Source of the DNA: a virus
Taxonomy: Duplodnaviria > Caudoviricetes
Reading direction: 5' to 3' (one strand)
Length of the DNA stretch: 64,000 nucleotides
Virus record (IMG/VR): IMGVR_UViG_642918881_000001
Span: 5,905 to 69,904 of that record
The notes beneath the pieces are model-generated. The model worked only from the letters and a program-made list of their open reading frames with translations, was not told where the DNA came from and made no database searches. Shown here piece by piece: positions 1-64,000 of the stretch; position 1 is the first letter of the stretch, and the number at the start of each line of letters is the position of its first letter. The translations under genes were made by a program, and so were the position numbers.

Positions 1-1540
1 CCAGCTGCTCAAGCGCGCCGCCGAGTGCCTTACCGTGCCCGGCGAGCACCGCATTGTGCTGCTCGACCAGGGCGACAAGAACCCTGACGGCAGCGTTCGA
101 CACAACTGGTACGTCGTAACGAACGACGAGGTAAAGAACAAGGGCGGCGGCAAGACCGACATCGAACTGCCCGACGGCTCCATCCACGAATATCGCAAGA
201 ACCGCGACGTGATGTTCCGCGTGTGGAATCCGCGCCCGCGCCGGGCCAAGGAGCCCGACAGCCCCGTGCGCGCCTGCCTGGACAGCCTGCGCGAAATCAT
301 CCGCACTACCAAGAAGATCCGCAACGCCAGCAAGTCTCGGCTGATCGGTAACGGCGTGGTGTTCCTGCCGCAGGAACTCAGCCTGCCCAGCGCCCACGCG
401 CCGACGGCCGACAACCAGCCCGGCGCGCCCGTGCCGGTGGTGACGGGCGTGCCCGCCGCCGACGAGCTGAGCAACCTGCTGTTCCAGACGGCAGCGGCAG
501 CGGTGGACGACGAGGACAGCCAGGCGGCGCTCATCCCGTTGCTGGCCACCGTGCCCGGCGAGCACTTGCAGAAAATCTTTCACCTCAAGATCGGTAACGA
601 AATCACCGAGGTGGAAATCAAGACACGCAACGACGCCATTGCGCGCCTGGCCATGGGCCTGGACGTAAGCCCTGAGCGGCTGCTGGGCCTGGGCAGCAAC
701 AGCAACCACTGGAGCGCCTGGCAGATCGGTGACGAGGACGTACAGCTGCACATCAAGCCCGTGATGGAGGTGCTGTGCGCGGCGATCTACCGCGAGGTGC
801 TGGTGTCGGTGCTGCGCGCCGAAGGCATCGACCCCGACAAGTACGTTCTGTGGTACGACGCCAGCGGTCTGACCGTCGACCCCGACAAGACCGACGAGGC
901 CACCGCCGCCAAGGAGCAGGGTGCCATCACCCATGAGGCTTACCGGCGCTACCTGGGGCTTGCCGACGACGACGGGTACGACCTGGAAACCCTGGAAGGT
1001 GCCCAGGCATGGGCGCGCGACGCCATCGTGGCCGATCCCGCACTGATCACCACGTTGGCCCCGCTGCTGGAGGGAACCGACCTGGGCGAGCTGGACTTCC
1101 CCACGCCACAGCCTGCGTTGCCGCCGGGCGAGGAGGACCAGGCCGACGACGAGCAGGACAGCACCGGCAGCGAGCCCGGCACCGAAAACGACGCCGAGGC
1201 CGCAGCCCGCGTCAGCAGCGTGGCCGACATGGTGCTGGCCGAGCGCCTGCTGACAACGCGGGCGCTGGGCCTGGCCGGTAAGCGCCGCGTGAACGTGCGC
1301 GACAGCGCCCAGAAGGCACGGCTGGCGGGCATTGCTCCGCACGACTACCACCGCGTGATGGGGCCGGTGCCCGACGCCGAGATTCCCCGCCTGATCAACG
1401 GCTGGGACGAAGGGCTGGAAGAGGAGGCCCTGGCGCTGCTCGGTATCGACAGCGAGCGCACCGAGGCGCTGCGCCGCACCGTGCGCGCCCAGGTACGGCG
1501 TGAGCTGACCATGCAGGTTGTCGACGCGGAGGTGTGCTGA
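1..1540 (+). CDS. portal protein (5'-truncated by window)
   Basis: Open frame runs from the window edge to TGA 1540. It lies directly upstream of the MuF/protease gene, and motifs such as VFRVWNPRPRRAKEPDSPVRA and NHWSAWQI resemble actinophage portals. Confidence 0.85.
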   Translation, partial: QLLKRAAECLTVPGEHRIVLLDQGDKNPDGSVRHNWYVVTNDEVKNKGGGKTDIELPDGSIHEYRKNRDVMFRVWNPRPRRAKEPDSPVRACLDSLREIIRTTKKIRNASKSRLIGNGVVFLPQELSLPSAHAPTADNQPGAPVPVVTGVPAADELSNLLFQTAAAAVDDEDSQAALIPLLATVPGEHLQKIFHLKIGNEITEVEIKTRNDAIARLAMGLDVSPERLLGLGSNSNHWSAWQIGDEDVQLHIKPVMEVLCAAIYREVLVSVLRAEGIDPDKYVLWYDASGLTVDPDKTDEATAAKEQGAITHEAYRRYLGLADDDGYDLETLEGAQAWARDAIVADPALITTLAPLLEGTDLGELDFPTPQPALPPGEEDQADDEQDSTGSEPGTENDAEAAARVSSVADMVLAERLLTTRALGLAGKRRVNVRDSAQKARLAGIAPHDYHRVMGPVPDAEIPRLINGWDEGLEEEALALLGIDSERTEALRRTVRAQVRRELTMQVVDAEVC

Positions 1541-4038
1541 TGTGGCCGCTGCCTGGTGAGGCGCTGAACCGGACCATCGAGGTGGAGGCGGGCATTGCCG
1601 ACCTGTACGCCGAGGTGCTGAACACCTGGTGCAGCCAGGCCCGCGCTGCTGTTCTTCCCGAGCTGACCACCAGCGAAAACAACGCTCTCACTGCGGATGG
1701 AAGTTTGCCACCGGAGCCGGGAGGGATAGATGAAACTGCCGGGTTCTGGGATCAACACTCGACTGAGTTGATCCTAGCAGGTATGTCAAATTTGTACGCA
1801 TTGTCGCTGGTTGAGGGAATGGAAGGTATGGATATTCCCTTGCCAGACATCAATTTGACCGGACGTGAACGCCCTGTCGTTCCGGCGTCCGTCGTTCGGT
1901 CGATTACTTCGACAAGCTCGGTAGCTGAGGCTGACATCCAGCGGGCTGCGGACATTGTGGAAAGCGTGCCGGAGCTGCGCCAGGCCCGCGACGACTTCGT
2001 GGCGGCGCAGCGGCCGGACGTGGCAGCGGTGCCCAAGGTGGTGCAGGCCAAGGTCCAGGCGGCGGTGGCAGCGGTGAAGGTCGACGCCGCCCAGTACGAC
2101 CCCATGCACACCGACAGCGGCGTGCCCGTGATCGAGGTGTACGTCACCCGCCAGCGGGAGGCGGCGGCGGCGGTGCTCACGCCCGGTAGCCCCGAGCTGC
2201 GCGACGTGGCCCGTAACGAGGGCTACCAGGCGGCGGGCATCCAGAACGCTGCGGTGGTGGTCGCGGCGGCGCAGTCCGAGGACGTGCTGGAGAAGGTGTG
2301 GATCGCCACTATCGACGGCAAGACGCGGCATACGCACTTTGCCGCCGACGGTCAGCGCGCACCCCTCGCCGGTAAGTTCACGGTCGGTGCCGCGCTGCTG
2401 GACTTCCCAGCGGACCCCGCTGGCCCGGCGGCAGAGGTGAAGAACTGCCGCTGCCGGGTCGGCATCCTGGCACCGGACGAGGAGCTGCCAGATGAGGTCG
2501 ACCGGCACACCGAGCGCCTTAACGGGCGCGACAGCGTGCAAGTCAACCGGCAGGGTAGCCAGTCCGACGAGATTGCCCGCCGGGCCAAGCAGGGCACGAT
2601 CCGCGCCCGCGACGACGAGGACGGCGTAGGTCGAACGGCCAGCGCCGCACCGAGCGAACAGGAGTACGACATGCCGCAGCCGACCCCGGCCGACACCGCC
2701 GCAGCACTGGCCGCAGAAGCCGACGACGATGCCGCCGAGACGTTCCGCGTGTTCACCGACCAGCCCATCGCGTTCGTCGGCATCGAGACCAGCGATGGTC
2801 GGATGCTGGCCACCGACATCGAGTTCAGCGTGCGCACCCCGCCGCTGCCGATGATGTGGACCAAGCAGACCGGGTATGGCCATGAGGACGCCTTCACGGT
2901 GGGCGTCATCGAGAGCGCCCGCGTGGACGGCGACACCATCCGTGGGTCCGGCTACTGGCTGAACACCACCGAGGCCGACGAGGCTTTCAACGAGGCCAGC
3001 CACAAGGTCAGTCGCCCGAGCGTCGACCTGGCGCGCACCGAGTGGAAGCTGACCGACGAGGACGGCAACGAAATCACCGAGGAGCAGTGGTGGGACATGC
3101 CCATCGACGCCAAGGTGATTCAGACGATTACCGCCGCCGAGCTGATCGGCACGACCATGGTGGCCACGCCTGCGTTCGGCGACACCATGATCGAGTTCTC
3201 CGGTGAGCGCGAGACCCGCGATGCTGCCCTGGTGGCCAGCGCCGCCGAGGCTTTCCGGCCGCGCGTGTACGCCGCCGGTCTGTTCTCCGATCCGCAGCTG
3301 ACCGGCCCCACGCTGCCCACCATGGACAGCGACACCGGGCGCATTTTCGGTCACCTGGCGTGCTTCGGTGCCTGCCATCGCAGTATCCAGGCTGAGTGCG
3401 TGGTGGCCCCGCGCAGCCGCACCGGGTACAGCATGTTCCACACCAGCCCGGCCGTACGTCTGGACGACGGCACCAGCCTGCCGGTGGGACGGCTCACTGT
3501 GGGCAGCGGCCACGCGCCCGACCACGTGAGCGGCCAGGTGGCGGCGGCGCACTACGACACCGCCGGTACCTGCTTCGCGCTGGTGCGCGTGGGTGAGGAC
3601 AAGCACGGCATCTGGTTCTCCGGCGTGGCCGCACCCTGGGCCACCGCCGAGCAGATCGAAATGGGCCTGTCCGCGCCGCTGTCCGGCGACTGGCGCGACT
3701 TCGGCCAGGGCCTGGAGCTGGTGGCGGCGCTGGCGGTGAACACGCCCGGCTTCGCGGTGCGTGGCCGTGAAGGTGACCAGGGCCAGCCGCTGGCGCTGGT
3801 GGCCAGCTTGGGACCGAACCCGCGCGGTGCGGCCACCAAGGGCGGTAACACGTTGAGCGCCAATGCCATTGCCGACATCGTGAAGAACGCGGTGTCCACT
3901 GCCCTGGCCCAGCGCGATACCGACGCCGAGCTGGCCGTGCTGTTGGCCAAGGCCGACGACAAGCTGGGGCCAATGCCCACGCCGAACGACGAGGTGGCCG
4001 AGCTGCTGGCCGAGGTCGACGCAAAGGCCGGTGCCTGA
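1540..4038 (+). CDS. MuF-like minor head protein / capsid maturation protease fusion
   Basis: MuF motifs KVWIATIDGKTRHTH..ADGQ and EVKNCRC are followed by a protease-like region (GIETSDGR...GVIESA...SVDL). ATG 1540 overlaps the portal stop. Confidence 0.85.
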   Translation: MWPLPGEALNRTIEVEAGIADLYAEVLNTWCSQARAAVLPELTTSENNALTADGSLPPEPGGIDETAGFWDQHSTELILAGMSNLYALSLVEGMEGMDIPLPDINLTGRERPVVPASVVRSITSTSSVAEADIQRAADIVESVPELRQARDDFVAAQRPDVAAVPKVVQAKVQAAVAAVKVDAAQYDPMHTDSGVPVIEVYVTRQREAAAAVLTPGSPELRDVARNEGYQAAGIQNAAVVVAAAQSEDVLEKVWIATIDGKTRHTHFAADGQRAPLAGKFTVGAALLDFPADPAGPAAEVKNCRCRVGILAPDEELPDEVDRHTERLNGRDSVQVNRQGSQSDEIARRAKQGTIRARDDEDGVGRTASAAPSEQEYDMPQPTPADTAAALAAEADDDAAETFRVFTDQPIAFVGIETSDGRMLATDIEFSVRTPPLPMMWTKQTGYGHEDAFTVGVIESARVDGDTIRGSGYWLNTTEADEAFNEASHKVSRPSVDLARTEWKLTDEDGNEITEEQWWDMPIDAKVIQTITAAELIGTTMVATPAFGDTMIEFSGERETRDAALVASAAEAFRPRVYAAGLFSDPQLTGPTLPTMDSDTGRIFGHLACFGACHRSIQAECVVAPRSRTGYSMFHTSPAVRLDDGTSLPVGRLTVGSGHAPDHVSGQVAAAHYDTAGTCFALVRVGEDKHGIWFSGVAAPWATAEQIEMGLSAPLSGDWRDFGQGLELVAALAVNTPGFAVRGREGDQGQPLALVASLGPNPRGAATKGGNTLSANAIADIVKNAVSTALAQRDTDAELAVLLAKADDKLGPMPTPNDEVAELLAEVDAKAGA

Positions 4039-4259
4039 TGGGGTGCGGGTGCGGCGGCGGTGCCGGTAGCAACCGGAACGACACCATCGGCTACTACGTG
4101 GTGACACCGGACGGCGACACGCTGCCCGCTGGCGTGAACCCGGCCGACCCCGACGCCGGGGAGCCGCCGTACGCCTTCTACCAGGAGGCGCACAACCAGG
4201 TCGTCCTGAATGGCGGCGGTACCGTGCGACGGCTGCGCAAACAGCCCGCCACCGCGTGA
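4038..4259 (+). CDS. small head-region protein (MGCGCGG...)
   Basis: TGATG overlap with the previous gene; lies between protease and capsid. Confidence 0.75.
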   Translation: MGCGCGGGAGSNRNDTIGYYVVTPDGDTLPAGVNPADPDAGEPPYAFYQEAHNQVVLNGGGTVRRLRKQPATA

Positions 4260-4369
4260 TTGCACGCCCGTCGTCTACGTTTGGCCAGCAGAGAGTTCCC
4301 GTCCGAGTTATGTACCGGGGGATGATCACCGAGAACCATATTGGCGCTGCTTGAGACAAGGAGTTCGCA

Positions 4370-6166
4370 GTGTTCGTCTCCCCTGCTCCGCATTACGGCG
4401 TGAGCACCCGCAAGGTCGGCCAGTTCGCGCATCAGATGCCGCAGGCCCTGCCCGAGACCGCCGCCGAGCTGGCTGCGCTGCTCGAAAGTGCTCAGGCCGA
4501 CATCAACGACATCCGTGCCCGCCACGCGGCCGGTGAAACTCTCACCGGTGCCGATGCCGTCCGCTTGAAGTCGCTTCTGGGCGACGTGGACACCATCACC
4601 GCCGCGCAGGCTGCCGCTGCACTGGCCGAGCCCGCCGACGCCGACGAGGTGGCCGGTCTGCTCAGCCAGGCCGACGCCGCCACCGCCGCGCCGGAAGCCC
4701 CCGAGGCCCCGGCCGACGAGGCACCGGAAGCCCCCGAGGGCGATGCCGGTGGCGCTGCACCCGAGGCCCCGGCCGATGCGCCGCAGGTTCCGGTCGCGGC
4801 CAGCGCGCCGCCCGCTGCCACCAACGGCAACCGGCCGGTCAGCTTCAGTCCTGCCGTGACCGGTGCGCCGCCCGCGCCCGCCGACGGTGAAGAGTCCACG
4901 CCGGGATGGGTTGTGCAGCCGGGTGTTCCCGGCTACAAGCCCGACACCAAGGTGGGCTTCGCGCAGCTGGCCAAGCAGCTCGACACCATCCGGCCGGGCA
5001 GCCGGTCGGTGCGTGGCAACCGGCCCGACAAGCACATCGACGGTCAGTCGTTCAGCGCCCAGGTGGTGTCGGCACTGACCCGCGACGTGGAGGTGGTGGA
5101 CGACCCGCACGCGCTGGTCGCGGCCATCAACAAGGCCACCAGCCTGGTGAAGGGTGAGCGCGTTACCGCGCAGTCCCTGACCGCTGCCGGTGGCTGGTGC
5201 GCACCGTCGGAGCAGCTGTACGACTTCTGCGACGTGCCGGAGGCCACCGACCTGCTCTCGCTGCCGGAAATCACCATCAACCGTGGTGGTATCCGCTGGC
5301 CGCGCGAGCCTGATCTGTCCGGCATCTTCGAGGACTTCGAGTGGTTTTTCACCGAGCCTGAGCTGGAGGCCACCGACCCCGTTACCGGTGCCCCGACCGC
5401 GATCAAGCAGTGCGTCGAAATCCCCTGCCCCGAGGACTTTGACGAAATCCGCCTGAACGCCGTGGGCTGGTGCGTGGAGGCCGGAATCCTCCAGGAGCAG
5501 GGCTGGCCGGAGCTGATCGAGTGGTTTATGCGCTCGCTCACTCAGGAGCACCTGCGGGCGCTGTCCCGCCGGTCCATCCTGAACATCGTGGCGGGCTCCG
5601 GTGCCGCCAAGGTGATCCCGCCGACCAGCGTCATGGGTTCGGTTGCGTCGGTGCTCAACAGCCTTGCGCTGATGGCCACCAACATCCGGCTCAAGCGGGG
5701 TCTGTCGCGCACCGCCACCATCGAGGGCATCGCCCCGAGCTGGTTCTTCGAGGTGCTGCGCGCCGACCTGGCGTTCCGCGAGGGCACCGACACGTTCGCC
5801 GTGTCGGACGCCCAGATTGTCGGATGGCTGACGGCGCGCAACATCGCGCTCCAGTTCGTCGGTGACTGGCAGACCCGTGCTGCTGGCCTGCCCGGCAACC
5901 TGGACACGCTGGTCTGGCCGAGCACGGTTCAGCTGGTGCTGTACCCGGCGGGTACCTGGTTCCGTTCGATGAGCAACGTCATCGAGCTGGGCGTCATGTA
6001 CCCCAAGGAGCAGTTGCAGGTGAACCGTTTCACCCGCATGTTCACCGAGGACGCGATTGCCGTCGGCAAGCGCTGCGGTGAGTCCGTGCTGGTGACCGTG
6101 CCGCTCGACGTGACCGGCGCGATTGGTCAGCGCGAGTACCTGGCCGCGAACCAGCCCGCACCGTAG
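4370..6166 (+). CDS. major capsid protein (hexamer type) with N-terminal scaffold-like region
   Basis: AAGGAG RBS; Ala/Glu/Pro-rich N-terminus, then LTAAGGWCAPSEQLYDFC capsid segment; followed by a terminator-like hairpin. Confidence 0.88.
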   Translation: MFVSPAPHYGVSTRKVGQFAHQMPQALPETAAELAALLESAQADINDIRARHAAGETLTGADAVRLKSLLGDVDTITAAQAAAALAEPADADEVAGLLSQADAATAAPEAPEAPADEAPEAPEGDAGGAAPEAPADAPQVPVAASAPPAATNGNRPVSFSPAVTGAPPAPADGEESTPGWVVQPGVPGYKPDTKVGFAQLAKQLDTIRPGSRSVRGNRPDKHIDGQSFSAQVVSALTRDVEVVDDPHALVAAINKATSLVKGERVTAQSLTAAGGWCAPSEQLYDFCDVPEATDLLSLPEITINRGGIRWPREPDLSGIFEDFEWFFTEPELEATDPVTGAPTAIKQCVEIPCPEDFDEIRLNAVGWCVEAGILQEQGWPELIEWFMRSLTQEHLRALSRRSILNIVAGSGAAKVIPPTSVMGSVASVLNSLALMATNIRLKRGLSRTATIEGIAPSWFFEVLRADLAFREGTDTFAVSDAQIVGWLTARNIALQFVGDWQTRAAGLPGNLDTLVWPSTVQLVLYPAGTWFRSMSNVIELGVMYPKEQLQVNRFTRMFTEDAIAVGKRCGESVLVTVPLDVTGAIGQREYLAANQPAP

Positions 6167-6188
6167 GGCTGGCAGCTACGTCAAGACT

Positions 6189-6237
6189 GAAGGCGGGCGA
6201 TGTGAGCAACCCGAGGCCGCTCGCATTGCCCGCCTTC
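6189..6237 (+). terminator. hairpin after major capsid
   Basis: GAAGGCGGGCGATGTGAGC...GCTCGCATTGCCCGCCTTC inverted repeat followed by TCT. Confidence 0.65.
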
Positions 6238-6259
6238 TCTCGTCTCACCAGGAGGACAC

Positions 6260-7057
6260 ATGACCGCCCCCGTTGACGTGATCGACGTGGTTCACTTCAC
6301 GCCGCCGCCGCTCAACCCGACCACCTATGGCCTGTACGGCGCGGTGGGCACCTGGCAGACCGACCCCGACAACCGGTGGCACCACGGCGTGGAGTTCCGC
6401 TCTGGCGGCAACTACGGCGGCGAGGGCAGCTTCGGCATCTGGAACGCGCCCTGGTGCGGCACGCCCGACCCGGCCGATCAGCTCAAGACCGGCGAACGGC
6501 CGGACAACCTGGACCCTTTCTATCCCGTGACGGTCTGGGCGTACGACGAGTGCGACCTGACCGCGCCCAGCCGGGCCGAGGTGGAAGCCCGCGCCGCCCA
6601 GGTGCTGCGCCTGGAGGAGCAGGTGGCAGTGGAGCGCGAGTTCGCCGCGCGCCTGCTGCTGGACGCCGCCGATCTGGAGACGCCCATCCCCACCGCCGCC
6701 AGCCTGGCGCTGGCGGTCGGCGCGCTGGAAGGCGCTGCGGCGCTCACGAACACGCAGGTGTATTTCCATGTCGGCGCGCAGTGGGTCAGCCAGGATCCAA
6801 CCGGCGCGCTGTTCAAGAAGTCCGGCACCACCTGGACCAGCCCCTTGGGCAATATCTGGGTGGTCGGAGGCGGCTACGTGGACGGGCTGGAGGACACCAT
6901 CGTGGCCACCAGCCAGCCCTACGGCTGGCGCGACGAAGCCACCGTGCGCACCGCCATTGACGAGAAGCACAACCTGTTCGCTGCCGTGGCTGAGCGTAGC
7001 GTCCTGGTTGGATACGAGGCGGTCATCGCCGCTGTGACCATCACCCCGGCCCCGTAA
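6260..7057 (+). CDS. second capsid protein (putative pentamer capsid protein as annotated in cluster B phages)
   Basis: AGGAGG RBS; 265 aa immediately after the major capsid; call rests on synteny. Confidence 0.65.
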   Translation: MTAPVDVIDVVHFTPPPLNPTTYGLYGAVGTWQTDPDNRWHHGVEFRSGGNYGGEGSFGIWNAPWCGTPDPADQLKTGERPDNLDPFYPVTVWAYDECDLTAPSRAEVEARAAQVLRLEEQVAVEREFAARLLLDAADLETPIPTAASLALAVGALEGAAALTNTQVYFHVGAQWVSQDPTGALFKKSGTTWTSPLGNIWVVGGGYVDGLEDTIVATSQPYGWRDEATVRTAIDEKHNLFAAVAERSVLVGYEAVIAAVTITPAP

Positions 7058-7068
7058 GGAGACCTGAC

Positions 7069-7920
7069 ATGCCTGCCGGAATCATCGCTACCGTCGACGG
7101 AGGGTTTGCCACCATCGACTTCCTGGACAAGTCGCTGCGCGGTCCCGCCCTGGCCGAGCTTGTCGAAATCGGTGGCCCTGCCAGTGTCGAGACCATCACC
7201 CGTGATGGCCCGCGCCGCAAGTACCGCGTGCCGGTGGGCAATGCCCAGGCGGCGGGCCTGCTCGACGGCGACGAGGTGGGTGACGTGTGGTCTGCCGGGC
7301 GCGACACCGGCGCAGCGGCGGCAACCGTCGCGGCCGACCCGAACGTCAACCCTGGCGCGGATAACGCCAACTGGCACACCCCGGTGGACCAGTACACCAG
7401 CGCGAACAAGTACGTGGGCCAGGTGCCGAACGCCACCGTGCTGCACAACCGGGGCCAGGTCTACACCGGTGACGCCGACAGCGCAGGCGGCGACCTCGCA
7501 CACCCGCCGACGCACGCCGAGGTCATCCAGAACGTCAAGGACGCCAAGACGCCGCCGACGCAGGGCTTCGCGGCACCGCAGGCCCGCGCGGCGGTGGTCG
7601 CGGGCAGCCTGGCCGAGCAGGACGCCGCCCTGGGCAGCGACCCCGGTGGCTGGGCACCACAGCCCGGTGAGGGCACCGAGGCGGTGGAAGCGCCCACAGA
7701 GGCCGACGTTTCGGCCCCCAGCGAGCCGCAGGGCAGCGAAACACCGGCCACCGAGGTAACCACACCGGCCGATGAGTCCGCATACCCTGACGGGGAGCCC
7801 ACGGTGGACTGGACCCGCAAGCAGCTGGACGCCTACGCGGCCGACAAGCTGGGCCTGGACACCACCAAGCTCGAAAGCAAGGCGGCTGTGGTGGCCGCGA
7901 TCAACGCACCCAAGGAGTAG
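7069..7920 (+). CDS. virion/head-associated protein with C-terminal helix-extension-helix-like motif
   Basis: AAGGAG RBS; C-terminus DWTRKQLDAYAADKLGLDTTKLESKAAVVAAI. Confidence 0.6.
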   Translation: MPAGIIATVDGGFATIDFLDKSLRGPALAELVEIGGPASVETITRDGPRRKYRVPVGNAQAAGLLDGDEVGDVWSAGRDTGAAAATVAADPNVNPGADNANWHTPVDQYTSANKYVGQVPNATVLHNRGQVYTGDADSAGGDLAHPPTHAEVIQNVKDAKTPPTQGFAAPQARAAVVAGSLAEQDAALGSDPGGWAPQPGEGTEAVEAPTEADVSAPSEPQGSETPATEVTTPADESAYPDGEPTVDWTRKQLDAYAADKLGLDTTKLESKAAVVAAINAPKE

Positions 7921-7923
7921 CTG

Positions 7924-8325
7924 ATGACCGGTCATCAGACCGCACTCAGCGTCCGCGCGTGGCTCCAGGCCCGTATCCCGGCGAGCTGGCTGGAGGGCTG
8001 GTACCGCCTGGCGTCGGGCCTGGTCATGTTCCTGTTCGCCTTCGGGCTGCTGACGGCCGACGCTGTAACGCTGTGGCTCCAGCTGGCCGTGGCGACGGTC
8101 ACGCTGCTGTTCGCGCTGCTGTACGCCACGTCGCCCTGGCGCGTGGCCCTGTACGCCATCGTGGCCCCGGTGGGCGCGGTGCTGCTGTACTACGGCGTGG
8201 TTGACGACGTGCGCTGGGCACTGATCAGCGCCGCCGTCGCGCAGGTATTCGGCATTACCACAGCGGCGGCTAAGACGGTCACTGTCGATACCGGCGGTGT
8301 AGGCATTGGCCCGTCGGTACGGTGA
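7924..8325 (+). CDS. putative holin (about 4 TM segments)
   Basis: Strongly hydrophobic 133-aa protein with AAGGAG RBS, at the cluster B holin position. Confidence 0.65.
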   Translation: MTGHQTALSVRAWLQARIPASWLEGWYRLASGLVMFLFAFGLLTADAVTLWLQLAVATVTLLFALLYATSPWRVALYAIVAPVGAVLLYYGVVDDVRWALISAAVAQVFGITTAAAKTVTVDTGGVGIGPSVR

Positions 8326-8693
8326 CGAACCCATGGGACGGCCCCCGTCACCGTTCGTGGGCATCGAACACGATGCTCACGTTCGTGCTGCTGGTCGTGC
8401 TCATCATCGCCACCGTCATCAGTGACTACTGGGGTGAGCCACCGAACTACCTGGTGGGCTTGCTGGGCACTGCGGCCGGTGCGTTCTTCGCGGCCATCGG
8501 CAGCGACAAGCAGAAGAAGGACGCCGAGGTCCGTGAGACCGCCGAGCGTGCCGAGGCCAAGGCTGATGCCGTGGGGCGCGTGACCGCCGCCGAGCACCCC
8601 GAAATGGTCACTGAGATCACGCCGCCGTTCGCTCCCGAGGACGTTGGCGGAAGTAAGGGGGATGAGGATGGTGGGGGCGGTGGACCACGGTGA
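8322..8693 (+). CDS. membrane protein (2 TM plus coiled coil)
   Basis: GTGA overlap; two hydrophobic helices. Confidence 0.7.
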   Translation: MTNPWDGPRHRSWASNTMLTFVLLVVLIIATVISDYWGEPPNYLVGLLGTAAGAFFAAIGSDKQKKDAEVRETAERAEAKADAVGRVTAAEHPEMVTEITPPFAPEDVGGSKGDEDGGGGGPR

Positions 8694-9301
8694 CGCCTGT
8701 ACTTGAGCTGATCTACAGCTTCCCGTTCGTGACGGGGCTGCTGGTGGGCATTGCGGCTCAGCGGGTGTACGCCCACGCCATGTGTCGATACGAGAACGCG
8801 CATCACCCGTTGCCGGGCGGTCGTCAGCACCACGTGCAGGGCATCAACCGCATGTGGCTGGCCGGGCTGGTGCTGCTGGCCACCCTGGGCTATGTGCTGC
8901 TCCAGACCGGACAGACCGAGGCCAAGTATCGGGGCCTGGCCCGCGACGTGGCCCAGTGCCAGACCGAGTTCAACGCGGCGCTCAAGGCGCGCAGTGCCAT
9001 CGCCTCTGAGAACGACGAAATCAGCTTCAAGCAGCGGGGCATCCTGGCCCAGCTGGACGAGGCTGCCGGGGTACTGGTCAATCGCCAGCTGAACCCGCCG
9101 TCGGCCATTGCGGCACTGCCCACGAACGATCCCCGGCGGCTGGCCTGGAACGAGGACGTGACCCGTGTGTACTACGAGCGCACGCAGGGGCTGCGTGACG
9201 ACATCGCAGAGCTGCGCAAGCGTGAGGCCCAGCTGCAAGACGAGCGGCGCAAGCATCCACTGCCCGAACCGACGTGCGGCGTGTTGTCTCCGGCCGAGTA
9301 G
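8690..9301 (+). CDS. membrane protein (2 TM plus coiled-coil C-terminus)
   Basis: GTGA overlap; two hydrophobic segments and a long helical tail. Confidence 0.7.
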   Translation: MTPVLELIYSFPFVTGLLVGIAAQRVYAHAMCRYENAHHPLPGGRQHHVQGINRMWLAGLVLLATLGYVLLQTGQTEAKYRGLARDVAQCQTEFNAALKARSAIASENDEISFKQRGILAQLDEAAGVLVNRQLNPPSAIAALPTNDPRRLAWNEDVTRVYYERTQGLRDDIAELRKREAQLQDERRKHPLPEPTCGVLSPAE

Positions 9302-9383
9302 CTGCACCGTCGCCACCTAGTGTTTGAGCCAGCCTCGGAGACCGACCTGGCGCGCTGCGCCTGACACCAGGAGGAACCAGACA

Positions 9384-10190
9384 ATGCCTGGCATCCAGCC
9401 CGTTAAGGGCACGCGGCTTCGTGCCACGAAGATCAACGGCTGCGGTATGCCGATTGCCGGTCCCCGCAACCGCCTCGTCACGTCCGGCTATGTCAGCCTG
9501 ACCCTTACCGCAGTGATGCGGGAGGCCCAGGACTTGACGCAGGACAACGCCGAGGGCAAGGAGTGCTTTACCGACCGCACGCCGCCCGAGCGCCGGTGGT
9601 ACACCCCGGCCCTGGAGCTGTGCAACGTGAACACCGGTCTGCTGACCATGTTCACCGGCTGGGAGTCGGTGCTTGACGCCAACGACCTGCCCGTTGGCTA
9701 CCGCGACCAGAAGGAAATCGAGACCGACTTCGGCATTGCGCTGGAGCTGTGGACCAGCGGCAAGTCCGACGAGGACTGCGCCGACATCCCCACTTCGGAC
9801 GCCGTGTTCGCCGCTGCTGGCAGCGGCCGGAGCTACGGCTACTTCCTGTTCGGCGGCACCGAGTGGACCCCTGGTGACATCACCATCGGCGCTACTGTGT
9901 CGACCTTCACCCTGACCGGCCGCACCATCGCGCTGCCGTACTGGGGCAAGGGTCCGTACAACGTCCAGGAGGACGAGACCGGCGACCCCGGCCGTCTGGT
10001 GACGCCCACCAGCAAGAAGGAGCACCTGACCGTGTTCCGCACCATGGTGCCCCCGCCGGAGCCGACGCCGGGCACCGAGCCCGTGCCGCTGGCGACCAGC
10101 ACGTTGTTCGTCGCGCCGGACTTCTATTACGGTGGCCCGGCTGCCGAGCCGCCCGCCGCCGTCGCACCGGAGCAGCCCGCGATCCCGTAG
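9384..10190 (+). CDS. major tail protein
   Basis: AGGAGG RBS before ATG 9384; VKGTRLRATKINGCG motif typical of actinophage major tail proteins; followed by a terminator. Confidence 0.85.
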   Translation: MPGIQPVKGTRLRATKINGCGMPIAGPRNRLVTSGYVSLTLTAVMREAQDLTQDNAEGKECFTDRTPPERRWYTPALELCNVNTGLLTMFTGWESVLDANDLPVGYRDQKEIETDFGIALELWTSGKSDEDCADIPTSDAVFAAAGSGRSYGYFLFGGTEWTPGDITIGATVSTFTLTGRTIALPYWGKGPYNVQEDETGDPGRLVTPTSKKEHLTVFRTMVPPPEPTPGTEPVPLATSTLFVAPDFYYGGPAAEPPAAVAPEQPAIP

Positions 10191-10213
10191 GCTGCCTGGC
10201 ATCAGCGAAGCAA

Positions 10214-10248
10214 CAAACCGCCCCGGTCATTGCGACCGGGGCGGTTTG
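10214..10248. terminator. bidirectional intrinsic terminator
   Basis: CAAACCGCCCCGGTC-ATTGC-GACCGGGGCGGTTTG, a perfect 15-bp stem between convergent genes. Confidence 0.85.
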
Positions 10249-10259
10249 CGTTGTGATGC

Positions 10260-10514
10260 TTAGACGGCTGCGGCCACCGCCTCGTTGACGAGCTTGTGGC
10301 AGCTGTACCCGTTGCCGTACAGGGTGCGCACCTGGTGAGGGAGGATGCCCTGGGCCTCCAGGCGGGCAGCGGCACCGAGGGCAACCACTACGTCGTCGGT
10401 GGCGTGGACGGCGAGAATGGCGCGGGCCATACGAACCTCGTTGACCGGGCTGCCGGTGTGGGCGACGGCTTCGCGGATGCGGTATTCGAGGGCGGCAGCG
10501 GCGAGAGTGGACAT
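10260..10514 (-). CDS. hypothetical protein (leftward insert in structural operon)
   Basis: MSTLAAAALEYRIRE...; AAAGGAG RBS; has its own promoter cassette upstream. Confidence 0.75.
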   Translation of the reverse strand: MSTLAAAALEYRIREAVAHTGSPVNEVRMARAILAVHATDDVVVALGAAARLEAQGILPHQVRTLYGNGYSCHKLVNEAVAAAV

Positions 10515-10536
10515 TGGTGGCTCCTTTACCTGCGGC

Positions 10537-10598
10537 GGCGGGGCGGTCCCGCCTTGCTGATGTGAACACACTAACCCGCCTTAGTCGGGTAAGTCAAG
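10537..10598 (-). promoter_or_regulatory. repeated promoter/operator/5' hairpin cassette, copy 1
   Basis: Minus strand TTGACT-N18-TAGTGT; spacer ACCCG-ACTAAGG-CGGGT; downstream GGCGGG-ACCGC-CCCGCC hairpin. Confidence 0.85.
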
Positions 10599-10637
10599 AT
10601 GACCGATGCGCGCACTGCCAACCGATACCCTGGCGTC

Positions 10638-11381
10638 GTGGCTTTCACGTGGCCGGTCGACCGGTCTGACTTCCCGGCGCTGCCCGAGGAAACCGACCCT
10701 GGCTACGACCAGGCGGTGCTGGAGCAGCGTGCAGCAGCTGACCTGGCCGTGGCGGTGATGTGGGCGCTTACCGGCCGTCAGTGGGGCCTGTACGAGAACA
10801 CCGTTCGCCCGTGCCGTACCGAGTTCCCCAGCTGGCCGGGCTTCGCGCCGGGCGGCGTCACCAGCTACGTGCTCAGCTGGGAAGGCGACGGATGGGTGAG
10901 CTGGCCGTGCGGCTGCGTGGGCGCGTGCAAGGTGTCCGGCCCGCGCGCCGTCCACTTGCCCGGCCCGGTCTACGCCGTGACCGAAGTCAAGATCGCCGGA
11001 ACGGTGGTGCCACCGGCCGGGTACGTCACGGAGAACAACGTGCTCTATCGGGTCGGCGCGCCGTGGCCAGCGCAAGACCTCGGTCGGCCCCTTGGTGAGG
11101 CCCGCACCTGGGCGGTGACCTACCAGCGCGGCATCCCAGTGCCGGAGAGCTTCGCCGCGCTGACCGGGCTGCTGGCCAAGGAGTTCCTGGACGCGATCGA
11201 CAACGAGGGCCGGTGCCGCCTGCCCCGCACCGTGACCACCGCCAGCCGTCAGGGCGTGACGTACCGCGCCTACGATCCCCAGGTTATCTACGCCAACGGC
11301 AAGACCGGCTTGCCGGAGATTGACCTGGTGCTCGCTGCCGTCAACCCGAACGCGCTGATGTCCGCGCCTACGGTGGTCTGA
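10638..11381 (+). CDS. head-to-tail adaptor
   Basis: Motifs WALTGRQWG...VRPC, CRLPRTVTTASRQGVT and TGLPEIDL; GTG 10638 is preceded by TACCCT at 6 nt. Confidence 0.8.
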   Translation: MAFTWPVDRSDFPALPEETDPGYDQAVLEQRAAADLAVAVMWALTGRQWGLYENTVRPCRTEFPSWPGFAPGGVTSYVLSWEGDGWVSWPCGCVGACKVSGPRAVHLPGPVYAVTEVKIAGTVVPPAGYVTENNVLYRVGAPWPAQDLGRPLGEARTWAVTYQRGIPVPESFAALTGLLAKEFLDAIDNEGRCRLPRTVTTASRQGVTYRAYDPQVIYANGKTGLPEIDLVLAAVNPNALMSAPTVV

Positions 11382-11911
11382 TGACGCAGCCCTGCCGCAC
11401 CGACCCCGCCATGGAGGTCATCGGTGCCGTGACGACCACGCTGGCCGAGTTCTTCCGTAAGGACCAGCTGTGCCCGCCCATGGTGGGCGGCACCGCCAAC
11501 ATCCGATTCTTCGCTGGCGACGGCGCGCCGCTGGCCGCGTGGGACAGCCACGTCAGTCAGGGCTGCGACGAACCTTTCGTCTGGGTGCGCGCCCAGCGCC
11601 GCTACCGCAGCCGGGCGTTCCCGAACCCCACGGTGGAGGTCGGGAACTGCAAGCTGCTCAAGGTGATGCCGGTGGAGGTCGGCGTGGCCTGGTGCGCGGT
11701 GGTCGAACAAGAGCCCCGGTGGTCTGACTACGCCAAGGAGGCGGCGGTCAGCATGGACACCGCCTGGCGTATGGAGGAGGCGCTGTGTGCCGCCGCTGCC
11801 CAGCTGCTGCGCGACGACAGCGAGCGCCTGGTGGGAACTGACATCATCAACCCGTACGGTCCAGAGGGCGGCGTCATCGCTTGGATCGGCACCCTGTACG
11901 CCAGCTACTGA
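11381..11911 (+). CDS. head-tail connector / tail terminator-like structural protein
   Basis: Overlaps the adaptor stop; C-terminal PYGPEGGVIAW motif; synteny. Confidence 0.6.
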   Translation: MTQPCRTDPAMEVIGAVTTTLAEFFRKDQLCPPMVGGTANIRFFAGDGAPLAAWDSHVSQGCDEPFVWVRAQRRYRSRAFPNPTVEVGNCKLLKVMPVEVGVAWCAVVEQEPRWSDYAKEAAVSMDTAWRMEEALCAAAAQLLRDDSERLVGTDIINPYGPEGGVIAWIGTLYASY

Positions 11912-11922
11912 GGAGGACAACC

Positions 11923-12279
11923 ATGGCCAGGATCACCATTGAGGGCAGCCGCCTTTCGCCGAGCACGTTCCTGGCGGCGGGTGAGCGCGCCACCGTACAG
12001 CGCACCGAGCGCGTGGAACGCCTGCTTGCGCGGGGCTTCGTGGTGGAAGTGCCGGAGCAGCGCACCGTCACCGTCACCGAGGTGGTCACCGAGGTGGAGG
12101 CCGACAAGCAAGCCGCCCAGTCGCGTGAGGAGCTGGGCGTGCCACCGCGCAACGCCAGCCGCGACGACTGGGCGGAGTTCCTGGCCCAGCACCCCGGCGG
12201 CTTCGTCACCGAGGACAAGGACCGCGCCGCGCTCATCGCCGAATGGGATGCCTACGCGCCGCCGGTCGACGTGGAGTAG
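11923..12279 (+). CDS. hypothetical protein with C-terminal HeH-like motif
   Basis: GAGGAGG RBS; PPRNASRDDWAEFL...DRAALIAEWD. Confidence 0.7.
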   Translation: MARITIEGSRLSPSTFLAAGERATVQRTERVERLLARGFVVEVPEQRTVTVTEVVTEVEADKQAAQSREELGVPPRNASRDDWAEFLAQHPGGFVTEDKDRAALIAEWDAYAPPVDVE

Positions 12280-12282
12280 CCC

Positions 12283-12696
12283 GTGCCGGTAACCGCGCGC
12301 ATCCACATCAACGAGCCCGAGCTGGAGCGCCAGTCCGGCGCGATCTTCCGTGGTAAGCACCGCAGCCTGACCCGGCGCATTGCCACGCAGGCCCGCGCCG
12401 ACGTACCCGTGCGCACCGGCAACCTGGGCCGGACCGTCGGTGAGCTGCCGCAGCGCTACCGGCCGTTCCATGTGGACGGCGGTGTGGAGGCCACGGCCGA
12501 CTATGCGGCGGCGGTGCATGAGGGCAGCCGCCCGCACCGCATCGTCGCCCGGCACGCCCAGGCGCTGCACTTCTTCTGGCACGGGCGCGAGATATTCCGC
12601 AAGAGCGTCTGGCACCCCGGCGTCCGGTCAAGGCCCTTCCTGCGCAACGCTGCGCAGCGTATCGCCGCCGCTGACCCCGACATCCACATGACGTGA
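12283..12696 (+). CDS. HK97 gp10-like neck/tail-completion protein
   Basis: Motifs VPVRTGNL, YAAAVHEGS and HPGVRSRPFLRNA. Confidence 0.75.
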   Translation: MPVTARIHINEPELERQSGAIFRGKHRSLTRRIATQARADVPVRTGNLGRTVGELPQRYRPFHVDGGVEATADYAAAVHEGSRPHRIVARHAQALHFFWHGREIFRKSVWHPGVRSRPFLRNAAQRIAAADPDIHMT

Positions 12697-12751
12697 CTTT
12701 CCCGACCTTGGTGGTAGTCTCGCGGCCGAACCCCAAGCCTCGGGAGGGCCA

Positions 12752-13324
12752 ATGACCACGTTCGGATCGCAGGGCAAGATCGTTGCGCGTGCAGACGCCG
12801 CACCAGCCGAGGAGCAGCTGGTGCCGCCGGTTGACTACTGCGCACCGGACGACGACAAGGACGACCCGGCCCCCGACGTGGACGCAGTGCTGGCCGAGGT
12901 TGCCGCCGACAACGAACCGGAGGTGATCGTGGCCCCGCAGGACGTGCCCGCAGACCTGGCCGTGCAGGATGAGCCGGAGGACACCGGCAACGCTGTGGCC
13001 CTGGCCGTACGGTTCGACGTGACGACCACCGGCGAGGAGTGGAAGTACGACTACCTGGAGTTCCAGGGCGACAAGCTGGGCATCCGGCTGCCGACCCGGC
13101 AGGCGCTGGCGGCGTTCAGCCTGGCCAGCAGCAAGTACGTGTCCATGGGCGTGAAGAACGACCTGACCGGCCTGTTCATCGCCCGTCACCTGAGCCCCGA
13201 AAGCTACGGCCGGGTGTTCTCTCGCCTGATGGATCCCGACGACGCCGAGTACGACGTGGACACCGTGGGCGAACTCTTCAATGCGATTGTTACCGCCAGC
13301 ATCGAGGCAGACGAGCAGGAATAG
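12752..13324 (+). CDS. tail assembly chaperone
   Basis: Acidic 190-aa protein immediately upstream of the tape measure. Confidence 0.75.
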   Translation: MTTFGSQGKIVARADAAPAEEQLVPPVDYCAPDDDKDDPAPDVDAVLAEVAADNEPEVIVAPQDVPADLAVQDEPEDTGNAVALAVRFDVTTTGEEWKYDYLEFQGDKLGIRLPTRQALAAFSLASSKYVSMGVKNDLTGLFIARHLSPESYGRVFSRLMDPDDAEYDVDTVGELFNAIVTASIEADEQE

Positions 13325-13349
13325 CCACCTGCTGGGATAGCCTGGGCGC

Positions 13350-16300
13350 GTGACCGATGTCGGCAAGATCAGCCTTGGCGTTGAGATTCATGCCGACGAC
13401 CTGGCAGCAAAGCTGGGCGAGGCGGTGCGCCGGGCGGTTCTGCCGACGCTCGACAAGGTAAACCGCAAGCTCAACGAGGTACAGCGAGAGTACCGGAATA
13501 CCGGCAACGCAGCCGAACGCAGCGCCGACAAGCAGGTGCGCCAGCTGCGCCGCGTGGCCACCGAGGCAGCCGCCACCGCTGCGGCAGTGCGCGCCGTGCA
13601 AGGGGCCTACGGCAACGGACCCCGCCGAGACCCGGTGCCGCCCATCGACCGGCAGCGCCGCGCCACCGACAGCCTGGGCAACAGCACCCGCAGCGTTGCT
13701 GACGCTCAGCGAGAGCTGAACGAGGCCATCAACATCTTCGGGCGGCGCAGCCCCGTGGTGGAAGCTGCACAGCGCCGCCTGGCACGCGCCGAGGCTGCGC
13801 ATACCGCCGAGCTGGTGCGGGCGGCGGCGCGGTCGCGGGCGTCCACCGACAGCCAGGTCAACGATTACGAGCGCCTGGCACGTGAGGCCGAACGGTCGGC
13901 TGCTCGCCAAGCTGCGGCGGCTCGCGCTGCCGGTGGAGGTGGTGGCCGAGGCGGCGGTGGATCGGGCGGCGGCGGGCGTCGTGGCGTCCTTGGATTCCTC
14001 ACCGGCACCACGGGGCTGAACACCATTGCCCTGGGCGCGTCGGCGCTGCCCGCAGTGGCAACGGGCGTTGTCAATATCGTCGGCGCGGTACAGCAGCTCA
14101 GCCAGGCCGGGCTGGCGCTGCCCGGCATCTTCGCGGGCGCGGCCAGCTCCATCGGCATCGCGGTGGTGGGCTTCAAGGGCATGGGCGATGCCGTCAAGGC
14201 GCTCATGGACGCCGCCGACGACCCGGCCAAGCTGGAAGAGGCGAACAAGCAGCTGGAGAAGATGGCCCCGGCTGCCGCTGCGGTGGCGCGCGAGGTCGCC
14301 AAGCTGGCCGGACCGACCGGCCCACTAAAGCAGTTCCAGAAGGACATCGCGCAGCCGCTGTTCGCGGGTATTGACACGCAGCTGGACGACTTCACGAACA
14401 AGGTGCTGCCGCGCGTCAAGCCCGGCGCACAGAAGATCGCCGGGGCCTGGAACAACACCTTCTCGGAGGCCATGCGGGTCGGCGGCAGTGACAAGACGCT
14501 GGGCTTCATCGACCGCATTTTCGGCAACACGGCCGAGGGCCAGAACCGTGCGAACAAGGCCATCGCGCCGCTGACCAGTGCGCTGGGCCAGCTGGCCGCG
14601 ACCGGCAGTGACTTTCTGCCCCGGCTCGGTGATGCGATCACCAGCGTCAGCGAGCGGCTGGACAAGTTCATCAGCAAGAACGCCGCGAACGGCAACCTGT
14701 TCCGGTGGATTGACGAGGGCCTGAACGGTATGCGGGCCTTCGGAAACGCGGTCCTCAACGTCTTCAAGACCATCACGGGGCTGACCAAGGCGGCGGGCGC
14801 GCTCGACGGCAGCCTGTCCGGCGACGGCGGGTTCCTGGGCTGGCTGGAGCGCAGCACCAAGGCCATGAGCGACCTGACCAACAGCGCCAGCGGCCAGGCC
14901 AAGCTGACGGCGTTCTTCCGCGACGGCCGGGCCGACCTGGAGCGGTGGGGCGACCTGCTGCGCGACATCTGGCCTGCCATCCGCGAGGTGATCAAGGGCT
15001 TCCAGGCGTGGGGCGACATCATTTTCCCCATCATCAAGGCGGCGGGCAGTCTCGTCGGCAGCCTGGCCGAGGTGCCGGGGCTGCTCCAGGCGGTGCTGGT
15101 GGGCTTCTTGGCGTGGCGCACCATCGGCGGCATCGTCGGAGGCATCACCGGCAAGATCAAGGCCATGAACACCGCCGCAGCGGCGGGAGCTGGCGCAACC
15201 GGCGGCAAGGGACAGAGCGCCCTGCTGGGCGGCAGCCTGCTGCTGAGCGGCACCACCATGCAGCAGAACGCGGGCACCAGCACCACCAGCGGCGTGCTCG
15301 GGGCCTTGCAAACCATCGGCGGCGGCGCGGTGCTGGGCGGCACCATCGGCAGCGTGATCCCCGGCGTGGGCACGGGTATCGGCGCACTGGTGGGCGGTGG
15401 CCTGGGCGCGGCGTTGGCCGGGTACAACGCGCTGGTCAACCAGAACAAGATCGCTACCGAGGCGGCGGCTGCCGCAGCTGAAAAGTGGGCAGCCACCAAC
15501 GAGCGCAGCCACCAGGCCATGCTGCTGAACAGCCAGGCCATCAAGTCGATGAACGACGCCCTGGCCGAGTCCGGCGGCGCAATCGACACCGCAACCCTGG
15601 CGGCGGTGGGTGAGCAGGTCAACGCAATCCCCGAGAAGCTGGCCGGGGCCTACGACGAAAGCACGCTCAAGGGCATCGCCACCGCGCTGGGCGACGTGGG
15701 CATGACGACGGAGCAGATGGCTGCCACCATCACCGGCAGCCAGGGCCAGTTCGATGCGCTGATCGGGCGACTGAACGGCATGGGTCCGGCCGGGCAGATC
15801 GCCGCCCAGCAGCTGGCCAGCATCCGCGACAACACACTGGGCGCTGCCCAGAACGCCAGCGTGGCCGCGCCGCTGCTCCAGCAGCTGGCCGACAAGTTCG
15901 GCGGGCTGGCGGGCGCGCAGGTGGCAGTGGAGAACGCTTTCGCCGGTATTCCCACCGACGTGCCGATCAACATCAACATGCCCAACGGGCAGGCTGTGTT
16001 CGACATCCTCAAGGAAATCGGCGCGCAGATTCAGACCAACCAGGACGGGACGATCAACGTCACCGCCCCGTTGGCCCCGGCCGTGCTCGACCAGCTGCGG
16101 GCGCTGGGCATCCAGATTCAGCAGAACAAGGACGGCACTATCGTCGTCCAGATCGACCAGGCCCGCTACCAGGACACCATCGCCAAGCTGGGCACGGTCG
16201 GCCAGCTCTACGATGACCTGTTCCGTAAGTCGGGCGCGCTGCCGTTGCCGCCGGTACCTGGGGCACCGCCGCCCCGCAACAATGCGGCCGATCCATTCCA

Positions 16301-19300
16301 GCTGCCCCCGCCCCGGCCGGGCGGTGCCGACGGCATGGTCATCCCCGGCTACGCGCCAGGGCACGACATCGTGAACGCCGTGCTGGCCCCTGGCGAGGGC
16401 GTGCTGATCCCCGAGGCGGTGCGCGGGCTCGGTGGTCCGGCCGGGGTGTACGCGCTCAACAGCCGGTTCCGTAGCGGGCTGAGTAAGCGGTACTACGCCG
16501 ACGGCGGTGTGCATACCGGTAGCGGCGCATTGCCCGGCCCGCCGGGCGGCGAAACCGAGCTGGGCGTGCTCATGCAGATTCGTGACCTGTTGGCGGGTAA
16601 GGGCGGCGTCGGCGCGGTGGCCCAGACCGCCGCAGCCACCGACACCATCGCCAAGGCCAGTACGGAAACCAGCGGCCAGACCACGGGTCCGTTCGGTACG
16701 CCCATCAAGGCCCGCAACCGTGGCTACGAGGCAGCCGCTGCGGCCATCCAGGCGCTCGGTGGCGACCCTGAGAAGTGGATCGGGGCCGACCCCACCACAT
16801 ACGCCGCCCCGACCGCCAGCGGGGCGCTGGGCGGCACTACGGCGGCATTGCCGGGCATGGTCGACATCGCCGCGCTCCAGAAGTTCGCCATGACCGGCAA
16901 CGTGGCTGACCTGCCGCCGGGCATCTCACTGAACGACCCGGTGGTCACGGCCATCACAGGGGCTCGGAACAAGAAGAAGGGGCTGAGCGACCAGCAGATC
17001 AGCGACCTGATTGGCCAGGGCCTGGGACCAGGCGGGTACACCGGCACTCTCGACAGCGACAACACCAGTTTGGTAAAGGCGCTGGAACGGCTGCGCACCA
17101 AGGGCACCAAGGTGCCGGGCGGCACGGCGGCGGTGGCCGGATCCACTGGCGTGCCAACCTACGCGCTGCCTACCGGTGCCATGGGCGCAGCGCTGGACCC
17201 CATCAGCGCCTACGCCGCCAAGTACAGCGGCGGGCAGTACAGCTGGGGCGGTAGCGACCTGGCGGCGGGCCTGAGCGACTGCTCCGGCGCGGTGAGCGAC
17301 CTGGTGGAAATCATCACGCAGGGCCAGGCCACCAGCAAGCGTCTGTTCTCTACGGCCGACGCGGGCAGTGTGCTGTCCAGCCTGGGGGCGGTGTCCGGCG
17401 CGGTGCCGGGTGCGCTCCAGATCGGCTGGTCGGCCGAGCATATGCGGGCCACGCTGCCCAACGGCGTGGCATTCGAGAGCGGCGGCGGTACCGGCCAGGG
17501 CGCGACTTACGGCGGCAACGCCAAGGGTGCCGAGGGTATGCCGAACATCATGTCGCTACCGGTCAACGGCGTGCCGCTGGGCGCGGGCATGTCCGGCGCA
17601 CTGCCGGGCGGCGCAGCTGCGGCCGGTGGCGGCACTCCGGTGTTCGTCACCAACTGGCCGGGCGGCGGTCAGGGCCAGCTGCCGCCGGGTGTGAACCAGA
17701 TTCTCGGCGGACTCACGCAGGGCGGTGGCCAGGCGGCGCAGAACGTGCTCGGTGATGTGATGGGCGCGGTGGCCGGTGTCGGGCAGGAGGGCTGGGCCAC
17801 CAAGGGCGCGACCTACGCGCAGCTGAACCAGCTGGTCCAGGAAGGTAACCCGCTGGCGCTGGCCAAGGCGTTCGGTCTGAACGTGGAGGACTTCACCCGC
17901 CAGGGCGGTGCGGGTACCGACGTAGAGAAGAACGACCAGGCTTACGACGCGAGCGGCCGGTTGTTCTCGGACACGTCGGCCCTGTTCGACCGCACCCTGA
18001 CCAGCCTGAACGCGCAGCTCCAGGCCATGCGCGAACAGATGGTCGGCGTGATCGAGCAGGTTAGCCAGAAGCTCAACGACAGCGCCCTGGAGCCGGTCGT
18101 GAAGGCCGGTGTGCAGAGCGCGCTGGAGGGCCTGAAAGACAGCGTGTCGAACGCCATCGGTACCGCGATGGGCAACGCAGCCGCGCCGCCCATTGCCGAC
18201 GCGGTGAGCAGTGCCGTGGCCAGCCTGCCTATCGACAACACCGGCAGCGGCAACGTCGGCGGCAACCTGGCTGGCGCGGCCACGGGCGTCATCGGCATGG
18301 CGGGCGGTGGCCCGGTGTCCGGCGGCGTGGCCGGTAAGGACAGCGTGCCCGCGCTGCTGATGCCCGGCGAGTTCGTGCTGAACACGATGGACGTGGCCCG
18401 CATGGGTGGCACCCACGGCGTGGAGGCTGCCCGGCGTAAGGGCTTCCGGCATTACGCCACGGGCGGCGGCGTCATCGGTAACGACACCGTGGGCGCGGAC
18501 TTCTTTGGAGTGTCCGAGGTGCCCATTATCGGGGCCATTGTGAACCTGCTGGTGCGGGTATTGCTCCAGGTCATCGGCGTGGAAATTGAAGTGCGCGACA
18601 CGATGAACGAAATGTCGAGCGACTTCCGGCAATTCCGTGGTGACGCATTTAAGGCGTTCGACGCTCAGGGCCGGTTGCTGAACGACACCAGCGGGCTTAT
18701 CGAGCGCACGCAGTCGAGCGAGGAAACCGCAGCTGAGGAGCGCATTCGCATCCTCAAAATTGTTATCCAGGCGCTTATCAAGTACATCATCGAGAAGGTG
18801 ATTGTGCCAATTACCAAGGCGGTGGCGAACGCGGCTATCCAGGCCGGTGCCAGCGCTGCGGGTGCGGCGGTGAATACGCAGGCACCTGGTGCCGGTGGAA
18901 TTGTCAGCTCGCTTATTTCCAGTGCGGGCCAGGCCGGTGTCGACATCGCCGCCGAGGTCGGTACGGACTTTGCGCTGGCCATCAGCGAAACGCTGATCGA
19001 CATGGTAGGCGACCAGCTGCAATCGTCGTTCCCCGACCTGGTGAGCGGCGTGTTCGGTGGCGGCGCACTGGCCAGCATCTTCGACCCGGCGGGTGGCTTC
19101 CTGGGCACTCTGATCGGGGGCCTGCTGGGCAGCATTACCGCGATCTTCGGTGGGCTGTTCGGCGGGGCCAGCACGTTGATCCCCGGCCAGTCGTTCGACC
19201 AGGGCGGGCTGGCCATCGGCGAGGGCTACCTGCCCAAGGCCACCGCCGAACCCGAGCTGGTACTGAGCCCCACTGAGACGAGCCTGTTCAGCCGGTTCGT

Positions 19301-19430
19301 CGCGGCGCTGGAGCGTGGCGGCTTCGGCGGTGGTGGCAGCCGAACCGTCCATGCTCCCATTACTGTGATCGGTGGCGGCGAGAGCACCGCTGACGTGATT
19401 GAGCAGCGCCTGCTCAAGCTGATGCCGTAG
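13350..19430 (+). CDS. tape measure protein
   Basis: 2026 aa, Ala/Gly-rich and helical; longest gene; lies between chaperone and minor tail genes. Confidence 0.95.
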   Translation: MTDVGKISLGVEIHADDLAAKLGEAVRRAVLPTLDKVNRKLNEVQREYRNTGNAAERSADKQVRQLRRVATEAAATAAAVRAVQGAYGNGPRRDPVPPIDRQRRATDSLGNSTRSVADAQRELNEAINIFGRRSPVVEAAQRRLARAEAAHTAELVRAAARSRASTDSQVNDYERLAREAERSAARQAAAARAAGGGGGRGGGGSGGGGRRGVLGFLTGTTGLNTIALGASALPAVATGVVNIVGAVQQLSQAGLALPGIFAGAASSIGIAVVGFKGMGDAVKALMDAADDPAKLEEANKQLEKMAPAAAAVAREVAKLAGPTGPLKQFQKDIAQPLFAGIDTQLDDFTNKVLPRVKPGAQKIAGAWNNTFSEAMRVGGSDKTLGFIDRIFGNTAEGQNRANKAIAPLTSALGQLAATGSDFLPRLGDAITSVSERLDKFISKNAANGNLFRWIDEGLNGMRAFGNAVLNVFKTITGLTKAAGALDGSLSGDGGFLGWLERSTKAMSDLTNSASGQAKLTAFFRDGRADLERWGDLLRDIWPAIREVIKGFQAWGDIIFPIIKAAGSLVGSLAEVPGLLQAVLVGFLAWRTIGGIVGGITGKIKAMNTAAAAGAGATGGKGQSALLGGSLLLSGTTMQQNAGTSTTSGVLGALQTIGGGAVLGGTIGSVIPGVGTGIGALVGGGLGAALAGYNALVNQNKIATEAAAAAAEKWAATNERSHQAMLLNSQAIKSMNDALAESGGAIDTATLAAVGEQVNAIPEKLAGAYDESTLKGIATALGDVGMTTEQMAATITGSQGQFDALIGRLNGMGPAGQIAAQQLASIRDNTLGAAQNASVAAPLLQQLADKFGGLAGAQVAVENAFAGIPTDVPININMPNGQAVFDILKEIGAQIQTNQDGTINVTAPLAPAVLDQLRALGIQIQQNKDGTIVVQIDQARYQDTIAKLGTVGQLYDDLFRKSGALPLPPVPGAPPPRNNAADPFQLPPPRPGGADGMVIPGYAPGHDIVNAVLAPGEGVLIPEAVRGLGGPAGVYALNSRFRSGLSKRYYADGGVHTGSGALPGPPGGETELGVLMQIRDLLAGKGGVGAVAQTAAATDTIAKASTETSGQTTGPFGTPIKARNRGYEAAAAAIQALGGDPEKWIGADPTTYAAPTASGALGGTTAALPGMVDIAALQKFAMTGNVADLPPGISLNDPVVTAITGARNKKKGLSDQQISDLIGQGLGPGGYTGTLDSDNTSLVKALERLRTKGTKVPGGTAAVAGSTGVPTYALPTGAMGAALDPISAYAAKYSGGQYSWGGSDLAAGLSDCSGAVSDLVEIITQGQATSKRLFSTADAGSVLSSLGAVSGAVPGALQIGWSAEHMRATLPNGVAFESGGGTGQGATYGGNAKGAEGMPNIMSLPVNGVPLGAGMSGALPGGAAAAGGGTPVFVTNWPGGGQGQLPPGVNQILGGLTQGGGQAAQNVLGDVMGAVAGVGQEGWATKGATYAQLNQLVQEGNPLALAKAFGLNVEDFTRQGGAGTDVEKNDQAYDASGRLFSDTSALFDRTLTSLNAQLQAMREQMVGVIEQVSQKLNDSALEPVVKAGVQSALEGLKDSVSNAIGTAMGNAAAPPIADAVSSAVASLPIDNTGSGNVGGNLAGAATGVIGMAGGGPVSGGVAGKDSVPALLMPGEFVLNTMDVARMGGTHGVEAARRKGFRHYATGGGVIGNDTVGADFFGVSEVPIIGAIVNLLVRVLLQVIGVEIEVRDTMNEMSSDFRQFRGDAFKAFDAQGRLLNDTSGLIERTQSSEETAAEERIRILKIVIQALIKYIIEKVIVPITKAVANAAIQAGASAAGAAVNTQAPGAGGIVSSLISSAGQAGVDIAAEVGTDFALAISETLIDMVGDQLQSSFPDLVSGVFGGGALASIFDPAGGFLGTLIGGLLGSITAIFGGLFGGASTLIPGQSFDQGGLAIGEGYLPKATAEPELVLSPTETSLFSRFVAALERGGFGGGGSRTVHAPITVIGGGESTADVIEQRLLKLMP

Positions 19431-19438
19431 GAGGACAC

Positions 19439-20872
19439 GTGGCGTTCCGTGGCTACTTCGCTCTGGACGGGGTGGAGTTTGCCAACAGCAGCCGCGTGGT
19501 GGCCCACATCGGGGCCAACATTCCCACCATGGACCTGGGCCTGCTGGGCGACCCCGGCGACTGCTCGCTGACGCCCGTGGCCGGTAGCCCGCTGCTGGCC
19601 GAACTGCCCGCCAGCACAGTGCCCATCGGGCCAGGGCGGCTGCTGGGCACCGTGCCCGACGGCACACGGCTGTACGGGCCTGGGCTGGGCCTGGTGGGTG
19701 ACTGCTGGACGCCGGACAATCTCTGCTTCGGCTGCCGGGACAGCATCGGATACGACGACAGCTGGCCGGGCCTGGCCGACCTCCTGGACGACAGCCTGTA
19801 CCGGCCGGAGCTGGCACCCTGGTACACCACGCGCGTGCCTGAGAGCGCCGAGTTCGGCGGCGTATGGGTGATGGACGTGAAGGGTCTGGACACCACGCCG
19901 ACGCAGCGCGACGTGACCGAGGTGGCCGGTGCCGGTGGCGCACCCGGCCCCGTGCGCAATCCCAGCCGCCAGGTGACGTTCGACGCGCTGCTGGTGGCCT
20001 GCACGAATGCGGGCCTGACCTATGGCCTGCAATGGCTGACCTGTCTGCTGCGGGCCACCGACGCCGACGACGGCAGCACGCTGCGGTACCTGGCGGCGCA
20101 TCCCGGCGGCAGCACCGCCGACCCCGTGACGCTCATCCGCGAAGTGCATGGTGTGGTGCTCAGCCAGGAGCCCCAGGTGCAGGACGCGCAGAACCTGGCG
20201 CGCGGCCAGCACAGCCAGGCCACCGTATACCGGGTGCAGTGGACCATGACCGTTACCCGGCCATACGCCTACAGCCCGCCGGTCGACGTGGCGGTGGACT
20301 GGGACGAGACCACGCTGGACCCCATCAATTGGATCCACGGGGCCGATTGCAAGACCCCTGCCAGCTGCGACGACATGCCGGTGTTCTTTGCCGAGGGCTG
20401 CGACGTGGAGCCTATCGAGGTCGTCACGACGCCGCCGCCGACGTGCGGCGGGTGTATGCCGGTGTGCGCGGTGCAGCGGCGCGTCTTTGAGCTGCCGGTA
20501 TTCGACAGCCCGTACCGCTGCCGCCAAACCGCCGTAACGCTGCGCGTGCGCAACAACGGCGAGCAGCCCCTGACCCTCCAGGCGTTCTACCGGCAAACCG
20601 ATACCCGCGAGCAGTGCGGCGACCAGCTGTGGCCTATCCAGCTGACCGGTGTGCCCAGCCAGGGCGAAGTAGTGCTCGACGGCATCAGCGGCCGGTTCTG
20701 GCTGAACTGGGCCGGGCGCAAGCGCCGCCCGTTCAACATGGTCAGCACGATGAGCGGTGTGCCGTGGCGTCCGGCCGTCATCGACCGCGACCGGGGCTGG
20801 GAGCTGGTGGTGATCAGCGACGGCGCTGCCACCTTCGACGTAAGCATGAGCCTGGCCGACCGGGAGGTGTGA
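19439..20872 (+). CDS. minor tail protein (distal tail-like)
   Basis: First gene after the tape measure; GGAGG RBS. Confidence 0.8.
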   Translation: MAFRGYFALDGVEFANSSRVVAHIGANIPTMDLGLLGDPGDCSLTPVAGSPLLAELPASTVPIGPGRLLGTVPDGTRLYGPGLGLVGDCWTPDNLCFGCRDSIGYDDSWPGLADLLDDSLYRPELAPWYTTRVPESAEFGGVWVMDVKGLDTTPTQRDVTEVAGAGGAPGPVRNPSRQVTFDALLVACTNAGLTYGLQWLTCLLRATDADDGSTLRYLAAHPGGSTADPVTLIREVHGVVLSQEPQVQDAQNLARGQHSQATVYRVQWTMTVTRPYAYSPPVDVAVDWDETTLDPINWIHGADCKTPASCDDMPVFFAEGCDVEPIEVVTTPPPTCGGCMPVCAVQRRVFELPVFDSPYRCRQTAVTLRVRNNGEQPLTLQAFYRQTDTREQCGDQLWPIQLTGVPSQGEVVLDGISGRFWLNWAGRKRRPFNMVSTMSGVPWRPAVIDRDRGWELVVISDGAATFDVSMSLADREV

Positions 20873-20873
20873 C

Positions 20874-21950
20874 GTGCCGGTCGTAACCGACGATCTGCTG
20901 GTCAGCCTCCACACTGCCGGGGGCTCGACGCTGTATCAGTTTCTCCCCGACGACTACACCGACCTCACGTTCAGTAGGGCCACGCGCGACGGCAGCCAGT
21001 GCAACCTGACGGTCCCGCCGCTGCCTGGTGGCCAGCGCCTGCCCGACATTGTGTACTGGCACCACTGGCTCACCGTGTGGGACGGCACCCGCCAGGGCGC
21101 GGAGGCGGTGCTGTGGACAGGGCCGATCAAGAAGATTCGGGACAACCGCGCCGGGCTGGCGCTCCAGGCGGTGGACCACAGCGCCTACCTGAGTCGCACC
21201 CGCAACCCGACGACCAAGCGGTGGGACGCCGCCGACCCGTCCACGGTGGCCGGTGAGCTGTGGGCCGACATGATCGCCGCCCAGGGGCTGCGCACGCGGG
21301 CCATCGTGCGGCCGGACCCCGAGGGCGACCGGTACGACTTCCAGGTCATCACCGACGAGCAGATGCTGGACCAGACCATGAGCCAGCTGGTGGACTACGG
21401 GCTGCGCTGGACCGTGGTGGCGGGCACGCCCATCCTTGGCCCGCTGCCGCTGGACCCGGTAGCCACCCTGGGAGAGGAACACTTTCTGGGCGACGGCATC
21501 GACTTCGTGCGTGACGGCACCGCCGCCGTGAACGACGTGCTGGTGCGCGGCCAGGACAACCTGGCCCGCGAGCGCGTCGACTTCTACGGCCAGAACCTGC
21601 AATCCATCGTCAACCTGGACAGCATGTCCGGCGTCAGCAACGTGACGCGGGCGGCGCAGAAGTACGTTCGCACCACCGGCAGCCTGCGCACCACTATGGA
21701 ACTGCCCAGCGGCACCGTGCTGCACCCGAACGCGCCGGTCACCATTGACCAGCTGATGCCAAGCGCCCGGTTCGTCATCGAGGCGCGCGGCATCCGTCAG
21801 CTGATGTTGCTCACCGCGTGCGAGGTCAACCGGCGGGCCGGAGCAGCTACCGTGACGGTCACCATGGAAAGTGTGGAGGAGAAGCTGGAGCTGACCAGCG
21901 ACAAGGCCGGGCCTTCGCTGAGCCTGAGCGCCGGGGCGGCGGGCCGATGA
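20874..21950 (+). CDS. minor tail protein (baseplate hub-like)
   Basis: Synteny; WHHWLTVWDG...LWTGPI motif. Confidence 0.8.
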   Translation: MPVVTDDLLVSLHTAGGSTLYQFLPDDYTDLTFSRATRDGSQCNLTVPPLPGGQRLPDIVYWHHWLTVWDGTRQGAEAVLWTGPIKKIRDNRAGLALQAVDHSAYLSRTRNPTTKRWDAADPSTVAGELWADMIAAQGLRTRAIVRPDPEGDRYDFQVITDEQMLDQTMSQLVDYGLRWTVVAGTPILGPLPLDPVATLGEEHFLGDGIDFVRDGTAAVNDVLVRGQDNLARERVDFYGQNLQSIVNLDSMSGVSNVTRAAQKYVRTTGSLRTTMELPSGTVLHPNAPVTIDQLMPSARFVIEARGIRQLMLLTACEVNRRAGAATVTVTMESVEEKLELTSDKAGPSLSLSAGAAGR

Positions 21951-24244
21951 CAGCACTGCTTGCACCGGGGCGCACCCCGCAGAACGACGCCGAGCTGGCC
22001 CGTAGCTTCCACGACCGGCTGCGCAAGCTGGAGACCGCCAGCACCGTGCGCGTCGGCCCGTGGGTGCTGTCCAACGACCCGGCCACCGGCAACCTGCGGG
22101 CGACCCGGCCGGGGCAGACCGTCCTCATTGACGACCAGGGCGCGACCGAGACCCTGGACCCCGCCAGCCTGAACCTGTCCGGCTATGTCACGGACAAAGA
22201 GCTGGTAGACGCCCTGAGCCAGATCGACACGGGCGGCTCGCTGGAGTCGATGTGGTCCGATCTGTACACCGCGCTCACGGGCCTGCTCAATCCGGTGAAC
22301 GCGCTGGCGGCGCTGGCCAACTTCTTCAAGGTGGAGCTGGGCAGCCCCATCACCAGCAATCGCCTGCCGCTGATTCCGCTGTCGCACATCCGGCCGGTGA
22401 ATCCGAACCTGCTGCTCGACGGCAGTTTCGATGACGAGGCCACGCTGTCGGGATTCCCCGATTGGGACTACGACGAGGCCGACGGCCGCAGCCGCCCCGG
22501 CTGCGCCTACACCATGGCCGACGGACTCACGCACACCATCCGCAGCAACGCGGTGGAGGTGGAAGCCGACGACGAGCTGGACGCCGAGGTCTATGCCAAG
22601 TGGGTCGACCTGGCGGTCAGCGCCGCCACACCTATCCAGCTGGCCATTGCCAGCTATGACGAGGACGACGTACTGATCGGCGGCGCGCCTGCGGTGGTGG
22701 CCAGCGCCGGGGCTGCGGGCAACAGCGGCGGGACCAACGGCTGGGGCACCAAGCTGAGCGTGACCGGCTGGAGCCCGCCTGCGAACGCCAAGTACGTCGT
22801 CGTGGAGCTGACGGTGACCACCGGGGCGACCGGCGGCACCGTCAAGTACGACGACGCCGCGCTGCGCAAGACGGGCACCCTGCCGCAGAGCTACATCAAC
22901 GGGCTGGTCGACGCACTGGCGGGGCTGTGGAGCGGCATCCAGGCCCGTATTGACGACTTCATGGACCTGCTGGACGCATTCGGCGGGTTCGTCATCGGCA
23001 CCGGCCAGGGCCAGCTCACCGACGTGATTACTCGGCTCCAGGCGCTCAACCCGCTCACCGGTGTGTTCGACGCCAGCAAGCTGGGCAACCTGGCCAACAT
23101 CCCGGCCATTGGCCAGGACAAGATCATCGGCCTGGTGGACGACCTGGCCGACGCGGTGGCCAATGGTGGGCAGACCGTGCGGGATGCGATCGTGCAGGCG
23201 CTGACGGGTGCGGTGCCGCCGGGCGGCGCGACCGACGCCAACGTGATCAGTGCGCTGACCAGCATTCCGGCCACGCTGGTGCAAAGCGCGGTGGAGGGCG
23301 CGAGCAACATTGACGACGCCATCCAGCAGGCGCTGAACGCCGTGGTGGAAGGCGCGAGCGGTGTGCTGAGCGCGCCCGGCACCTTCGTGGACATGATCAA
23401 CCAGCTGGCGGGCCTGCGGAACAGCGCCGCCGGTGCGAACGCGGCGGTGGTCAATCTCCAGGCGACCGTGGCCGGGCTGGACCCGGCGGCGTCGTCGGAG
23501 GTCATCAACTTCGGCGAGTACGTGGACGCGGCCACGCCGCCCAGCATGTTCACGAAGTTCTCCGACACCGGCTCCGGCGCGCTGATCACCAGCGCCGGTG
23601 AGCTGCGCTGGGACAGTGCCAGCGCTGGGCGCGAGCTGTACCTGTTCAACGGTGGCCCGCTCCAGACCGACCTCTTCGAGGTGTCGATGGTGTTGCCGCA
23701 GGTGCCGACGCACGGCTGGTTCGGTGCGGACAGTACGAACTACGTCTGGCTGATCGGCCGGTCGAACGCGGGCAGCACCGCCCTGGTAGCGGCGCGCCTG
23801 GCCTGGGATGAGATTCGGCTCTACAACCTGGCGGGCGGCACGTTCACGCAGTTCGGCCCCACCATCAGCGAGAGCGACCTGCTCACCGCCGGTTGCTCTG
23901 TCAGTTTCAAGGGCGGCACGGTGGCCGATCCCCGGTATTTCCACGTGTCCATCAATGGCACCAAGAAGCTGGTCTACACCGACGGCTCCGGTGGCCCGCC
24001 GGTCACGGTGCTGGGGCCGGATTACCGGAACTGTGGCCTGGGCGTGGAGAAGGGCAGCAGCTACCTCACCGCCACGGTGAGCACCTGGTCCATGCTCGAC
24101 GGCGGCAGCAGCGCCGGGTCCGGTGTGGTGGCCGGTTACACCGCCGCTGGCCTGACCAACCTGAACCTCTGGAAGGGCACCGCCGCGCAGTACGCAGCCA
24201 TCCCGACCAAGAACCCGAACACCATCTACGTGGTGAAGAACTGA
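21947..24244 (+). CDS. minor tail protein
   Basis: ATGA overlap; NLLLDGSFD carbohydrate-binding-like motif; C-terminal KGTAAQYAAIPTKNPNTIYVV. Confidence 0.8.
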   Translation: MTALLAPGRTPQNDAELARSFHDRLRKLETASTVRVGPWVLSNDPATGNLRATRPGQTVLIDDQGATETLDPASLNLSGYVTDKELVDALSQIDTGGSLESMWSDLYTALTGLLNPVNALAALANFFKVELGSPITSNRLPLIPLSHIRPVNPNLLLDGSFDDEATLSGFPDWDYDEADGRSRPGCAYTMADGLTHTIRSNAVEVEADDELDAEVYAKWVDLAVSAATPIQLAIASYDEDDVLIGGAPAVVASAGAAGNSGGTNGWGTKLSVTGWSPPANAKYVVVELTVTTGATGGTVKYDDAALRKTGTLPQSYINGLVDALAGLWSGIQARIDDFMDLLDAFGGFVIGTGQGQLTDVITRLQALNPLTGVFDASKLGNLANIPAIGQDKIIGLVDDLADAVANGGQTVRDAIVQALTGAVPPGGATDANVISALTSIPATLVQSAVEGASNIDDAIQQALNAVVEGASGVLSAPGTFVDMINQLAGLRNSAAGANAAVVNLQATVAGLDPAASSEVINFGEYVDAATPPSMFTKFSDTGSGALITSAGELRWDSASAGRELYLFNGGPLQTDLFEVSMVLPQVPTHGWFGADSTNYVWLIGRSNAGSTALVAARLAWDEIRLYNLAGGTFTQFGPTISESDLLTAGCSVSFKGGTVADPRYFHVSINGTKKLVYTDGSGGPPVTVLGPDYRNCGLGVEKGSSYLTATVSTWSMLDGGSSAGSGVVAGYTAAGLTNLNLWKGTAAQYAAIPTKNPNTIYVVKN

Positions 24245-25584
24245 TGCCGGTATTCATCGGTGACGAGACCATCGACACCCTGCTGAACCAGCTGGGCCAG
24301 GACTACGACAGCGTGTATATCGGCAGCGACAAGGTGTGGCCGGACATCACGTTCCCCTACACCCTGGTGAACACCAACGTCACCGGCGCAGCCATCCCGC
24401 CGGGCGCGACCGGCGCATGGGTCCACCTCTGGGGCCGGGGCACCCCTGGCGGCAACGGCGGGCATGAGGACGGCACCCCGTCCAATGGTGACGCGCCCGG
24501 CGGCTCAGGCGGCGGCGGTGGCGGGCACGTGCACAAAATTTTCATCTACGTGGAGGACATGGGCTCGGACTGGTCGCTGTTCTACGGGCCAGCGGCGGGC
24601 GCTCCCAACCGCTTCATCACGGGCGGCGTTGACCTGATCGCCAACAGCGCCAACGGCGTGAACGGCGGCACCGCCGTGGCCAACGGGCTGACCGCCGACT
24701 ACTACTCGCCACGGGCATCCAATGGCGGCAACCGAGGCCAGGACTCCAACGGTGGCGGTGCGGGCGGCGCTGACGGCGGCGATGCCAGCTGGACCGGTGA
24801 CAACGCACCGAACACCAGCCCGCCCGGCCAGCGCGGCATCGGTTCCAACGGCGGCACCAACGGCGGCACCGGCGGCATCGCATACGGTGAGGGCAACGCA
24901 CACCACTACGCCTCCGGTGGCGGTGGCGGTGGCGGCGGCGGATACACCGCAGGCGGTCCCGGCGGTGCGGGCACACAGAACACGGGCGGCACTGGCGGGT
25001 CCGGCGGCGCGGCGCGTGCCGAGGTCATCTGGACCAACGAGATTGTTCCCAAGGACAAGACCTGGGAGTACGCGCCCGGTGCGTGGAGCTGGACCATGCC
25101 CGCCTGGGCGCAGACCGGCTGGGCGGTCGACCTGATCGAGTTCGGCGGCGGCAAGGGCGGCAACAACGGCGGCAGCACCAGCGCGGGCAATGGCGGTCTG
25201 GGCAGCGTCGGCGTCGGCCAGACGCTCATCATCGGTACCGACATCGCCCTGGGCGGCACCCTGAGCGGCAACGTGGGCAGCGGCGGCGCAAGCAACGGCG
25301 GCAACGGCGGGAACACCACCTGTACGCAGACCGGCCTCACCAGCAACGGCGCAACGGGCACCAACAGCGCCCAGGCGGGCACAGCGGCGACGGGCGTCAC
25401 CATTGGCGGCAAGACGTACGGCGGTGGCGCAGGCGGCTCTACAGGCAGCACTACGTCGGCAGGGCAGGCCGGTGGCACGCCGGGCGGCGGTGGCCAGGGT
25501 GGCGGGTCGATATTCTTCATTGGCCAGGCGGGCGGCGTCGGCGGCGAAGGCCGGGTGTACGTGCGTCTGCGGCAGGTGATCTAA
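24244..25584 (+). CDS. glycine-rich minor tail / fibre protein
   Basis: TGATG overlap; MPVFIGD...VYIGSDKVWP N-terminus; GGGGG-rich domains. Confidence 0.8.
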   Translation: MPVFIGDETIDTLLNQLGQDYDSVYIGSDKVWPDITFPYTLVNTNVTGAAIPPGATGAWVHLWGRGTPGGNGGHEDGTPSNGDAPGGSGGGGGGHVHKIFIYVEDMGSDWSLFYGPAAGAPNRFITGGVDLIANSANGVNGGTAVANGLTADYYSPRASNGGNRGQDSNGGGAGGADGGDASWTGDNAPNTSPPGQRGIGSNGGTNGGTGGIAYGEGNAHHYASGGGGGGGGGYTAGGPGGAGTQNTGGTGGSGGAARAEVIWTNEIVPKDKTWEYAPGAWSWTMPAWAQTGWAVDLIEFGGGKGGNNGGSTSAGNGGLGSVGVGQTLIIGTDIALGGTLSGNVGSGGASNGGNGGNTTCTQTGLTSNGATGTNSAQAGTAATGVTIGGKTYGGGAGGSTGSTTSAGQAGGTPGGGGQGGGSIFFIGQAGGVGGEGRVYVRLRQVI

Positions 25585-25586
25585 CC

Positions 25587-26747
25587 GTGACGGGCTGGTT
25601 CCAGGCCCCGTCGGTGCCACCGCTGCCCGCGCCGGGCTGGTTCGACGGCGACGACCCGCATCCCACGCCGCCGGAGCCCGACATTGCCTGGTGGGCGGTG
25701 CTCACCGTCGACATGGCGCACACCGTGGCGGCGGTCAGCACCATGGAGCTGGGCGCGTTCAAGGCCCTGGGCATCGTCCACAGCGTTCACGCCACGCAGC
25801 AGCTGGCGCTCCAGGCGCTGCTGCGGCTGAACATCAACCACGGCGTCACCGCGCAGAACACGCTCACGTTCCAGGGGCTCTACATGCTGGACATGTCGCT
25901 GGCGCTGAGCGTGCAGCACGCCCTGACCCTGGCCCGCGTGAAGGACATCGCGGTGCCGATGCCGGTGGCGGTCGGCCACACGTTGACCCTGGCCCGCGTG
26001 CTGGACATGCAACTGGAGCACGCCCTGGCCAGCAGCCAGGTGCTCACCCTCCAGAAGTACCGCACACTCGCGGTGACGCAGAACGTGGCGGTGGGCCAGT
26101 CGCTGAACCTGGCCAAGATTCGCACGCTGGCGCTGGCCAACACGCTGGTCACCACACATCAGATGTCCATGGGCTTTCCGACCACCGGCCTGCCTGCCCC
26201 GGCCAACTTCACCGCCGCCGGGGCTTACACCTACACGTTCCCGCGCAATTGCGACTTCGTGGACGCGGTGCTGCTCGGCGCTGGCGGCGGCGGGGCCAGC
26301 TCCGGCACGTTCTACACGCTTAAGGGCTACCCCGGCCAGGCGGGCGTCTGGGCCACCGCCACACTCCAGCGCGGGCTGACGCTGGCATGGACGGTTACGC
26401 AGTTCACCGGCCAGGTGGGCACCGGCGGCGCTCGCGGTAGCGGCGGCTTCACCGGCACCGCCGGTGAAGCAGGTACCGCCACCACGTCGGCCGCGACCGG
26501 CTGGGGCGGGCTCAGCGGAGCGGGCGGTGCCGGTGGCATCGCCAACGCCACCGGCACCAGCGACAACGTGGGCCGGTCACCGGGAAACATCACGTACAAC
26601 GGCATCCCCTACACCGGCGGCGGTACGCAATCCACCAACGGCGGGGCCGGTAACCCGCCTGGTGGCGGCGGTGCGGGCGGGTCCAACTTCGGCGGCGCGG
26701 GCGGCGTCGGCGCTGCGGGGGCGGCTCGTTACAGGGCCTACCAGTAG
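25587..26747 (+). CDS. glycine-rich minor tail protein
   Basis: GTG 25587; repeated LTL-containing beta segments, then a Gly-rich domain (VLLGAGGGG). Confidence 0.75.
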   Translation: MTGWFQAPSVPPLPAPGWFDGDDPHPTPPEPDIAWWAVLTVDMAHTVAAVSTMELGAFKALGIVHSVHATQQLALQALLRLNINHGVTAQNTLTFQGLYMLDMSLALSVQHALTLARVKDIAVPMPVAVGHTLTLARVLDMQLEHALASSQVLTLQKYRTLAVTQNVAVGQSLNLAKIRTLALANTLVTTHQMSMGFPTTGLPAPANFTAAGAYTYTFPRNCDFVDAVLLGAGGGGASSGTFYTLKGYPGQAGVWATATLQRGLTLAWTVTQFTGQVGTGGARGSGGFTGTAGEAGTATTSAATGWGGLSGAGGAGGIANATGTSDNVGRSPGNITYNGIPYTGGGTQSTNGGAGNPPGGGGAGGSNFGGAGGVGAAGAARYRAYQ

Positions 26748-26757
26748 GATCACGACC

Positions 26758-27153
26758 GTGGCTGTGGGAATGACCGCCTATCTGGCGAACAAGTTGCTGG
26801 ACCACGTGTTCCGCAACGTGGCCTACACCCCGCCTGCGGTGGTGTACTTCCGGCCGCACATCGGTGACCCCGGCGCGAACGGCACCGCTAACGGGTCGGC
26901 GAATACCACGCGCTACGCGATGAGCTTCGGCGTGGCCGGGGCCAGCACCGCCGGGCAGATCGCCCTGACGAACTTCCCCGAGCACACCCTGAACGCCACC
27001 GAGACCATCACCCACGGTTCGATCTGGGACGCGGCCACCGGCGGCAACTGCCTGATCACCGGCCAGGCCACCGTCAGCAAGGGCGGTGTCAGCGGCGACA
27101 TCATCAGGCTGGCATCCGACATCGTGGGCATCACGCCCATCGCCGCCACATAG
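26758..27153 (+). CDS. minor tail / tail-fibre-associated protein
   Basis: YLANKLLDHVFRNVAYTPP...ETITHGSIWDAATGGNCL, a motif pattern common in phage tail proteins. Confidence 0.75.
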   Translation: MAVGMTAYLANKLLDHVFRNVAYTPPAVVYFRPHIGDPGANGTANGSANTTRYAMSFGVAGASTAGQIALTNFPEHTLNATETITHGSIWDAATGGNCLITGQATVSKGGVSGDIIRLASDIVGITPIAAT

Positions 27154-27161
27154 GAGACACC

Positions 27162-27512
27162 ATGCCTGAACTTACGTGGGCAGTGGCCTGGGAGGTCGCT
27201 ACGCCGCCGGTGGATCTTCTGCCCAGCCAGCCCATCCCGCCGACGCCGCCCACCGACGACAGCGAAGAGGCGGCGCAGCAGTACAGCGACGACTACGCCG
27301 CCTATGAGGTGGCCCTGGACGCCGCCTACCACCAGACGCAGACCGTACTGGCCGATGAGCAGTGGTGGAGCACCACGCGGATGGAGTTCGCCGACGAGGC
27401 CGAGGCCCGTGCCACCCTGCCCACCATGATCCGCGCGAACGCCAGCAGCCCCTACGCGCGCAACTTCCGGCTGGAGACATCCCCGCCTCGGGTGTGGGCC
27501 ACCGTAAGCTGA
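27162..27512 (+). CDS. hypothetical protein
   Basis: AGGAG RBS; GC3-biased codons. Confidence 0.7.
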   Translation: MPELTWAVAWEVATPPVDLLPSQPIPPTPPTDDSEEAAQQYSDDYAAYEVALDAAYHQTQTVLADEQWWSTTRMEFADEAEARATLPTMIRANASSPYARNFRLETSPPRVWATVS

Positions 27513-27516
27513 GCGC

Positions 27517-28164
27517 GTGACCACGCCCAGCGTCTGCGTATCGGAGCACCTGGTCGTCGGTTCCGACGGCAAGCTACGGCTGGCTCCGTGGTCGGTGCCG
27601 CGCCTGGTGGCCGACGAGATTGCCCACAGCGGTGCAGACACCACCAAGCTGCTGGAAACCAGCACACTGCCCGGCCGCTTGCTGATCGACAAGCCCGGCG
27701 TCATGTGGACGAACCTGACCCCGGTGGACCACATGGTGCGCGTGATGGTTACCCGGCGCTGGAAGCGATGGATCACCAGCAACCCGAACGCGGTGCAGTT
27801 CCGTGACCGGTGGTCCAGCGCCATTACGCCCAAGGGCAGCGCCGACGTGCTGCCTGCCGAGCCGGTGGTCAGCGGTATTTTCAACAGCCAGTGCGGCAGC
27901 GCAGGTGACCTGGGCAGCAACACGGTGGCCGAGCCGGTGCCCGGCAAGTTCTGGGCCTGGTGGGGCACCAACACCAGCGAGGAATGGCTGGGACCGCTGG
28001 CCCCCGGCGAGACGCTGCGCGTGCATTACCGCAGCTACGTGTGGACGCCGCCACCGTTCAGCGACAACGCGAACAAGAACGCGCCCGCCCATGAGGCCGA
28101 GGCCGGGTACGCGCGCATTCAGCTGATGGCCTTTCCGCAGCAGGGCAAGGTCGTGACCGGATGA
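27517..28164 (+). CDS. putative structural protein (paralog set 1 of 3)
   Basis: Shares an N-terminal Cys and a W-x-N-x-[TS]-P motif with the next two genes. Confidence 0.7.
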   Translation: MTTPSVCVSEHLVVGSDGKLRLAPWSVPRLVADEIAHSGADTTKLLETSTLPGRLLIDKPGVMWTNLTPVDHMVRVMVTRRWKRWITSNPNAVQFRDRWSSAITPKGSADVLPAEPVVSGIFNSQCGSAGDLGSNTVAEPVPGKFWAWWGTNTSEEWLGPLAPGETLRVHYRSYVWTPPPFSDNANKNAPAHEAEAGYARIQLMAFPQQGKVVTG

Positions 28165-28766
28165 GCAGCAGCCTGAAAATCTGCACCGGCGAGTACATGC
28201 TGAGCGACGTACGCGGCGTCGGCGTGGCGCGCACCTGGTTGCCCAACGTGATCGCCGAACAGTTTCTGGAGTCCACCAAGGACGGCGAAATCAAGCTGGC
28301 CCCCGACCCGGTAACCATGATCGACGGCGACCTGACCTGGTTCAACAACAGCAACGACCCGGTGCACGTGGCGGTGTTCGTCCACCGGGCACCGCGCAGC
28401 ATCGTGGCGCAGAACCCGGCCACCGTGGTCATCCACGACGCCTGGAGCCACCAGGTAGGCAAGAGCCCCAGTGCCGACTATCCCAGCGTCATCCAGGACA
28501 CGTTCGGCGGGCGCTTGCAGGTGGACCGCGCCAGCGTGGCCAAAGACCTCCTCCAGTTCGGCCGGTTCTTCCTGGACGGCGACGACAGCCAGACCTATGT
28601 CGACCTGGGCGAAGTACCGGCCAAGCAGTCGTTCCACTTCCGTTACCTGGCCGCTGTCCAGACACCGGGCGTCTGGACGCAGCCCAGCGAGTTCGAGCCG
28701 CGCTGGGAGGCGTATGCGCGGTGGACCCGGCTGGTGGCCATCGGTAGCCCGGTGGGGGCATTGTGA
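28161..28766 (+). CDS. putative structural protein (paralog set 2 of 3)
   Basis: ATGA overlap; WFNNSNDP motif. Confidence 0.7.
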   Translation: MSSSLKICTGEYMLSDVRGVGVARTWLPNVIAEQFLESTKDGEIKLAPDPVTMIDGDLTWFNNSNDPVHVAVFVHRAPRSIVAQNPATVVIHDAWSHQVGKSPSADYPSVIQDTFGGRLQVDRASVAKDLLQFGRFFLDGDDSQTYVDLGEVPAKQSFHFRYLAAVQTPGVWTQPSEFEPRWEAYARWTRLVAIGSPVGAL

Positions 28767-29515
28767 GCGACTGCGTAGACGAGACCCATCTGCAAGAGCT
28801 GGACGGCGTGATCAGCCCACAGCCGTGGATGCAGTGGCGGCACGTCGGCGGCGTGGAGGCCCCCAGCAAGACGGGCAACTACGGCGTCACGCTGACCAGC
28901 GGGGGCCTGGGCACGGTGGACGTGTTCGGCACGCTGGGCAGCCTGTTCGGCAGCCTGTTTTCGTCCATCCCGCTGCTGTTCGGCAAGACATCGTTCCTGG
29001 CCGGGCTGCTGGAGTCGGCGTCGGCGGGCGGCAATAAGAACGACCTGCTGCACCGCCTCCAGTACAGCTGGACCAACGGCAGCCCCGTGCCCCAGGACGT
29101 ATACGGGCTCATCACGCGCGGCGGCGCACGGGTGAGTCTCCAGCCACGCAGCCGGGGCGGGCTGGTGCTGCGCAGCGGCTACGCCAAGCACGCCAGCGAC
29201 CCCGGCACCCTGACCGATAGCAGCATGTTCGGCGTGGGCGCTGACCTGGGGCGCGGTGGGACGCTGAGCCTGGGCACCACGTTCGGCATCGCAGAGCAGC
29301 GAATGAACAGCTGCACCATTCCGCTCGCGCCGGAGCGCACCGGCTGGCTGCGGCTGGCACCGGGAGAGACAATCACCGCCGCGCTGGAGCTGCGCTTCAT
29401 CAGCGAGTTCTGGGAGAACACCACCATCGACGGCGGAGACACCGGCAGCGAAAGCGGCTACACCACGGGCGCGACCCGCCTTGATCTGTTCGCGGTGCCG
29501 GTAATCTCGGGCTGA
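28763..29515 (+). CDS. putative structural protein (paralog set 3 of 3)
   Basis: GTGA overlap; WTNGSPVP and LAPGET motifs shared with 27517. Confidence 0.7.
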   Translation: MSDCVDETHLQELDGVISPQPWMQWRHVGGVEAPSKTGNYGVTLTSGGLGTVDVFGTLGSLFGSLFSSIPLLFGKTSFLAGLLESASAGGNKNDLLHRLQYSWTNGSPVPQDVYGLITRGGARVSLQPRSRGGLVLRSGYAKHASDPGTLTDSSMFGVGADLGRGGTLSLGTTFGIAEQRMNSCTIPLAPERTGWLRLAPGETITAALELRFISEFWENTTIDGGDTGSESGYTTGATRLDLFAVPVISG

Positions 29516-29542
29516 CAAACCCTCCGGCCTCGGGAGACTGCC

Positions 29543-29911
29543 GTGTACGAACCGCCACCTGGATACGACGATTGCGAGGCCGACGGCGATGCGCACCCGA
29601 CGCCGCCGGACTGGCCGTACCGCACGCTGGAAGTCGACGGCGTGGGCACGTTGCACGCGCGGCGACCGCTGCCCAATGCGATCCCGGCGCTGGCCGGTGC
29701 GGCGCGCAGCAAGATCAGCGCCGAGAGCCGTATCGACCATCTGGACATCTTCGTTCAGAACCACCTGGCCGACGGGGAGTTCGAGCAGCTGCTGGCCCGC
29801 ATGATGGATCCCGACCAGGACATGCCACCGGACACCATGCTGCGCGTGAGCCGCGCGATTGCCACGGCGGGCAGTGCGCGCCCTACACGGCGGTCATCAA
29901 CCTTGCGTTGA
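29543..29911 (+). CDS. tail-assembly-chaperone paralog (G-like)
   Basis: Aligns by eye with the C-terminal half of 12752-13324 (HL...R[LM]MDPD...AI.TA). Confidence 0.65.
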   Translation: MYEPPPGYDDCEADGDAHPTPPDWPYRTLEVDGVGTLHARRPLPNAIPALAGAARSKISAESRIDHLDIFVQNHLADGEFEQLLARMMDPDQDMPPDTMLRVSRAIATAGSARPTRRSSTLR

Positions 29912-30222
29912 TGACCGCGCACAACTGGCGGGCGCTGCGGACCAAGGCCCTGGAGAACGGGCACAGCGACCTGATGGCCTGGCCGAACATGCACGTGGTG
30001 CTCGACGCCATGGAGCAGCTGGGCCTGGAGAGCGCGGTGGCCGGGGCAAAGACGCAGGTCGAGGCCAAGACGGAAATGACCCGCTACTACGACAAGCTCT
30101 ACAAGCCCGACCTCACCGCCATGGTGATCAACGGCGACGGGTACCTGCCGCCCCCGCCGGGGTTCAGCGAGGAGGAGATGGAGGCCAGTTTCGACGCCTT
30201 CTTGTCGAGCGGAACACGGTAG
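29911..30222 (+). CDS. hypothetical protein, possibly T-part of a frameshifted chaperone
   Basis: -1 frame relative to 29543 and open from 29572; ATG overlaps the upstream TGA. Confidence 0.65.
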   Translation: MTAHNWRALRTKALENGHSDLMAWPNMHVVLDAMEQLGLESAVAGAKTQVEAKTEMTRYYDKLYKPDLTAMVINGDGYLPPPPGFSEEEMEASFDAFLSSGTR

Positions 30223-30240
30223 GCCAGCTATCCTGCACCC

Positions 30241-30660
30241 ATGGCAACTACGGCGGTGCTGTTCGACACAGCTGCACCCGCCGGTTCCAAGCTGGACCCC
30301 GCTGTCGCCGCCGAGGTGGCGGCGGTAGCGCCGGGCAACCTGGAGCCCGGCGAGGTCGATACCCTTCACCTGGCCGACGAGTCGGTGACACAGCCCAAGA
30401 TCGCGCCGGGTGCCGTAGGCAGCCCCCAGATCGCCACTGGCGGCGTAGAAGCGGTAAACCTTGCCGGGGGCTCGGTGGGCACCGCTGCGCTCGCTGGCGG
30501 GGCTGTGACAGCCGAAAAAACAGGGACTGGCGTTGTCACCGCCTACGACGCCGCCGGTAACCCGGTGCCGCGCCGCGAGGTAGAGCTGACCGCCGCCCAG
30601 TACCAGGCGCTCGTCACGGCGGGCACCGTGGACCCGAACACGCGGTACTTCGTCAGCTGA
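30241..30660 (+). CDS. tail fibre connector-like protein
   Basis: Short [AS]V[TG]..K[IL]A repeats; C-terminal LTAAQYQAL...DPNTRYFV. Confidence 0.7.
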   Translation: MATTAVLFDTAAPAGSKLDPAVAAEVAAVAPGNLEPGEVDTLHLADESVTQPKIAPGAVGSPQIATGGVEAVNLAGGSVGTAALAGGAVTAEKTGTGVVTAYDAAGNPVPRREVELTAAQYQALVTAGTVDPNTRYFVS

Positions 30661-31796
30661 TGCCGATCTACCAGGGCGCAGCCAACCATCCGGCGTTCAC
30701 CAAGTGCTACGTCGGCACACAGCGGTACCGCAAAATCTACGACGGCACCAGCCTGGTCTGGTCGGACACCCTGATCCACGACGGTTTCGACTGGGACGGC
30801 TGGCTCCAGGGATGGATCAACGAGCTGTGTGCCGCCGACGACCTGGGCGAACTCATCAGCGACGGCTTCGGCATGGTCGTGGACGGGCTGGGCAATGTGG
30901 TCGGTTCGACCGTGGCCTACATCCAGGACGGCGTGAACGAGACCGGCAAGCTGGTGGCGAACGCGGGCACCAGCCTGGTCGACGCATACTGCGGGGCCTG
31001 GGGCGGCAGCGCGCCACCGGACGGGCTCATCGGCCTAGTCAACGGCATTCCGATCATCGGCGGCATCCTGGCCGACTGGCTGGCCGGTGACATCGACATC
31101 GAAAGCATCATCGGCAGCTTGCCGGTCATCGGCAACATCGCCAAGCAGATCGGCCTGCTGCCCGACAGCGCTGGACACCTGCTGGACCCGCTGAACTACG
31201 TCATTGACGAGCTGGGCAACGTGGTCGGGACGATCACCTGCGGCAAGTACACCGACATCGGCGGCGGCATCGGTGAGGACATCTGTTACGTCATCGGCGT
31301 GGTCGAGCAGGCGGCGCGCATGTTGGTGCCTGATGGGCTCATGTCGCTGGACCGGCAGGTGAGTTGGGTTCGGCATCCGACCGTGCTGGCCACCGACGAC
31401 GGATGGGTGGAAACGCAGATCGCCAACGTGGGCAGCCCCGGTTTCAGCACGCAGGTGTTCCGGCGCTACGCCAACGACGGCAGCCGGGCAAGCGGCGTCG
31501 GCATGGACTTCACCGACAGCGCGGTGTCGATTGTGCGCCGCGTGGGCGGCACCAACACGCTGGTAGCGCCCAACCTGGCGCGATTCACCGAGGGCGACGT
31601 GCTGCGGCTGGACCAGGCGGGCAACACTCACACGCTGCTGCTGAACGGCACTGACGTGGGCGAATGGCCGGATACCGGCGGCACGGCGGCAACGGGTGCG
31701 TCAAACCGCTCGGTGGGAATGTTCATGGAAGGTGCCAAGGAATTTCTGGGGTCGCGCCGGTTCGGCCCGGCGCTCAATTACCTTGACGCTGGCTAG
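30660..31796 (+). CDS. putative tail/receptor-binding protein
   Basis: N-terminal KCYVGT...KIYDGTSLVWS; C-terminal beta-sandwich-like region. Confidence 0.6.
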   Translation: MPIYQGAANHPAFTKCYVGTQRYRKIYDGTSLVWSDTLIHDGFDWDGWLQGWINELCAADDLGELISDGFGMVVDGLGNVVGSTVAYIQDGVNETGKLVANAGTSLVDAYCGAWGGSAPPDGLIGLVNGIPIIGGILADWLAGDIDIESIIGSLPVIGNIAKQIGLLPDSAGHLLDPLNYVIDELGNVVGTITCGKYTDIGGGIGEDICYVIGVVEQAARMLVPDGLMSLDRQVSWVRHPTVLATDDGWVETQIANVGSPGFSTQVFRRYANDGSRASGVGMDFTDSAVSIVRRVGGTNTLVAPNLARFTEGDVLRLDQAGNTHTLLLNGTDVGEWPDTGGTAATGASNRSVGMFMEGAKEFLGSRRFGPALNYLDAG

Positions 31797-31976
31797 TTCT
31801 CGATTGTCGCGGTAACGCAGCCACGACCAGCCCCCGACCAGCGCCGCGCCGACGGCGGCGCTGATGCCGGGGTGCGGGTTCGTGTTGAAGAACGACGCGG
31901 CCAGTAGGAGCACACCTGTTCCACCCATGAGGGCGACAGTAACGGGTCGGCTGTCCCGGCGCGCGTGGCGCGTCAT
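31701..31976 (-). CDS. small membrane protein (2 TM)
   Basis: ATG overlaps the stop of the upstream HTH gene; two hydrophobic segments; 3' end overlaps the convergent gene. Confidence 0.5.
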   Translation of the reverse strand: MTRHARRDSRPVTVALMGGTGVLLLAASFFNTNPHPGISAAVGAALVGGWSWLRYRDNRELASVKVIERRAEPARPQKFLGTFHEHSHRAV

Positions 31977-32182
31977 TACCGACCGCCCCACCAGCCACGG
32001 CCGGGGCGCTCGGCGTGCCAAGCGTCGATGGTCTCCGGCAGCCAGCCCTTGTGACGGCCCACCTCCACATCATGCGGCGGCAGGTCGATACCGGACAAGC
32101 TGCGGACGGACTTCATGCCGAGGCGCTTGGCCACGTCCTGACGGCTGAGGTAGCGCTGCACCTTGCGTTCAGTGGTGGTCAC
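31976..32182 (-). CDS. AlpA/excisionase-like HTH DNA-binding protein
   Basis: YLSRQDVAKRLG...LPPHDVEVG...GWLPETIDAW; AAAGGAG RBS. Confidence 0.75.
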   Translation of the reverse strand: MTTTERKVQRYLSRQDVAKRLGMKSVRSLSGIDLPPHDVEVGRHKGWLPETIDAWHAERPGRGWWGGR

Positions 32183-32604
32183 CGCACGCTCCTTTCACGG
32201 GCTGTGGAGTTCCCCGACATCGTAAGGGTAATTCGGGGCAGTTCGGGGTCACCGGAAACGATGACGGCAGCGCGCCCGGCCACCAGACGCTCCCATTCCC
32301 ACTGCCCGCCCGCCTCCACAGCAATGTTGACGTGACGGTCTGGGTCGGCTTCGGCAGCGTCGATGATGCGCGCCACATGGTCATCGAACGCATCCACCAG
32401 CTGCTCCACCTCGGTGAGCATTCCCGGCGGGCACTTGTCCGCGCCGCTCTCGATGCGCTGGTAATCGCGCCGGGGCTTGCCCAGCTTGAGCGCCATGCTG
32501 CGCTGGTCCAGCCCGATGTAGAGCCGGTAATTCCTGATCAGCTCGCCCAGCCCGTAGGTGTGCTCCGTGGGCTGCGGGGCTGCGGGCAGCTCAGTGACTG
32601 TCAT
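32179..32604 (-). CDS. XRE-family HTH DNA-binding protein
   Basis: LIRNYRLYIGLDQRSMALKLGKPRRDYQRIESG. Confidence 0.8.
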   Translation of the reverse strand: MTVTELPAAPQPTEHTYGLGELIRNYRLYIGLDQRSMALKLGKPRRDYQRIESGADKCPPGMLTEVEQLVDAFDDHVARIIDAAEADPDRHVNIAVEAGGQWEWERLVAGRAAVIVSGDPELPRITLTMSGNSTARERSVR

Positions 32605-32627
32605 GTGCTTGTCCTTTCGTGGTGCCA

Positions 32628-32656
32628 GCCCCGGCACCGAGGGGCGGTGCCGGGGC
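32628..32656. other. intergenic hairpin
   Basis: GCCCCGGCACC-GAGGGGC-GGTGCCGGGGC. Confidence 0.55.
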
Positions 32657-32674
32657 CGGGTAGATGGCTGGTGT

Positions 32675-33409
32675 TCACCAGCCCGCCTTGGCGGCGCAGA
32701 CGGGGCCGATGCCACGGGCACGGCTTTCGTCGTTGGTGAGCTGGCGACCGCAGATACCGCACTCACCGATCTCATGGCCGTAGCGGGCGCTGGCGGCTTC
32801 GGCACCGACGGCGGCAATGCGGGCCAGGATCGCCCGGCCCTGCTTCATGCTCAGCTTCTGCTCGTCGCCGCCGATGATCTGCTTGACGAACACGTACCCG
32901 GCCCAGCGGCCGGTCTCGGGGCGGTCGACCTTGTAGAACGCGGTGCCGTTGACTGCGTGCACCTGCGTGTCGATGGCGTAGCGCCCGGCGGGTACGTCCA
33001 CGGTGCCCGCCTCGTAGCGCTGGTCGTCAATGCGGACGTTGGCCTCGGTGGGCAGGCTCTTGAGCCAGTCGATGAACGCGCTGGCACCCTTGCGGGTGAG
33101 CGGTGCCCAGGCGAAGGCCATTTCGGGGGCGGCGTCGGCAATGCAGTGGGCCAGGGCCTGGTTCAGGCGCTCGCCCAGCTCGTCGGCGGTGGCGATGTTC
33201 ACCAGGCCGAAGTCGTCGGACTTCACCGGGTCGGTCAACACGTCGAGCAGCAGGTTGATCACGGCGGCACGGCTGATGTACTTGTCCACGCCCTGGGCCT
33301 GCTGCCACTTGCGGGTGCTGAGCAGATCGCGGATGAAATTCAGTTGGCCCTCGCTGGCGGCAACGACGAGGCTGGCCGGGGCGGTGCTGGTGGCGAACGG
33401 TGAACCCAT
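32675..33409 (-). CDS. DUF6011-like zinc-finger protein
   Basis: C-terminal CGICGRQLTNDESRARGIGPVCA; AAGGAG RBS. Confidence 0.75.
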   Translation of the reverse strand: MGSPFATSTAPASLVVAASEGQLNFIRDLLSTRKWQQAQGVDKYISRAAVINLLLDVLTDPVKSDDFGLVNIATADELGERLNQALAHCIADAAPEMAFAWAPLTRKGASAFIDWLKSLPTEANVRIDDQRYEAGTVDVPAGRYAIDTQVHAVNGTAFYKVDRPETGRWAGYVFVKQIIGGDEQKLSMKQGRAILARIAAVGAEAASARYGHEIGECGICGRQLTNDESRARGIGPVCAAKAGW

Positions 33410-33429
33410 GATTACTCCTTGATCGCGGA

Positions 33430-33490
33430 GGCGGGGCTGTCCCGCCGGGCTGATGCGACCATACTAACCCGCCTTAGTCGGGTAAGTCAA
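33430..33490 (-). promoter_or_regulatory. repeated promoter/operator cassette, copy 2
   Basis: TTGACT-N18-TAGTAT with palindromic spacer and GGCGGG-ACAGC-CCCGCC hairpin. Confidence 0.85.
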
Positions 33491-33514
33491 CAGCGGCATT
33501 GCTACCATCGCCCG

Positions 33515-35248
33515 GTGAGCTTTATCCGGTCGAAATTCGCACCCCGTGCCCTGCTGACCGTCGACCAGTGGATCGCCATTTTCGTCGCGGTGGCCGACGA
33601 GCTGGACATGCCGGACAAGCGCGGCGCGGTGGTGTGCGCCGCCATGTGTGCCTTCCAGGAGGCCGGGGCCGACCTGAACGACGGCCGGGGGCGGCAAATC
33701 TGGATCCCCGGCAACATGGCTGACCCGTGCTACGCCGACGACCCCGACGCCTATCCGCACGACAGCGAAGGCAACGACGGACAGTCCACCGGCCCGTTCC
33801 AGCAGCAGATGAACCGGCCCGGCACTGCGCCGTGGGGCTGGGGCGGCGTCTACGGCGACTGCGCCGGTACCCGCAAGCGGATGGACCCGTGGGACAGCAC
33901 CCGCATGTTCTTCGGCTGGCCAGGCAGCGGGCTGCGGGACAAGGGCTACGACGCCAGCACCGCCCAGCGCGCCAATGACAGCATTCAGCGCGTGCAGGGC
34001 AGCGGCGTGCCGCAGGCGTACGCCCAGTGGTGGGGCCTGGCGAACGCTGCGTACGACCGCTACCTGGGCAATCCGATTCCGGCACCGCCCAGCCCTGGCG
34101 GTGGCAGCAGCGGGGCTCCGGCGCTGGTGCCGAACCCGGCCTGGCGCGGTGACCCGCTGTTCCTGCCGCAGCTGCTGCGCGCGTTTGGCGTCAGCGTGAC
34201 CACCTACACCGATGCCGACGGCATCCCCTGGGACCAGCGCGGGCACGGCGACTTCGGGGCCATCACGTGGGTGCTGTGGCACCACACGGGCAGCGTCAAC
34301 GAGACGGACAACGGCATCGCGCATCATCCGGCGCTGGGCCTGGCCGCGAACATGCTCATCCACCCCGACGGGCACGTGGTGCTCACCGGCAGCGGCATCG
34401 CCTGGCACGGCGGTGCGGGCATCTACCCCGGCATCCCCGAGGACGGCATCAACCAGGTCAGCATCGGTATCGAGTGCAGCTACGGGCCAGACCGGAACGG
34501 CCAGTACACGCTCCCCTGGCCCGAGGCCCAGATGAACGCCATGATCGCCGTCGGCGGTGCCATCAGCTGGTTCCTGGGCGACACGCTGCCACCGTCTCAC
34601 CAGATCGCGCACAAGGAATGGGCCGGGCGCGATAACCCGCTCGGTGTCAATAAGCAGGGCAAGCCGGACCCCGGCAACCTGGACATGACCTGGTTCCGCG
34701 CGCAGATCGCAGCACGCGCAGCCGCAGGCCCCACAACCGGAGGAGATTGGATGAGCGACCCCGATGCCCTGACCATGCTCAGGGACATTCACCGCGAGAC
34801 CGTGACGCAGAAGTCACCGAGCCGGAGCTTCATGGCCGAGGACGGCACGCTGATCGACAGCCCGCTGGGCATCGAATGGAACACCGACGGCAATGCCTGG
34901 ACCCTGGTGCTGACCGAGGCGTACTGGAACGACACGCCGCTGGCCATCACCGTGGTGGAGGACATCGCCGCCAACGGCGTGCGGCAGACCAGCTGGGCGG
35001 GGTCGGCCGACAAGGACAGCGAAGTCAAGTTCAACCAATGGTTGCGCGACTTCGGCCAGGCGTACTGCCAGGGGCTGGTCCGGCGCAAGGCCCAGTGGAA
35101 CACACTGGTGGCCGCAGTTTCGGCCTTGGCTGCCGCCCAGGCGAACGCAGCCGTTGCCGCCGAGGCAACCACACCGGCACCGGCCCGTAAGCGCGCACCG
35201 CGCAAGACAGCCGCGAAGAAGGCCACCGCACCCAAGGTCGACCAGTGA
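33515..35248 (+). CDS. lysA: lysin A (N-terminal lysozyme-like domain, amidase_2 domain, C-terminal domain)
   Basis: STGPFQQ...WGG...RMDPWDS N-terminal domain; amidase motifs WHHTG, SIGIEC, AHKEW and KPDP. Confidence 0.9.
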   Translation: MSFIRSKFAPRALLTVDQWIAIFVAVADELDMPDKRGAVVCAAMCAFQEAGADLNDGRGRQIWIPGNMADPCYADDPDAYPHDSEGNDGQSTGPFQQQMNRPGTAPWGWGGVYGDCAGTRKRMDPWDSTRMFFGWPGSGLRDKGYDASTAQRANDSIQRVQGSGVPQAYAQWWGLANAAYDRYLGNPIPAPPSPGGGSSGAPALVPNPAWRGDPLFLPQLLRAFGVSVTTYTDADGIPWDQRGHGDFGAITWVLWHHTGSVNETDNGIAHHPALGLAANMLIHPDGHVVLTGSGIAWHGGAGIYPGIPEDGINQVSIGIECSYGPDRNGQYTLPWPEAQMNAMIAVGGAISWFLGDTLPPSHQIAHKEWAGRDNPLGVNKQGKPDPGNLDMTWFRAQIAARAAAGPTTGGDWMSDPDALTMLRDIHRETVTQKSPSRSFMAEDGTLIDSPLGIEWNTDGNAWTLVLTEAYWNDTPLAITVVEDIAANGVRQTSWAGSADKDSEVKFNQWLRDFGQAYCQGLVRRKAQWNTLVAAVSALAAAQANAAVAAEATTPAPARKRAPRKTAAKKATAPKVDQ

Positions 35249-36573
35249 CCGCCCCGGTGGCCTGGCATCCGCCCAACACCGTGGGCGACGTAGACCCGAA
35301 CATCGTGCTGGCCAAGCAGAAGCTGGCCAAGTACAGCTACGGCAAGCCCGCCAACGACGGCACGCCCATCTACACCGCCGAGTTCGGCGCGGCGCTGGCC
35401 GAATACCAGCGGCGGCGCAACGTCGAGATTGACCAAGGTAAGTACCTGCCGCCGCGCATGACCGCCCTGGGCACGCTGGACTATGCCACCAAGGTCCAGA
35501 TGGAAATCGTGCCGCGCGCTGGTGGCGGCGCGAACCCGCCACCGGCCACGGTCATCACCGACACACATTTCCTGTCCAGCCCCGGCAGCGGCGCGGATTG
35601 GTGGGTCGGCCCCAGCTTCGAGGTCGGGGAATGGCTCAAGACGAACGCGGGCGTCCGGCACTGGCCGCTCGGCTATCCCAAGGGTGGCTATCTGGGCCTG
35701 ATGGGCGGCGACAGCGCCCAGAGCTACCTGGACACCATCGCGCTGGAAGGCGCTGAGCTGGAGCGGCGCATCCGCGAGGACATCCTGCCGCTGTACGGCA
35801 TCACGCTGGCCCCCGGCGAAGTCATCAGCATGGAGGACGTTGACCAGCTGCCCGCCGCGTTCAAGATCGTGCTGTCCGGCTACAGCCAGTCGGCCGACGG
35901 CATCATCCGCGCCGCCGCCCGGCTGTTCGGTGACGGCGGTGTGTTCGCCGCGCTGCGCTCGTTCGTGAAGGGCATCCTGGTGTTTGGCAACCCGGCCCGG
36001 CAGGGCGGTGCCACCAGGTACGGGCGCAATCCGCGCGGCAAGGGCATCAGCGGCTACGTGGCTCCGGCCTGGCTGGTTCCGCTGATCATCGACGTGATCA
36101 CCGAGACGCCCACCGCGCCGGACTTCTACGCCTGCAATGTGAGCCCTATCGCCACGGCGGTCTACGAGGTGGTTATCCACGCCGAGACCGAACTGCCGTT
36201 CGTCGTCTACCTGGCCAAGCTGGTCATCCCCACCATCCTGAACCTGGTCAGCGGCGGCATCTTCGGCGGCGGTATCGGAGGGATGCTGGGCAGCGCGGCC
36301 ACCGTGCCGATCCTGGCCGGGCTCACCGGCATGGCCGGAGGCCAGCTGCTGCCGTTCGTCAACATGGCCCAGCAGGGCGACGACGCACTGCTCCAGCCAC
36401 TGATCGACGCTCTGAGCCCCACGGGCCTGCTGATGAGCCTGCCGCAGCTGATTGGGCTGTTGCTGGCGCTGCCCGGCATCCAGACACACGGGGAATACCA
36501 TCTGCCCAAGGCTGAGTTCGGCGGGCGCACGGGCATCCAGGTGGGAATCGACCTGATCAGGCCCCTGTTGTAA
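35245..36573 (+). CDS. lysB: lysin B (cutinase-like esterase with N-terminal PG-binding-like region)
   Basis: GYSQSA nucleophile motif, FGNPAR and C-terminal HGEY; follows lysin A. Confidence 0.88.
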   Translation: MTAPVAWHPPNTVGDVDPNIVLAKQKLAKYSYGKPANDGTPIYTAEFGAALAEYQRRRNVEIDQGKYLPPRMTALGTLDYATKVQMEIVPRAGGGANPPPATVITDTHFLSSPGSGADWWVGPSFEVGEWLKTNAGVRHWPLGYPKGGYLGLMGGDSAQSYLDTIALEGAELERRIREDILPLYGITLAPGEVISMEDVDQLPAAFKIVLSGYSQSADGIIRAAARLFGDGGVFAALRSFVKGILVFGNPARQGGATRYGRNPRGKGISGYVAPAWLVPLIIDVITETPTAPDFYACNVSPIATAVYEVVIHAETELPFVVYLAKLVIPTILNLVSGGIFGGGIGGMLGSAATVPILAGLTGMAGGQLLPFVNMAQQGDDALLQPLIDALSPTGLLMSLPQLIGLLLALPGIQTHGEYHLPKAEFGGRTGIQVGIDLIRPLL

Positions 36574-36612
36574 CCTGCACATAGCGGCTCTCGTGGTTGT
36601 GGGTCCAGCGGG

Positions 36613-36653
36613 CGAAGCCCCGACACCTGGGGAAGGTGCCGGGGCTTCGTTTC
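36613..36653. terminator. intrinsic terminator between convergent lysB and replication genes
   Basis: CGAAGCCCCG-ACACCT...AGGTGC-CGGGGCTTCG followed by TTT. Confidence 0.8.
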
Positions 36654-36666
36654 GTTCAGCCGGGTG

Positions 36667-37278
36667 TCAGCTGCTGATGGACTTGCGCCACTCCTGATAG
36701 AGCGCCTTGTCCTCGTCGGACCCGGCAGCCAGGATGTACGGCGCGGACTGGTTGGGCTTCTTGTTGCCCTTCACGATCCGGCCCAACAGCCAGGCGGTGC
36801 CCTTGTCAAGCGCCCGCTTACCCTCGCGGACCAGCGCCTTGTTGAAGATCATCACATCGTCCAGCCGCTCGCCCACCTCGTAGGGCTCGCAGCTTTCCAC
36901 CTCGCCGTCGCGGTTCAGGAAGCTGAACCCCTCGTCGGTGGCCACGGTGGCGTTCGCGTTCGGCGTGCCCGGCTGCGGCAGCGTCAGCGGGATGATGTCG
37001 GCGCGGATGAACTCCTGCTCCTCGTTCTGCTTGGACACGCTGGTGCTCATGCTGCCGTGCTCGGTCGGGTGCATGAGGATCAACTGGCCCAGGAAGAACG
37101 CGGGCTTGTAACCGCTGATGCCAGTCGGGTCACTGGCAGCGAACGGGTCACCCTTGCCCAGGCTGGTCTCCTCACCGACGTTGGCCACGTCGTCAGGGCC
37201 GGGGAGCGGTGCCTTGGCAGCAGCGGCGGGCTTGGCGGCGGTGGCGGTGCCACCCTTCTTGTCAAACGGGCTGGGCAT
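36667..37278 (-). CDS. hypothetical protein (possible ssDNA-binding/recombination role)
   Basis: AGGAG RBS; adjacent to the exonuclease; function inferred from position only. Confidence 0.7.
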   Translation of the reverse strand: MPSPFDKKGGTATAAKPAAAAKAPLPGPDDVANVGEETSLGKGDPFAASDPTGISGYKPAFFLGQLILMHPTEHGSMSTSVSKQNEEQEFIRADIIPLTLPQPGTPNANATVATDEGFSFLNRDGEVESCEPYEVGERLDDVMIFNKALVREGKRALDKGTAWLLGRIVKGNKKPNQSAPYILAAGSDEDKALYQEWRKSISS

Positions 37279-37310
37279 TGTTTTCTCCTAGTGATGGTGT
37301 TGGTGATGGG

Positions 37311-38651
37311 TTACAGCAGTTCGGCGATGGTTTCGGCGAACTCCCCCAGGGCGTCATCCCACACGTCCTGGTAGGTCTCATAGACAGCCTGGCCTTCTTC
37401 CAGGCTGGCAATCTCGCTCAGTGCCAGGCGTGCGCTGGCGTAGCGCACCGCCTCCTTACTGGGCATGGGTACGGCGTGCTGCGGTACCAGCTTCTCGGCC
37501 TCCTTGCGGCGGCGACGGGCGTCCAGGCTGGCCACCATGGTCTCCGCGCCCCAGGTGAGGTCAATGGTGATGGCGGCAGCCTTCTCGGGCTGGTTGCTGG
37601 GCACGTGCAGCAGGATGGCGAAGTCGGTACGGATGTCGGGCATGGGCTCCCAGGTCTTGCCGTCAATGGACAGCATCTTGGTGGCCCAGCCGTACACGCC
37701 GCCCACCTGCACGCCGAACGGCAGCCAGCTGTATTCGAGGGACTTGCTGGACTTCACGTCGCCCATGACCAGATCGCCCGTGGTCACCAGCTGGAAGATG
37801 CGGTCAATGCGCCCGGCCACGGTCTCCTCGCCACGGTCGTTCAGCACGGTGCGCTCCACGTACTGCGGCAGCGCCACAATGCCGCGATGGGCCATCACCT
37901 TGCGGGCATGGTGCACGTGGGGCTTCACCACGTCGGGCACCTGGTGCAGCAGCACCAGCCCGCAATCGAGGGCTTCCAGCCAGGCGTGCACGCAGGTGCC
38001 CAGCTCGCGGGCGTCGGCCCCGCCCATGCAGTTGTCGATGGACTCCAGCACCCCGTCGAGCTTGGTCACCTTGGGGCTGGCCAGGGCCTCGTCAATGAGG
38101 CCCAGCAGGTCACCGGCGGTGACGCCTTCGGGGCTGCCGTCGTCGTAGACAACGGTGGTCGGGTCCATTCGGGTGAGGCTGAGCACGCGCTTGACCATTT
38201 CGCGGGTCTTCCACTTGTTCAGCCCGTAGGTGTCGTCCAGCGTCTTGGCAACGGTGCTGGCGCGCGGGTAGCCCGTGGGCCTGCCGGTGGTGGGGCTCGG
38301 CAGCTGGTACCAGCCCCAGCCGTTGAACTTGCTCTCGGCGCGCGGCACGGCGGGCGGCAGCGGATAGCGCATCCACTGCGTGAAGCGCGGTGCCTCCTGG
38401 AAGTCCTCGGTAAGTTCGAGCGGGGCTGTACGGGCCATAGCGGGCTTCTCCTTGGTTGTTGGTGTGGTTGTGTCGGCCGGGGCCTGTTCGTGCGGCTGTG
38501 CGGCAGCCAGCGGGGCGGGCGCGTCCTTGGCGCGGTAGTCAGGATGGGCCTGGGCCAGGTCGGCAGTCCACCCGTCCCCGGTCTCGCCCCGGTACCAGGT
38601 GGTGCCGTTGGTATCCGTGCGCGCCGGGTACTGCACCGCCAAGCTGGCCAC
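37311..38651 (-). CDS. Cas4/PD-(D/E)XK-family exonuclease
   Basis: ELGTCVHAWLE and VAGRIDRI...MGDVKSSK motifs; strong alternative start at 38438. Confidence 0.8.
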   Translation of the reverse strand: MASLAVQYPARTDTNGTTWYRGETGDGWTADLAQAHPDYRAKDAPAPLAAAQPHEQAPADTTTPTTKEKPAMARTAPLELTEDFQEAPRFTQWMRYPLPPAVPRAESKFNGWGWYQLPSPTTGRPTGYPRASTVAKTLDDTYGLNKWKTREMVKRVLSLTRMDPTTVVYDDGSPEGVTAGDLLGLIDEALASPKVTKLDGVLESIDNCMGGADARELGTCVHAWLEALDCGLVLLHQVPDVVKPHVHHARKVMAHRGIVALPQYVERTVLNDRGEETVAGRIDRIFQLVTTGDLVMGDVKSSKSLEYSWLPFGVQVGGVYGWATKMLSIDGKTWEPMPDIRTDFAILLHVPSNQPEKAAAITIDLTWGAETMVASLDARRRRKEAEKLVPQHAVPMPSKEAVRYASARLALSEIASLEEGQAVYETYQDVWDDALGEFAETIAELL

Positions 38652-39565
38652 TAGCGCACATCCTCCAGCTCAGCAGGCTGGCCATTGGGGAACGCACGAA
38701 GCAGGCGCAGCTCCTTGCCGTCGCGCCAGGTGTTCCATGCCTTCACCCCGAACACAAGCGGCATCAGCGAGCTGCGCTCAGCCGCAGTCATCCGGTTGGC
38801 GGCGGCACGAAATGCCCGTCGAGCATCCCCTTCGCTGGTGCTGGCCAGCCCGTCAACCGTAGCGATGGCGTCAAAGAACTGCTGCGCCTTCTCCATGCCG
38901 CCTGCACGGGCGAACTTCATGGTGAGCCAGACTGCTGCGCGCGGCGTGATTGCCAGTTCGTTGCCACCCTTGCGGCTGGCGATGCGCTGGCCGTAGGTGG
39001 CAATTTCGCCCATGACATCGGTGTTGTCAGCCACCCATTCCGCGACCATGTGGGGCGTGATGATGGCGTTCGTCAGAGACATACGCACGGTAGGGCGCTC
39101 GCCCGTGCGGCCGACGTACTCGGTCAAGATCATGTCCAACTTGGCCACAGCGGCGACAGCTGCTGTGTGCCGTGCCTTGTCACCGAAAGCGAACTCGATG
39201 GCGTTAGCTGCCGAACGCCGCTTCTGGAGGTCAATCACCATCTGAACCTCGGGGTCGAGGTCACCAACCAGTAACATGCGCTGCGTGGTGCCGGACTGAA
39301 CGATTGCGTGGCAGGTGTGCTGTGCGTCGACCATTCGGCCGTCACGGTCGAATCGGATAGGGTTCGCCGCCTGGAGCCACGACCCTTCGGCCATTTCGTG
39401 GGCCAGCTCGTCCACGTGGTTGTGCGCAATATTCCGATTGCCGTGGTTGTGGTTGTCGAGCATGTACTTGGCCAGCTCGGGTGTGACCGTGATCCACTGC
39501 GTGGGCGGGTCGTCTTTGCGGGGCTCGCTGGTGGCAGTGATGGTGTCCCAGTAGGTGCTGCTCAT
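38651..39565 (-). CDS. ParB/Srx-like (DGQHR-type) domain protein
   Basis: VTPELAKYML...NRNI...MAEGSW...IRFDRDGRMVDAQHTCHAIVQSG. Confidence 0.7.
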   Translation of the reverse strand: MSSTYWDTITATSEPRKDDPPTQWITVTPELAKYMLDNHNHGNRNIAHNHVDELAHEMAEGSWLQAANPIRFDRDGRMVDAQHTCHAIVQSGTTQRMLLVGDLDPEVQMVIDLQKRRSAANAIEFAFGDKARHTAAVAAVAKLDMILTEYVGRTGERPTVRMSLTNAIITPHMVAEWVADNTDVMGEIATYGQRIASRKGGNELAITPRAAVWLTMKFARAGGMEKAQQFFDAIATVDGLASTSEGDARRAFRAAANRMTAAERSSLMPLVFGVKAWNTWRDGKELRLLRAFPNGQPAELEDVR

Positions 39566-39622
39566 GGTGATTATCTCCTGTGGTTGTGGTGTTTTCCTTG
39601 GCGGGGCTGTCCCGCCCAGGTC

Positions 39623-41335
39623 TTAGGCCAGCCCTCGGTCGAGAACCTTGCTGGTCAGGCGGATGGAAATTTCGTCGGAGAGCCGGGCCTTGGTCATGTC
39701 CTCGGCCAGAACGATGCCCAGGCCCTTGGCGAACTTGAGCTGCGCGGCGCTGGGCGGCTGATTGCGCCGCCAGCTGGCTTTGCGCTCGGGCAGCTGCTGG
39801 TCCGACTCGACAATCCACACCTCGGCGTTCTCCAGGGCGGTGGCCAGGTCGGTGTAGTCGGGATCGTCGGTGTGGATCGGGTACCTGCCGCTGGCGGTTA
39901 CCCAACCGCCCCGGCGGCTGCGGATACCCATCTGGCCGATGGCCCAGCGCACGGTGTCGGCCTGGCCCTGGGGCGGCATGACGCCATCCTCGGGCCACAC
40001 GAACACCACCTGGTTGTCCTCCATGAGCGGCAGAAACGGCACGCCGCCCACCGTTTCCATCCACACCAGGTCGCTGTTGGCCAGCAGGTCGATGGACACC
40101 ATGTCCACTGGACCCTGGCGAACCACCTTCATGCCCTCGTCGCCACCGTCACCGGGCAGCAGGTCGTCCAGCTCCTCCAGCACGATGTCGTCGCCGAACT
40201 CGTCCACCTCGCGGGTCTCGGCCCCGGTGTCGAGCGCTGTCAGGCTGACCAGCTTCATGGCGCGCGTGGACCCGGCCAGGTCGAGCACCAGGGCGTCGTC
40301 CTTGTTCGGGTACAGGCGCAGCGCCCGGCCAACCATCTGGCTGTACAGGTTGCGGCTGCGGGTCGGCCGCGCCAGCACCACCGTGTCGCACATCGGGAAG
40401 TCCGCGCCCTCGGTGAGCACCTGCACCGTGACCAGCGCCTTGGCCGCACCGCTGCGGAAGCTCTCGTAGATGGGCAGCCGGTCGGCGTAGCTGATCGCGC
40501 CGGTAACCGCCACGGCCGGATAGTCGGCGTCGGTGAGCGCGTCAGCGATGTGGTGGGCGGCGTCGACACTGGCCGCGAAGATGATAGGGCGGCGGTCGGT
40601 GGCGTGCAGCTTGATCGCGTCCACGACGTACTGCGTGCAGGCTTCCATCACCTCGGCCAGCTCGCCCTGGTGGAAGTCACCGGCCACGCTGCGCACGTCG
40701 TTGAGGGCGTCCAGGCCCTTGATCCGCACCGTGAGGCCACGGGGCTGCACCAGGAAGCCCTTCTTGATGGCCCAGCGAATGTCCTTCTCGTAGCTGATCT
40801 TCTGGATAACGTCGCCCAGGCCGATTACGCCGCGCTCGTTGCGGTACATGGTGGCGGTGAGCCCGCACATCAGGGCGTCGTCGTAGCCGCCCAGCTCGCT
40901 GAACGTGGTGTGGAAACCCTCGGCTCCGGCGTGGTGCACCTCGTCCCAGAGAATCACGTCACGCTTGCCCAGGGCCTCGCGGCGGCGGGCGGTGGCCAGC
41001 GTCTGGAGCATGGCGAACACGATGGGGCAGTGGTGGTCGTCCTCCTCGGCGCGCACAATGCCGATGTCGGAGGCGGGGATGGTGGGGTCTACGGCCAGCA
41101 GGTCGCGCTTCATCTGGTCGAGGAGTTCGCCCCGGTGGGCCATGGCGACAACACGCTGGCCGCGCCGGTATGCGCGGCGGGCAATCTCACCGATGACGCT
41201 TGACTTGCCGGAGCCCGTGGGGAGAACGACACCTACACGGTTCTTGCCGGAGGCCCAGTCTGCCTCTACGGCATCTGCGGCGGCGACCTGGTAATCGCGG
41301 AGCTGGCGCGGGGCCGGTGCTGCGGTGGTGGTCAT
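39623..41335 (-). CDS. superfamily 2 DNA helicase
   Basis: LRDYQ, LPTGSGKS, DEVHH, GLTAT, LTEGAD and QMVGRALR motifs. Confidence 0.93.
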   Translation of the reverse strand: MTTTAAPAPRQLRDYQVAAADAVEADWASGKNRVGVVLPTGSGKSSVIGEIARRAYRRGQRVVAMAHRGELLDQMKRDLLAVDPTIPASDIGIVRAEEDDHHCPIVFAMLQTLATARRREALGKRDVILWDEVHHAGAEGFHTTFSELGGYDDALMCGLTATMYRNERGVIGLGDVIQKISYEKDIRWAIKKGFLVQPRGLTVRIKGLDALNDVRSVAGDFHQGELAEVMEACTQYVVDAIKLHATDRRPIIFAASVDAAHHIADALTDADYPAVAVTGAISYADRLPIYESFRSGAAKALVTVQVLTEGADFPMCDTVVLARPTRSRNLYSQMVGRALRLYPNKDDALVLDLAGSTRAMKLVSLTALDTGAETREVDEFGDDIVLEELDDLLPGDGGDEGMKVVRQGPVDMVSIDLLANSDLVWMETVGGVPFLPLMEDNQVVFVWPEDGVMPPQGQADTVRWAIGQMGIRSRRGGWVTASGRYPIHTDDPDYTDLATALENAEVWIVESDQQLPERKASWRRNQPPSAAQLKFAKGLGIVLAEDMTKARLSDEISIRLTSKVLDRGLA

Positions 41336-41432
41336 GTGTTGGCTTTCGTGTGGTTGTGGTGCTGGTGAAGTGTGGTGTTGGTGGTAGTCGCCCGGCCCCA
41401 GGTGGCAGGCCCTGGAGCCGCGCGACGTACCT

Positions 41433-41462
41433 AAACTAACCCGACTAATGCGGGTAAGTCAA
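41433..41462 (-). promoter_or_regulatory. repeated promoter/operator cassette, copy 3 (no GGCGGG hairpin)
   Basis: TTGACT-N18-TAGTTT; spacer reads ACCCG-ACTAATG-CGGGT on the + strand. Confidence 0.8.
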
Positions 41463-41633
41463 CTACCCGATAACTACCAGGTCGCGCGGGTCTGCGCGGC
41501 GGGCACTCATGGCCCAGCTCCAGATGACGGTTGCCATCTTGCGGGGCTGGCCAGGGTAGTGCTCGGTGCGCAGCACCCTGCCGGACCAGCTGGGGTTCAG
41601 CCGGTGCGTGACCAGGGCATTGTCGGGGATCAT
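41463..41633 (-). CDS. hypothetical 56-aa protein
   Basis: Hand translation MIPDNALVTHRLNPSWSGRVL...; ATGA overlap with the upstream gene. Confidence 0.6.
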   Translation of the reverse strand: MIPDNALVTHRLNPSWSGRVLRTEHYPGQPRKMATVIWSWAMSARRADPRDLVVIG

Positions 41634-41857
41634 TCGTATCGTCCGTCGTAGTCGATGTAACCCGGCACGTCCTGGTCACGCAGCTGCTCCACGCTGTCCA
41701 GACGCAGAGTGACCTCCACCGTGGTACGGACGTTGCCGATCCTGCCCAGCTGCTCACGGATGAGTTCGGCCAGCTGCTGCTCGGCCTCCTCCACCGTGTT
41801 GGCGTAGCTGGTCGGCAGGTCGACAGTGGCGCTGATGGCAGCGCGCACCACGATCAC
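41630..41857 (-). CDS. hypothetical protein
   Basis: GTGA overlap; packed in operon. Confidence 0.65.
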   Translation of the reverse strand: MIVVRAAISATVDLPTSYANTVEEAEQQLAELIREQLGRIGNVRTTVEVTLRLDSVEQLRDQDVPGYIDYDGRYE

Positions 41858-42252
41858 GGCGCAATCCAGCCGGGCTCGTCCCAGAGCGGCGGGTTCGGCG
41901 CACCGGGCGCGTCACTCACCGGGTAGGACTCGACACCGTTGCTGGAGAACGGCACCCAATAGCCGCCGCTGGTCGAGCAGCTGACGAAGTACGTGCCGGA
42001 GCAGTACGTGGTCATCGGCTTGTAGTGCCTCGGCGTGTAGAACTCCCGGTACCGGGTCCAGCTGCCGTCGGGATGGCGCGGCGTGTCGCAGATGTCGCGC
42101 TTGGTGCCCTTGAACAGCCAGATGCCGCTGGTCGTGATGCAGTGCGTGCCCGGCGGCAGTACGTCGGCCTTGGCCTCCACGGTGGCGGCACCGAACGCCA
42201 CCACCAGCAGAGCGCTCAGGCTGACGATGGCCAGCGCAATGCGGCGCTTCAC
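41854..42252 (-). CDS. secreted Cys-containing protein
   Basis: Signal peptide MKRRIALAIVSLSALLVVAFG; CDTPRHPDGSWTRYR motif. Confidence 0.75.
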   Translation of the reverse strand: MKRRIALAIVSLSALLVVAFGAATVEAKADVLPPGTHCITTSGIWLFKGTKRDICDTPRHPDGSWTRYREFYTPRHYKPMTTYCSGTYFVSCSTSGGYWVPFSSNGVESYPVSDAPGAPNPPLWDEPGWIAP

Positions 42253-42710
42253 AGGGCCACCTCGCCCGCTGCCGCCTGGAACACGTGGGCCAGCTTGGTC
42301 AGGCCCAGCAGCTTCAGCTCGTTGGCGCTCACCACGTCGCCAGTGGCGGCGTTCAGCACCTCCAGCAGCGCCTTGGTCTCGTTGACCTGAACGGGGCTCA
42401 GCAGGGCCTTGGGCATGGTCACCGCCTTGCGCACGTCGTAGTCCTGCGGGGCGGCGTAGAACACGTGCTCCACGTCGCTGACGCCCAGGGCCTTGCGGGC
42501 GTCGTAGACCGTGGGCGCGGTGGCGGTCTTACGCAGCTGCTTGGACAGCCAGTCGCGCAGCGCGCCCATCTGCTGCGGCGACCAGTCGGCGCGGTGGTTG
42601 TCGCGGAACGCCTTGACCTCGGCGGTGTAGGCGGCTCCGGCCTTCTCATGGTTGGCCAGGGCGGTCTTTGCCGCCTTGATGAGCGCGGTGCGGTTGAACG
42701 AGACGGACAT
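42249..42710 (-). CDS. hypothetical protein
   Basis: AAGGAG RBS with CACAACCA motif. Confidence 0.75.
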   Translation of the reverse strand: MSVSFNRTALIKAAKTALANHEKAGAAYTAEVKAFRDNHRADWSPQQMGALRDWLSKQLRKTATAPTVYDARKALGVSDVEHVFYAAPQDYDVRKAVTMPKALLSPVQVNETKALLEVLNAATGDVVSANELKLLGLTKLAHVFQAAAGEVAL

Positions 42711-42741
42711 AGCGGTGTTCTCCTTCGTGGTTGTGGTGCGG

Positions 42742-45531
42742 TTAGTCCTGGTCGTTGACTTCGGCAGCGGCCAGGTTGCGGGCCTGCTCGGCGGTGTTCA
42801 CGCTCGGGATGTAGCGCGCCCCCGAAGGGGTGCCGGTCAGGGTCTCGATCAGCGAATACCGCAAGCCCTTGTCGACGGCTTCGGCAATGCGCTGCTTCCA
42901 GTAGACGGGCGTGTCGGCCCGGCTCATGGCGTAGGGGTCCGGCCGCACGGCCAGGACAATCTCGGTGCGCGTGGCACCCTGCTGTGTCAGGTTGTCCACG
43001 AACCGGCGAATGCGGATCGCGGTCTCCACGATGGGCTCAGGCAGCGGGCGCGACAGCACGACCTCGCCCTGCATCGGATCCACGTTGCCGTTCGGGCCGG
43101 TGATCAACGGGGCCGACACGTCGCCCTCCAGATGGTGGTTGATCATCAGCAGCGGGATGGGGTTCTCCAGCTGCTCGGCGTTCTTCTGCTTGCTGGTGGT
43201 GATCTCAATGCACTTGCCGGGCAGCCGCCCGTCGTCGTCGGCAATCTGGCTCACGTCCCAGGTGGCCATCCGCACCAGCAGCTCGCTGTCCAGCGCACCG
43301 TTGAGGGCACTGCTGCCGCGTGCGGCGTCAGGGTTGCCCTTGGCGGTGTGGTGAACCACGCAGACGCCCGCATTGGTCAGCTCGCGCAGCTTGTCGAACC
43401 GGCGCACGGCCTTGCCCACGTCGGTCGCGGAGTTCTCCTCCAGCCCGGCGCTCATGCGGGCGAACGTGTCGAACACCACCAGGCCGATGCCCTGCCGCAC
43501 GATGTAGGCGGCAATCTCGCCCCAGGCTTCGTTCTGGGCGCTCACCAGGATGATGCCGTTGCCCAGCAGCAGGTCGTCGGCCAGGTCCACGTCGTGGGCG
43601 TCCTCCCACGCCTTGAGGCGCTGCACCGCACCGCTCAGGCCCTCACCGGGCAGGTACAGCACGCGCGTCTTGCGGGTTGTGCGACCCTGCCAGTTCTTGC
43701 CGGTGGCGATGTGGCAGAGCATGTCCAGCACAACCGTCGACTTGCCGACGCCGGGCGGGCCGATCACGCTGGACAGCCCGCCGTGCTCGATCAGCCCGTC
43801 GATGATGTATTCCGGCGGCGGCATGTCCCGCCAGTGGCTGAACGGTGCGATGCGCGGCACCCCGCTATGCGTCGAGTCGAACACGTCGGGGTCGGGGTCG
43901 TCCACCTCGTCGGCGTAGGGGCTGTCGTCAGACTTGCCGAAGTCGGCGGGCAGGTCGGACAGGTCGGCGGCGTAGTCCACCGGGGTGTCGGCCAGCCGCT
44001 CCTCCACCAGGTCGGGGGCTTCGATCAGGTGATCGTCGTTGGCGTCGGCGGTGCCGCGGTGATACCACTGACCCTCGGACTCGAAAGCATCGTCCGGCCT
44101 GATGGTTGCGCCGCACTGGCAGACCACCGTGTTGTCCTCGGCCTGATCCTCGGGATAGATGTTGCGGTCCTGCTGCTCGCGCACAGCCAGCTCGGACTCG
44201 TCAACCTGGGGCAGGTCGAACTCGCCGTCGCCGTTCATGCGGTGCTCACGGTCGATGCCCTTGGGGTCCAGGCCCGGCTCCACCGACAGATCCGGCGTCA
44301 CGTCCATGTCGTCCATGGCCTTGCCGACGTTGCCGCCGTAGTTGATCAGCGCCACCGCCTGGAGCTTGCTGATGGTGCTGGTGCCCTTCTCGGCCACCCA
44401 TGCGTCAAACGGTTCGGCAGGGTTGTCGGTCCAGATGTGCAGCGGCGCGTTCGTCTCGGTGTACCGGCCAGCGGTGCAGCCGGTGTCGTGCGCGGTGGCG
44501 CTCTTGGGGCTGGCGTGCACGCCCGGCGCGGTCCACACGGCACAGCCGCAGCTGTCGGCACGCGGGGCCGGGGTCCAGCCCAGCGGCTCCAGGATGCTGG
44601 CCCAGCTCACGTTCTCGGCCCAGCGGTCGATGTGCGTAGCAAGTTCGGGGTTCTCGGCCCTATCACCAGCGGCCAATTCTGCGCGCTGTACGCGCCGCTC
44701 ACCGGCCTGCATGATGGCCTCGCCCAGCCAGTCCGGCATGTCGTACACGTGGCCCAGCTGTTCGTACGCGCCCTCGGGCCGGGTGCTCGGCGGGATCAGC
44801 ACGTAGCGGCGGTCCCACAGGATGGCGAAACCGTGGTCACCGCCCCAGGTCATCGCGCCCAGGTGCCGGGGCAGCACCGGCAGGTACTTGTCCGGCACGG
44901 TAAACCAGAAGTGCCCGCCGTCGGCGTGCGCCCAGGTGCTGGGGTCGTTGATGTCGGCATCCGGCCCGACCTGGCCGGGCGTGAGGATGGTGGGCGCGGG
45001 CCGGGCGTCCTCGGGAATTTCGGCGACCTCGAACCACCGGTCGACCTGGGCGGCGGTGTCGCAGTCGATGACCACCACGCCGGACCCGCCCACCTCCACC
45101 GCCAGGTTGACGGCGGCGGGCTGCGCCATGGCAATTTCGCCAGCGTCCTCGGCCTTCTTCGACCAGGTGGTCTCGTTGCCGTGGGTGCCGTCGGGCAGCA
45201 CTTCCACCCACGTGCTGAACACCTGGACGTACCGCTTGAGGTAGCGCTCCAGGGTGGCCTTGTCGTCGGTGGCCAGCGCCAGCCCGGCACCGGACTTCAC
45301 GGTCTGCCAGTCGCGCCGCCCGGCAGCCTTGGCCTCCTCCTGGGCAGCCTTGTCGTCGGCGCGCTTCTTGGCCGGGGTGCGCAGGTCGGCGGGCACCTTG
45401 CTGTCGGGGTAGATGAACAGCAGATGCAGACCGAGGTCGGCAGCCTGCCGGATGAACGAGCGCACGGCTTCGTGGTCGGTGTTGTCGACACCGGAGCCAA
45501 GCACTGCCTCCAGCGGTTTGGAACCAAGCAT
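42742..45531 (-). CDS. DNA primase-polymerase / AAA (RepA-like) helicase
   Basis: Prim-pol motifs VVVIDCD and GGHFWF; Walker A GPPGVGKS; VVFDT and VVHHTAK. Confidence 0.9.
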   Translation of the reverse strand: MLGSKPLEAVLGSGVDNTDHEAVRSFIRQAADLGLHLLFIYPDSKVPADLRTPAKKRADDKAAQEEAKAAGRRDWQTVKSGAGLALATDDKATLERYLKRYVQVFSTWVEVLPDGTHGNETTWSKKAEDAGEIAMAQPAAVNLAVEVGGSGVVVIDCDTAAQVDRWFEVAEIPEDARPAPTILTPGQVGPDADINDPSTWAHADGGHFWFTVPDKYLPVLPRHLGAMTWGGDHGFAILWDRRYVLIPPSTRPEGAYEQLGHVYDMPDWLGEAIMQAGERRVQRAELAAGDRAENPELATHIDRWAENVSWASILEPLGWTPAPRADSCGCAVWTAPGVHASPKSATAHDTGCTAGRYTETNAPLHIWTDNPAEPFDAWVAEKGTSTISKLQAVALINYGGNVGKAMDDMDVTPDLSVEPGLDPKGIDREHRMNGDGEFDLPQVDESELAVREQQDRNIYPEDQAEDNTVVCQCGATIRPDDAFESEGQWYHRGTADANDDHLIEAPDLVEERLADTPVDYAADLSDLPADFGKSDDSPYADEVDDPDPDVFDSTHSGVPRIAPFSHWRDMPPPEYIIDGLIEHGGLSSVIGPPGVGKSTVVLDMLCHIATGKNWQGRTTRKTRVLYLPGEGLSGAVQRLKAWEDAHDVDLADDLLLGNGIILVSAQNEAWGEIAAYIVRQGIGLVVFDTFARMSAGLEENSATDVGKAVRRFDKLRELTNAGVCVVHHTAKGNPDAARGSSALNGALDSELLVRMATWDVSQIADDDGRLPGKCIEITTSKQKNAEQLENPIPLLMINHHLEGDVSAPLITGPNGNVDPMQGEVVLSRPLPEPIVETAIRIRRFVDNLTQQGATRTEIVLAVRPDPYAMSRADTPVYWKQRIAEAVDKGLRYSLIETLTGTPSGARYIPSVNTAEQARNLAAAEVNDQD

Positions 45532-45564
45532 GAACAGGGCCTTTCGTGGTTGTGGTTGGTGCGG

Positions 45565-45831
45565 TTAGACGTAGCGGCCGGGCTTGCTGGCGATGCCGCC
45601 ACCAAGTGCCAGGTAGCCCACGCCGTCGGTCCAGCTGTCGGCGTGGTTGGGCGTCTTGATCAGCCGGGCCACCTTCACCAGGGCCATGCAGATCGCCACC
45701 TGCTCGGCGGTGACTTCGTGCCCGAACACCACCGCCCAGAGCGCGCCGGTCTCGGTGAAGTTCTGCTCGGCATCACCGTAGACGGCGTTCCGGTCGTTGT
45801 TCACCAGATCGGCAGCGGTGGCGCAGGTCAT
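45565..45831 (-). CDS. DUF6378-like protein
   Basis: DRNAVYGDAEQNF...MALVKVAR...HADSWTDGVGY. Confidence 0.75.
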   Translation of the reverse strand: MTCATAADLVNNDRNAVYGDAEQNFTETGALWAVVFGHEVTAEQVAICMALVKVARLIKTPNHADSWTDGVGYLALGGGIASKPGRYV

Positions 45832-47684
45832 ACCTTGGCCCATGCGCTTCCCATGTCGGCCCGGTCGGTGCGCAGCACCGGCACCCGCTCGGCCCAGGTG
45901 ATCAGGAACTCCGGCGGCGTCAGCATGATCTGCTGAACCTCCTCGGCCACCTCGGTGTCCACCACCAGCTCGTCGTGCATGGCCAGCTGTAAGTGGTCGC
46001 TGATGCCGCGCCGGTCCATCTCCACGATGCTGTTGGCCAGCACGTCGTAGGCGCTGCCCTGAATGGCGTAGTTCACCGCCTTGTACTCATAGCCAGGGTC
46101 CACCGGCAGAATGCGCCCACCAGCGGTGACGACCCGGCCATAGGTCTCAGCGACGTTCTGCACCTTGCGCATCCACCGCTCGCAGCCCTTCATCGCCTCG
46201 AACATCTGCCGCCTGATCTGCGCAGCCGACTCCTCGGTGTGGCCGATCTGGCGCGCCAGCTTGGCGATGCCCAGCCCGTACATGGTGCCCAGCAGCACCA
46301 CCTTGGCCACCGGCCGGTCGATACCGGCGCTTCTCTGGATAGGTTCGTACAGATCCTCCCCGGCCTCGAACGGTGCCAGGAAGTCGTGATCCTTGGCCAT
46401 CAGCGCCATGGTCACCGGCTCGATCTGCGACCAGTCAATGCTGGTGAGGCCCTGTCCATCGTCCGTGATGATCGCGCGGGCGTCGGCGGGGAACTGTTGC
46501 AGCTCGGGGCTGCCGTAGGCCATGCGGCCGGTGGCGCTCGCGCCCAGGACGCCGACCTGCGGATGGCACCGGCCGGTCACGCTGGCCTGCCGGTCGACCT
46601 TGGCCAGGTAGCCCATCACCTTCTCGATGGTCGCCAGCTTGCGCTGCGCGGCGGCCAACGGGTGGTCCAGTCCCTCCAGGTCATCCTTGGTTGCGCGCAG
46701 CTTCTTGGTCGGCGTGCGCGGCCACGGTTCCGGCAGCTCACCGCGCTGGTACAGGTATTCCACCAGCTTGGCGGCCTTGCCGCTGCCACCCTCCAGACCG
46801 TGCGCCGCCAGCTCGGCCACCGCCAGGTTGCGGTCCACGTCCACCTGCTCGGCGTAGCGGTCCAGGTAGGCGCGGTCCACCGCCAGGCCCACGGCCGACC
46901 GGCGCAGCATCACCCGGTGAACGGTTTCCTGCGTCCAGAGCAGCTGTTCGGCCTCGGCCTCGGTGGTGGCTCCGTAGGTCTGGAACGGATGGTCGGTGGC
47001 CCAGTGCAGTGCCTTGGCGCGCATCAGCGGCTCGAGCCGCAGGGTGGCCACGGTGTCGGCCATGGCACCGTAGCGGTACACCGGGCTGGTGATGTCCATG
47101 CCCTCGAAACCGGCAGCCTGCGTCTTGTAGCCCGCCGCCTTGAAGGCCCGCTCCAGCCCGCCCTTGTCGTCGTCCAGGCCCAGGTGGCGCACGCTGAGCG
47201 CGGTCAGGTTCTTGGGAACCATCACGTCGGGCACGGCGAACCGGCTGATGAGCAGCGTGTCCACGATCTTGTTGATGTCCGGCCGGTCGAACAGCTGGTT
47301 GTGCAGCAGCGGCGGCGTGTCGAACGGTGCGTTGTGGAAGGCCAGCCGCCCGGCGTGCTCCACCATGTCGCGGACGATGGCGTGGTCGGCCCGGTTGCGG
47401 GACGGGTCCAGGATCACGGTGCGCACGTGGCCGGTGGTGGGCATTTCCCAGGCCATCGTCACGCAGTTGATCGTGAAAGCGTTGTCCAGGCCCGGCGTTT
47501 CGATGTCCATCGCCACCAGATGGACGCCGGGGTCGGTGCCGTAGATGAACTCACCGCAGGCCAGCCGGGCATCCTGGCCGGTGTGCATGGTGGCGTCCAG
47601 CACGGGGTCGTACCAGCTGCGGCTGGGCACGCGGGGAACGGCGGTGGTGCCCAGCACAGCGGCGTCGGCAGGTGTCAGCTTCAT
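45828..47684 (-). CDS. DNA polymerase, family A (3'-5' exonuclease plus polymerase)
   Basis: DIET, FHNAPFD, ATGRMAY, DWSQIE, AKVVLLGTMYG, NYAIQGSA and MHDEL motifs. Confidence 0.93.
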   Translation of the reverse strand: MKLTPADAAVLGTTAVPRVPSRSWYDPVLDATMHTGQDARLACGEFIYGTDPGVHLVAMDIETPGLDNAFTINCVTMAWEMPTTGHVRTVILDPSRNRADHAIVRDMVEHAGRLAFHNAPFDTPPLLHNQLFDRPDINKIVDTLLISRFAVPDVMVPKNLTALSVRHLGLDDDKGGLERAFKAAGYKTQAAGFEGMDITSPVYRYGAMADTVATLRLEPLMRAKALHWATDHPFQTYGATTEAEAEQLLWTQETVHRVMLRRSAVGLAVDRAYLDRYAEQVDVDRNLAVAELAAHGLEGGSGKAAKLVEYLYQRGELPEPWPRTPTKKLRATKDDLEGLDHPLAAAQRKLATIEKVMGYLAKVDRQASVTGRCHPQVGVLGASATGRMAYGSPELQQFPADARAIITDDGQGLTSIDWSQIEPVTMALMAKDHDFLAPFEAGEDLYEPIQRSAGIDRPVAKVVLLGTMYGLGIAKLARQIGHTEESAAQIRRQMFEAMKGCERWMRKVQNVAETYGRVVTAGGRILPVDPGYEYKAVNYAIQGSAYDVLANSIVEMDRRGISDHLQLAMHDELVVDTEVAEEVQQIMLTPPEFLITWAERVPVLRTDRADMGSAWAKV

Positions 47685-48265
47685 GCCGGGGTCTCATTCC
47701 ATGCGTCGGCCAGGGCATTGCGCAGTTCGTCGGCGGTGGCGTCGTCGCCCACGCGACTGATGGCCGCGAACAGTGCATCCTCCAGTTCCTGGCGCATTTC
47801 TGTCCGGCCCTGCTTGAGGCCCAGTTCCTCGGCGTCGGTCACCTTCTCGGACAGTTCGTCCTCGGTGTACATCGTCTCGTTGTCGATGTCCTCCTGCTGC
47901 TGGGCACCGTCGGCATGGCCCTCGTCGTACTTGGCTGCCAGCTGGTCGTCGGTGACGGCCGGGCCAGCCATGGAACCCGCCGTGCCCGGCGGGCAGGTGT
48001 ACTGACCGGTCTCGGTGTGAATCCACCCACGGTCGGGTCCGTTGGTCGTATGCACCGGATGGCTGCACTCAGGGCACGCGCCCCGGTCGGTCAGGTACTC
48101 GGTGGCGGTGGCCAGCGGGTCGGCCACCGGCGGCGCGGTCTCCCGCTCGGCGGCGGCGCGCTTCATGCGCTTGAGCATGGCGGCGCTGACGTTGCCCACG
48201 ATGTCACCGTGGTTCTCCAGCAGGGCCACGGCGGCGTTCAGCTCGGCGGCGGTTGGAGTGGTCAC
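47681..48265 (-). CDS. hypothetical protein
   Basis: GGAG RBS; CPECSHP motif; acidic C-terminus. Confidence 0.7.
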   Translation of the reverse strand: MTTPTAAELNAAVALLENHGDIVGNVSAAMLKRMKRAAAERETAPPVADPLATATEYLTDRGACPECSHPVHTTNGPDRGWIHTETGQYTCPPGTAGSMAGPAVTDDQLAAKYDEGHADGAQQQEDIDNETMYTEDELSEKVTDAEELGLKQGRTEMRQELEDALFAAISRVGDDATADELRNALADAWNETPA

Positions 48266-48268
48266 AGG

Positions 48269-48766
48269 TCAGTTCTCCTCGGGGTCGTCAGGGTCGGCGG
48301 CATCGGGCTCGGGGTCCAGGTAATCCTCGAACTTGCGGGCGGTGTCCAGGATGGCTCCGTCACGGTCACGAATGGCGCTCATGCCCGCCCAGACGCGGCT
48401 GGCGCACTCCAGGGCCTTCTCGCGTGCCCAGGTGCCGCCGTGGTCCAGCACACCGCTGGCCAGCGTCTCGCTGAGCAGGGGAATCTCCGCGCCCAGGTAG
48501 TGCTCGGGGTTGAACTCGCCCAACCGCACCACGTGGGCCGGGAACGTCACCCCGGCGCTCTCGATGGTCTGCGGATCCCATCCGCCGGGGCTGATCCACA
48601 CGTCCACCGTGGGGAAGCCCGACTCGTTGGTGACCTCACGGCGCACGAACGCCACTGCTTCGCTGGTCGGGTCGCCGGTGATGCGCAGCCAGCTGATGAT
48701 CGTGCCGTCGGGCAGGGTGCGCAGGTGGGCGGCATCGGGGATGCCCGTACCCCAGCTGACCGTCAT
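48269..48766 (-). CDS. hypothetical protein
   Basis: ATGA overlap; typical codon bias. Confidence 0.7.
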   Translation of the reverse strand: MTVSWGTGIPDAAHLRTLPDGTIISWLRITGDPTSEAVAFVRREVTNESGFPTVDVWISPGGWDPQTIESAGVTFPAHVVRLGEFNPEHYLGAEIPLLSETLASGVLDHGGTWAREKALECASRVWAGMSAIRDRDGAILDTARKFEDYLDPEPDAADPDDPEEN

Positions 48767-49182
48767 TCGTGGTCACCGCCGTTCGCGGCGACACCGGCCA
48801 CGGCACGCTCGTAGGCGGTGAGCGCTGCGGCCACCGCGCCGGGCAACTGGTCCTTGTCCAGGGTGCGTTCGCCCCACACGTGCCACTCCCGTTTGCGGGT
48901 CTTCTTGTCGCTGACGCCGCCCGCCTTGAGGCGCTGCGGGCCGGAGAGCGTGACGCTGCGCAGCCGTCCGTCGTCCCACGTGGCGATCAGGAACTCCGGC
49001 CGGAATGAGGCGGTGGCGCTGTACTCGGCGGCGATGTCGAGAACGGAGCCGGGCAGCACGCCGAACCGGGCCACGTGTTCCACGTCGGTCTGGGGTTCCT
49101 GGGTCGGGGTGCGGCGCACCTTGGTGGTCGTGGTGCTGGACAGCCAGTCGATATCGGTGGTGCCGGTAACGGGCGTGGACAT
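48763..49182 (-). CDS. hypothetical protein
   Basis: AAGGAG RBS with CACAACCA motif. Confidence 0.7.
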   Translation of the reverse strand: MSTPVTGTTDIDWLSSTTTTKVRRTPTQEPQTDVEHVARFGVLPGSVLDIAAEYSATASFRPEFLIATWDDGRLRSVTLSGPQRLKAGGVSDKKTRKREWHVWGERTLDKDQLPGAVAAALTAYERAVAGVAANGGDHE

Positions 49183-49212
49183 GGGTCTCCTTCGTGGTTG
49201 TGGTGTGCGGGA

Positions 49213-49539
49213 TCAGGGGAGCAGCAGATTGACCAGCGTGGTGCCGGGCTGCACGTCGCGGTACTGGCCGGGCGGCACGCCCTGGCTGTTGCCGGGGCCG
49301 CAGATGCGGTTGCCGTGCAGACGGCAATCGAACGCGGGATCGTCCTCGGCGGGCTCGGTGCCGGTCACGGCGTAGACGTACTGGTCGAAGCTGATCGACG
49401 GACCTGCTGGCAAAGGCGTGGTCGCGGCGGTGTCCTCGGGCTCGTAGACGATGGCCAGGCCCAGCGGCATACCGACCGCCAGACCGATGAACAGGCCAGC
49501 GCCGAAGCACACCGCGCGGTCTGCGTTGGATGTGGGCAT
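49213..49539 (-). CDS. membrane-anchored protein
   Basis: N-terminal TM segment; EDDPAFDCRLHGNRICG motif; GGGAGG RBS. Confidence 0.7.
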   Translation of the reverse strand: MPTSNADRAVCFGAGLFIGLAVGMPLGLAIVYEPEDTAATTPLPAGPSISFDQYVYAVTGTEPAEDDPAFDCRLHGNRICGPGNSQGVPPGQYRDVQPGTTLVNLLLP

Positions 49540-49656
49540 TGTGGTTGTCCTCCCAGGTAAACCGTGGCGGGGCCGTCCCGCTGTGGTACCTGAAGGTTAT
49601 AGCTTATTGGCGGTGCCGTGCGCAAGCACTTGCCCGACTTTGGCCGGTATCTGCTG

Positions 49657-49944
49657 TTACTTGGGACGCCGCCCGGTCTGCGCCCACTGCTGGCCGCGCT
49701 GCACTTGGTACAGCAGATCGACCCCACGGGCGATGTCGGGCGGCAGAGTGACCATCAGTTCGTCCCAGGCACCGCGCCGCCTCAGCTCGTCGCACATCGC
49801 CACGAACGGGCCGAACCGGTTGGCGTCCACGCGCTGCATCACGGCGTACCCCAGCGCGAAGCACAGCACCGAGGTGGGCGTCATGTAGAGCGGCGTGCCG
49901 TCGGCGAAGCGCGGCACCTGCGGGACGGGGAGGTTGTGGGTCAC
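49657..49944 (-). CDS. hypothetical protein
   Basis: GAGG RBS; first gene downstream of the leftward promoter at 50025-50054. Confidence 0.6.
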   Translation of the reverse strand: MTHNLPVPQVPRFADGTPLYMTPTSVLCFALGYAVMQRVDANRFGPFVAMCDELRRRGAWDELMVTLPPDIARGVDLLYQVQRGQQWAQTGRRPK

Positions 49945-50024
49945 CGCCTCAGACTAGCCCGCCAATGTCGGGTGTGTCGCCGCTCGCGTGCGCGCACGCG
50001 CGTGTACGTGCGCGCGGGCGCGTC

Positions 50025-50054
50025 AGCGTACCGTATGGCACCCCATTTTGTCAA
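50025..50054 (-). promoter_or_regulatory. SigA-type leftward promoter
   Basis: Minus strand TTGACA-N18-TACGCT. Confidence 0.7.
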
Positions 50055-50293
50055 ATAGGGTTGCTAGGCCCTTGACTAGGGCAGTAGGGTGCAAGCGGAG
50101 ACCTTCGCACCCACTGAGCCCCGCGTCTGCGGCAGCCAATGAGAGTGAAATTGTTCTTCTTACTCCGGAGTAGGTTCACGTCCACGGCGAAGCCCTGGGG
50201 CTCACCCCGCCCTCCCTTCCTGGGCGGGCTGGCCCACCGGCCCGGCCCATCGACTGCTTTCACGGCACGACATTTAGGGTTAGGGTGAATCCC

Positions 50294-51052
50294 ATGACCA
50301 CAACCACACGCAAGAAGTCGACGGCACCGAAGGGTGACGTACGGAAGGAAACGCTGACGCAGTTCAGCGCCGCACTCGATGAGCACGCGGGCAGGCCGGT
50401 CGGATTCGCCGACATGGTGGCTGACCTGTACCGGGTACGGGCACAGAAGGCCCAGCTGGAGGAGGCCCGTAAAGGTGTGTTCGAGTTCGTGCGCCAGGCG
50501 TACGAAGTGGGACACCGGGAATTGCCGGGCACGCCGTACGAGCTGAAGATGACCCGCCCCAAGTCCGGCGAGCCGTACCTGGCCGTGGCCAGTGCCGATG
50601 TGAAGAAGCATGACCCGGCTGCCTGGCGGCGGGCGCACGCACCGAAGCGGTATGTGCAGGTGAAAGCGCCCTCGGAAGCTGCGGCGGCGGTGCCGGTGCT
50701 GGACGCACCGGACGGCACGCAGTTCATGCCGCCGGTGCGGGCTGCGCAGGTCTACAAGGAGCATCCGGCCTGGTCGGTGCTGAAGGGGCTGCGGGCCGAG
50801 GAACAGGAGCTTCTCGACCGGCTGGACAAGGTGGCTGCGGACTTCGGCTGGGATGGCGGGGCAGTGGACGGACCGCTGGTGTTCGCGGACAGCTGGTCGG
50901 TGCAGTTGGTGCGCACACAGTTCAGCGCCGAGAAGCTGGCAGCGGTGGCTCCCGACGTGTTCGAGAAGCTGGCGGTAGTCAAGACGCGCCAGGCGACGCC
51001 GCACGTGTTCATCGGCAGGGCCGATAGCAGTGAAGATGATGAGGCCGAATAA
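50294..51052 (+). CDS. hypothetical protein
   Basis: Long GC3-biased ORF; TAGGGT 7 nt before ATG. Confidence 0.75.
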   Translation: MTTTTRKKSTAPKGDVRKETLTQFSAALDEHAGRPVGFADMVADLYRVRAQKAQLEEARKGVFEFVRQAYEVGHRELPGTPYELKMTRPKSGEPYLAVASADVKKHDPAAWRRAHAPKRYVQVKAPSEAAAAVPVLDAPDGTQFMPPVRAAQVYKEHPAWSVLKGLRAEEQELLDRLDKVAADFGWDGGAVDGPLVFADSWSVQLVRTQFSAEKLAAVAPDVFEKLAVVKTRQATPHVFIGRADSSEDDEAE

Positions 51053-51118
51053 CCCGGCTGAGCTGCGGTTTTACGTTGGTGCTGGCGCGCCAGCAAACTA
51101 TGGGTTATACATATAACC

Positions 51119-51388
51119 ATGGTACGCATAAAGCCCCGTGGACCCGGCCGTCCACCCGGTCCAGACAAGTTGCTGGTGCCCGTGAAAATGGTGCCTGAGC
51201 AGCGACGACGCTTCAAGGCGCTGTGTGCTGCGCGAGACATGACTTACGAGCAGTTGATCATCCATTGGATGGATAAAGACGACGCAAATGAGCGTCGTAG
51301 AGTCGCACAGCAAAAACATCCGCTCCACCAGCCAAAACAGGCCAGTTTCTACCCAGGAGGAGGGCAGCGTGTCCAGCCCCGGCAGTGA
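51119..51388 (+). CDS. ribbon-helix-helix DNA-binding protein
   Basis: PRGPGRPP (AT-hook-like), then VPVKMVPEQRRRFKALCAARDMTYEQLIIHWM. Confidence 0.7.
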   Translation: MVRIKPRGPGRPPGPDKLLVPVKMVPEQRRRFKALCAARDMTYEQLIIHWMDKDDANERRRVAQQKHPLHQPKQASFYPGGGQRVQPRQ

Positions 51389-51665
51389 CGACGAGGCGGT
51401 GCTTGCGCCCGCCGAATGGACCGGCAAGCCCGTGGTCTGTCCGCAGTGCCACAACGCGGGCAAGCCCGTGATGGGACAGGACGGATGGCAGTTGCCCATC
51501 CACGGCCGGGTCGAACAGACCTTTCCGTACCGCGTGGTGACGTGCGGCGGCAGCATGGGCGCGGTGACGGCGATGCAGACCCCTGAGCCCATGGAGCAGC
51601 GCATCGAGGAGCACGTGGCCCGTGCCATGCCCGACCGGGTGAACGACGACTGGGACACCCCGTGA
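51369..51665 (+). CDS. hypothetical zinc-binding protein
   Basis: AGGAGG RBS; CPQC...H...C. Confidence 0.6.
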   Translation: MSSPGSDDEAVLAPAEWTGKPVVCPQCHNAGKPVMGQDGWQLPIHGRVEQTFPYRVVTCGGSMGAVTAMQTPEPMEQRIEEHVARAMPDRVNDDWDTP

Positions 51666-51770
51666 CGCCCTGGCAGCTGGCGGCGCTCGTTGAGTTGCTG
51701 CGGCACCCCGAACGGCGCGTGATCGTGACATGTGTGCCGCCCCAGCACCCGCAGACCGGAAGGCAGCGCC

Positions 51771-52205
51771 GTGGATGAATGGCCCGAGCTGGAGACGCTG
51801 GGCCGGGCGGTGGACGCCTGGGACGAATGGCCGGTGTCGGTCTGCCTGGCCGCGCAGGAGGTGATCGACGCTGCCCGCGCGGTGGTGCGCAACTACCGCG
51901 AGACCAAGGCGGTGATCGAGCACTACCGGGCCATGCCGCCGATCACGCTGGACACGCTGCGCGGCCAGGGCCTGCTCACCGAGGCCCAGTATCGGCGTCA
52001 GGTGGGGCTGCCGCCAGCGGCCGAACCAGGCGTGAAGGCGTGCATCGAGGTGCCGGTGCCGCCGGGCTACGACGAGGACGCCGACCCCGTGGTGCGCCAT
52101 GCCCGCAAGGTATGGGACGACTTCGGCCAGGCCATGCAGTCGGGCCATCCGACGACCAGCGTGCCCAGGGAGGAGCCGGGAGGTGATCGACACCGTGACG
52201 ATTGA
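51771..52205 (+). CDS. hypothetical protein
   Basis: GC3-biased ORF; start uncertain. Confidence 0.55.
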   Translation: MDEWPELETLGRAVDAWDEWPVSVCLAAQEVIDAARAVVRNYRETKAVIEHYRAMPPITLDTLRGQGLLTEAQYRRQVGLPPAAEPGVKACIEVPVPPGYDEDADPVVRHARKVWDDFGQAMQSGHPTTSVPREEPGGDRHRDD

Positions 52206-52398
52206 GCATCAGCGCGGCACCAAGCCCGTCATCCGCGCACGGGTCGACCGGGCCACCGCCTGCTATTACCCCGACAGCCAGCGCGTGGTTCTGGTGGCCG
52301 ACAAGGCAGACTTCGGCGCGGCGCTGCGTGCCCTCACCGAACTGCGCGACCACTATGGTGCCGAGCTGGAACCCCGTGAGGGACAATCGCCAGCATGA
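52183..52398 (+). CDS. hypothetical protein
   Basis: GGAGG RBS; ATGA overlap with the next gene. Confidence 0.55.
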   Translation: MIDTVTIEHQRGTKPVIRARVDRATACYYPDSQRVVLVADKADFGAALRALTELRDHYGAELEPREGQSPA

Positions 52399-52979
52399 CG
52401 GTGAGCGACGACGACATCAGCGCCATGCTGGACGAGGAGCTGCTGGCCCGGCGCACCAAGGTGATGTTCCTCAAGAACGCGGGAGCCACCTGGAAGGCCA
52501 TCAGCGCGGAGGTGGGCGTCAGCATCGCCACGTGCCGCAAGGACTACTCCGTGGTCTGCCGCGACATCAACAACGAGCAGCCCGCCGACGTGGTGGCCCG
52601 GCACCGCGCGGTCATCTTCGATATCCAGCGAGCCAACTACCCCGCCATGATGCGCGGCGACAAGGACGCGGCGGCGACCATCCTGCGGGCACTCGACCGT
52701 GAGGCCAAGCTGCTGGGCCTGGACGCCCCGACGCGCATCCTCGCCGGGGTCAGCGACGTGGAGTTCGCCAACGAGGCTGCCCGGCTCATCGAACGCATCA
52801 CCGCACTGGATCCCACAACCATGAAGGAGCTTGCCCGTGCCACCCACAGTGGACCCCAGGTCATCGACGCAGAATCGACTGATGTTTCCGCTGACGCGCC
52901 AGGTGCTGCGTCGACTGCGCCGCTGCCTGGGCCAGCGCCCGACGCTGACGACGGTGACGACTGGAGCAACATCGCCTGA
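52395..52979 (+). CDS. HTH protein, terminase small subunit-like
   Basis: GATWKAISAEVGVSIATCRKD HTH; REAKLLGLDAP motif. Confidence 0.7.
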   Translation: MTVSDDDISAMLDEELLARRTKVMFLKNAGATWKAISAEVGVSIATCRKDYSVVCRDINNEQPADVVARHRAVIFDIQRANYPAMMRGDKDAAATILRALDREAKLLGLDAPTRILAGVSDVEFANEAARLIERITALDPTTMKELARATHSGPQVIDAESTDVSADAPGAASTAPLPGPAPDADDGDDWSNIA

Positions 52980-53538
52980 GCCCGACGCTGACCATGGACC
53001 TGCCCAGCACCGCTGCACCCTGATCGAACGGCACGAGATTGCCGCGCCGGTAGACGACGACCAGCCCGACATCACCGACTACGCGCAGGCGGTGGCGGCG
53101 ATGTTCGACCAGGCGCGGGCCTGGCACGCCGCCCACGGGCTGGAGCCGGTTGACCTGGCCCGCTTCGCCCGCACGGCCAGCACACGCGGCAGCGCGGCGG
53201 TGGGCGTCAGCTGGACCGTCACGGTGGGGCGCGGGGAGCTGAGCGCCGACCAGCGCATCCCCGGCGTCATGGACAGCTGGAAGTGGTCGGCACGGTTCCA
53301 CTACTGGCGCAAGGTGTTCAACCGCATGGACGGACGCCAGGGGCGGCTGTTGGCGCTGCGTGAGGACGGCCGGGCCAGTGTGACGCCGTTGTTCCGTGAC
53401 CATCGGCCCGTCGCCGCCGAGACGACCGTCAACGGGGCCACCCTGGGCGTGCTGACCGGCAGCGTGGACGGCTGCACGTGCCATCTGCCCGGCCCGTTCA
53501 AGGACATCTGTCCGATCCACTTCGCCGCCGGCACGTAG
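52954..53538 (+). CDS. hypothetical protein
   Basis: GC3-biased ORF; start uncertain. Confidence 0.6.
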   Translation: MTTGATSPEPDADHGPAQHRCTLIERHEIAAPVDDDQPDITDYAQAVAAMFDQARAWHAAHGLEPVDLARFARTASTRGSAAVGVSWTVTVGRGELSADQRIPGVMDSWKWSARFHYWRKVFNRMDGRQGRLLALREDGRASVTPLFRDHRPVAAETTVNGATLGVLTGSVDGCTCHLPGPFKDICPIHFAAGT

Positions 53539-53560
53539 CCCCAGCGGTACGATCGCGCGC

Positions 53561-53800
53561 ATGGGCCTCGCTGACACCCGCCATCACTCCGTGCAGCACC
53601 TCGTTGACCTGCTGGAGCCGAACCCCAACCTTCCCGACCCGCTGTTCAAGGTCTCCGACGTTGCCGCCTGTATGCGCGACAAGATGCTTGAGCTGCTGGG
53701 CGACGGGCCGGAGCTGGCCGCTGGCCTGCGCAAGCTGCTGGAGGCCAAGGACTGCTTCGTGCGCCAGGCGCTGCTCGACCGCGTGGACGGTGACGAATGA
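53561..53800 (+). CDS. hypothetical protein
   Basis: GPELAAGLRKLLEAKDCFVRQA, a motif seen in small phage proteins; TACGAT 7 nt upstream of ATG. Confidence 0.75.
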   Translation: MGLADTRHHSVQHLVDLLEPNPNLPDPLFKVSDVAACMRDKMLELLGDGPELAAGLRKLLEAKDCFVRQALLDRVDGDE

Positions 53801-53958
53801 CCGGTACGCCCGAGCAGCTGGCCCAGGTGCGGCGCAACGTCAACCAGCTGGCCAGCACGTTGTGGTGGAAGGCCCAGGGCAGCCCCACGCCCGAGGAGGC
53901 CCTGGCCACACGTGACGTGCTGCTGGCCCAGGCACGGATGAACGGCATCGACGTATGA
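53797..53958 (+). CDS. hypothetical 53-aa protein
   Basis: ATGA overlaps at both ends (MTGTPEQLAQVRR...). Confidence 0.6.
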   Translation: MTGTPEQLAQVRRNVNQLASTLWWKAQGSPTPEEALATRDVLLAQARMNGIDV

Positions 53959-54530
53959 CCGCCGAGCCCGTAGACGACCCCTGCGAACTCGACACCGACG
54001 AGCCCGACGCCAAGGGCTGGCTGCCGGACTACCAGCTGGTACCGGCCATCCTGGCGGGCAGCACGACGACCATGGCCGACCTCTGCCCCGCCGACCGGGC
54101 CTGGGCGGTGGCCGGGCTGATGCGCGCCGGGCACACCGCCGAACGCATCCGCGACCGTATGGGCTGCTCGCTGCGCACCGTGCGCATGGTCAGCGCCTGG
54201 GCGGCGACGACCGCCTGCATGTTGCTCCAGGAGGAGTCCGAGCACTTTGCCGACGAGCACCGGATGCAGGCCAGCGAGATTGCCCGGCTGGCCCGCGAGC
54301 TGGCCACCGCCGAGGCCACCGCCGAGCGCTACCGGCAGCAGATCGCCAACATGCTGGACAGCTACCTGACCGGTGAGGCCGGGCCGACGTTCCCCAAGTG
54401 CGGCCATCCGAAGACGAAGTACAACACCTATACCGCCCCCAAGACCGGCAAGACCAGTTGCCGCATGTGCCACGCCGACGCTCAGGCGCGCTACGAGCAG
54501 CGCTGCCGGGACGCCGCCGTGCCGGGCTAG
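53955..54530 (+). CDS. HTH plus zinc-finger DNA-binding protein
   Basis: GHTAERIRDRMGCSLRTVR HTH; CGHPKTKYNTY...SCRMC. Confidence 0.7.
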   Translation: MTAEPVDDPCELDTDEPDAKGWLPDYQLVPAILAGSTTTMADLCPADRAWAVAGLMRAGHTAERIRDRMGCSLRTVRMVSAWAATTACMLLQEESEHFADEHRMQASEIARLARELATAEATAERYRQQIANMLDSYLTGEAGPTFPKCGHPKTKYNTYTAPKTGKTSCRMCHADAQARYEQRCRDAAVPG

Positions 54531-54546
54531 GCGTAGGGTCGGCCCC

Positions 54547-54837
54547 ATGGCCAAGGCACGCAAGGGCAGCCGCCGGGCCGGAACATTGCGCGGTGGCCGC
54601 AGCAAGATCGCACGCAGCCGGGGGCGCGGTACCGTCGCGCTGCACACCAAGGCCGGAGGCATCGCCACGTTCGCCAAGGGCGGCGGTGGCGGCTACCGGG
54701 GCTTCAAGAGCAAGAAGCAGTGGCGCTGGGCCTGGGCCACGCATCAGCCCTGGGCGCGCAAGAAGTCGCACGAAACCGCCGGAGGCCCGAAGGTGCGCTA
54801 TCGCCGCCTCCCGGCCAGCAAGCACTCCGGTCACTGA
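54547..54837 (+). CDS. highly basic small protein
   Basis: MAKARKGSRR...FKSKKQWRWAWATHQPWARK; TAGGGT 7 nt upstream. Confidence 0.7.
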   Translation: MAKARKGSRRAGTLRGGRSKIARSRGRGTVALHTKAGGIATFAKGGGGGYRGFKSKKQWRWAWATHQPWARKKSHETAGGPKVRYRRLPASKHSGH

Positions 54838-54856
54838 TAACCCCGGTCATCAGGAT

Positions 54857-55219
54857 TCAGCCGAACGCGCCGAGCGCGCTGGCCAGGAACAGCAGCGCCA
54901 GCGCCGCAGTGAGGGCCACATAGCCCGCCTGCCGCCAGCTGGCCCACGGCCAGGCCACCACCTCGGCCTCGGGCTGTTCGTGCCAGGGCGACACCCACAG
55001 CGCCGCCACGCCGACACCCTGGCCCAGGCATCGGCGGCACCGGTAGGCGTCGACCAGCCAGCGCATGTCGTGCCGGTAGTAGCAGCCGCCGCAGCCCTGG
55101 CACCAGTCCGCGCGGCCATCCAGCAGCGACTGGACACCCGGCTCCACGATGGGCTTGCCTGCCCGGCCCGGCGGGATAGGCGTGTGCTTCACGGCACCGC
55201 GCGGCCGCCTGCCTCCCAT
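54857..55219 (-). CDS. zinc-finger membrane protein
   Basis: CQGC...CRRC and a C-terminal TM segment. Confidence 0.55.
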   Translation of the reverse strand: MGGRRPRGAVKHTPIPPGRAGKPIVEPGVQSLLDGRADWCQGCGGCYYRHDMRWLVDAYRCRRCLGQGVGVAALWVSPWHEQPEAEVVAWPWASWRQAGYVALTAALALLFLASALGAFG

Positions 55220-55413
55220 CAGGCACCGCCCCGGTGTGCGTCCTGGCCGTGCAACTGCCGTCCGCTCAGTGCGACGTGCTTTCGAGCCATGCCCGTGCGG
55301 TCGATGATCGGCCGGTGCTGTGTGTTGTATCGCCGTCCGCAGTCCGTACACACATCGCCGCAGTGGGGTCGGTTGCTTCCGGGACACCACTGGCTGATCA
55401 TCTTGGGCATCAC
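55219..55413 (-). CDS. small zinc-binding protein
   Basis: CPGS...CTDCGR...RKH. Confidence 0.6.
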   Translation of the reverse strand: MMPKMISQWCPGSNRPHCGDVCTDCGRRYNTQHRPIIDRTGMARKHVALSGRQLHGQDAHRGGA

Positions 55414-55796
55414 CACACCTCCAGGGGTACGTCGCAGTCATCGGCGTGCTGCGCCAGGTAGTGCGCGCCGCAGGTGGCGCAGTGGTCGGTGTCGTCGTAG
55501 GGATCGGTGGCGGCGCGCAGCGCGGCGGTCATCCGTGCGCCCTGGCGGCAGCTGCACCCTGGGCAGTGCGGGCCACGGATGTTGCTGCGCCGGTACGTGC
55601 CGCCCTCGCTGCCCGGCACCAGCCGGTCGGCAATCACCTCGTCCTCGGTCACCAGCCGCCCGCACTCCCAGCAGGGCACTTTCGTGCCGTCGCCGCCGAA
55701 CCCGGCCTCGGGGCTCACCAGCCAGCGCCGCCGGGCGCGCCGGTCGTAGCTGCTGCCGCGTTCGTTGCGGTTACTCCGCCCGCAGATGCTGCTCAC
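55410..55796 (-). CDS. HNH endonuclease
   Basis: CWECG...ADRLVPGSEGGTYRRSNIRGPHCPGC (variant HNH). Confidence 0.75.
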   Translation of the reverse strand: MSSICGRSNRNERGSSYDRRARRRWLVSPEAGFGGDGTKVPCWECGRLVTEDEVIADRLVPGSEGGTYRRSNIRGPHCPGCSCRQGARMTAALRAATDPYDDTDHCATCGAHYLAQHADDCDVPLEVW

Positions 55797-55939
55797 TTGG
55801 TCACCACACTGGGCGGATCGAACACCAGCCGCCAGCGGTCGCCCGTCCACAGCAGCACCCACCAGTGCCGCAGGCGGTGCCGGTCGCCGTCGAACAGGCG
55901 CGCCACGTCGGCGCGCGTGGGTACACCGCTGCCGGTCAC
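55793..55939 (-). CDS. hypothetical 48-aa protein
   Basis: Hand translation; GTGA overlaps. Confidence 0.45.
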   Translation of the reverse strand: MTGSGVPTRADVARLFDGDRHRLRHWWVLLWTGDRWRLVFDPPSVVTK

Positions 55940-56030
55940 CGGCCGACCACCTGGCCGCACCGGGCGCACACCTGGGCGGGCCTGCCGCCGCGCAGCACAA
56001 CCACGGCGGTGATGTGCGGGCAGGGTGGCC

Positions 56031-56189
56031 TCATGCGCGCTGGGCCTCCTCGTCGCGCTGCCAGTCGTCCAGGATCGCGGTCAGCCGGTTAACCGGCACC
56101 ACCAGCGCACTGCCGTACTCGGCGCACAGCTCGCGGATGCGGGCCAGGGCCAGCCGGTCGGGCGTCAGGGCGAACGGGTCACTGATCAC
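56031..56189 (-). CDS. hypothetical 52-aa protein
   Basis: GTGA overlap; GAGGAG RBS. Confidence 0.55.
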   Translation of the reverse strand: MISDPFALTPDRLALARIRELCAEYGSALVVPVNRLTAILDDWQRDEEAQRA

Positions 56190-56398
56190 AGGTCGAACTC
56201 CTCCTCGTACATCGGCAAGAACTCCGACGCGGGCCGGGGCTGCCCGGCGGCAACGCTGGCGTCGAACATGGCCAGCAGATGCTCCAGGTAGCGCACGTGC
56301 GGGCTGGGCTCCAGCCCGTTGTCCGGCGCGTCGACAATGCGCGCGATGAACTTGCGCCGCTGACGGTCCACGTCCATCCCGTGGCTGACGGTTTTCAC
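56186..56398 (-). CDS. hypothetical protein
   Basis: AGGAG RBS; GTGA overlap. Confidence 0.6.
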   Translation of the reverse strand: MKTVSHGMDVDRQRRKFIARIVDAPDNGLEPSPHVRYLEHLLAMFDASVAAGQPRPASEFLPMYEEEFDL

Positions 56399-56643
56399 GG
56401 GCACTCCTGGCCGGGGCGGTGGACCAGGCGGCATTCCGCGCAAATAACCTCCCGCGCGTCCACCTCGAACTCCCGCATGTCGATGGCGTCCTCACTGCCC
56501 GGCCCGCGCACGGTGGGCCAGCTCAGCTCCAGGTCGGGCACCGGCCCGCAGTCGATGCCCGGCAGGCAGCTCGCGCATCCGTCCACCGCACTGTGAGCGC
56601 GGTGGCCGCACTTGCGGCAGGGCACGCGGGTATCGAACGTCAT
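56395..56643 (-). CDS. Cys-rich hypothetical protein
   Basis: CRKCGH, CASC and CAECRLVH motifs. Confidence 0.6.
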   Translation of the reverse strand: MTFDTRVPCRKCGHRAHSAVDGCASCLPGIDCGPVPDLELSWPTVRGPGSEDAIDMREFEVDAREVICAECRLVHRPGQECP

Positions 56644-56798
56644 GGCCTGTCGTCCCATCCGTTGCGCAGCTTGCTGGTCAGGCACGGCTGGCCCAGTGTG
56701 TTGTCGTGCTCGGCAAAGCAGCGCTGACCCTCGGCGTTACGCACCACGTCGACCGTCTTGGTGCATACCGGGCACCAGTACGTTCCCTCGGCGCTCAT
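56640..56798 (-). CDS. small zinc-binding protein
   Basis: MSAEGTYWCPVC...H...C; ATGA overlaps. Confidence 0.55.
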   Translation of the reverse strand: MSAEGTYWCPVCTKTVDVVRNAEGQRCFAEHDNTLGQPCLTSKLRNGWDDRP

Positions 56799-57277
56799 CG
56801 TGTCCTCACTACGGCGGTCACGGTGCTGCCCGGCCGGAAATGCTCACGCCAACCGTGGTACTCCAGCAGCGCGCCCAGGTCGTCCAGCACCACGAAGCGG
56901 TCAGCCGCCAGGCCGACGCGCACGTGGCCCATCAGAGGCCGGTCCAACGTGGTCTCGGCCAGGGTCACGTGGTCGGTGTGGCAGGGACGCCACGGTGCCC
57001 ACCAGGGCCGGTCACCCCACGCCGCCACCAGCGCCACCATGGTCGTGCCGGGGCTCACCTCGGTGGCCGGGTCCACGATGGGCGGCGCGGTAGCCAGCAC
57101 CTCGGCGCGCTGTCCGGCGCGGCGGCGCAGCAACAGCACCCGCACGATGAACGCCAGCAGCACGCCGACGACGGCATCGCGCCAGCTGAACGGCCAGCCG
57201 ATCCACTGGTCGATGGACCAGCTGATCGCCAGGCACACGGGCATCACGATGAACCACCAGCCCAGCCAGTCCCTCAT
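56795..57277 (-). CDS. membrane protein
   Basis: Two N-terminal TM segments. Confidence 0.65.
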   Translation of the reverse strand: MRDWLGWWFIVMPVCLAISWSIDQWIGWPFSWRDAVVGVLLAFIVRVLLLRRRAGQRAEVLATAPPIVDPATEVSPGTTMVALVAAWGDRPWWAPWRPCHTDHVTLAETTLDRPLMGHVRVGLAADRFVVLDDLGALLEYHGWREHFRPGSTVTAVVRTR

Positions 57278-57423
57278 GGACGCCATGGTTCGGCCCCCGT
57301 TCCGGTGCTCACGTTGTGCGTGAAGCACCAGCCATACCGCCAGCGGCAGGTCGGCCCGCAGGGCAGCAGGCCCACGGCGCGCATCACCTCGGCCAGCTCG
57401 GCGTTCGTCATGTTGGCGTCCAT
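57274..57423 (-). CDS. hypothetical 49-aa protein
   Basis: GGAGGG RBS; hand translation MDANMTNAELAEVM... Confidence 0.5.
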   Translation of the reverse strand: MDANMTNAELAEVMRAVGLLPCGPTCRWRYGWCFTHNVSTGTGAEPWRP

Positions 57424-57424
57424 G

Positions 57425-57739
57425 TCAGCCCTCCAGCTTCTTGCGCAGCGCGGCCAGGTCGATGTCGTCCAGGGGCGGCACCGCCAGCCCCAAGATCAGC
57501 GGCAGTTCCACGTCATGCGTGTTGCACCAGACCGTCACCGGCGGCGCGCCATAGGTGAAGGCCAGCTCGCAGCCCAGCTGGGCGTGAACGCCGACCTCGG
57601 GGTTCATGTTGGGCAGCCGACCATTGGCCGGAGCCTCGGGCTCGCGGGCCAGATGCTGCGCGATGTTCTCCAGCGCGGCAACAGCGCGCTTGGCCAGCGT
57701 CATGGCATCACGGGTCGGGCCGGGCAGCAGGTTAACCAT
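57425..57739 (-). CDS. hypothetical protein
   Basis: AAAGGA RBS; GC3 bias. Confidence 0.65.
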   Translation of the reverse strand: MVNLLPGPTRDAMTLAKRAVAALENIAQHLAREPEAPANGRLPNMNPEVGVHAQLGCELAFTYGAPPVTVWCNTHDVELPLILGLAVPPLDDIDLAALRKKLEG

Positions 57740-58016
57740 GGTCGGGTCGTCCTTTCGAGGTGAGGGGTAGGCCAGCCCGCCGGAGCGTGGCTATGGCGTT
57801 CTTGAGCGCGCGGGTATCGCTGGGCGTGCCGGGCAAGGTGGTCGTCAGCACGCCTTGGACGTACACCTTGAAGTGACCTCGGCACGGTTTGACCTCACCG
57901 CCCACGGCGATCACCGCGTGTACCAGCTCGCGGACGGCGGTGTTGGTGCCGCCCACGCGCTTGCGGCCACAGCCGGGCACCGGCCGGGTCGGATCGGTGG
58001 ATATTGGTTGGCCCAC
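57732..58016 (-). CDS. HicA-like toxin/RNase
   Basis: VRELVHAV...GGEVKPCRGHFKVY...TLPGTPSDTRALKNAIATLRRAG; AAAGGAGG RBS. Confidence 0.7.
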   Translation of the reverse strand: MGQPISTDPTRPVPGCGRKRVGGTNTAVRELVHAVIAVGGEVKPCRGHFKVYVQGVLTTTLPGTPSDTRALKNAIATLRRAGLPLTSKGRPDHG

Positions 58017-58069
58017 AGCGAGCCTCCTTTCGGTGGTGGGCCGGGCCTTCCGGCCCACCGGGTGGATGC

Positions 58070-58342
58070 TTACTCGTTGATTTCGCCGACCCAGATCACC
58101 GCACGCATGGCGTCGGTGGCCTTGGCCCCGTCGAGCCCGGTGCCCACGATCACAATGCGCTCGGTGCGTCCGTTGTGGCGGTAGGTGCCGCGCAGCACGC
58201 CGTCGAACTGGAGGTCGTCCAGGGTGATGGTGCGGTGCAGAGCCTCGGCCACGCGGAGCGCGGCGTCCATGTCGGCGGCGCGGTCGTCGGTGGTGATGTC
58301 GGTTTGCGTGCCACGGCTGGTGATGATCGAGAAGGTGGACAT
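58070..58342 (-). CDS. hypothetical protein
   Basis: AAGGGAG RBS; first gene after cassette copy 4. Confidence 0.75.
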   Translation of the reverse strand: MSTFSIITSRGTQTDITTDDRAADMDAALRVAEALHRTITLDDLQFDGVLRGTYRHNGRTERIVIVGTGLDGAKATDAMRAVIWVGEINE

Positions 58343-58364
58343 TGCTGGCTCCCTTACCTGCGGT

Positions 58365-58426
58365 GGCGGGGCGGTCCCGCCTGGCTGATGTGAACACAGT
58401 AACCCGACTAAGGCGGGTAAGTCAAG
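58365..58426 (-). promoter_or_regulatory. repeated promoter/operator cassette, copy 4
   Basis: TTGACT-N18-TACTGT; spacer core flipped relative to copy 1. Confidence 0.85.
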
Positions 58427-58574
58427 AACTGTTTTTGCAGGTCGTAGGTTTGTCCACGCTGTGCCGCCGCACCATGCCGTTCGCCTTGACGGCGAAGCGG
58501 TGCCCGCACGCCCGGCAGTAGTCGTGTCCGCGAAAGGTGCGGGCCGGGGGCTTGTCGCTCCCCGAGCACCGCAC
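58422..58574 (-). CDS. small zinc-binding protein (similar to 55219-55413)
   Basis: Hand translation VRCSGSDKPP...YCRACGHRFAVKANGMVRRH. Confidence 0.5.
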   Translation of the reverse strand: MRCSGSDKPPARTFRGHDYCRACGHRFAVKANGMVRRHSVDKPTTCKNSS

Positions 58575-58581
58575 CCTTGCG

Positions 58582-58902
58582 TCACTGATGGTCGCCCTCG
58601 AACTTCATGCACCGCCCGCCCGACGCCAGCACGTACATGCACACGTCGCCGCCGGGCATGGGCTCGAACTCGTGGTGTGCGTCCGTGTCCTGGTCGGGAT
58701 TGCCGGGGCTGTGCGAGCCGCTGGCGGGCGAACCGGCCTCGCCCCGACCACTGGCCCAGGCGGCAGGCAGGAACCCGCCACGGGCCAGCCAGCCGTGAAG
58801 GCCCAACGTCAGCTCGCACAGCCGATGGATACCGTCGTGGTACTCGGACTGATCAGTGCGGGCGATGTCCAGCATTTCGGCCAGTGCGGCGTCGGGGTCC
58901 AT
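58582..58902 (-). CDS. hypothetical protein
   Basis: MDPDAALAEML...LHGWLARGGFLPAAW; GGAGG RBS. Confidence 0.7.
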   Translation of the reverse strand: MDPDAALAEMLDIARTDQSEYHDGIHRLCELTLGLHGWLARGGFLPAAWASGRGEAGSPASGSHSPGNPDQDTDAHHEFEPMPGGDVCMYVLASGGRCMKFEGDHQ

Positions 58903-59111
58903 CAGCTGACCTCCACCCACTGCGTGACCACGGCCAGCGCCGCCTCGTAGCTGTCGGCGTCGGTGACCTCGTTGACGAACTCGGTCACCTCGGCCACGTG
59001 GCCAGCGGTGCGCAGCGCCTTGCTGACCCGGCCGATGATGAAGAACACGTTGCCGTCCTGGCCGGTCATCTGCACCAGTACGTCGGGGTACTTCGGCTCC
59101 TGCCCGGCCAT
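58902..59111 (-). CDS. hypothetical protein
   Basis: VQMTGQDGNVFFIIGRVSKALR...SYEAAL, a recognisable small phage protein motif. Confidence 0.75.
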   Translation of the reverse strand: MAGQEPKYPDVLVQMTGQDGNVFFIIGRVSKALRTAGHVAEVTEFVNEVTDADSYEAALAVVTQWVEVS

Positions 59112-59701
59112 CAGTAACGGTCCTCGCGGCCAAACGGGCTGCCCATGAAGGCAATGCCGTAGCCCCGGCCACCGGACCCGCCAGCGCCAGGCGGCACCTC
59201 GGCCCGCACCAGCGGGTCCACCACGCCACCGGGCGCGTAGGTGCCCAGCACCCGGCCGTAGCTGCCCATGCGCTCAGCCACCGGGGTCTCCTCGTCGGGG
59301 CTGGGGCCGATGTTCTCCGTGTCGGTGACCACGCGCAGGCTCGGCCAGTTGGCCTCACCGACGAACTGGAGCAGGCCCGGCCAGTTCAGCCGGTCGGTGG
59401 TCTGGCCGGTGACCGCCCAGCGCACGCTCCGGCCCTGCCGCCAGCCCACGGCGGCATAGTGGTACTCCCGCCCGGCCTGGTACTTGGTGAAGATGACGAC
59501 CGCGCTTTCGCCCTCATGCACGGGCGGCATCTTGGGCCGGGCCTCCTCGCGGCGGCGCAGTTCCTCCTGGGCCACCAGCCGGTCGATCCGCGTGGCTTCC
59601 TCCAGCATGGCGGCAGCCTGCTCGCGCAGGTCGCGGGCGCGCACCGGATTGACCGGCGCGGCTGCCGTCTCGGCCTTTACGTCCTCGGTGTCGTTGGACA
59701 T
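59111..59701 (-). CDS. hypothetical protein
   Basis: AAGGAGG RBS with CACAACCA motif. Confidence 0.75.
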   Translation of the reverse strand: MSNDTEDVKAETAAAPVNPVRARDLREQAAAMLEEATRIDRLVAQEELRRREEARPKMPPVHEGESAVVIFTKYQAGREYHYAAVGWRQGRSVRWAVTGQTTDRLNWPGLLQFVGEANWPSLRVVTDTENIGPSPDEETPVAERMGSYGRVLGTYAPGGVVDPLVRAEVPPGAGGSGGRGYGIAFMGSPFGREDRY

Positions 59702-59811
59702 GTGGTGTTCCTCCTTGGTTGTGGTGTGCGGCCAGCGGATGCCGCCGCGCGTGCAGGTGATGGGCGGCAGCAGCGCTGGCCAGTAGCCGAACTGTGCCGC
59801 TGGCCAGCGCA

Positions 59812-60042
59812 CTACGGCAGCTCCACCTCGTCGTCGGGGCCGGAGCCGTAGCTGGCCGGGTGCTTGGCGGTGGCGCAGCGGCTGTTCTTGCCCGCCATGC
59901 CGATGCCGTGCTTGGCGTTCACGAACGCGGGGTTCATGCACGCTTGGTCGTAGACCGGGTACTGGCCGGTCTCGGCGGTGGCGGTCGCGGCACCGAACAG
60001 GGCCATGCCTGCGGTGAGCGCGGCGGCGATCAGGTACTTCAT
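59812..60042 (-). CDS. small secreted protein
   Basis: Signal peptide MKYLIAAALTAGMALFGAATATA; two Cys. Confidence 0.7.
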   Translation of the reverse strand: MKYLIAAALTAGMALFGAATATAETGQYPVYDQACMNPAFVNAKHGIGMAGKNSRCATAKHPASYGSGPDDEVELP

Positions 60043-60080
60043 GGTGTCCTCCTTGGTTGTGGATGTAGCGGTTTGCTACG

Positions 60081-60150
60081 TGGCCCCGGCTGGACTCGAA
60101 CCAGCAACAACAGTGATCAACTGCGCGCTCCCCAGGTGCGCCGCAGGGCC
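60081..60150 (-). ncRNA. tRNA-like RNA with shortened anticodon arm (loop UUGAUCA)
   Basis: GGCCCTG CG GCGC-ACCTGGGGA-GCGC G CAG-TTGATCA-CTG TTGTT GCTGG-TTCGAGT-CCAGC CGGGGCC A: 7-bp acceptor, D arm and canonical T arm. Confidence 0.7.
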
Positions 60151-60197
60151 TTGGTGGTGCGGGCCGGTGGTCAGTTCACCGACCCGCACCGGTCTTA

Positions 60198-61244
60198 CTA
60201 CACCGGCAGCAAGGCGGTGAACGCCTTGGCCTTCATGTTGCCGATGTCGCTGCTCATCAGGGTGCGCTGGGCGCGGCGGATGGCTGCCTCCTCGCCCTCG
60301 GCACCGGTCACCGGGCGGTGGTGGTCCAGGTACTCGGTGACCGCGTTGTACACACCGAACGCCGTGCCACGGAACGGAGCCACGGTGTCGGCGGTGCGGT
60401 ACAGGTCGACCACCTCGGCGGCGCGCAGCTTGCGGCTCTCGGCCTGCTTCTCGGTGGTGGCACCGGGCACGTTCCAGATGTCCTCCAGCACCTCCAGCAC
60501 CTGCACCGGGTTCATCTCCCGCTTGATCAGGAGTTCGCACTGCTCCACGAACGTGTCGCGGTAGGCGAAGGTCAGCCCCAGCAGCTGGCGCACCTCGGCC
60601 AGGCGCTTGTCGGGCTCGCCGGTGTGGCGCAGGCTCACGCTCGACCGGGCGGCGTGCTCGGCCATGCGCTGCGTGTTGGCGCACACGATGCGCACCGGGC
60701 TGATGATGGCCCGCAGCGCGTCCTCGCCGGTGTGGTTGTTCAGGATGCTGATGTACAGATCGGTGACGTCCAGCTCCCCGGTAACCGGCGACCGGAACTC
60801 CATGTGGGCGGGCATCTTCATGGTGACGAAGGTGTCCCGGCCACCGCGCAGCGCGCCGATGGTCTCGATGTGCGCGCCGCCCTCGTCCACGATCTGGCTG
60901 AGCAGCGCGGTGGTCTGCTCGTTCTGGAACGGGGTCCAGCGGTTGCCGACCACGCCCAGGGCCTCGGTGCCGCCGTTGACGGGGTTCGTGCGGACCACCA
61001 CGTGGCGGTCGGGCACGGTGAGGCTCAGGGTGCCCTCGCCGGTCTGGTCGGGCACCTCGGCCGTCAACGGCACCTTGCGCACGTCCCAGCCGCGCATGTG
61101 GGCGGCGTCCAGGGCCTCGTCGGTGGTCATCAGGTGGCCGACCGGCGTGCCGAGCTTGTGCCAGGCGTCGACCAGCCCGTTGGCGTCGGTGCGGCTGTCC
61201 GCAAAGCTGGTGATGCCGTCGGTGGTGTCGAGTTCGTGTGCCAT
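60198..61244 (-). CDS. DUF932/DUF945-family protein
   Basis: AWHKLG, LGVVGNRWTPFQN, NNHTG, PVRIVCANT and GTAFGVYNAVTEYLDH motifs. Confidence 0.85.
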   Translation of the reverse strand: MAHELDTTDGITSFADSRTDANGLVDAWHKLGTPVGHLMTTDEALDAAHMRGWDVRKVPLTAEVPDQTGEGTLSLTVPDRHVVVRTNPVNGGTEALGVVGNRWTPFQNEQTTALLSQIVDEGGAHIETIGALRGGRDTFVTMKMPAHMEFRSPVTGELDVTDLYISILNNHTGEDALRAIISPVRIVCANTQRMAEHAARSSVSLRHTGEPDKRLAEVRQLLGLTFAYRDTFVEQCELLIKREMNPVQVLEVLEDIWNVPGATTEKQAESRKLRAAEVVDLYRTADTVAPFRGTAFGVYNAVTEYLDHHRPVTGAEGEEAAIRRAQRTLMSSDIGNMKAKAFTALLPV

Positions 61245-61289
61245 GTCAATTCTCCTTGGTTGTGTAGGTGGTTGGTTGTCGGAGGGCGG

Positions 61290-61412
61290 TTATCGAACCA
61301 GCTCGCTGTCGGTCACCTCGTAGCCCTCGGGCAGCAGCCGGGCCAGGCGCTCGGCCACGTCCAGCGGATGGACGTTTTCGGGAACCGAAATGGTGACGGT
61401 GACGAGCTTCAT
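61290..61412 (-). CDS. hypothetical 40-aa protein
   Basis: AAGGAGG RBS; first ORF after cassette copy 5 (MKLVTVTISVPENVHP...). Confidence 0.65.
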   Translation of the reverse strand: MKLVTVTISVPENVHPLDVAERLARLLPEGYEVTDSELVR

Positions 61413-61436
61413 GGGGTACCTCCTTGGTTGTGGCTA

Positions 61437-61496
61437 GCGGGGCGGTCCCGCCTGCTGATGTGAACACAGTAACCCGCCTTAGTCGGGTAAGTCAAG
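61437..61496 (-). promoter_or_regulatory. repeated promoter/operator cassette, copy 5
   Basis: TTGACT-N18-TACTGT plus hairpin. Confidence 0.85.
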
Positions 61497-61518
61497 ACGT
61501 TCAAGCAGGCAATTTGTG

Positions 61519-61674
61519 CTAGAACGATCCCATCACGTAGCCGATGGGAATGGCCAGCGCGCACGTCACCGTCAGCACGGCGCAGGTCAGCTCGGTCAGG
61601 GTGTCGGGCTTGGCGTAGTGCAGCCCCACGCAGGCCAGCAGGCCCACGGCCAGGATGATCAACTGGAGAATCAC
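61519..61674 (-). CDS. small membrane protein (2 TM)
   Basis: GGGAGG RBS; hydrophobic. Confidence 0.6.
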   Translation of the reverse strand: MILQLIILAVGLLACVGLHYAKPDTLTELTCAVLTVTCALAIPIGYVMGSF

Positions 61675-62036
61675 CAGGGGCCTCCCTCGGGCAGGTTGAA
61701 CCAGACGCGGCGCTGCTCCGGCGTCGGCGTGCCCGTCGGATCGGGCTCGGGCCACCGCGCCTCAATGCCGATGTTCACCCGCTGTTCGGGCGCTGGCGGG
61801 GCCAACAGCAGCTCCCACGGCACCGGGTCCGGCCCATGCTCGACCATGGCGGCGAACAGCCCGCCGTCGGTCTCGCGGTACACCTTCTCGGCGCGCTCCC
61901 GCCGAATGTCGTGGGCGATCTGCGCCGCCCAGCGGATGTGCGCGGCGGCGTCGGCCGCACGGTTGCGCCGCCGGGCCTTGCGGCCGAACCAGCCGCAGGC
62001 CGGGCACCAGAGCGCGTGTTCCACGTGAAACGTCAT
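61671..62036 (-). CDS. hypothetical protein
   Basis: CPACGW motif; ATGA overlap. Confidence 0.6.
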   Translation of the reverse strand: MTFHVEHALWCPACGWFGRKARRRNRAADAAAHIRWAAQIAHDIRRERAEKVYRETDGGLFAAMVEHGPDPVPWELLLAPPAPEQRVNIGIEARWPEPDPTGTPTPEQRRVWFNLPEGGPW

Positions 62037-62389
62037 GGCATGACCACCGCGAACTCGTTGCGGAACAGGCACAGCCGCTTTCCTCGGGCGAAGCGGATGC
62101 AGTACAGCGGCAGCCCCGTCGCGCTGGTCATGCGTGACGTGATCTTGCCTGTCCTGTTATCGGCCACCACGTGGTCGTTGACGACGGGCGTCACCGTGTA
62201 GGCATCGCTGATGTCGATGAGCCGGGCGTGGGCGGCGCGCTCGGCGCTGCGCTGGGCGTCGGCCTTGGTGCCGCACACGTCGGTGAAGTCCGGCCCGCTG
62301 GCTGTCCAGACGCCCAGGCGGGCGTCCACCTGCTGCACGGCGTAGGGTCCGGCCTGGTACAGCCCAGGCCGGGTGCGCGTCCACTTCAT
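62033..62389 (-). CDS. hypothetical protein
   Basis: MKWTRTRPGLYQAG; GGGAGG RBS. Confidence 0.65.
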   Translation of the reverse strand: MKWTRTRPGLYQAGPYAVQQVDARLGVWTASGPDFTDVCGTKADAQRSAERAAHARLIDISDAYTVTPVVNDHVVADNRTGKITSRMTSATGLPLYCIRFARGKRLCLFRNEFAVVMP

Positions 62390-62610
62390 GCGCGGGCCTC
62401 CCGCCGGTCGCGCCAGTAGGCGGCGTTCACGGTGAGTTCCCAGTCCACGATGGCGCTGGCCTGCGCCCACTGCTCGGCCTCGGGGTCCAGGGTGTTCTCC
62501 AGCGTGCTGGCGATGCCCTGGCCCACCGGGCAGGCGGGCTCATGGTCGGTGACGTAACCGGCGCAGCTGTCGCAGCCTGCGGGCTCGGTGACGTTGGCGG
62601 GGTCGTACAT
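62386..62610 (-). CDS. hypothetical protein
   Basis: GAGGAGG RBS; CDSC...HEPACP. Confidence 0.65.
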   Translation of the reverse strand: MYDPANVTEPAGCDSCAGYVTDHEPACPVGQGIASTLENTLDPEAEQWAQASAIVDWELTVNAAYWRDRREARA

Positions 62611-62615
62611 GGCGG

Positions 62616-62948
62616 TTATGCCTCCTCGGCGTTGATGCGGGCGATGGCTGCGGCGGCGTCCTTGGCGCTGGGCACCGACCGCACGTAGATGATGGAGCTG
62701 CCGGGTGCCAGGTCAACCTGGTAACCCACGGCGATCATGTCGTCGGCAAGGGCCTTGGCCTTGCGGACGTTGGCGCTGTCCAGGTCGCTGACGCTGACCC
62801 ACACGTTGGCCGGAATGGTGCGTCCGTTGCCACGGTGGACGCTGAACCCGGCGCGGTGGATCGGCTGGCAGATGATGCCGAAGTCCCGGTGCAGCGCCCG
62901 GCTGACGACCGGGGCAGTAGGTAGACCGTTGGCGGGCTTGCTGGCCAT
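62616..62948 (-). CDS. hypothetical protein
   Basis: AAGGAG RBS; first gene after cassette copy 6. Confidence 0.75.
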   Translation of the reverse strand: MASKPANGLPTAPVVSRALHRDFGIICQPIHRAGFSVHRGNGRTIPANVWVSVSDLDSANVRKAKALADDMIAVGYQVDLAPGSSIIYVRSVPSAKDAAAAIARINAEEA

Positions 62949-62970
62949 GGTTGGCTCCTTGGGTCGCGGC

Positions 62971-63032
62971 GGCGGGGCTGTCCCGCCTGGCTGATGTGAC
63001 CACAGTAACCCGACTAAGGCGGGTAAGTCAAG
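62971..63032 (-). promoter_or_regulatory. repeated promoter/operator cassette, copy 6
   Basis: TTGACT-N18-TACTGT; flipped spacer core; hairpin. Confidence 0.85.
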
Positions 63033-63083
63033 ACCTTGGCAGGGCCAGGACCAGGCAATTTGCCCGGCCCCGGCCCTGGAGGC

Positions 63084-63764
63084 TTACGCCTCGGCCTTGG
63101 CAGCCTTGCGGGCTGCGCGGCGCTCGCGGCGCTTGGCCAACCGCTCGGCCTTGGCGTCGGCCGTCTCGTTGGCGCGCTTGGCGGCGCGGCGGGCGGCACG
63201 GCGGGCCTTGCGGGCAGCCACCTTGTCGGCGTCGGCAACCTCGGCCTCCACCTGCTCGATGGTGGCGTCGGCCTCGGGCTTGACCTCGGTGGTGTCCAGC
63301 TCGGCCAGGGCCTCCTCCAGGTCACCCTCTGGGTCGGCAGCCTCGACCGGCTGGGGCTCGGGGTCGGCGGCAACCTCGGGCAGCTCGGCGGCGGGCTTGC
63401 TGGCCTTCTTGGCGGTCTTGGTGCCCTTGGCCTTGGGCGCGTTCTTGGCCTCGATCAGCGCGTTGATGGCCTCCTCCTGCCAGCCATCGGCGGCGGCGAA
63501 GTCACCGACGCTGACCACGCCTTGGACGCTGGTGGGCACGGCGGGCACCACGGTGGCCTGGTAGCCCTGCTCGGCGAAGTACGCGCCGACCTTGCCGCTG
63601 CCCGCCTTCGCGGCGGCGGCTGCGGACTTGTGCCAGCTGTACGGACCCCAGTTGGTGCCGTCCTCGTTGCCGGTCATCAGGACGTGGGTGTAGGCCATGG
63701 ACCCGGTGGTGCGGGTGAAGGTGGTGCCGTTGGGGGCGGTGGCGGTGAAGGTGATGGTGGCCAT
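63084..63764 (-). CDS. hypothetical protein with acidic linker and Ala/Arg/Lys-rich C-terminus
   Basis: AAGGAG RBS; first gene after cassette copy 7. Confidence 0.75.
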   Translation of the reverse strand: MATITFTATAPNGTTFTRTTGSMAYTHVLMTGNEDGTNWGPYSWHKSAAAAAKAGSGKVGAYFAEQGYQATVVPAVPTSVQGVVSVGDFAAADGWQEEAINALIEAKNAPKAKGTKTAKKASKPAAELPEVAADPEPQPVEAADPEGDLEEALAELDTTEVKPEADATIEQVEAEVADADKVAARKARRAARRAAKRANETADAKAERLAKRRERRAARKAAKAEA

Positions 63765-63790
63765 TTTGGTGCTCCTTGCGGTTGTGCGTA

Positions 63791-63851
63791 GCGGGGCGGT
63801 CCCGCCGTGCTGATGTATGAACACTAACCCGCCTTAGTCGGGTAAGTCAAG
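63791..63851 (-). promoter_or_regulatory. repeated promoter/operator cassette, copy 7
   Basis: TTGACT-N18-TAGTGT plus hairpin. Confidence 0.85.
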
Positions 63852-64000
63852 ACGACCACGGAAGAAAGTTTTTGCAGGTCACAGCGTCTTTTACGTCCAC
63901 CCCTGGTACCGCCCCCGGTGTCCGGCTCCGTGTATTTAGACTAACCTGTTATCCTCCGGCCTCACAACTCCTCCGGCAGGTGGTCGGTTATGCTCCGGCC

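Follow-up and report, generated by a model that had tools for sequence, protein, structure and literature searches.

Eight leftward gene blocks of a B4-like (Coopervirus) Cluster B mycobacteriophage are headed by near-identical host-type promoters with the same asymmetric palindrome between the -35 and -10 boxes, an arrangement that probably puts all eight under the control of a single phage repressor. The DNA analysed here, called the window, is a 64-kb stretch of a 69.9-kb record (69,904 bp). The best explanation, which we consider reasonably probable as a whole, is that shared SigA-type promoters carry in their spacer the palindromic operator of a dimeric phage repressor. No published description of this cassette was found in the literature.

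Promoter cassettes and their gene blocks

The window was searched on the + strand for ANNNTAACCCG-N7-CGGGTAAGTCAA with up to 3 mismatches, and 100 shuffles served as control. Seven exact minus-strand copies of TTGACT-T-ACCCG-N7-CGGGT-TANNNT were found (0 expected), all matches having 0 mismatches (shuffle mean 0.00), and no exact copy beyond these 7 was found in the whole 69,904-bp record. This agrees with the seven copies listed in the initial annotation, whose coordinates were right except for a 3-nt offset, because they were counted from a different base, and whose + strand cores were identical in our recount (CCTTAGT in copies 1, 2, 5 and 7, ACTAAGG in copies 4 and 6, and ACTAATG in copy 3). 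A degenerate eighth cassette had been missed; it was detected by a search with the palindrome alone, which gave 9 matches at up to 3 mismatches against 0.48 expected, and palindrome sites with 0-1 mismatch were confined to promoters.

Table 1. Cassettes, isolated hairpins and candidate regulators in the window (exact matches in + coordinates; cores on the promoter strand)
Feature	Position	Strand	Exact match	Elements	Genes
Cassette 1 (locus A)	10512..10597	-	10568-10597	-35 TTGACT, spacer T + ACCCGACTAAGGCGGGT, -10 TAGTGT, ATCAGC, hairpin core 10538-10552, SD, ATG 10514	single leftward 84-aa gene (DUF7185), surrounded by rightward tail-gene block
Cassette 2 (locus B)	33407..33490	-	33461-33490	core ACTAAGG, -10 TAGTAT, hairpin core 33431-33445	four genes, 33409-31704: DUF6011, XRE/Aca2-fold, small winged-helix, small membrane-like protein
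Cassette 3 (locus C)	41333..41462	-	41433-41462	core CATTAGT, -10 TAGTTT, own 5' hairpin (-34.3 kcal/mol), leader ~90 nt	DNA helicase (start 41335), 304-aa ORF, exonuclease, one further gene
Cassette 8 (locus D)	49942..49980	-		GCGACA-C-ACCCGACATTGGCGGGC-TAGTCT: poor -35 GCGACA, palindrome + 49957-49973, -10 TAGTCT, without UTR hairpin	block starting with DUF7423 gene and including DNA polymerase I and primase
Cassette 4 (locus F)	58340..58425	-	58396-58425	core CCTTAGT, -10 TACTGT, hairpin core 58366-58380, ATG 58342	90-aa gene
Cassette 5 (locus G)	61410..61495	-	61466-61495	core ACTAAGG, -10 TACTGT, hairpin core 61437-61451, ATG 61412	40-aa ORF, then DUF932 gene
Cassette 6 (locus H)	62946..63031	-	63002-63031	core CCTTAGT, -10 TACTGT, hairpin core 62972-62986, ATG 62948	110-aa gene
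Cassette 7 (locus I)	63762..63850	-	63821-63850	core ACTAAGG, -10 TAGTGT, hairpin core 63791-63805, ATG 63764	226-aa gene
UTR hairpin GCGGGACGGCCCCGC without palindrome	49567..49581	-		behind TTGCGC-N18-TATAAC promoter, within 49560-49640
UTR hairpin without promoter	39601..39615	-		directly past helicase stop codon	before 304-aa ORF
XRE-type HTH protein	32182..32637	-		152 aa, C-terminal alpha/beta domain (Aca2/YdiL-type fold)	behind cassette 2
Winged-helix protein	31979..32182	-		68 aa, MerR/excisionase/BldC-like (weak)	second candidate
RHH_10 protein	51119..51385	+

The module, which is present across Cluster B, consists of the promoter, a 17-bp quasi-palindrome and a 5'-UTR hairpin GGCGGG-N5-CCCGCC. 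The quasi-palindrome lies within the 18-nt spacer, where unlike half-sites, ACCCGAC (A-type) and ACCCGCC (C-type), flank a central base pair; one half of each type occurs in all 8 window sites and in every B4-type site seen. Every exact copy except copy 3 runs into ATCAGC, a hairpin GCGGGAC[C/A]GCCCCGC, a Shine-Dalgarno sequence and an ATG 45-50 nt past the presumed transcription start. The hairpin of cassette 3 is unlike that of the other six and stronger. Cassette 7 is the rightmost promoter in the genome. In cassette 8 a GTG follows 6 nt past the -10, so that its transcript is probably leaderless; the site at this position is found in 7/7 B4-like genomes, being degenerate in G002 and G004 and counted as present in G003, where it was merely unmatched by the regex. 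The earlier assignment as SigA-type promoters is supported, and the cassettes head leftward gene blocks. The hairpin also occurs twice outside the cassettes (Table 1), and the 304-aa ORF behind the copy that lacks a promoter is absent from the closest named relative.

Core inversions at orthologous loci

Core orientation was surveyed in seven complete genomes and in the right ends of 16 more, giving 23 genomes for the right-end loci, and at least five events with flipped cores at orthologous loci were observed. Since the inner CT/AG is itself palindromic, a flip alters just three positions of the 17-mer (x, the centre and y in ACCCG-x-CT-n-AG-y-CGGGT), and in every event these three asymmetric positions change together. 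At locus B, G003/G004 and G005/G006 have reverse-complement cores although 30/30 bases upstream are the same and the 40 bases downstream agree at 93-95%; at locus I, the cores of G005 and G006 are flipped relative to each other, with flank identities of 90% and 95%; at locus G, ACTAAGG is found only in the present phage and CCTTAGT in the 22 other genomes, with the locus-specific -10 TACTGT retained. Orthologous loci with near-identical unique flanks differ by an exact reverse complement, so the flips are true inversions of several nucleotides, as had been proposed from the single genome. Such flips are rare all the same: CCTTAGT is fixed at loci F and H (23/23 genomes) and nearly so at locus G (22/23), indicating that the core states are stably inherited.

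These flips are read as occasional neutral template-switch inversions and not as a switch, and in-situ template switching as their source seems slightly better than an even bet. It seems rather unlikely that gene conversion in short patches among paralogous cassettes, perhaps after one ancient inversion, spread the two orientations. Donors would always be at hand, since both core forms coexist in every B4-like genome and in the distant subcluster genome G010, and the multi-base discriminator alleles gttcac and tcatac shift between loci, which indicates that cassettes do exchange sequence by gene conversion and that cores could move in this way too. However, the flipped core at locus G keeps its TACTGT 7 nt away, a -10 that none of the genome's other ACTAAGG cassettes has, the flipped and unflipped forms at locus B have private discriminators absent from other cassettes, and a conversion tract would need its left end inside 12 bp and its right end inside 7 bp.

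Conservation of the spacer palindrome

In 45 B4-type cassettes from 7 genomes, the region from -35 through -10 is at least 90% identical per position, save for the three flipping positions (~60%), and the 30 nt upstream show 30-70% identity. Comparison between subclusters shows the CCCG/CGGG arms retained, as is the GTCGGG half adjoining the -10, while the -35 changes to TTGACA or TAGACT or disappears, the -10 changes to TAACTT or TATATT, and the core diverges too. At locus D, the palindrome and -10 are retained without a good -35 and without the hairpin. The dyad arms thus outlast changes in the -35, -10 and core. This favours a protein operator and supports the view that the spacer palindrome behaves like a selected protein-binding site; that it is the operator of a phage-encoded dimeric protein appears likely. 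The part of the initial annotation that read the spacer as an operator gains from this. On the other side, a strong -35 and an 18-nt spacer would make a working promoter even in the absence of a regulator, and the pairing of an A-type with a C-type half at every site is not required by a simple homodimer. No binding, footprint, transcription-start or expression report was found in the Cluster B phage literature, and none of the RNA runs searched contained the stretch.

In the proposed mechanism, the eight sites would be host-RNA-polymerase (SigA-type) promoters, presumably early ones, sharing one control module. A dimeric phage repressor would occupy the palindrome between -35 and -10 and block RNA polymerase, shutting the eight leftward blocks jointly, including the replication genes, the small genes of the right arm and the repressor's own operon. 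Template switching between the 5-bp arms during replication may invert the core now and then, and such inversions would be tolerated and persist because either orientation would serve a symmetric dimer as well as the other, which would explain the two core orientations.

Candidate regulators

The XRE-type protein encoded behind cassette 2 is the best candidate regulator and the most likely repressor in this scheme, with chances of about even that it is the operator-binding protein; if so, it would be autoregulated through cassette 2. It matches the Pfam family HTH_31 with an E-value of 5.7e-4, below cut-off, and belongs to phrog_955. It is present in 10/10 other Cluster B genomes, and its gene and the 68-aa gene lie behind cassette 2 in 17/17 related loci. 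The recognition helix (R56, R57, Y59, Q60, E63) is invariant in 12 sequences of 42-93% overall identity. In the AF2 model (pLDDT 79.9), residues 21-141 align to Aca2 chains with Z 10.5-11.2 and an rmsd of 2.3-2.7 A over 101-106 residues, while HTH-only structural matches rank lower (Z up to 9.3, ~57 residues), and Foldseek matched the full length to 2ox6 at E 6.7e-5 and to Aca2 at E 1.3e-2 to 6.1e-2. With 16-17% sequence identity the resemblance to Aca2 is confined to the fold level, and a profile of 12 orthologues searched against PDB found HTH-domain chains only and not Aca2. Among the regulators previously named, this protein with its Aca2-type two-domain dimeric repressor fold is thereby the best supported.

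Against this choice, the 68-aa neighbour is more conserved and several further DNA-binding-like proteins are likewise present in 10/10 genomes. That the palindrome is the operator of another protein, namely the 68-aa winged-helix protein, the RHH_10 protein, a pair of different proteins with one at each of the unlike half-sites, or a host regulator, is considered unlikely. The 68-aa protein (phrog_597) is the most conserved candidate across Cluster B (58-99% identity, 28 invariant columns), its gene start overlaps the XRE gene stop, and the two are translationally coupled. Its earlier description as AlpA-like is weakened: the model resembles a MerR/excisionase/BldC-like winged helix with weak fold matches (best E 0.11), and a dimerisation domain is not evident. 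Small proteins of the MerR-like kind usually act on DNA as monomers or in head-to-tail arrays, which counts against this candidate. The RHH_10 protein, also proposed earlier, has a strong Pfam match (E 5.9e-31), but tblastn (E up to 1e-3) found no match in the Cluster B genome G007, which has palindromes. An RHH Aca regulator has been reported (PMC13551039). The ACCCGAC half paired with an ACCCGCC half at every site could point to two different proteins, but the outer arms are perfectly symmetric and homodimer-like.

Comparison with known systems

Aca2 of phage ZF40 (acrIF8-aca2; PMC8434428) is described as a homodimeric HTH autorepressor that binds the inverted repeat IR1 in its own promoter (PMC6765145) and also RNA hairpins in its own 5' UTR (PMC13551039). 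The XRE candidate has the same two-domain fold (~105 residues), its operon promoter has an inverted repeat, and between presumed start and RBS the 5' UTR contains a conserved GC hairpin, its stem GGCGGG/CCCGCC being the sequence of one operator half-site. In the six cassettes that have it downstream of the presumed start, this hairpin is an element of its own within the module and equally conserved. Its role may be to stabilise the mRNA or, by analogy with Aca2, to give the same protein a further target at the RNA level, although binding by that protein is doubtful. In contrast to Aca2, the candidate has no sequence-level membership, the arms are CCCG-N7-CGGG and not TTCG-N6-CGAA, there is one hairpin instead of two, ending ~10-13 nt ahead of the SD, and the predicted sites are in eight promoters over a 70-kb actinophage instead of in one anti-defence operon or a few. 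An acr gene was not identified in the present phage.

The cassettes also resemble the PeSL (promoter-early stem-loop) modules of T4-type phages (PMC2839356; PMC4122927), which combine a short repeated strong sigma-70-type promoter with a stem-loop and are scattered among small genes without annotated function, the gene behind varying in relatives. However, PeSL stem-loops are described as terminators, whereas the Cluster B hairpin has no U tract and comes after the promoter, and an operator palindrome in the spacer is not described for PeSLs. Recombination at Cluster B cassettes is only suggested by the sequences. We consider it improbable that there is no operator and that the spacer is conserved merely through recent copying and recombination, as in PeSL-like mobile cassettes, or because its sequence in itself suits the mycobacterial RNA polymerase. 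Conservation of the entire ~85-bp module beyond the palindrome, the shifting discriminator alleles and the variation among close relatives of the gene behind loci A, F and H fit such copying, a pattern as in the reported PeSL-mediated shuffling (PMC2839356). Against it, the dyad has survived in subclusters with only 42-59% identity between orthologous proteins and with different hexamers and cores, locus D retains the palindrome where the rest of the cassette is missing, and the acceptance of both core orientations fits a symmetric reader better than direct RNA-polymerase contact.

Another parallel is the 17-bp palindromic repeat TGTTCGG-NNN-CCGAACA reported for Cluster O mycobacteriophages (PMC4351075), likewise a multi-copy 17-bp dyad whose asymmetric centre (TTT/AAA there) occurs in both orientations regardless of transcription direction. 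According to the same account, the Cluster O repeat has more than 30 copies, many of them intergenic or intragenic and outside promoter spacers, and the sequences are unrelated. The genome-wide repetition of one phage-encoded regulator's site, overlapping early SigA-like promoters, is shared with stoperators. Stoperators are asymmetric 13-bp, orientation-dependent sites, mostly within transcription units, bound by the monomeric immunity repressor of a temperate phage.

Template switching at short inverted repeats is known from quasi-palindrome mutagenesis in E. coli and from hairpin-loop inversions in plastid DNA. The flips resemble these in being reverse-complement multi-nucleotide changes between short inverted arms that recur independently at homologous sites, and differ in that the segment lies inside a presumed operator; as both core states survive, the reader of that operator would be symmetric. 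A programmed invertible element altering promoter behaviour would match two states that are exact reverse complements between inverted arms but is very improbable given arms of just 5 bp, a flipped 7 bp that includes neither hexamer, the absence of a recombinase or invertase from the 83 annotated features of a close relative (~14-69.6 kb of 69.6 kb) and the stable inheritance at loci F, G and H. On the same grounds, the enzyme-driven or ongoing inversion considered earlier is not supported.

MerR-type operators likewise have a dyad centred between -35 and -10, and combine it with over-long 19-20-nt spacers and activation by DNA distortion. In the Cluster B cassettes the spacer measures 18 nt in B4-like genomes and 17 nt in G009 and G010, so that repression by occlusion is more likely than MerR-style activation.

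Structure of the promoter cassettes

The initial annotation had described seven minus-strand promoters whose spacer is a palindrome with a 7-nt core, and all seven were recovered as exact matches in a search of the window (mean of 0.00 in 100 shuffles), with plus-strand cores of CCTTAGT in copies 1, 2, 5 and 7, ACTAAGG in copies 4 and 6, and ACTAATG in copy 3, as described. The continuation reported for six copies, namely ATCAGC, the hairpin GCGGGAC[C/A]GCCCCGC, a Shine-Dalgarno sequence and ATG, was also observed, while copy 3 has a long leader and a stronger hairpin unlike those of the other six. Nine matches to the palindrome only were found in the window against 0.48 expected, and this search together with a looser expression yielded an eighth site (site 8).

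The 17-bp palindrome has the layout ACCCG-x-CT-n-AG-y-CGGGT, in which (x,n,y) is (A,A,G) or (C,T,T), and only 3 of the 17 positions differ between the two orientations because the inner CT/AG is itself palindromic. A SigA or sigma-70-type promoter has a -35 of TTGACN, a spacer of 17-18 nt and a -10 of TANNNT. Seven of the eight sites have these elements (TTGACT, 18 nt, and TAGTGT, TACTGT, TAGTAT or TAGTTT), with a same-strand gene start 45-130 nt downstream, and site 8 agrees at the -10 only, having a poor -35 (GCGACA), the palindrome ACCCGACATTGGCGGGC, a -10 of TAGTCT and a GTG six bases after the -10. The closeness of this GTG to the -10 suggests that the message from site 8, running from the DUF7423 gene through DNA polymerase I and primase, may be leaderless. 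No cassettes were detected by a consensus promoter scan of 48500-64000, since the scan requires an E. coli-like -10.

The leader hairpin (-11.5 kcal/mol, 6-bp stem, 5-nt loop) lies downstream of the promoter, begins about 9 nt into the presumed transcript and is not followed by a U run; a terminator scan of 48500-64000 gave none at the cassettes, and Rfam at the gathering threshold gave no families in the whole window. The window covers bases 5905-69904 of a 69,904-bp virus record. Among named phages it is nearest to Mycobacterium phages in the genus Coopervirus (Cluster B, B4-like; about 82-90% identity), and genes were assigned by transferring the annotation of one such phage. Most of the genes that follow the cassettes encode products of unknown function.

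Positions of the cassettes, related elements and candidate regulators in the window
Feature	Position	Strand	Description
Copy 1 (locus A)	10568	-	Heads lone leftward DUF7185 gene within tail-gene block
Copy 2 (locus B)	33461	-	Heads four-gene block: DUF6011 protein, XRE HTH protein, 68-aa DNA-binding protein, small protein
Copy 3 (locus C)	41433	-	Heads helicase-exonuclease block
Site 8 (locus D)	49942-49980	-	Palindrome-only search and looser expression
Copy 4 (locus F)	58396	-	Heads first of four successive blocks of small right-arm genes
Copy 5 (locus G)	61466	-	Heads second of these blocks
Copy 6 (locus H)	63002	-	Heads third of these blocks
Copy 7 (locus I)	63821	-	Heads fourth of these blocks
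Solitary leader hairpin	49567-49581	-	Behind promoter without palindrome
Solitary leader hairpin	39601-39615	-	Without promoter
AAATTGCCTG/GGCAAATTGCC motif	61496-61525, 63032-63075	-	Upstream of copies 5 and 6
GACCTGCAAAAAC motif	58426-58450, 63851-63880	-	Upstream of -35 in copies 4 and 7
XRE protein, 152 aa	32182-32637	-	Candidate regulator
68-aa winged-helix protein	31979-32182	-	Candidate regulator
RHH_10 protein	51119-51385	+	Candidate regulator

Conservation of the cassettes in Cluster B

IMG/VR contains 54 occurrences of the exact B4-type pattern (5-8 in each full genome); the promoter-strand cores are CCTTAGT (25), ACTAAGG (14) and CAATAGT (6), and nine further cores are seen once apiece. 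In genome contigs the exact pattern had no matches, so no prophage copy was found there, and in metagenome contigs it had six, two of them apparently unrelated. Among the 45 hairpin-bearing cassettes of seven full B4-like genomes (G000-G006), identity is at least 90% at all positions from -35 to -10 save the three that flip, and 30-70% in the upstream flank. The arms are invariant in all 45 and are retained across subclusters.

In four genomes of other Cluster B subclusters (G007-G010), where orthologous proteins share about 40-60% identity, the cassette design is retained with altered details: the hexamers are TTGACA...TAACTT or TAGACT...TATCTT, or the -35 is absent, and the CCCG/CGGG arms persist, especially the GTCGGG half beside the -10. 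The site is dyad-symmetric, overlaps the promoter elements and is conserved beyond neutral expectation, as is characteristic of the operator of a dimeric HTH repressor. Retention of the spacer across subclusters, and of the palindrome at site 8 where the rest of the cassette is missing, points to a putative protein-binding site rather than mere identity between copies. The leader hairpin pattern GGCGGGA-N4-CCCGCC shows strand specificity: each genome has 3-13 copies of it and 0 of a control pattern.

The site at locus D is present in seven of the seven B4-like genomes examined, in degenerate form in G002 and G004 by sequence, and in G003 in a form that the regular expression did not match. Between site 8 and the rightward genes, the divergent intergenic region contains about 45 bp of alternating purine-pyrimidine CG/TG sequence (CGCGTGCGCGCACGCGCGTGTACGTGCGCGCG...; 49985-50031, plus strand), which might be a Z-DNA-prone or origin-like feature, and a similar tract lies at the equivalent position in G002, G004 and G006. 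In G008, the six cassettes keep the palindrome, -10 and hairpin, have a GTGTG-rich stretch in place of a TTGAC -35, and all face in one orientation. In the distant subcluster represented by G010, cassettes are found on both genome strands, including plus-strand sites at 2403 and 3029 near the left end.

Orientation of the palindrome core

Core orientation was compared at nine orthologous loci (A-I) in the seven full genomes and at the four right-end loci in 16 further named phages, which were taken from the 25 listed of 72 records after omission of GenBank/RefSeq duplicates, two phages matching in length genomes of the set, and two others. The initial annotation had proposed micro-inversion between the ACCCG and CGGGT arms and a survey of relatives, and flipped cores were indeed observed at five orthologous loci (A, B, E, G and I). 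Locus A is flipped in G003, locus B carries opposite cores in G002-G004 versus G000, G001, G005 and G006, flipped orthologues occur at loci E and I, and, of the 23 genomes, this phage alone is flipped at locus G. Around the reverse-complementary cores of locus B, G003/G004 agree with G005/G006 at 30 of 30 bases upstream and at 93-95% of 40 bases downstream, and at locus I the flanks of G005 and G006 are 90% and 95% identical.

At each flipped locus x, the centre and y change together, and the change is a reverse complement between inverted arms that recurs at homologous loci, the pattern expected of a template switch. Few partial states occur: CCTAAGT is found at locus I of 10 genomes, all of one related group, and ACTTAGG once in IMG/VR. 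Loci F and H have CCTTAGT in 23 of 23 genomes, and locus I has ACTAAGG in 4, CCTTAGT in 1, CCTAAGT in 10 and CTAAAGT in 8. In G010 the A-type half is on the left in six sites and on the right in four, by our reading of the listing. The flips appear from these comparisons to be occasional multi-base inversions that were then stably inherited; frequent flipping was dropped as a reading, the 16 additional right ends having no flips at loci F, G and H.

Two other sources of the flips were considered. Short-patch conversion would bring in a core from another cassette, and discriminator alleles do move between cassettes; however, the flipped core at locus G retains, at a distance of just 7 nt, its locus-specific -10, which occurs in none of the ACTAAGG cassettes of this genome. 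This retention favours a presumed inversion in place, with short-patch conversion a plausible but less probable source. Enzyme-driven inversion, which the initial annotation had also entertained, showed no sign, and a programmed DNA inversion switch is at odds with the 5-bp arms, the 7-bp core without either hexamer and the stable inheritance of states between genomes; no recombinase is among 83 annotated features of one relative, a reading that begins after the first 14 kb of its record. The orientation puzzle has an ordinary explanation, and the flips are very unlikely to be a switch.

Candidate regulators

Of the three regulators proposed in the initial annotation, the XRE protein is the strongest candidate: 10 of 10 genomes encode it, its gene follows cassette 2 in 17 of 17 related loci, and its recognition helix is invariant. 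Its predicted model (pLDDT 79.9) aligned over both domains with five Aca2 entries (VIA-align Z 10.5-11.2, rmsd 2.3-2.7 Å, 101-106 residues), followed by 2ox6 (Z 10.4), 1s4k (Z 9.7) and HTH-only matches (Z at most 9.3), indicating a predicted Aca2/DUF1870-type fold with an N-terminal XRE HTH and an Aca2-type C-terminal dimerisation domain. By sequence, its only Pfam match, HTH_31, scored 20.6 bits against a cut-off of 27, and a profile of 12 orthologues run against PDB sequences found HTH domains, among them that of the 434 repressor, but not Aca2; the likeness of the model to Aca2 is structural only.

The 68-aa protein, likewise encoded in 10 of 10 genomes, stood as a candidate and is the most conserved of them, but its described AlpA-like character is doubtful, the MerR/excisionase/BldC-type winged-helix likeness being weak (best E 0.11); it had no sequence matches in PDB. 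The RHH_10 protein (Pfam E 5.9e-31) was weakened as a candidate, having no match in G007, where the palindromes persist. In addition, a 96-aa protein whose N-terminus is very rich in arginine (phrog_5320; 54547-54834, plus strand) could be a further nucleic-acid-binding candidate; 10 of 10 other Cluster B genomes encode it, with identities of 61-97%.

Passages of PMC6765145 describe Aca2 as a homodimeric HTH autorepressor that targets an inverted repeat in its own promoter, and passages of PMC13551039 describe its binding also to 5' UTR hairpins of its own message. Cassette 2, the promoter of the XRE operon, shares this layout: its inverted repeat and its 5'-UTR hairpin are both conserved in relatives. 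The stem of the leader hairpin (GGCGGG/CCCGCC) is the same in sequence as the ACCCGCC half-site, which could be chance given the GC-rich hexamer. Every site joins one A-type and one C-type half, a pairing that a plain homodimer leaves unexplained.

Proposed mechanism and comparison with known systems

From the anatomy, conservation, flips and fold described here, we infer transcription starts, binding, repression, timing and the inversion mechanism as follows. Transcription by host RNA polymerase would begin from the eight promoters at an early stage of infection. Binding of a dimeric phage repressor to the spacer palindromes would then silence the blocks jointly, that of the repressor included; its most likely identity is the Aca2-fold protein made from cassette 2. 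Rare template-switch inversions between the arms would be neutral and hence persist, because a symmetric dimer would be indifferent to the direction of the lopsided centre, and the leader hairpin would be either a message stabiliser or a second, RNA target. The fullest form of this proposal, in which one Aca2-fold HTH dimer makes most leftward (presumed early) Cluster B genes one regulon by binding spacer DNA as well as leader-hairpin RNA, and in which the flips record two-fold symmetry, is tentative and in our judgement somewhat unlikely.

If it were true, Aca2-type dual DNA/RNA control would time expression across the genome of a lytic actinophage instead of acting locally as a brake on anti-defence genes, HTH control of both nucleic acids would reach beyond single anti-defence operons to an early regulon spanning the genome, and the tolerated operator flips would be a natural record of the two-fold symmetry of their reader. 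The shared operator in eight promoters, the candidate repressor of Aca2-type fold and the conserved leader hairpin form a compact model that is directly testable in the safe host M. smegmatis, and which, if it holds, would supply mycobacterial promoters that are strong and can be repressed together. The flips offer a small and clear case from nature of inversion between very short inverted repeats tolerated within a functional site.

Template-switch micro-inversions are among the closest known phenomena, and Cluster A stoperators among the closest known systems. MerR-type spacer operators have an over-long spacer of 19-20 nt, whereas the spacers are 18 nt in this phage and 17 nt in G009 and G010. 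The cassettes resemble the Aca2 unit in fold and layout and differ in scale and in lacking sequence membership. They also resemble the PeSL cassettes of T4-type phages in joining a promoter to a stem-loop; the PeSL modules shuffle genes (PMC2839356), and their stem-loops are terminators, whereas the Cluster B leader hairpin lacks a U run. The 17-bp palindrome of Cluster O has a TTT/AAA centre that likewise faces both ways (passages of PMC4351075). Identity with the DosR box or another host motif was dropped, the sequences being different.

The cassette is a real, conserved regulatory design of a known general kind and is apparently unpublished. Literature searches found no description of it and nothing in print on gene regulation in Cluster B; the 2010 sixty-genome paper or the large mycobacteriophage reviews may mention it. 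A search of sequencing runs gave no RNA run containing this stretch, the highest share in a DNA run being 0.16, and no Cluster B transcriptome turned up in the literature. Cluster B is among the largest mycobacteriophage groups, with more than 350 genomes (passage of PMC9262239). By term search, the text retrieved from PMC4472886, PMC6392294, PMC1475703 and PMC3029335 mentions neither promoters nor palindromes for B4 phages. A B1 preprint (10.1101/2023.05.30.542743) reports, in the passages concerned, at least 10 top-scoring SigA-like promoters among right-end reverse-strand genes, and those passages note neither palindrome nor hairpin. PMC11242194 was set aside as a related case, as it deals with a temperate phage and an unrelated protein.

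Genes and sequences adjoining the cassettes

At loci A, F and H (10260-10514, 58070-58342 and 62616-62948), a different gene follows the same cassette in close relatives (G000-G006). Three different N-termini were observed among relatives at locus F, and copies 1 and 4 are alike into the first codons (ATGTCCAC). This likeness and the variation of the first gene behind the cassette suggest that genes may be swapped at cassettes.

Just upstream of the -35 in copies 5 and 6 and their orthologues lies AAATTGCCTG, within the 11-bp palindrome GGCAAATTGCC. The -35 of copy 5 lies just 23 nt beyond the stop codon that precedes it, which makes read-through out of the preceding block likely. A 304-aa ORF without a Pfam match (38651-39565, minus strand), located between the genes for the helicase and the exonuclease, is absent from the closest named relative and is preceded by the promoter-less leader hairpin. 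In NC_023741.1, the annotated start of gene 95, the last gene (counterpart of 63762-63850), adjoins the cassette -35 hexamer, and an ATG about 50 nt past the presumed transcription start, with a good Shine-Dalgarno sequence, is more likely to be the true start.

Follow-up and report, generated by a model that had tools for sequence, protein, structure and literature searches.

The half of a tRNA that comprises the acceptor stem, the T arm and the elbow is what RNase P, RNase Z and the CCA-adding enzyme read. Gammaherpesvirus MHV68 encodes vtRNAs, non-aminoacylated tRNA look-alikes that serve as processing handles for host tRNA enzymes. Among RNAs that lack a decoding anticodon arm, YrlA is present in some mycobacteriophages according to an excerpt of PMC4201824, and for MALAT1 an excerpt of PMC8457004 describes RNase P cleavage at the mascRNA unit that makes the 3′ end of the upstream RNA and frees a small RNA. 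Here we analysed a 64-kb window, the whole stretch of DNA under study, of a 69,904-nt phage genome and characterized a 70-nt tRNA-shaped element in a minus-strand operon. The element resembles the MALAT1–mascRNA arrangement in being a tRNA-shaped unit with a reduced anticodon arm that lies in a longer transcript, right after a structure of the kind that protects a 3′ end, and differs from it in that the setting is a phage operon, a hairpin stands where MALAT1 has a triple helix, and processing of the element is a proposal only. Its score against the mascRNA-menRNA family (RF01684; 20.6 bits against a gathering cut-off of 42.5) makes this likeness an analogy and not membership. The MHV68 vtRNAs differ in belonging to a eukaryotic virus, in being driven by Pol III and in their link to miRNAs. 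Like the tRNA-like domain of tmRNA and the YrlA Y RNAs, the element keeps acceptor and T arms and has no decoding anticodon arm; both identities were rejected. It carries C3–G70 and not the G3·U70 of tmRNA, and ARAGORN reports no tmRNA. Ro60/TROVE (PF05731) is absent from the 69,904-nt genome under a search that matched control genomes, the ends of the element close the acceptor stem, and YrlA does not appear among the Rfam matches listed at E ≤ 10 for the element region. We likewise discarded an attP core or tRNA fragment, as the whole length of a tRNA is present, the 5′ half is the best conserved and no integrase is encoded; the "integrase" label in GenBank record PP947710 falls on the orthologue of the DUF932/PHROG 1221 gene. 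A full-text literature search returned no description of the element; tables of mycobacteriophage tRNA genes may include a tRNA from a phage of the subcluster in question.

The element sits in a 155-nt spacer (60043-60197) between two minus-strand genes, with 5 nt between it and the DUF932 hairpin and 38 nt between it and the start codon that follows:

61406..61500, minus strand: nearest upstream copy of a repeated 95-nt promoter-like cassette (family of 4 copies, right arm)
60198..61244, minus strand: upstream gene, 348 aa, DUF932 (PF06067, E 2.1e-50; PHROG 1221, function unknown)
60156..60190, minus strand: upstream hairpin, 14 bp with a 7-nt loop, 7 nt past the DUF932 stop codon, no U tail
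60151..60155, minus strand: spacer ACCAA from hairpin to cloverleaf
60150->60081, minus strand: tRNA-shaped element (form A), 70 nt, assigned from its sequence, an RF00005 match and a minimum-free-energy (MFE) cloverleaf
60065..60079, minus strand: small 5-bp hairpin GUAGC-AAACC-GCUAC, which folds
60043..60064, minus strand: leader with Shine-Dalgarno, CCACAACCAAGGAGG at 60048-60062
59812..60042, minus strand: downstream gene, 76 aa with a hydrophobic N-terminus (PHROG 8425, function unknown)

The 76-aa open reading frame begins at the first start codon past an in-frame stop; the element is therefore non-coding in the window, and a coding reading is ruled out there. Read on the minus strand, the promoter-like cassette carries a TTGACT hexamer and an inverted repeat, and its next downstream copy lies at 58336-58430. 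The first-pass annotation had placed the element inside an operon transcript, which fits the minus-strand genes on both sides and the cassette copies at 61406-61500 and 58336-58430, presumed to bound the transcription unit that holds it. A consensus scan between these two copies revealed no sigma-70-like promoter and no U-tailed terminator, and we attribute the failure of the terminator pattern to match the upstream hairpin to its missing U run. This hairpin could be a terminator or a 3′-end stabiliser, and if it terminates efficiently the element would be poorly transcribed. All Coopervirus relatives read have a hairpin at this site, with paired changes in the stem or replacement by another hairpin. 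The same annotation described the cloverleaf as bracketed by two hairpins; both fold, and "bracketed" proved an overstatement for the 3′ side, where the small 5-bp hairpin is lineage-specific: among the form-A carriers read it occurs only in the window and phi1_186018, and is thus not a conserved part of the module. The leader motif CCACAACCAAGGAGG also precedes other genes of this phage (8 matches at ≤2 mismatches vs 0.05 expected), and in the MFE fold of the whole spacer the Shine-Dalgarno is paired only in part, in a weak 3-bp helix, and does not pair with the cloverleaf.

Within the element, the parts of the cloverleaf are arranged as follows:

60150-60144 / 60088-60082, minus strand: acceptor GGCCCUG/CGGGGCC, 7 bp including U6·G67
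60143-60142, minus strand: C8 G9, with C at position 8 in place of the near-universal U8
60141-60125, minus strand: D arm GCGC-ACCUGGGGA-GCGC
60124-60110, minus strand: shortened anticodon arm CAG-UUGAUCA-CUG with an outer G·U; loop UUGAUCA at 60120-60114
60109-60106, minus strand: variable region, 4-5 bases
60105-60089, minus strand: T arm GCUGG-UUCGAGU-CCAGC
60081, minus strand: discriminator A (A73)

All coordinates and arms agree with those first described for the cloverleaf at 60150->60081, as do C8 and the lack of an encoded CCA, the discriminator being followed by CG. The MFE fold of the 70 nt is the cloverleaf; taken by themselves, the 70 nt do not stand out in folding energy (z −0.80, with 46 of 200 shuffles equally good), and a 161-nt spacer folded whole gives z −3.41. 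The anticodon stem consists of three Watson–Crick pairs and a G·U where 5 bp are expected of a tRNA, and position 37 is C. The D loop carries GG, the bases that dock on the T loop, and by sequence the substrate features of RNase P and RNase Z (a 7-bp acceptor on a 5-bp T stem, a canonical T loop and the D-loop GG) are present in form A and in a second form, B, described below. We gave no weight to the palindromic UGAUCA of the anticodon loop as a special feature because TGATCA is common in this genome (29 sites). None of the sequencing runs listed is recorded as RNA; contigs from four wastewater metagenome runs (X1–X4), which bear on sequence and not on expression, differ in the element only at 60087 and 60120, and both changes also occur in phi1_186018.

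Searches with tRNA models place the element at the margin of the tRNA family. The Rfam tRNA model RF00005 scores it at 35.7 bits in a 351-nt scan (cut-off 29; E 4.6e-6) and returns it as the sole match over the full 69,904-nt genome (35.7 bits, E 2.2e-7), in an alignment that treats most of the anticodon stem and loop as a deletion. All 47 tRNAs of one Mycolicibacterium genome score above it (49.3–75.3 bits), which makes the element an outlier beneath the normal range of the family. Whole-window Rfam scans, run by gathering cut-off and by E-value, do not list the element, a loss that we attribute to speed filters; small-region and whole-genome searches find it. ARAGORN reports 0 genes at the element under default settings and tRNA-Ile(gat) at a 90% threshold (-ps90). 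A 7-bp acceptor joined to a 5-bp T stem with a U[U/G]CRANN loop occurs at exactly one site in the 64 kb, the element, against a mean of 0.07 sites over 30 mononucleotide shuffles. A canonical tRNA combines a 5-bp anticodon stem, a 7-nt loop with U33 and a purine at 37, U8 and detection at default settings, and the element departs from that combination. The first-pass view of a tRNA-shaped, non-decoding RNA is borne out by a stem 2 bp short, C37, C8 and a score under all 47 host tRNAs: the element is almost certainly non-decoding and tRNA-shaped, and it probably mimics a tRNA rather than being an ordinary tRNA gene.

We traced the origin of the element to tRNA-Asp. A gapped pattern from its 5′ half matched at least 121 stretches, and all 80 among the matches listed belong to Actinomycetota, mostly Mycobacterium, Mycolicibacterium, Nocardia, Rhodococcus, Corynebacterium and their relatives; ARAGORN calls tRNA-Asp(gtc) in nine of nine checked loci matching this pattern. 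Among the 47 distinct tRNAs of one Mycolicibacterium genome, tRNA-Asp(GUC) aligns best to the element (score 29, 55/70 identical), with a runner-up at 20.5 and a median of 10. The 5′ acceptor strand and D stem are identical to those of tRNA-Asp, the 5′ half being the best conserved, and the T loop is the same; the D-loop and variable-loop sequences differ, U8 has become C, the discriminator has changed from G73 to A73, and the anticodon stem is 2 bp shorter, down from 5 to 3 pairs. One extra A (GUC to GAUC) turns the tRNA-Asp loop CUGUCAC into the C/UUGAUCA of the element and so yields the nominal GAU anticodon and the "Ile" call in one GenBank record. By eye, the T-stem pair 51–63 is altered on both sides (G–C to U–A), two G·U pairs of tRNA-Asp are G–C in the element, and wherever the acceptor, D and T stems depart from tRNA-Asp the pairing is kept, no pair being broken. 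These comparisons suggest that the element derives from an actinobacterial tRNA-Asp(GUC) gene by remodelling that abolished decoding. Charging with Asp is unlikely because the discriminator and the anticodon, which we take to be the main AspRS identity elements, are both changed. The missing CCA is no argument against tRNA-type processing, since many of the retrieved host tRNA-Asp genes lack a full encoded CCA and have CC, CA, CT or CG after the discriminator. A progenitor search from the 3′ half was set aside as uninformative, because its exact patterns match real tRNAs of many identities (Arg, Ser, Asn, Leu and Met) in unrelated phyla.

We then compared the same spacer in related phages. A megablast search with the region returned 48 records, nearly all of them Mycobacterium phages, and those inspected are classed as Coopervirus, which we take to be subcluster B4. 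Across Coopervirus relatives the spacer exists in four states, form A, form B, form C or none:

Form A: the window, phi1_186018, RawrgerThat, Stinger and one metagenomic viral contig (L021)
Form B, intact, 13 phages (18 of 20 records): Cooper, Magpie, Apex, Heath, Zemanar, BobbyK, Frederick, Bane2, Vincenzo, AlanGrant, Mithril, Fortunato, Hangman
Form C, 6 phages (together 9 records): ChrisnMich, JAMaL, VioletZ, Hydro, Imvubu, Rinkes
No module, by sequence: Waleliano, Prince, Adawi
No module, by hit pattern only: BrownCNA, Lolalove, Austelle, Mudslide

The layout of hairpin, 2–5 nt, cloverleaf and leader is constant in all carriers read. RF00005 scores the form A of RawrgerThat at 38.3 bits and that of Stinger at 37.3 bits. 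Form B has the acceptor UCCAGGG/CCCUGGA with G73, C8, a canonical T arm, a D stem GGCG/CGCC whose loop contains GG, and a 4-bp mini anticodon arm with a 4-nt GACG loop; it does not reach E ≤ 1 with the Rfam tRNA model, scores 25.9, 23.5 and 15.8 bits with a form-A covariance model, and is called by ARAGORN at the 90% threshold as a tRNA with its anticodon at position 27. In Bane1, form B is rearranged and unable to fold. Form C combines a 6–7 bp acceptor UCCYCG/CGRGGA and G73 with a 7–11 bp arm at the anticodon position and a weak D arm; its T stem of 5 bp closes a non-canonical loop of 7 nt. In Imvubu, form C is flanked by different genes. All forms share an acceptor stem stacked on a T arm of 5 bp and 7 nt; forms A and B also have GG in the D loop and a T loop of canonical type. 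Conservation does not extend to the anticodon arm, which is long in form C and short in the other two forms, and a 7-nt anticodon loop is entirely absent from forms B and C. Acceptor identity also varies by form, with G1–C72 and A73 in form A vs U1–A72 and G73 in forms B and C. No progenitor of form B or C stands out among the 47 host tRNAs of the one Mycolicibacterium genome.

Which form a phage carries does not track flank similarity: DUF932 proteins 96–97% identical to that of the window accompany form A (Stinger, L021), form B (Cooper), form C (ChrisnMich) or no module (Adawi), and form A is also found in RawrgerThat, with flanks 81% identical to those of the window. Judged by the Waleliano, Prince and Adawi sequences, the module is dispensable, and in module-less phages the hairpin is joined straight to the leader. 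Stinger and Adawi share a variant hairpin, the 70 nt being present in Stinger and missing from Adawi without any duplicated target site; given also the swaps uncoupled from the flanks, the slot is thus a recombination hot spot and not a transposon site. Among more distant relatives and five other Bclasvirinae genera, no cloverleaf follows the DUF932 gene in Gadjet, Arbiter, Phelemich, Saguaro, Quesadilla, KayaCho, L027, L029, L030 or L031, whose spacers are mostly 10–72 nt or plain hairpins; in the distant relatives L027 and L029 a long plain hairpin occupies the site. The form-A model found no other convincing copy in the window, the loci of the relatives or the genomes of ChrisnMich, Waleliano, Imvubu, Magpie and KayaCho (best 17.5 bits), in a search that missed Magpie's own form B and is therefore insensitive to other forms.

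Structure is preserved within each form, with different weight as evidence for selection. In four distinct form-A sequences, 80/80 stem cells pair, in keeping with the intact acceptor, D and T arms claimed at the outset; 19 of 20 pairs are invariant, the sole change is U–A/U·G in the acceptor and the other differences fall in loops, so form A carries no information either way on selection. The alignment of orthologous spacers proposed in the first-pass annotation thus yielded fully paired form-A stems and no double compensatory change. Form B (three sequences) pairs in 60/60 cells with covariation that is not significant, 170 of 500 shuffles reaching it, and its mini stem contains one double change (U–A to C–G) and one G–C to G·U change. 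In form C (four sequences), 9 of 21 pairs are changed on both sides, 95.2% of cells pair compared to 43–60% with slid partners, and none of 500 shuffles equals it on any measure. Between the window and RawrgerThat the element is identical at 66/70 positions (94%) vs 320/394 and 180/222 (81%) in the flanking genes; in closer phage pairs element and flanks are about equally conserved, and the excess could reflect recent transfer and not selection. Comparison of forms A and B by eye shows that both sides differ at 9 of 16 acceptor, D and T pairs, all of them kept, which we do not count as covariation because shared ancestry is unproven. This comparison was made by eye only, as a MAFFT alignment of the two forms misregisters the D and anticodon stems and supplied no pair counts, and a model-made alignment with three spurious rows was left out. 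G·U pairs occur in all forms and would become A·C mismatches on the opposite strand; the fold therefore belongs to the gene-sense RNA.

To account for these features, we propose that the module is a non-decoding, tRNA-shaped unit kept for its acceptor, T and D part, which host tRNA-end enzymes would excise from the operon transcript, splitting it and releasing a small RNA. We hold this reading tentatively, at a probability of roughly 0.45. The operon holding the element would be transcribed on the minus strand from the promoter-like cassette near 61500. The acceptor, T and elbow half would be read, and the element excised, by RNase P cutting at G1 and by RNase Z or exonucleases acting after A73, possibly with the CCA-adding enzyme. 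Excision would leave a DUF932 mRNA ending in the hairpin and a 5-nt tail, give the downstream mRNA a new 5′ end, and release a stable tRNA-shaped RNA of ~70 nt that would be neither charged with Asp nor used by the ribosome; the selected outcome may be punctuation of the mRNA or the released RNA itself. Excision by host tRNA-end enzymes is the most economical mechanism because the half that these enzymes read is conserved, the layout is fixed and the decoding half has not been retained. RNase P may fail to recognise some of the forms, given C8 in place of U8 and, in form C, non-canonical T loops and a weak D arm.

Several other explanations bear on the same observations. The GenBank record of phi1_186018 (PP947710) annotates a 70-nt tRNA-Ile at the orthologous place, and a working tRNA-Ile(GAU) would agree with an RF00005 score over the gathering cut-off and with the ARAGORN Ile(gat) call at a lowered threshold. 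We regard this as highly improbable in view of an anticodon stem of three Watson–Crick pairs and a G·U in place of 5 bp, C37 and C8, a score under all 47 host tRNAs, a tRNA-Asp-like body in which GAU is an A inserted into GUC, and sister forms B and C without a 7-nt anticodon loop; for the form-B phages Vincenzo and AlanGrant, an excerpt of PMC4472886 states that Aragorn and tRNAscan-SE reported no tRNA. A second alternative keeps the tRNA-Asp ancestry and denies any function: a captured tRNA-Asp, inactivated by a small deletion in its anticodon arm, would simply not yet have been purged. The clear ancestry, lesions that fall at the presumed AspRS identity positions, complete loss of the module in several relatives, the Bane1 form B that cannot fold, and variation within forms A and B that is insufficient to demonstrate selection are all what such a neutral relic would show. 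Phage genomes are compact and tend to shed useless DNA, and a relic accounts poorly for three unrelated-looking cloverleaves at one site, all without a normal anticodon arm and all with acceptor and T arms kept, for the strong covariation in form C (9 of 21 pairs), for pairing preserved at every acceptor, D and T stem difference from tRNA-Asp, and for an element more conserved than the adjoining coding DNA between the window and RawrgerThat. We therefore consider a functionless remnant unlikely.

A similarly doubtful possibility is that the RNA acts after its release as a decoy or sponge, binding a host or prophage factor that reads the acceptor and T half, such as a 3′-end toxin, and thereby sparing host tRNAs, with the forms mimicking different tRNAs. 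Toxin families that target tRNA 3′ ends include MenT and toxSAS. This idea is compatible with the excision reading, as excision would come first and action afterwards, and draws on the uncoupling of module presence and form from flank similarity, with all four states beside 96–97% identical DUF932 proteins. Such turnover is typical of accessory, conflict-related loci, and the difference in acceptor identity between forms (G1–C72/A73 vs U1–A72/G73) points the same way. Against it, no tRNA-related enzyme or toxin partner was found in 34 neighbouring and non-structural ORFs searched with Pfam or in six ORFs searched with PHROGs. Of the decoy variants, one aimed at anticodon nucleases, which the first-pass annotation had suggested, fits worst, since the anticodon arm is precisely what the forms do not conserve. 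The Pfam search of the 34 ORFs also showed no GIY-YIG or HNH family. A structure acting in cis without tRNA enzymes, whether as a roadblock to 5′ or 3′ exonucleases or by adjusting read-through at the upstream hairpin or translation of the 76-aa gene, would explain the fixed position between hairpin and leader in all carriers, the conserved shape of form C despite its lack of canonical T and D loops, and the long plain hairpin of L027 and L029 at the same site. A generic roadblock has no need of the UUCGANU T loop, D-loop GG and 7+5 bp stack that forms A and B retain, and, likewise against it, the whole-spacer MFE fold engages the Shine-Dalgarno only partly, in the weak 3-bp helix, and does not pair it with the cloverleaf; we think a cis-acting role quite unlikely. 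Excision of the module by host tRNA-end enzymes is thus the reading we prefer.

The descent from tRNA-Asp, the three interchangeable forms or none at one site, and the tRNA-Ile annotation in PP947710 are new beyond the first-pass annotation. Gene calling at the site is also inconsistent, in that the same element is a tRNA-Ile in PP947710 and unannotated in RawrgerThat, and the module is hidden under extended protein calls in Stinger gp88, Cooper gp92 and JAMaL gp91. Speculatively, and with little confidence, the Coopervirus slot might hold interchangeable anticodon-less tRNA-derived RNAs that are excised as acceptor-end mimics and soak up or misdirect factors targeting tRNA 3′ ends, with forms A, B and C as arms-race "specificities" swapped between phages. 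The three exchangeable forms amount to a natural swap-and-delete experiment in the safe host M. smegmatis. If processed as proposed, the element would give bacteriophages their own version of the MALAT1/mascRNA arrangement: a former tRNA put to use as a cleavage site within the transcript, which fixes the ends of the neighbouring mRNAs and yields a small tRNA-shaped RNA.

In record PP947710, whose DNA is 95.6% identical to the window over this region, the DUF932 gene upstream of the 70-nt tRNA-shaped element (L001, 3376-4422) carries the label 'integrase', and the only matches of its window orthologue are DUF932 (Pfam) and PHROG 1221 (unknown function). In most relatives the small gene downstream of the element starts at a conserved ATGAAGTACCTG with a good Shine-Dalgarno sequence. 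In four phages, the annotated CDS of this gene reaches upstream over the cloverleaf and/or the hairpin spacer, and these look like over-long start calls:

L004 375-749, Stinger gp88
L002 1491-1865, Cooper gp92
L014 290-583, JAMaL gp91
L017 93-401, Adawi gp90

Bane1 (L016, about 260-300) carries form B, one of the alternative cloverleaves at this slot, with ~38 nt reverse-complemented relative to Bane2. The flipped stretch spans the 3′ arm of the hairpin that follows the DUF932 stop codon through to the D loop, destroying both hairpin and cloverleaf; either a genuine inversion or an error of assembly could account for it. Across the whole window TGATCA occurs at 29 sites, one of them in the loop of the window's element (60114-60119), compared to 7.2 expected from dinucleotide shuffles, a surplus that is probably a codon effect.

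About 1.5 kb downstream, the same presumed operon as the element includes a further small ORF:

58425-58574 (-), 50-aa ORF of PHROG 6601 (unknown function), rich in Cys and His over the motif HDYCRACGH...RRH

In Cooper, a gene annotated as an HNH endonuclease occupies a comparable position.

The more distant relatives L027 and L029 have no cloverleaf in the slot after the DUF932 hairpin; at about 2590-2680 this slot holds a long imperfect hairpin of ~75 nt, followed by a promoter-like cassette. L026, L027 and L029 each have, 3′ of the DUF932 gene, a cassette similar to one of ~95 nt that occurs in four copies in the window:

58336-58430, cassette copy
61406-61500, cassette copy
62942-63036, cassette copy
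63761-63855, cassette copy

The four window copies share 60-86% identity with the reference copy. On the minus strand the cassette combines a TTGACT hexamer, an inverted repeat of the ACCCGCC..GGCGGGT type and a GC hairpin, and its likely role is that of an early promoter/operator unit present in repeated copies.
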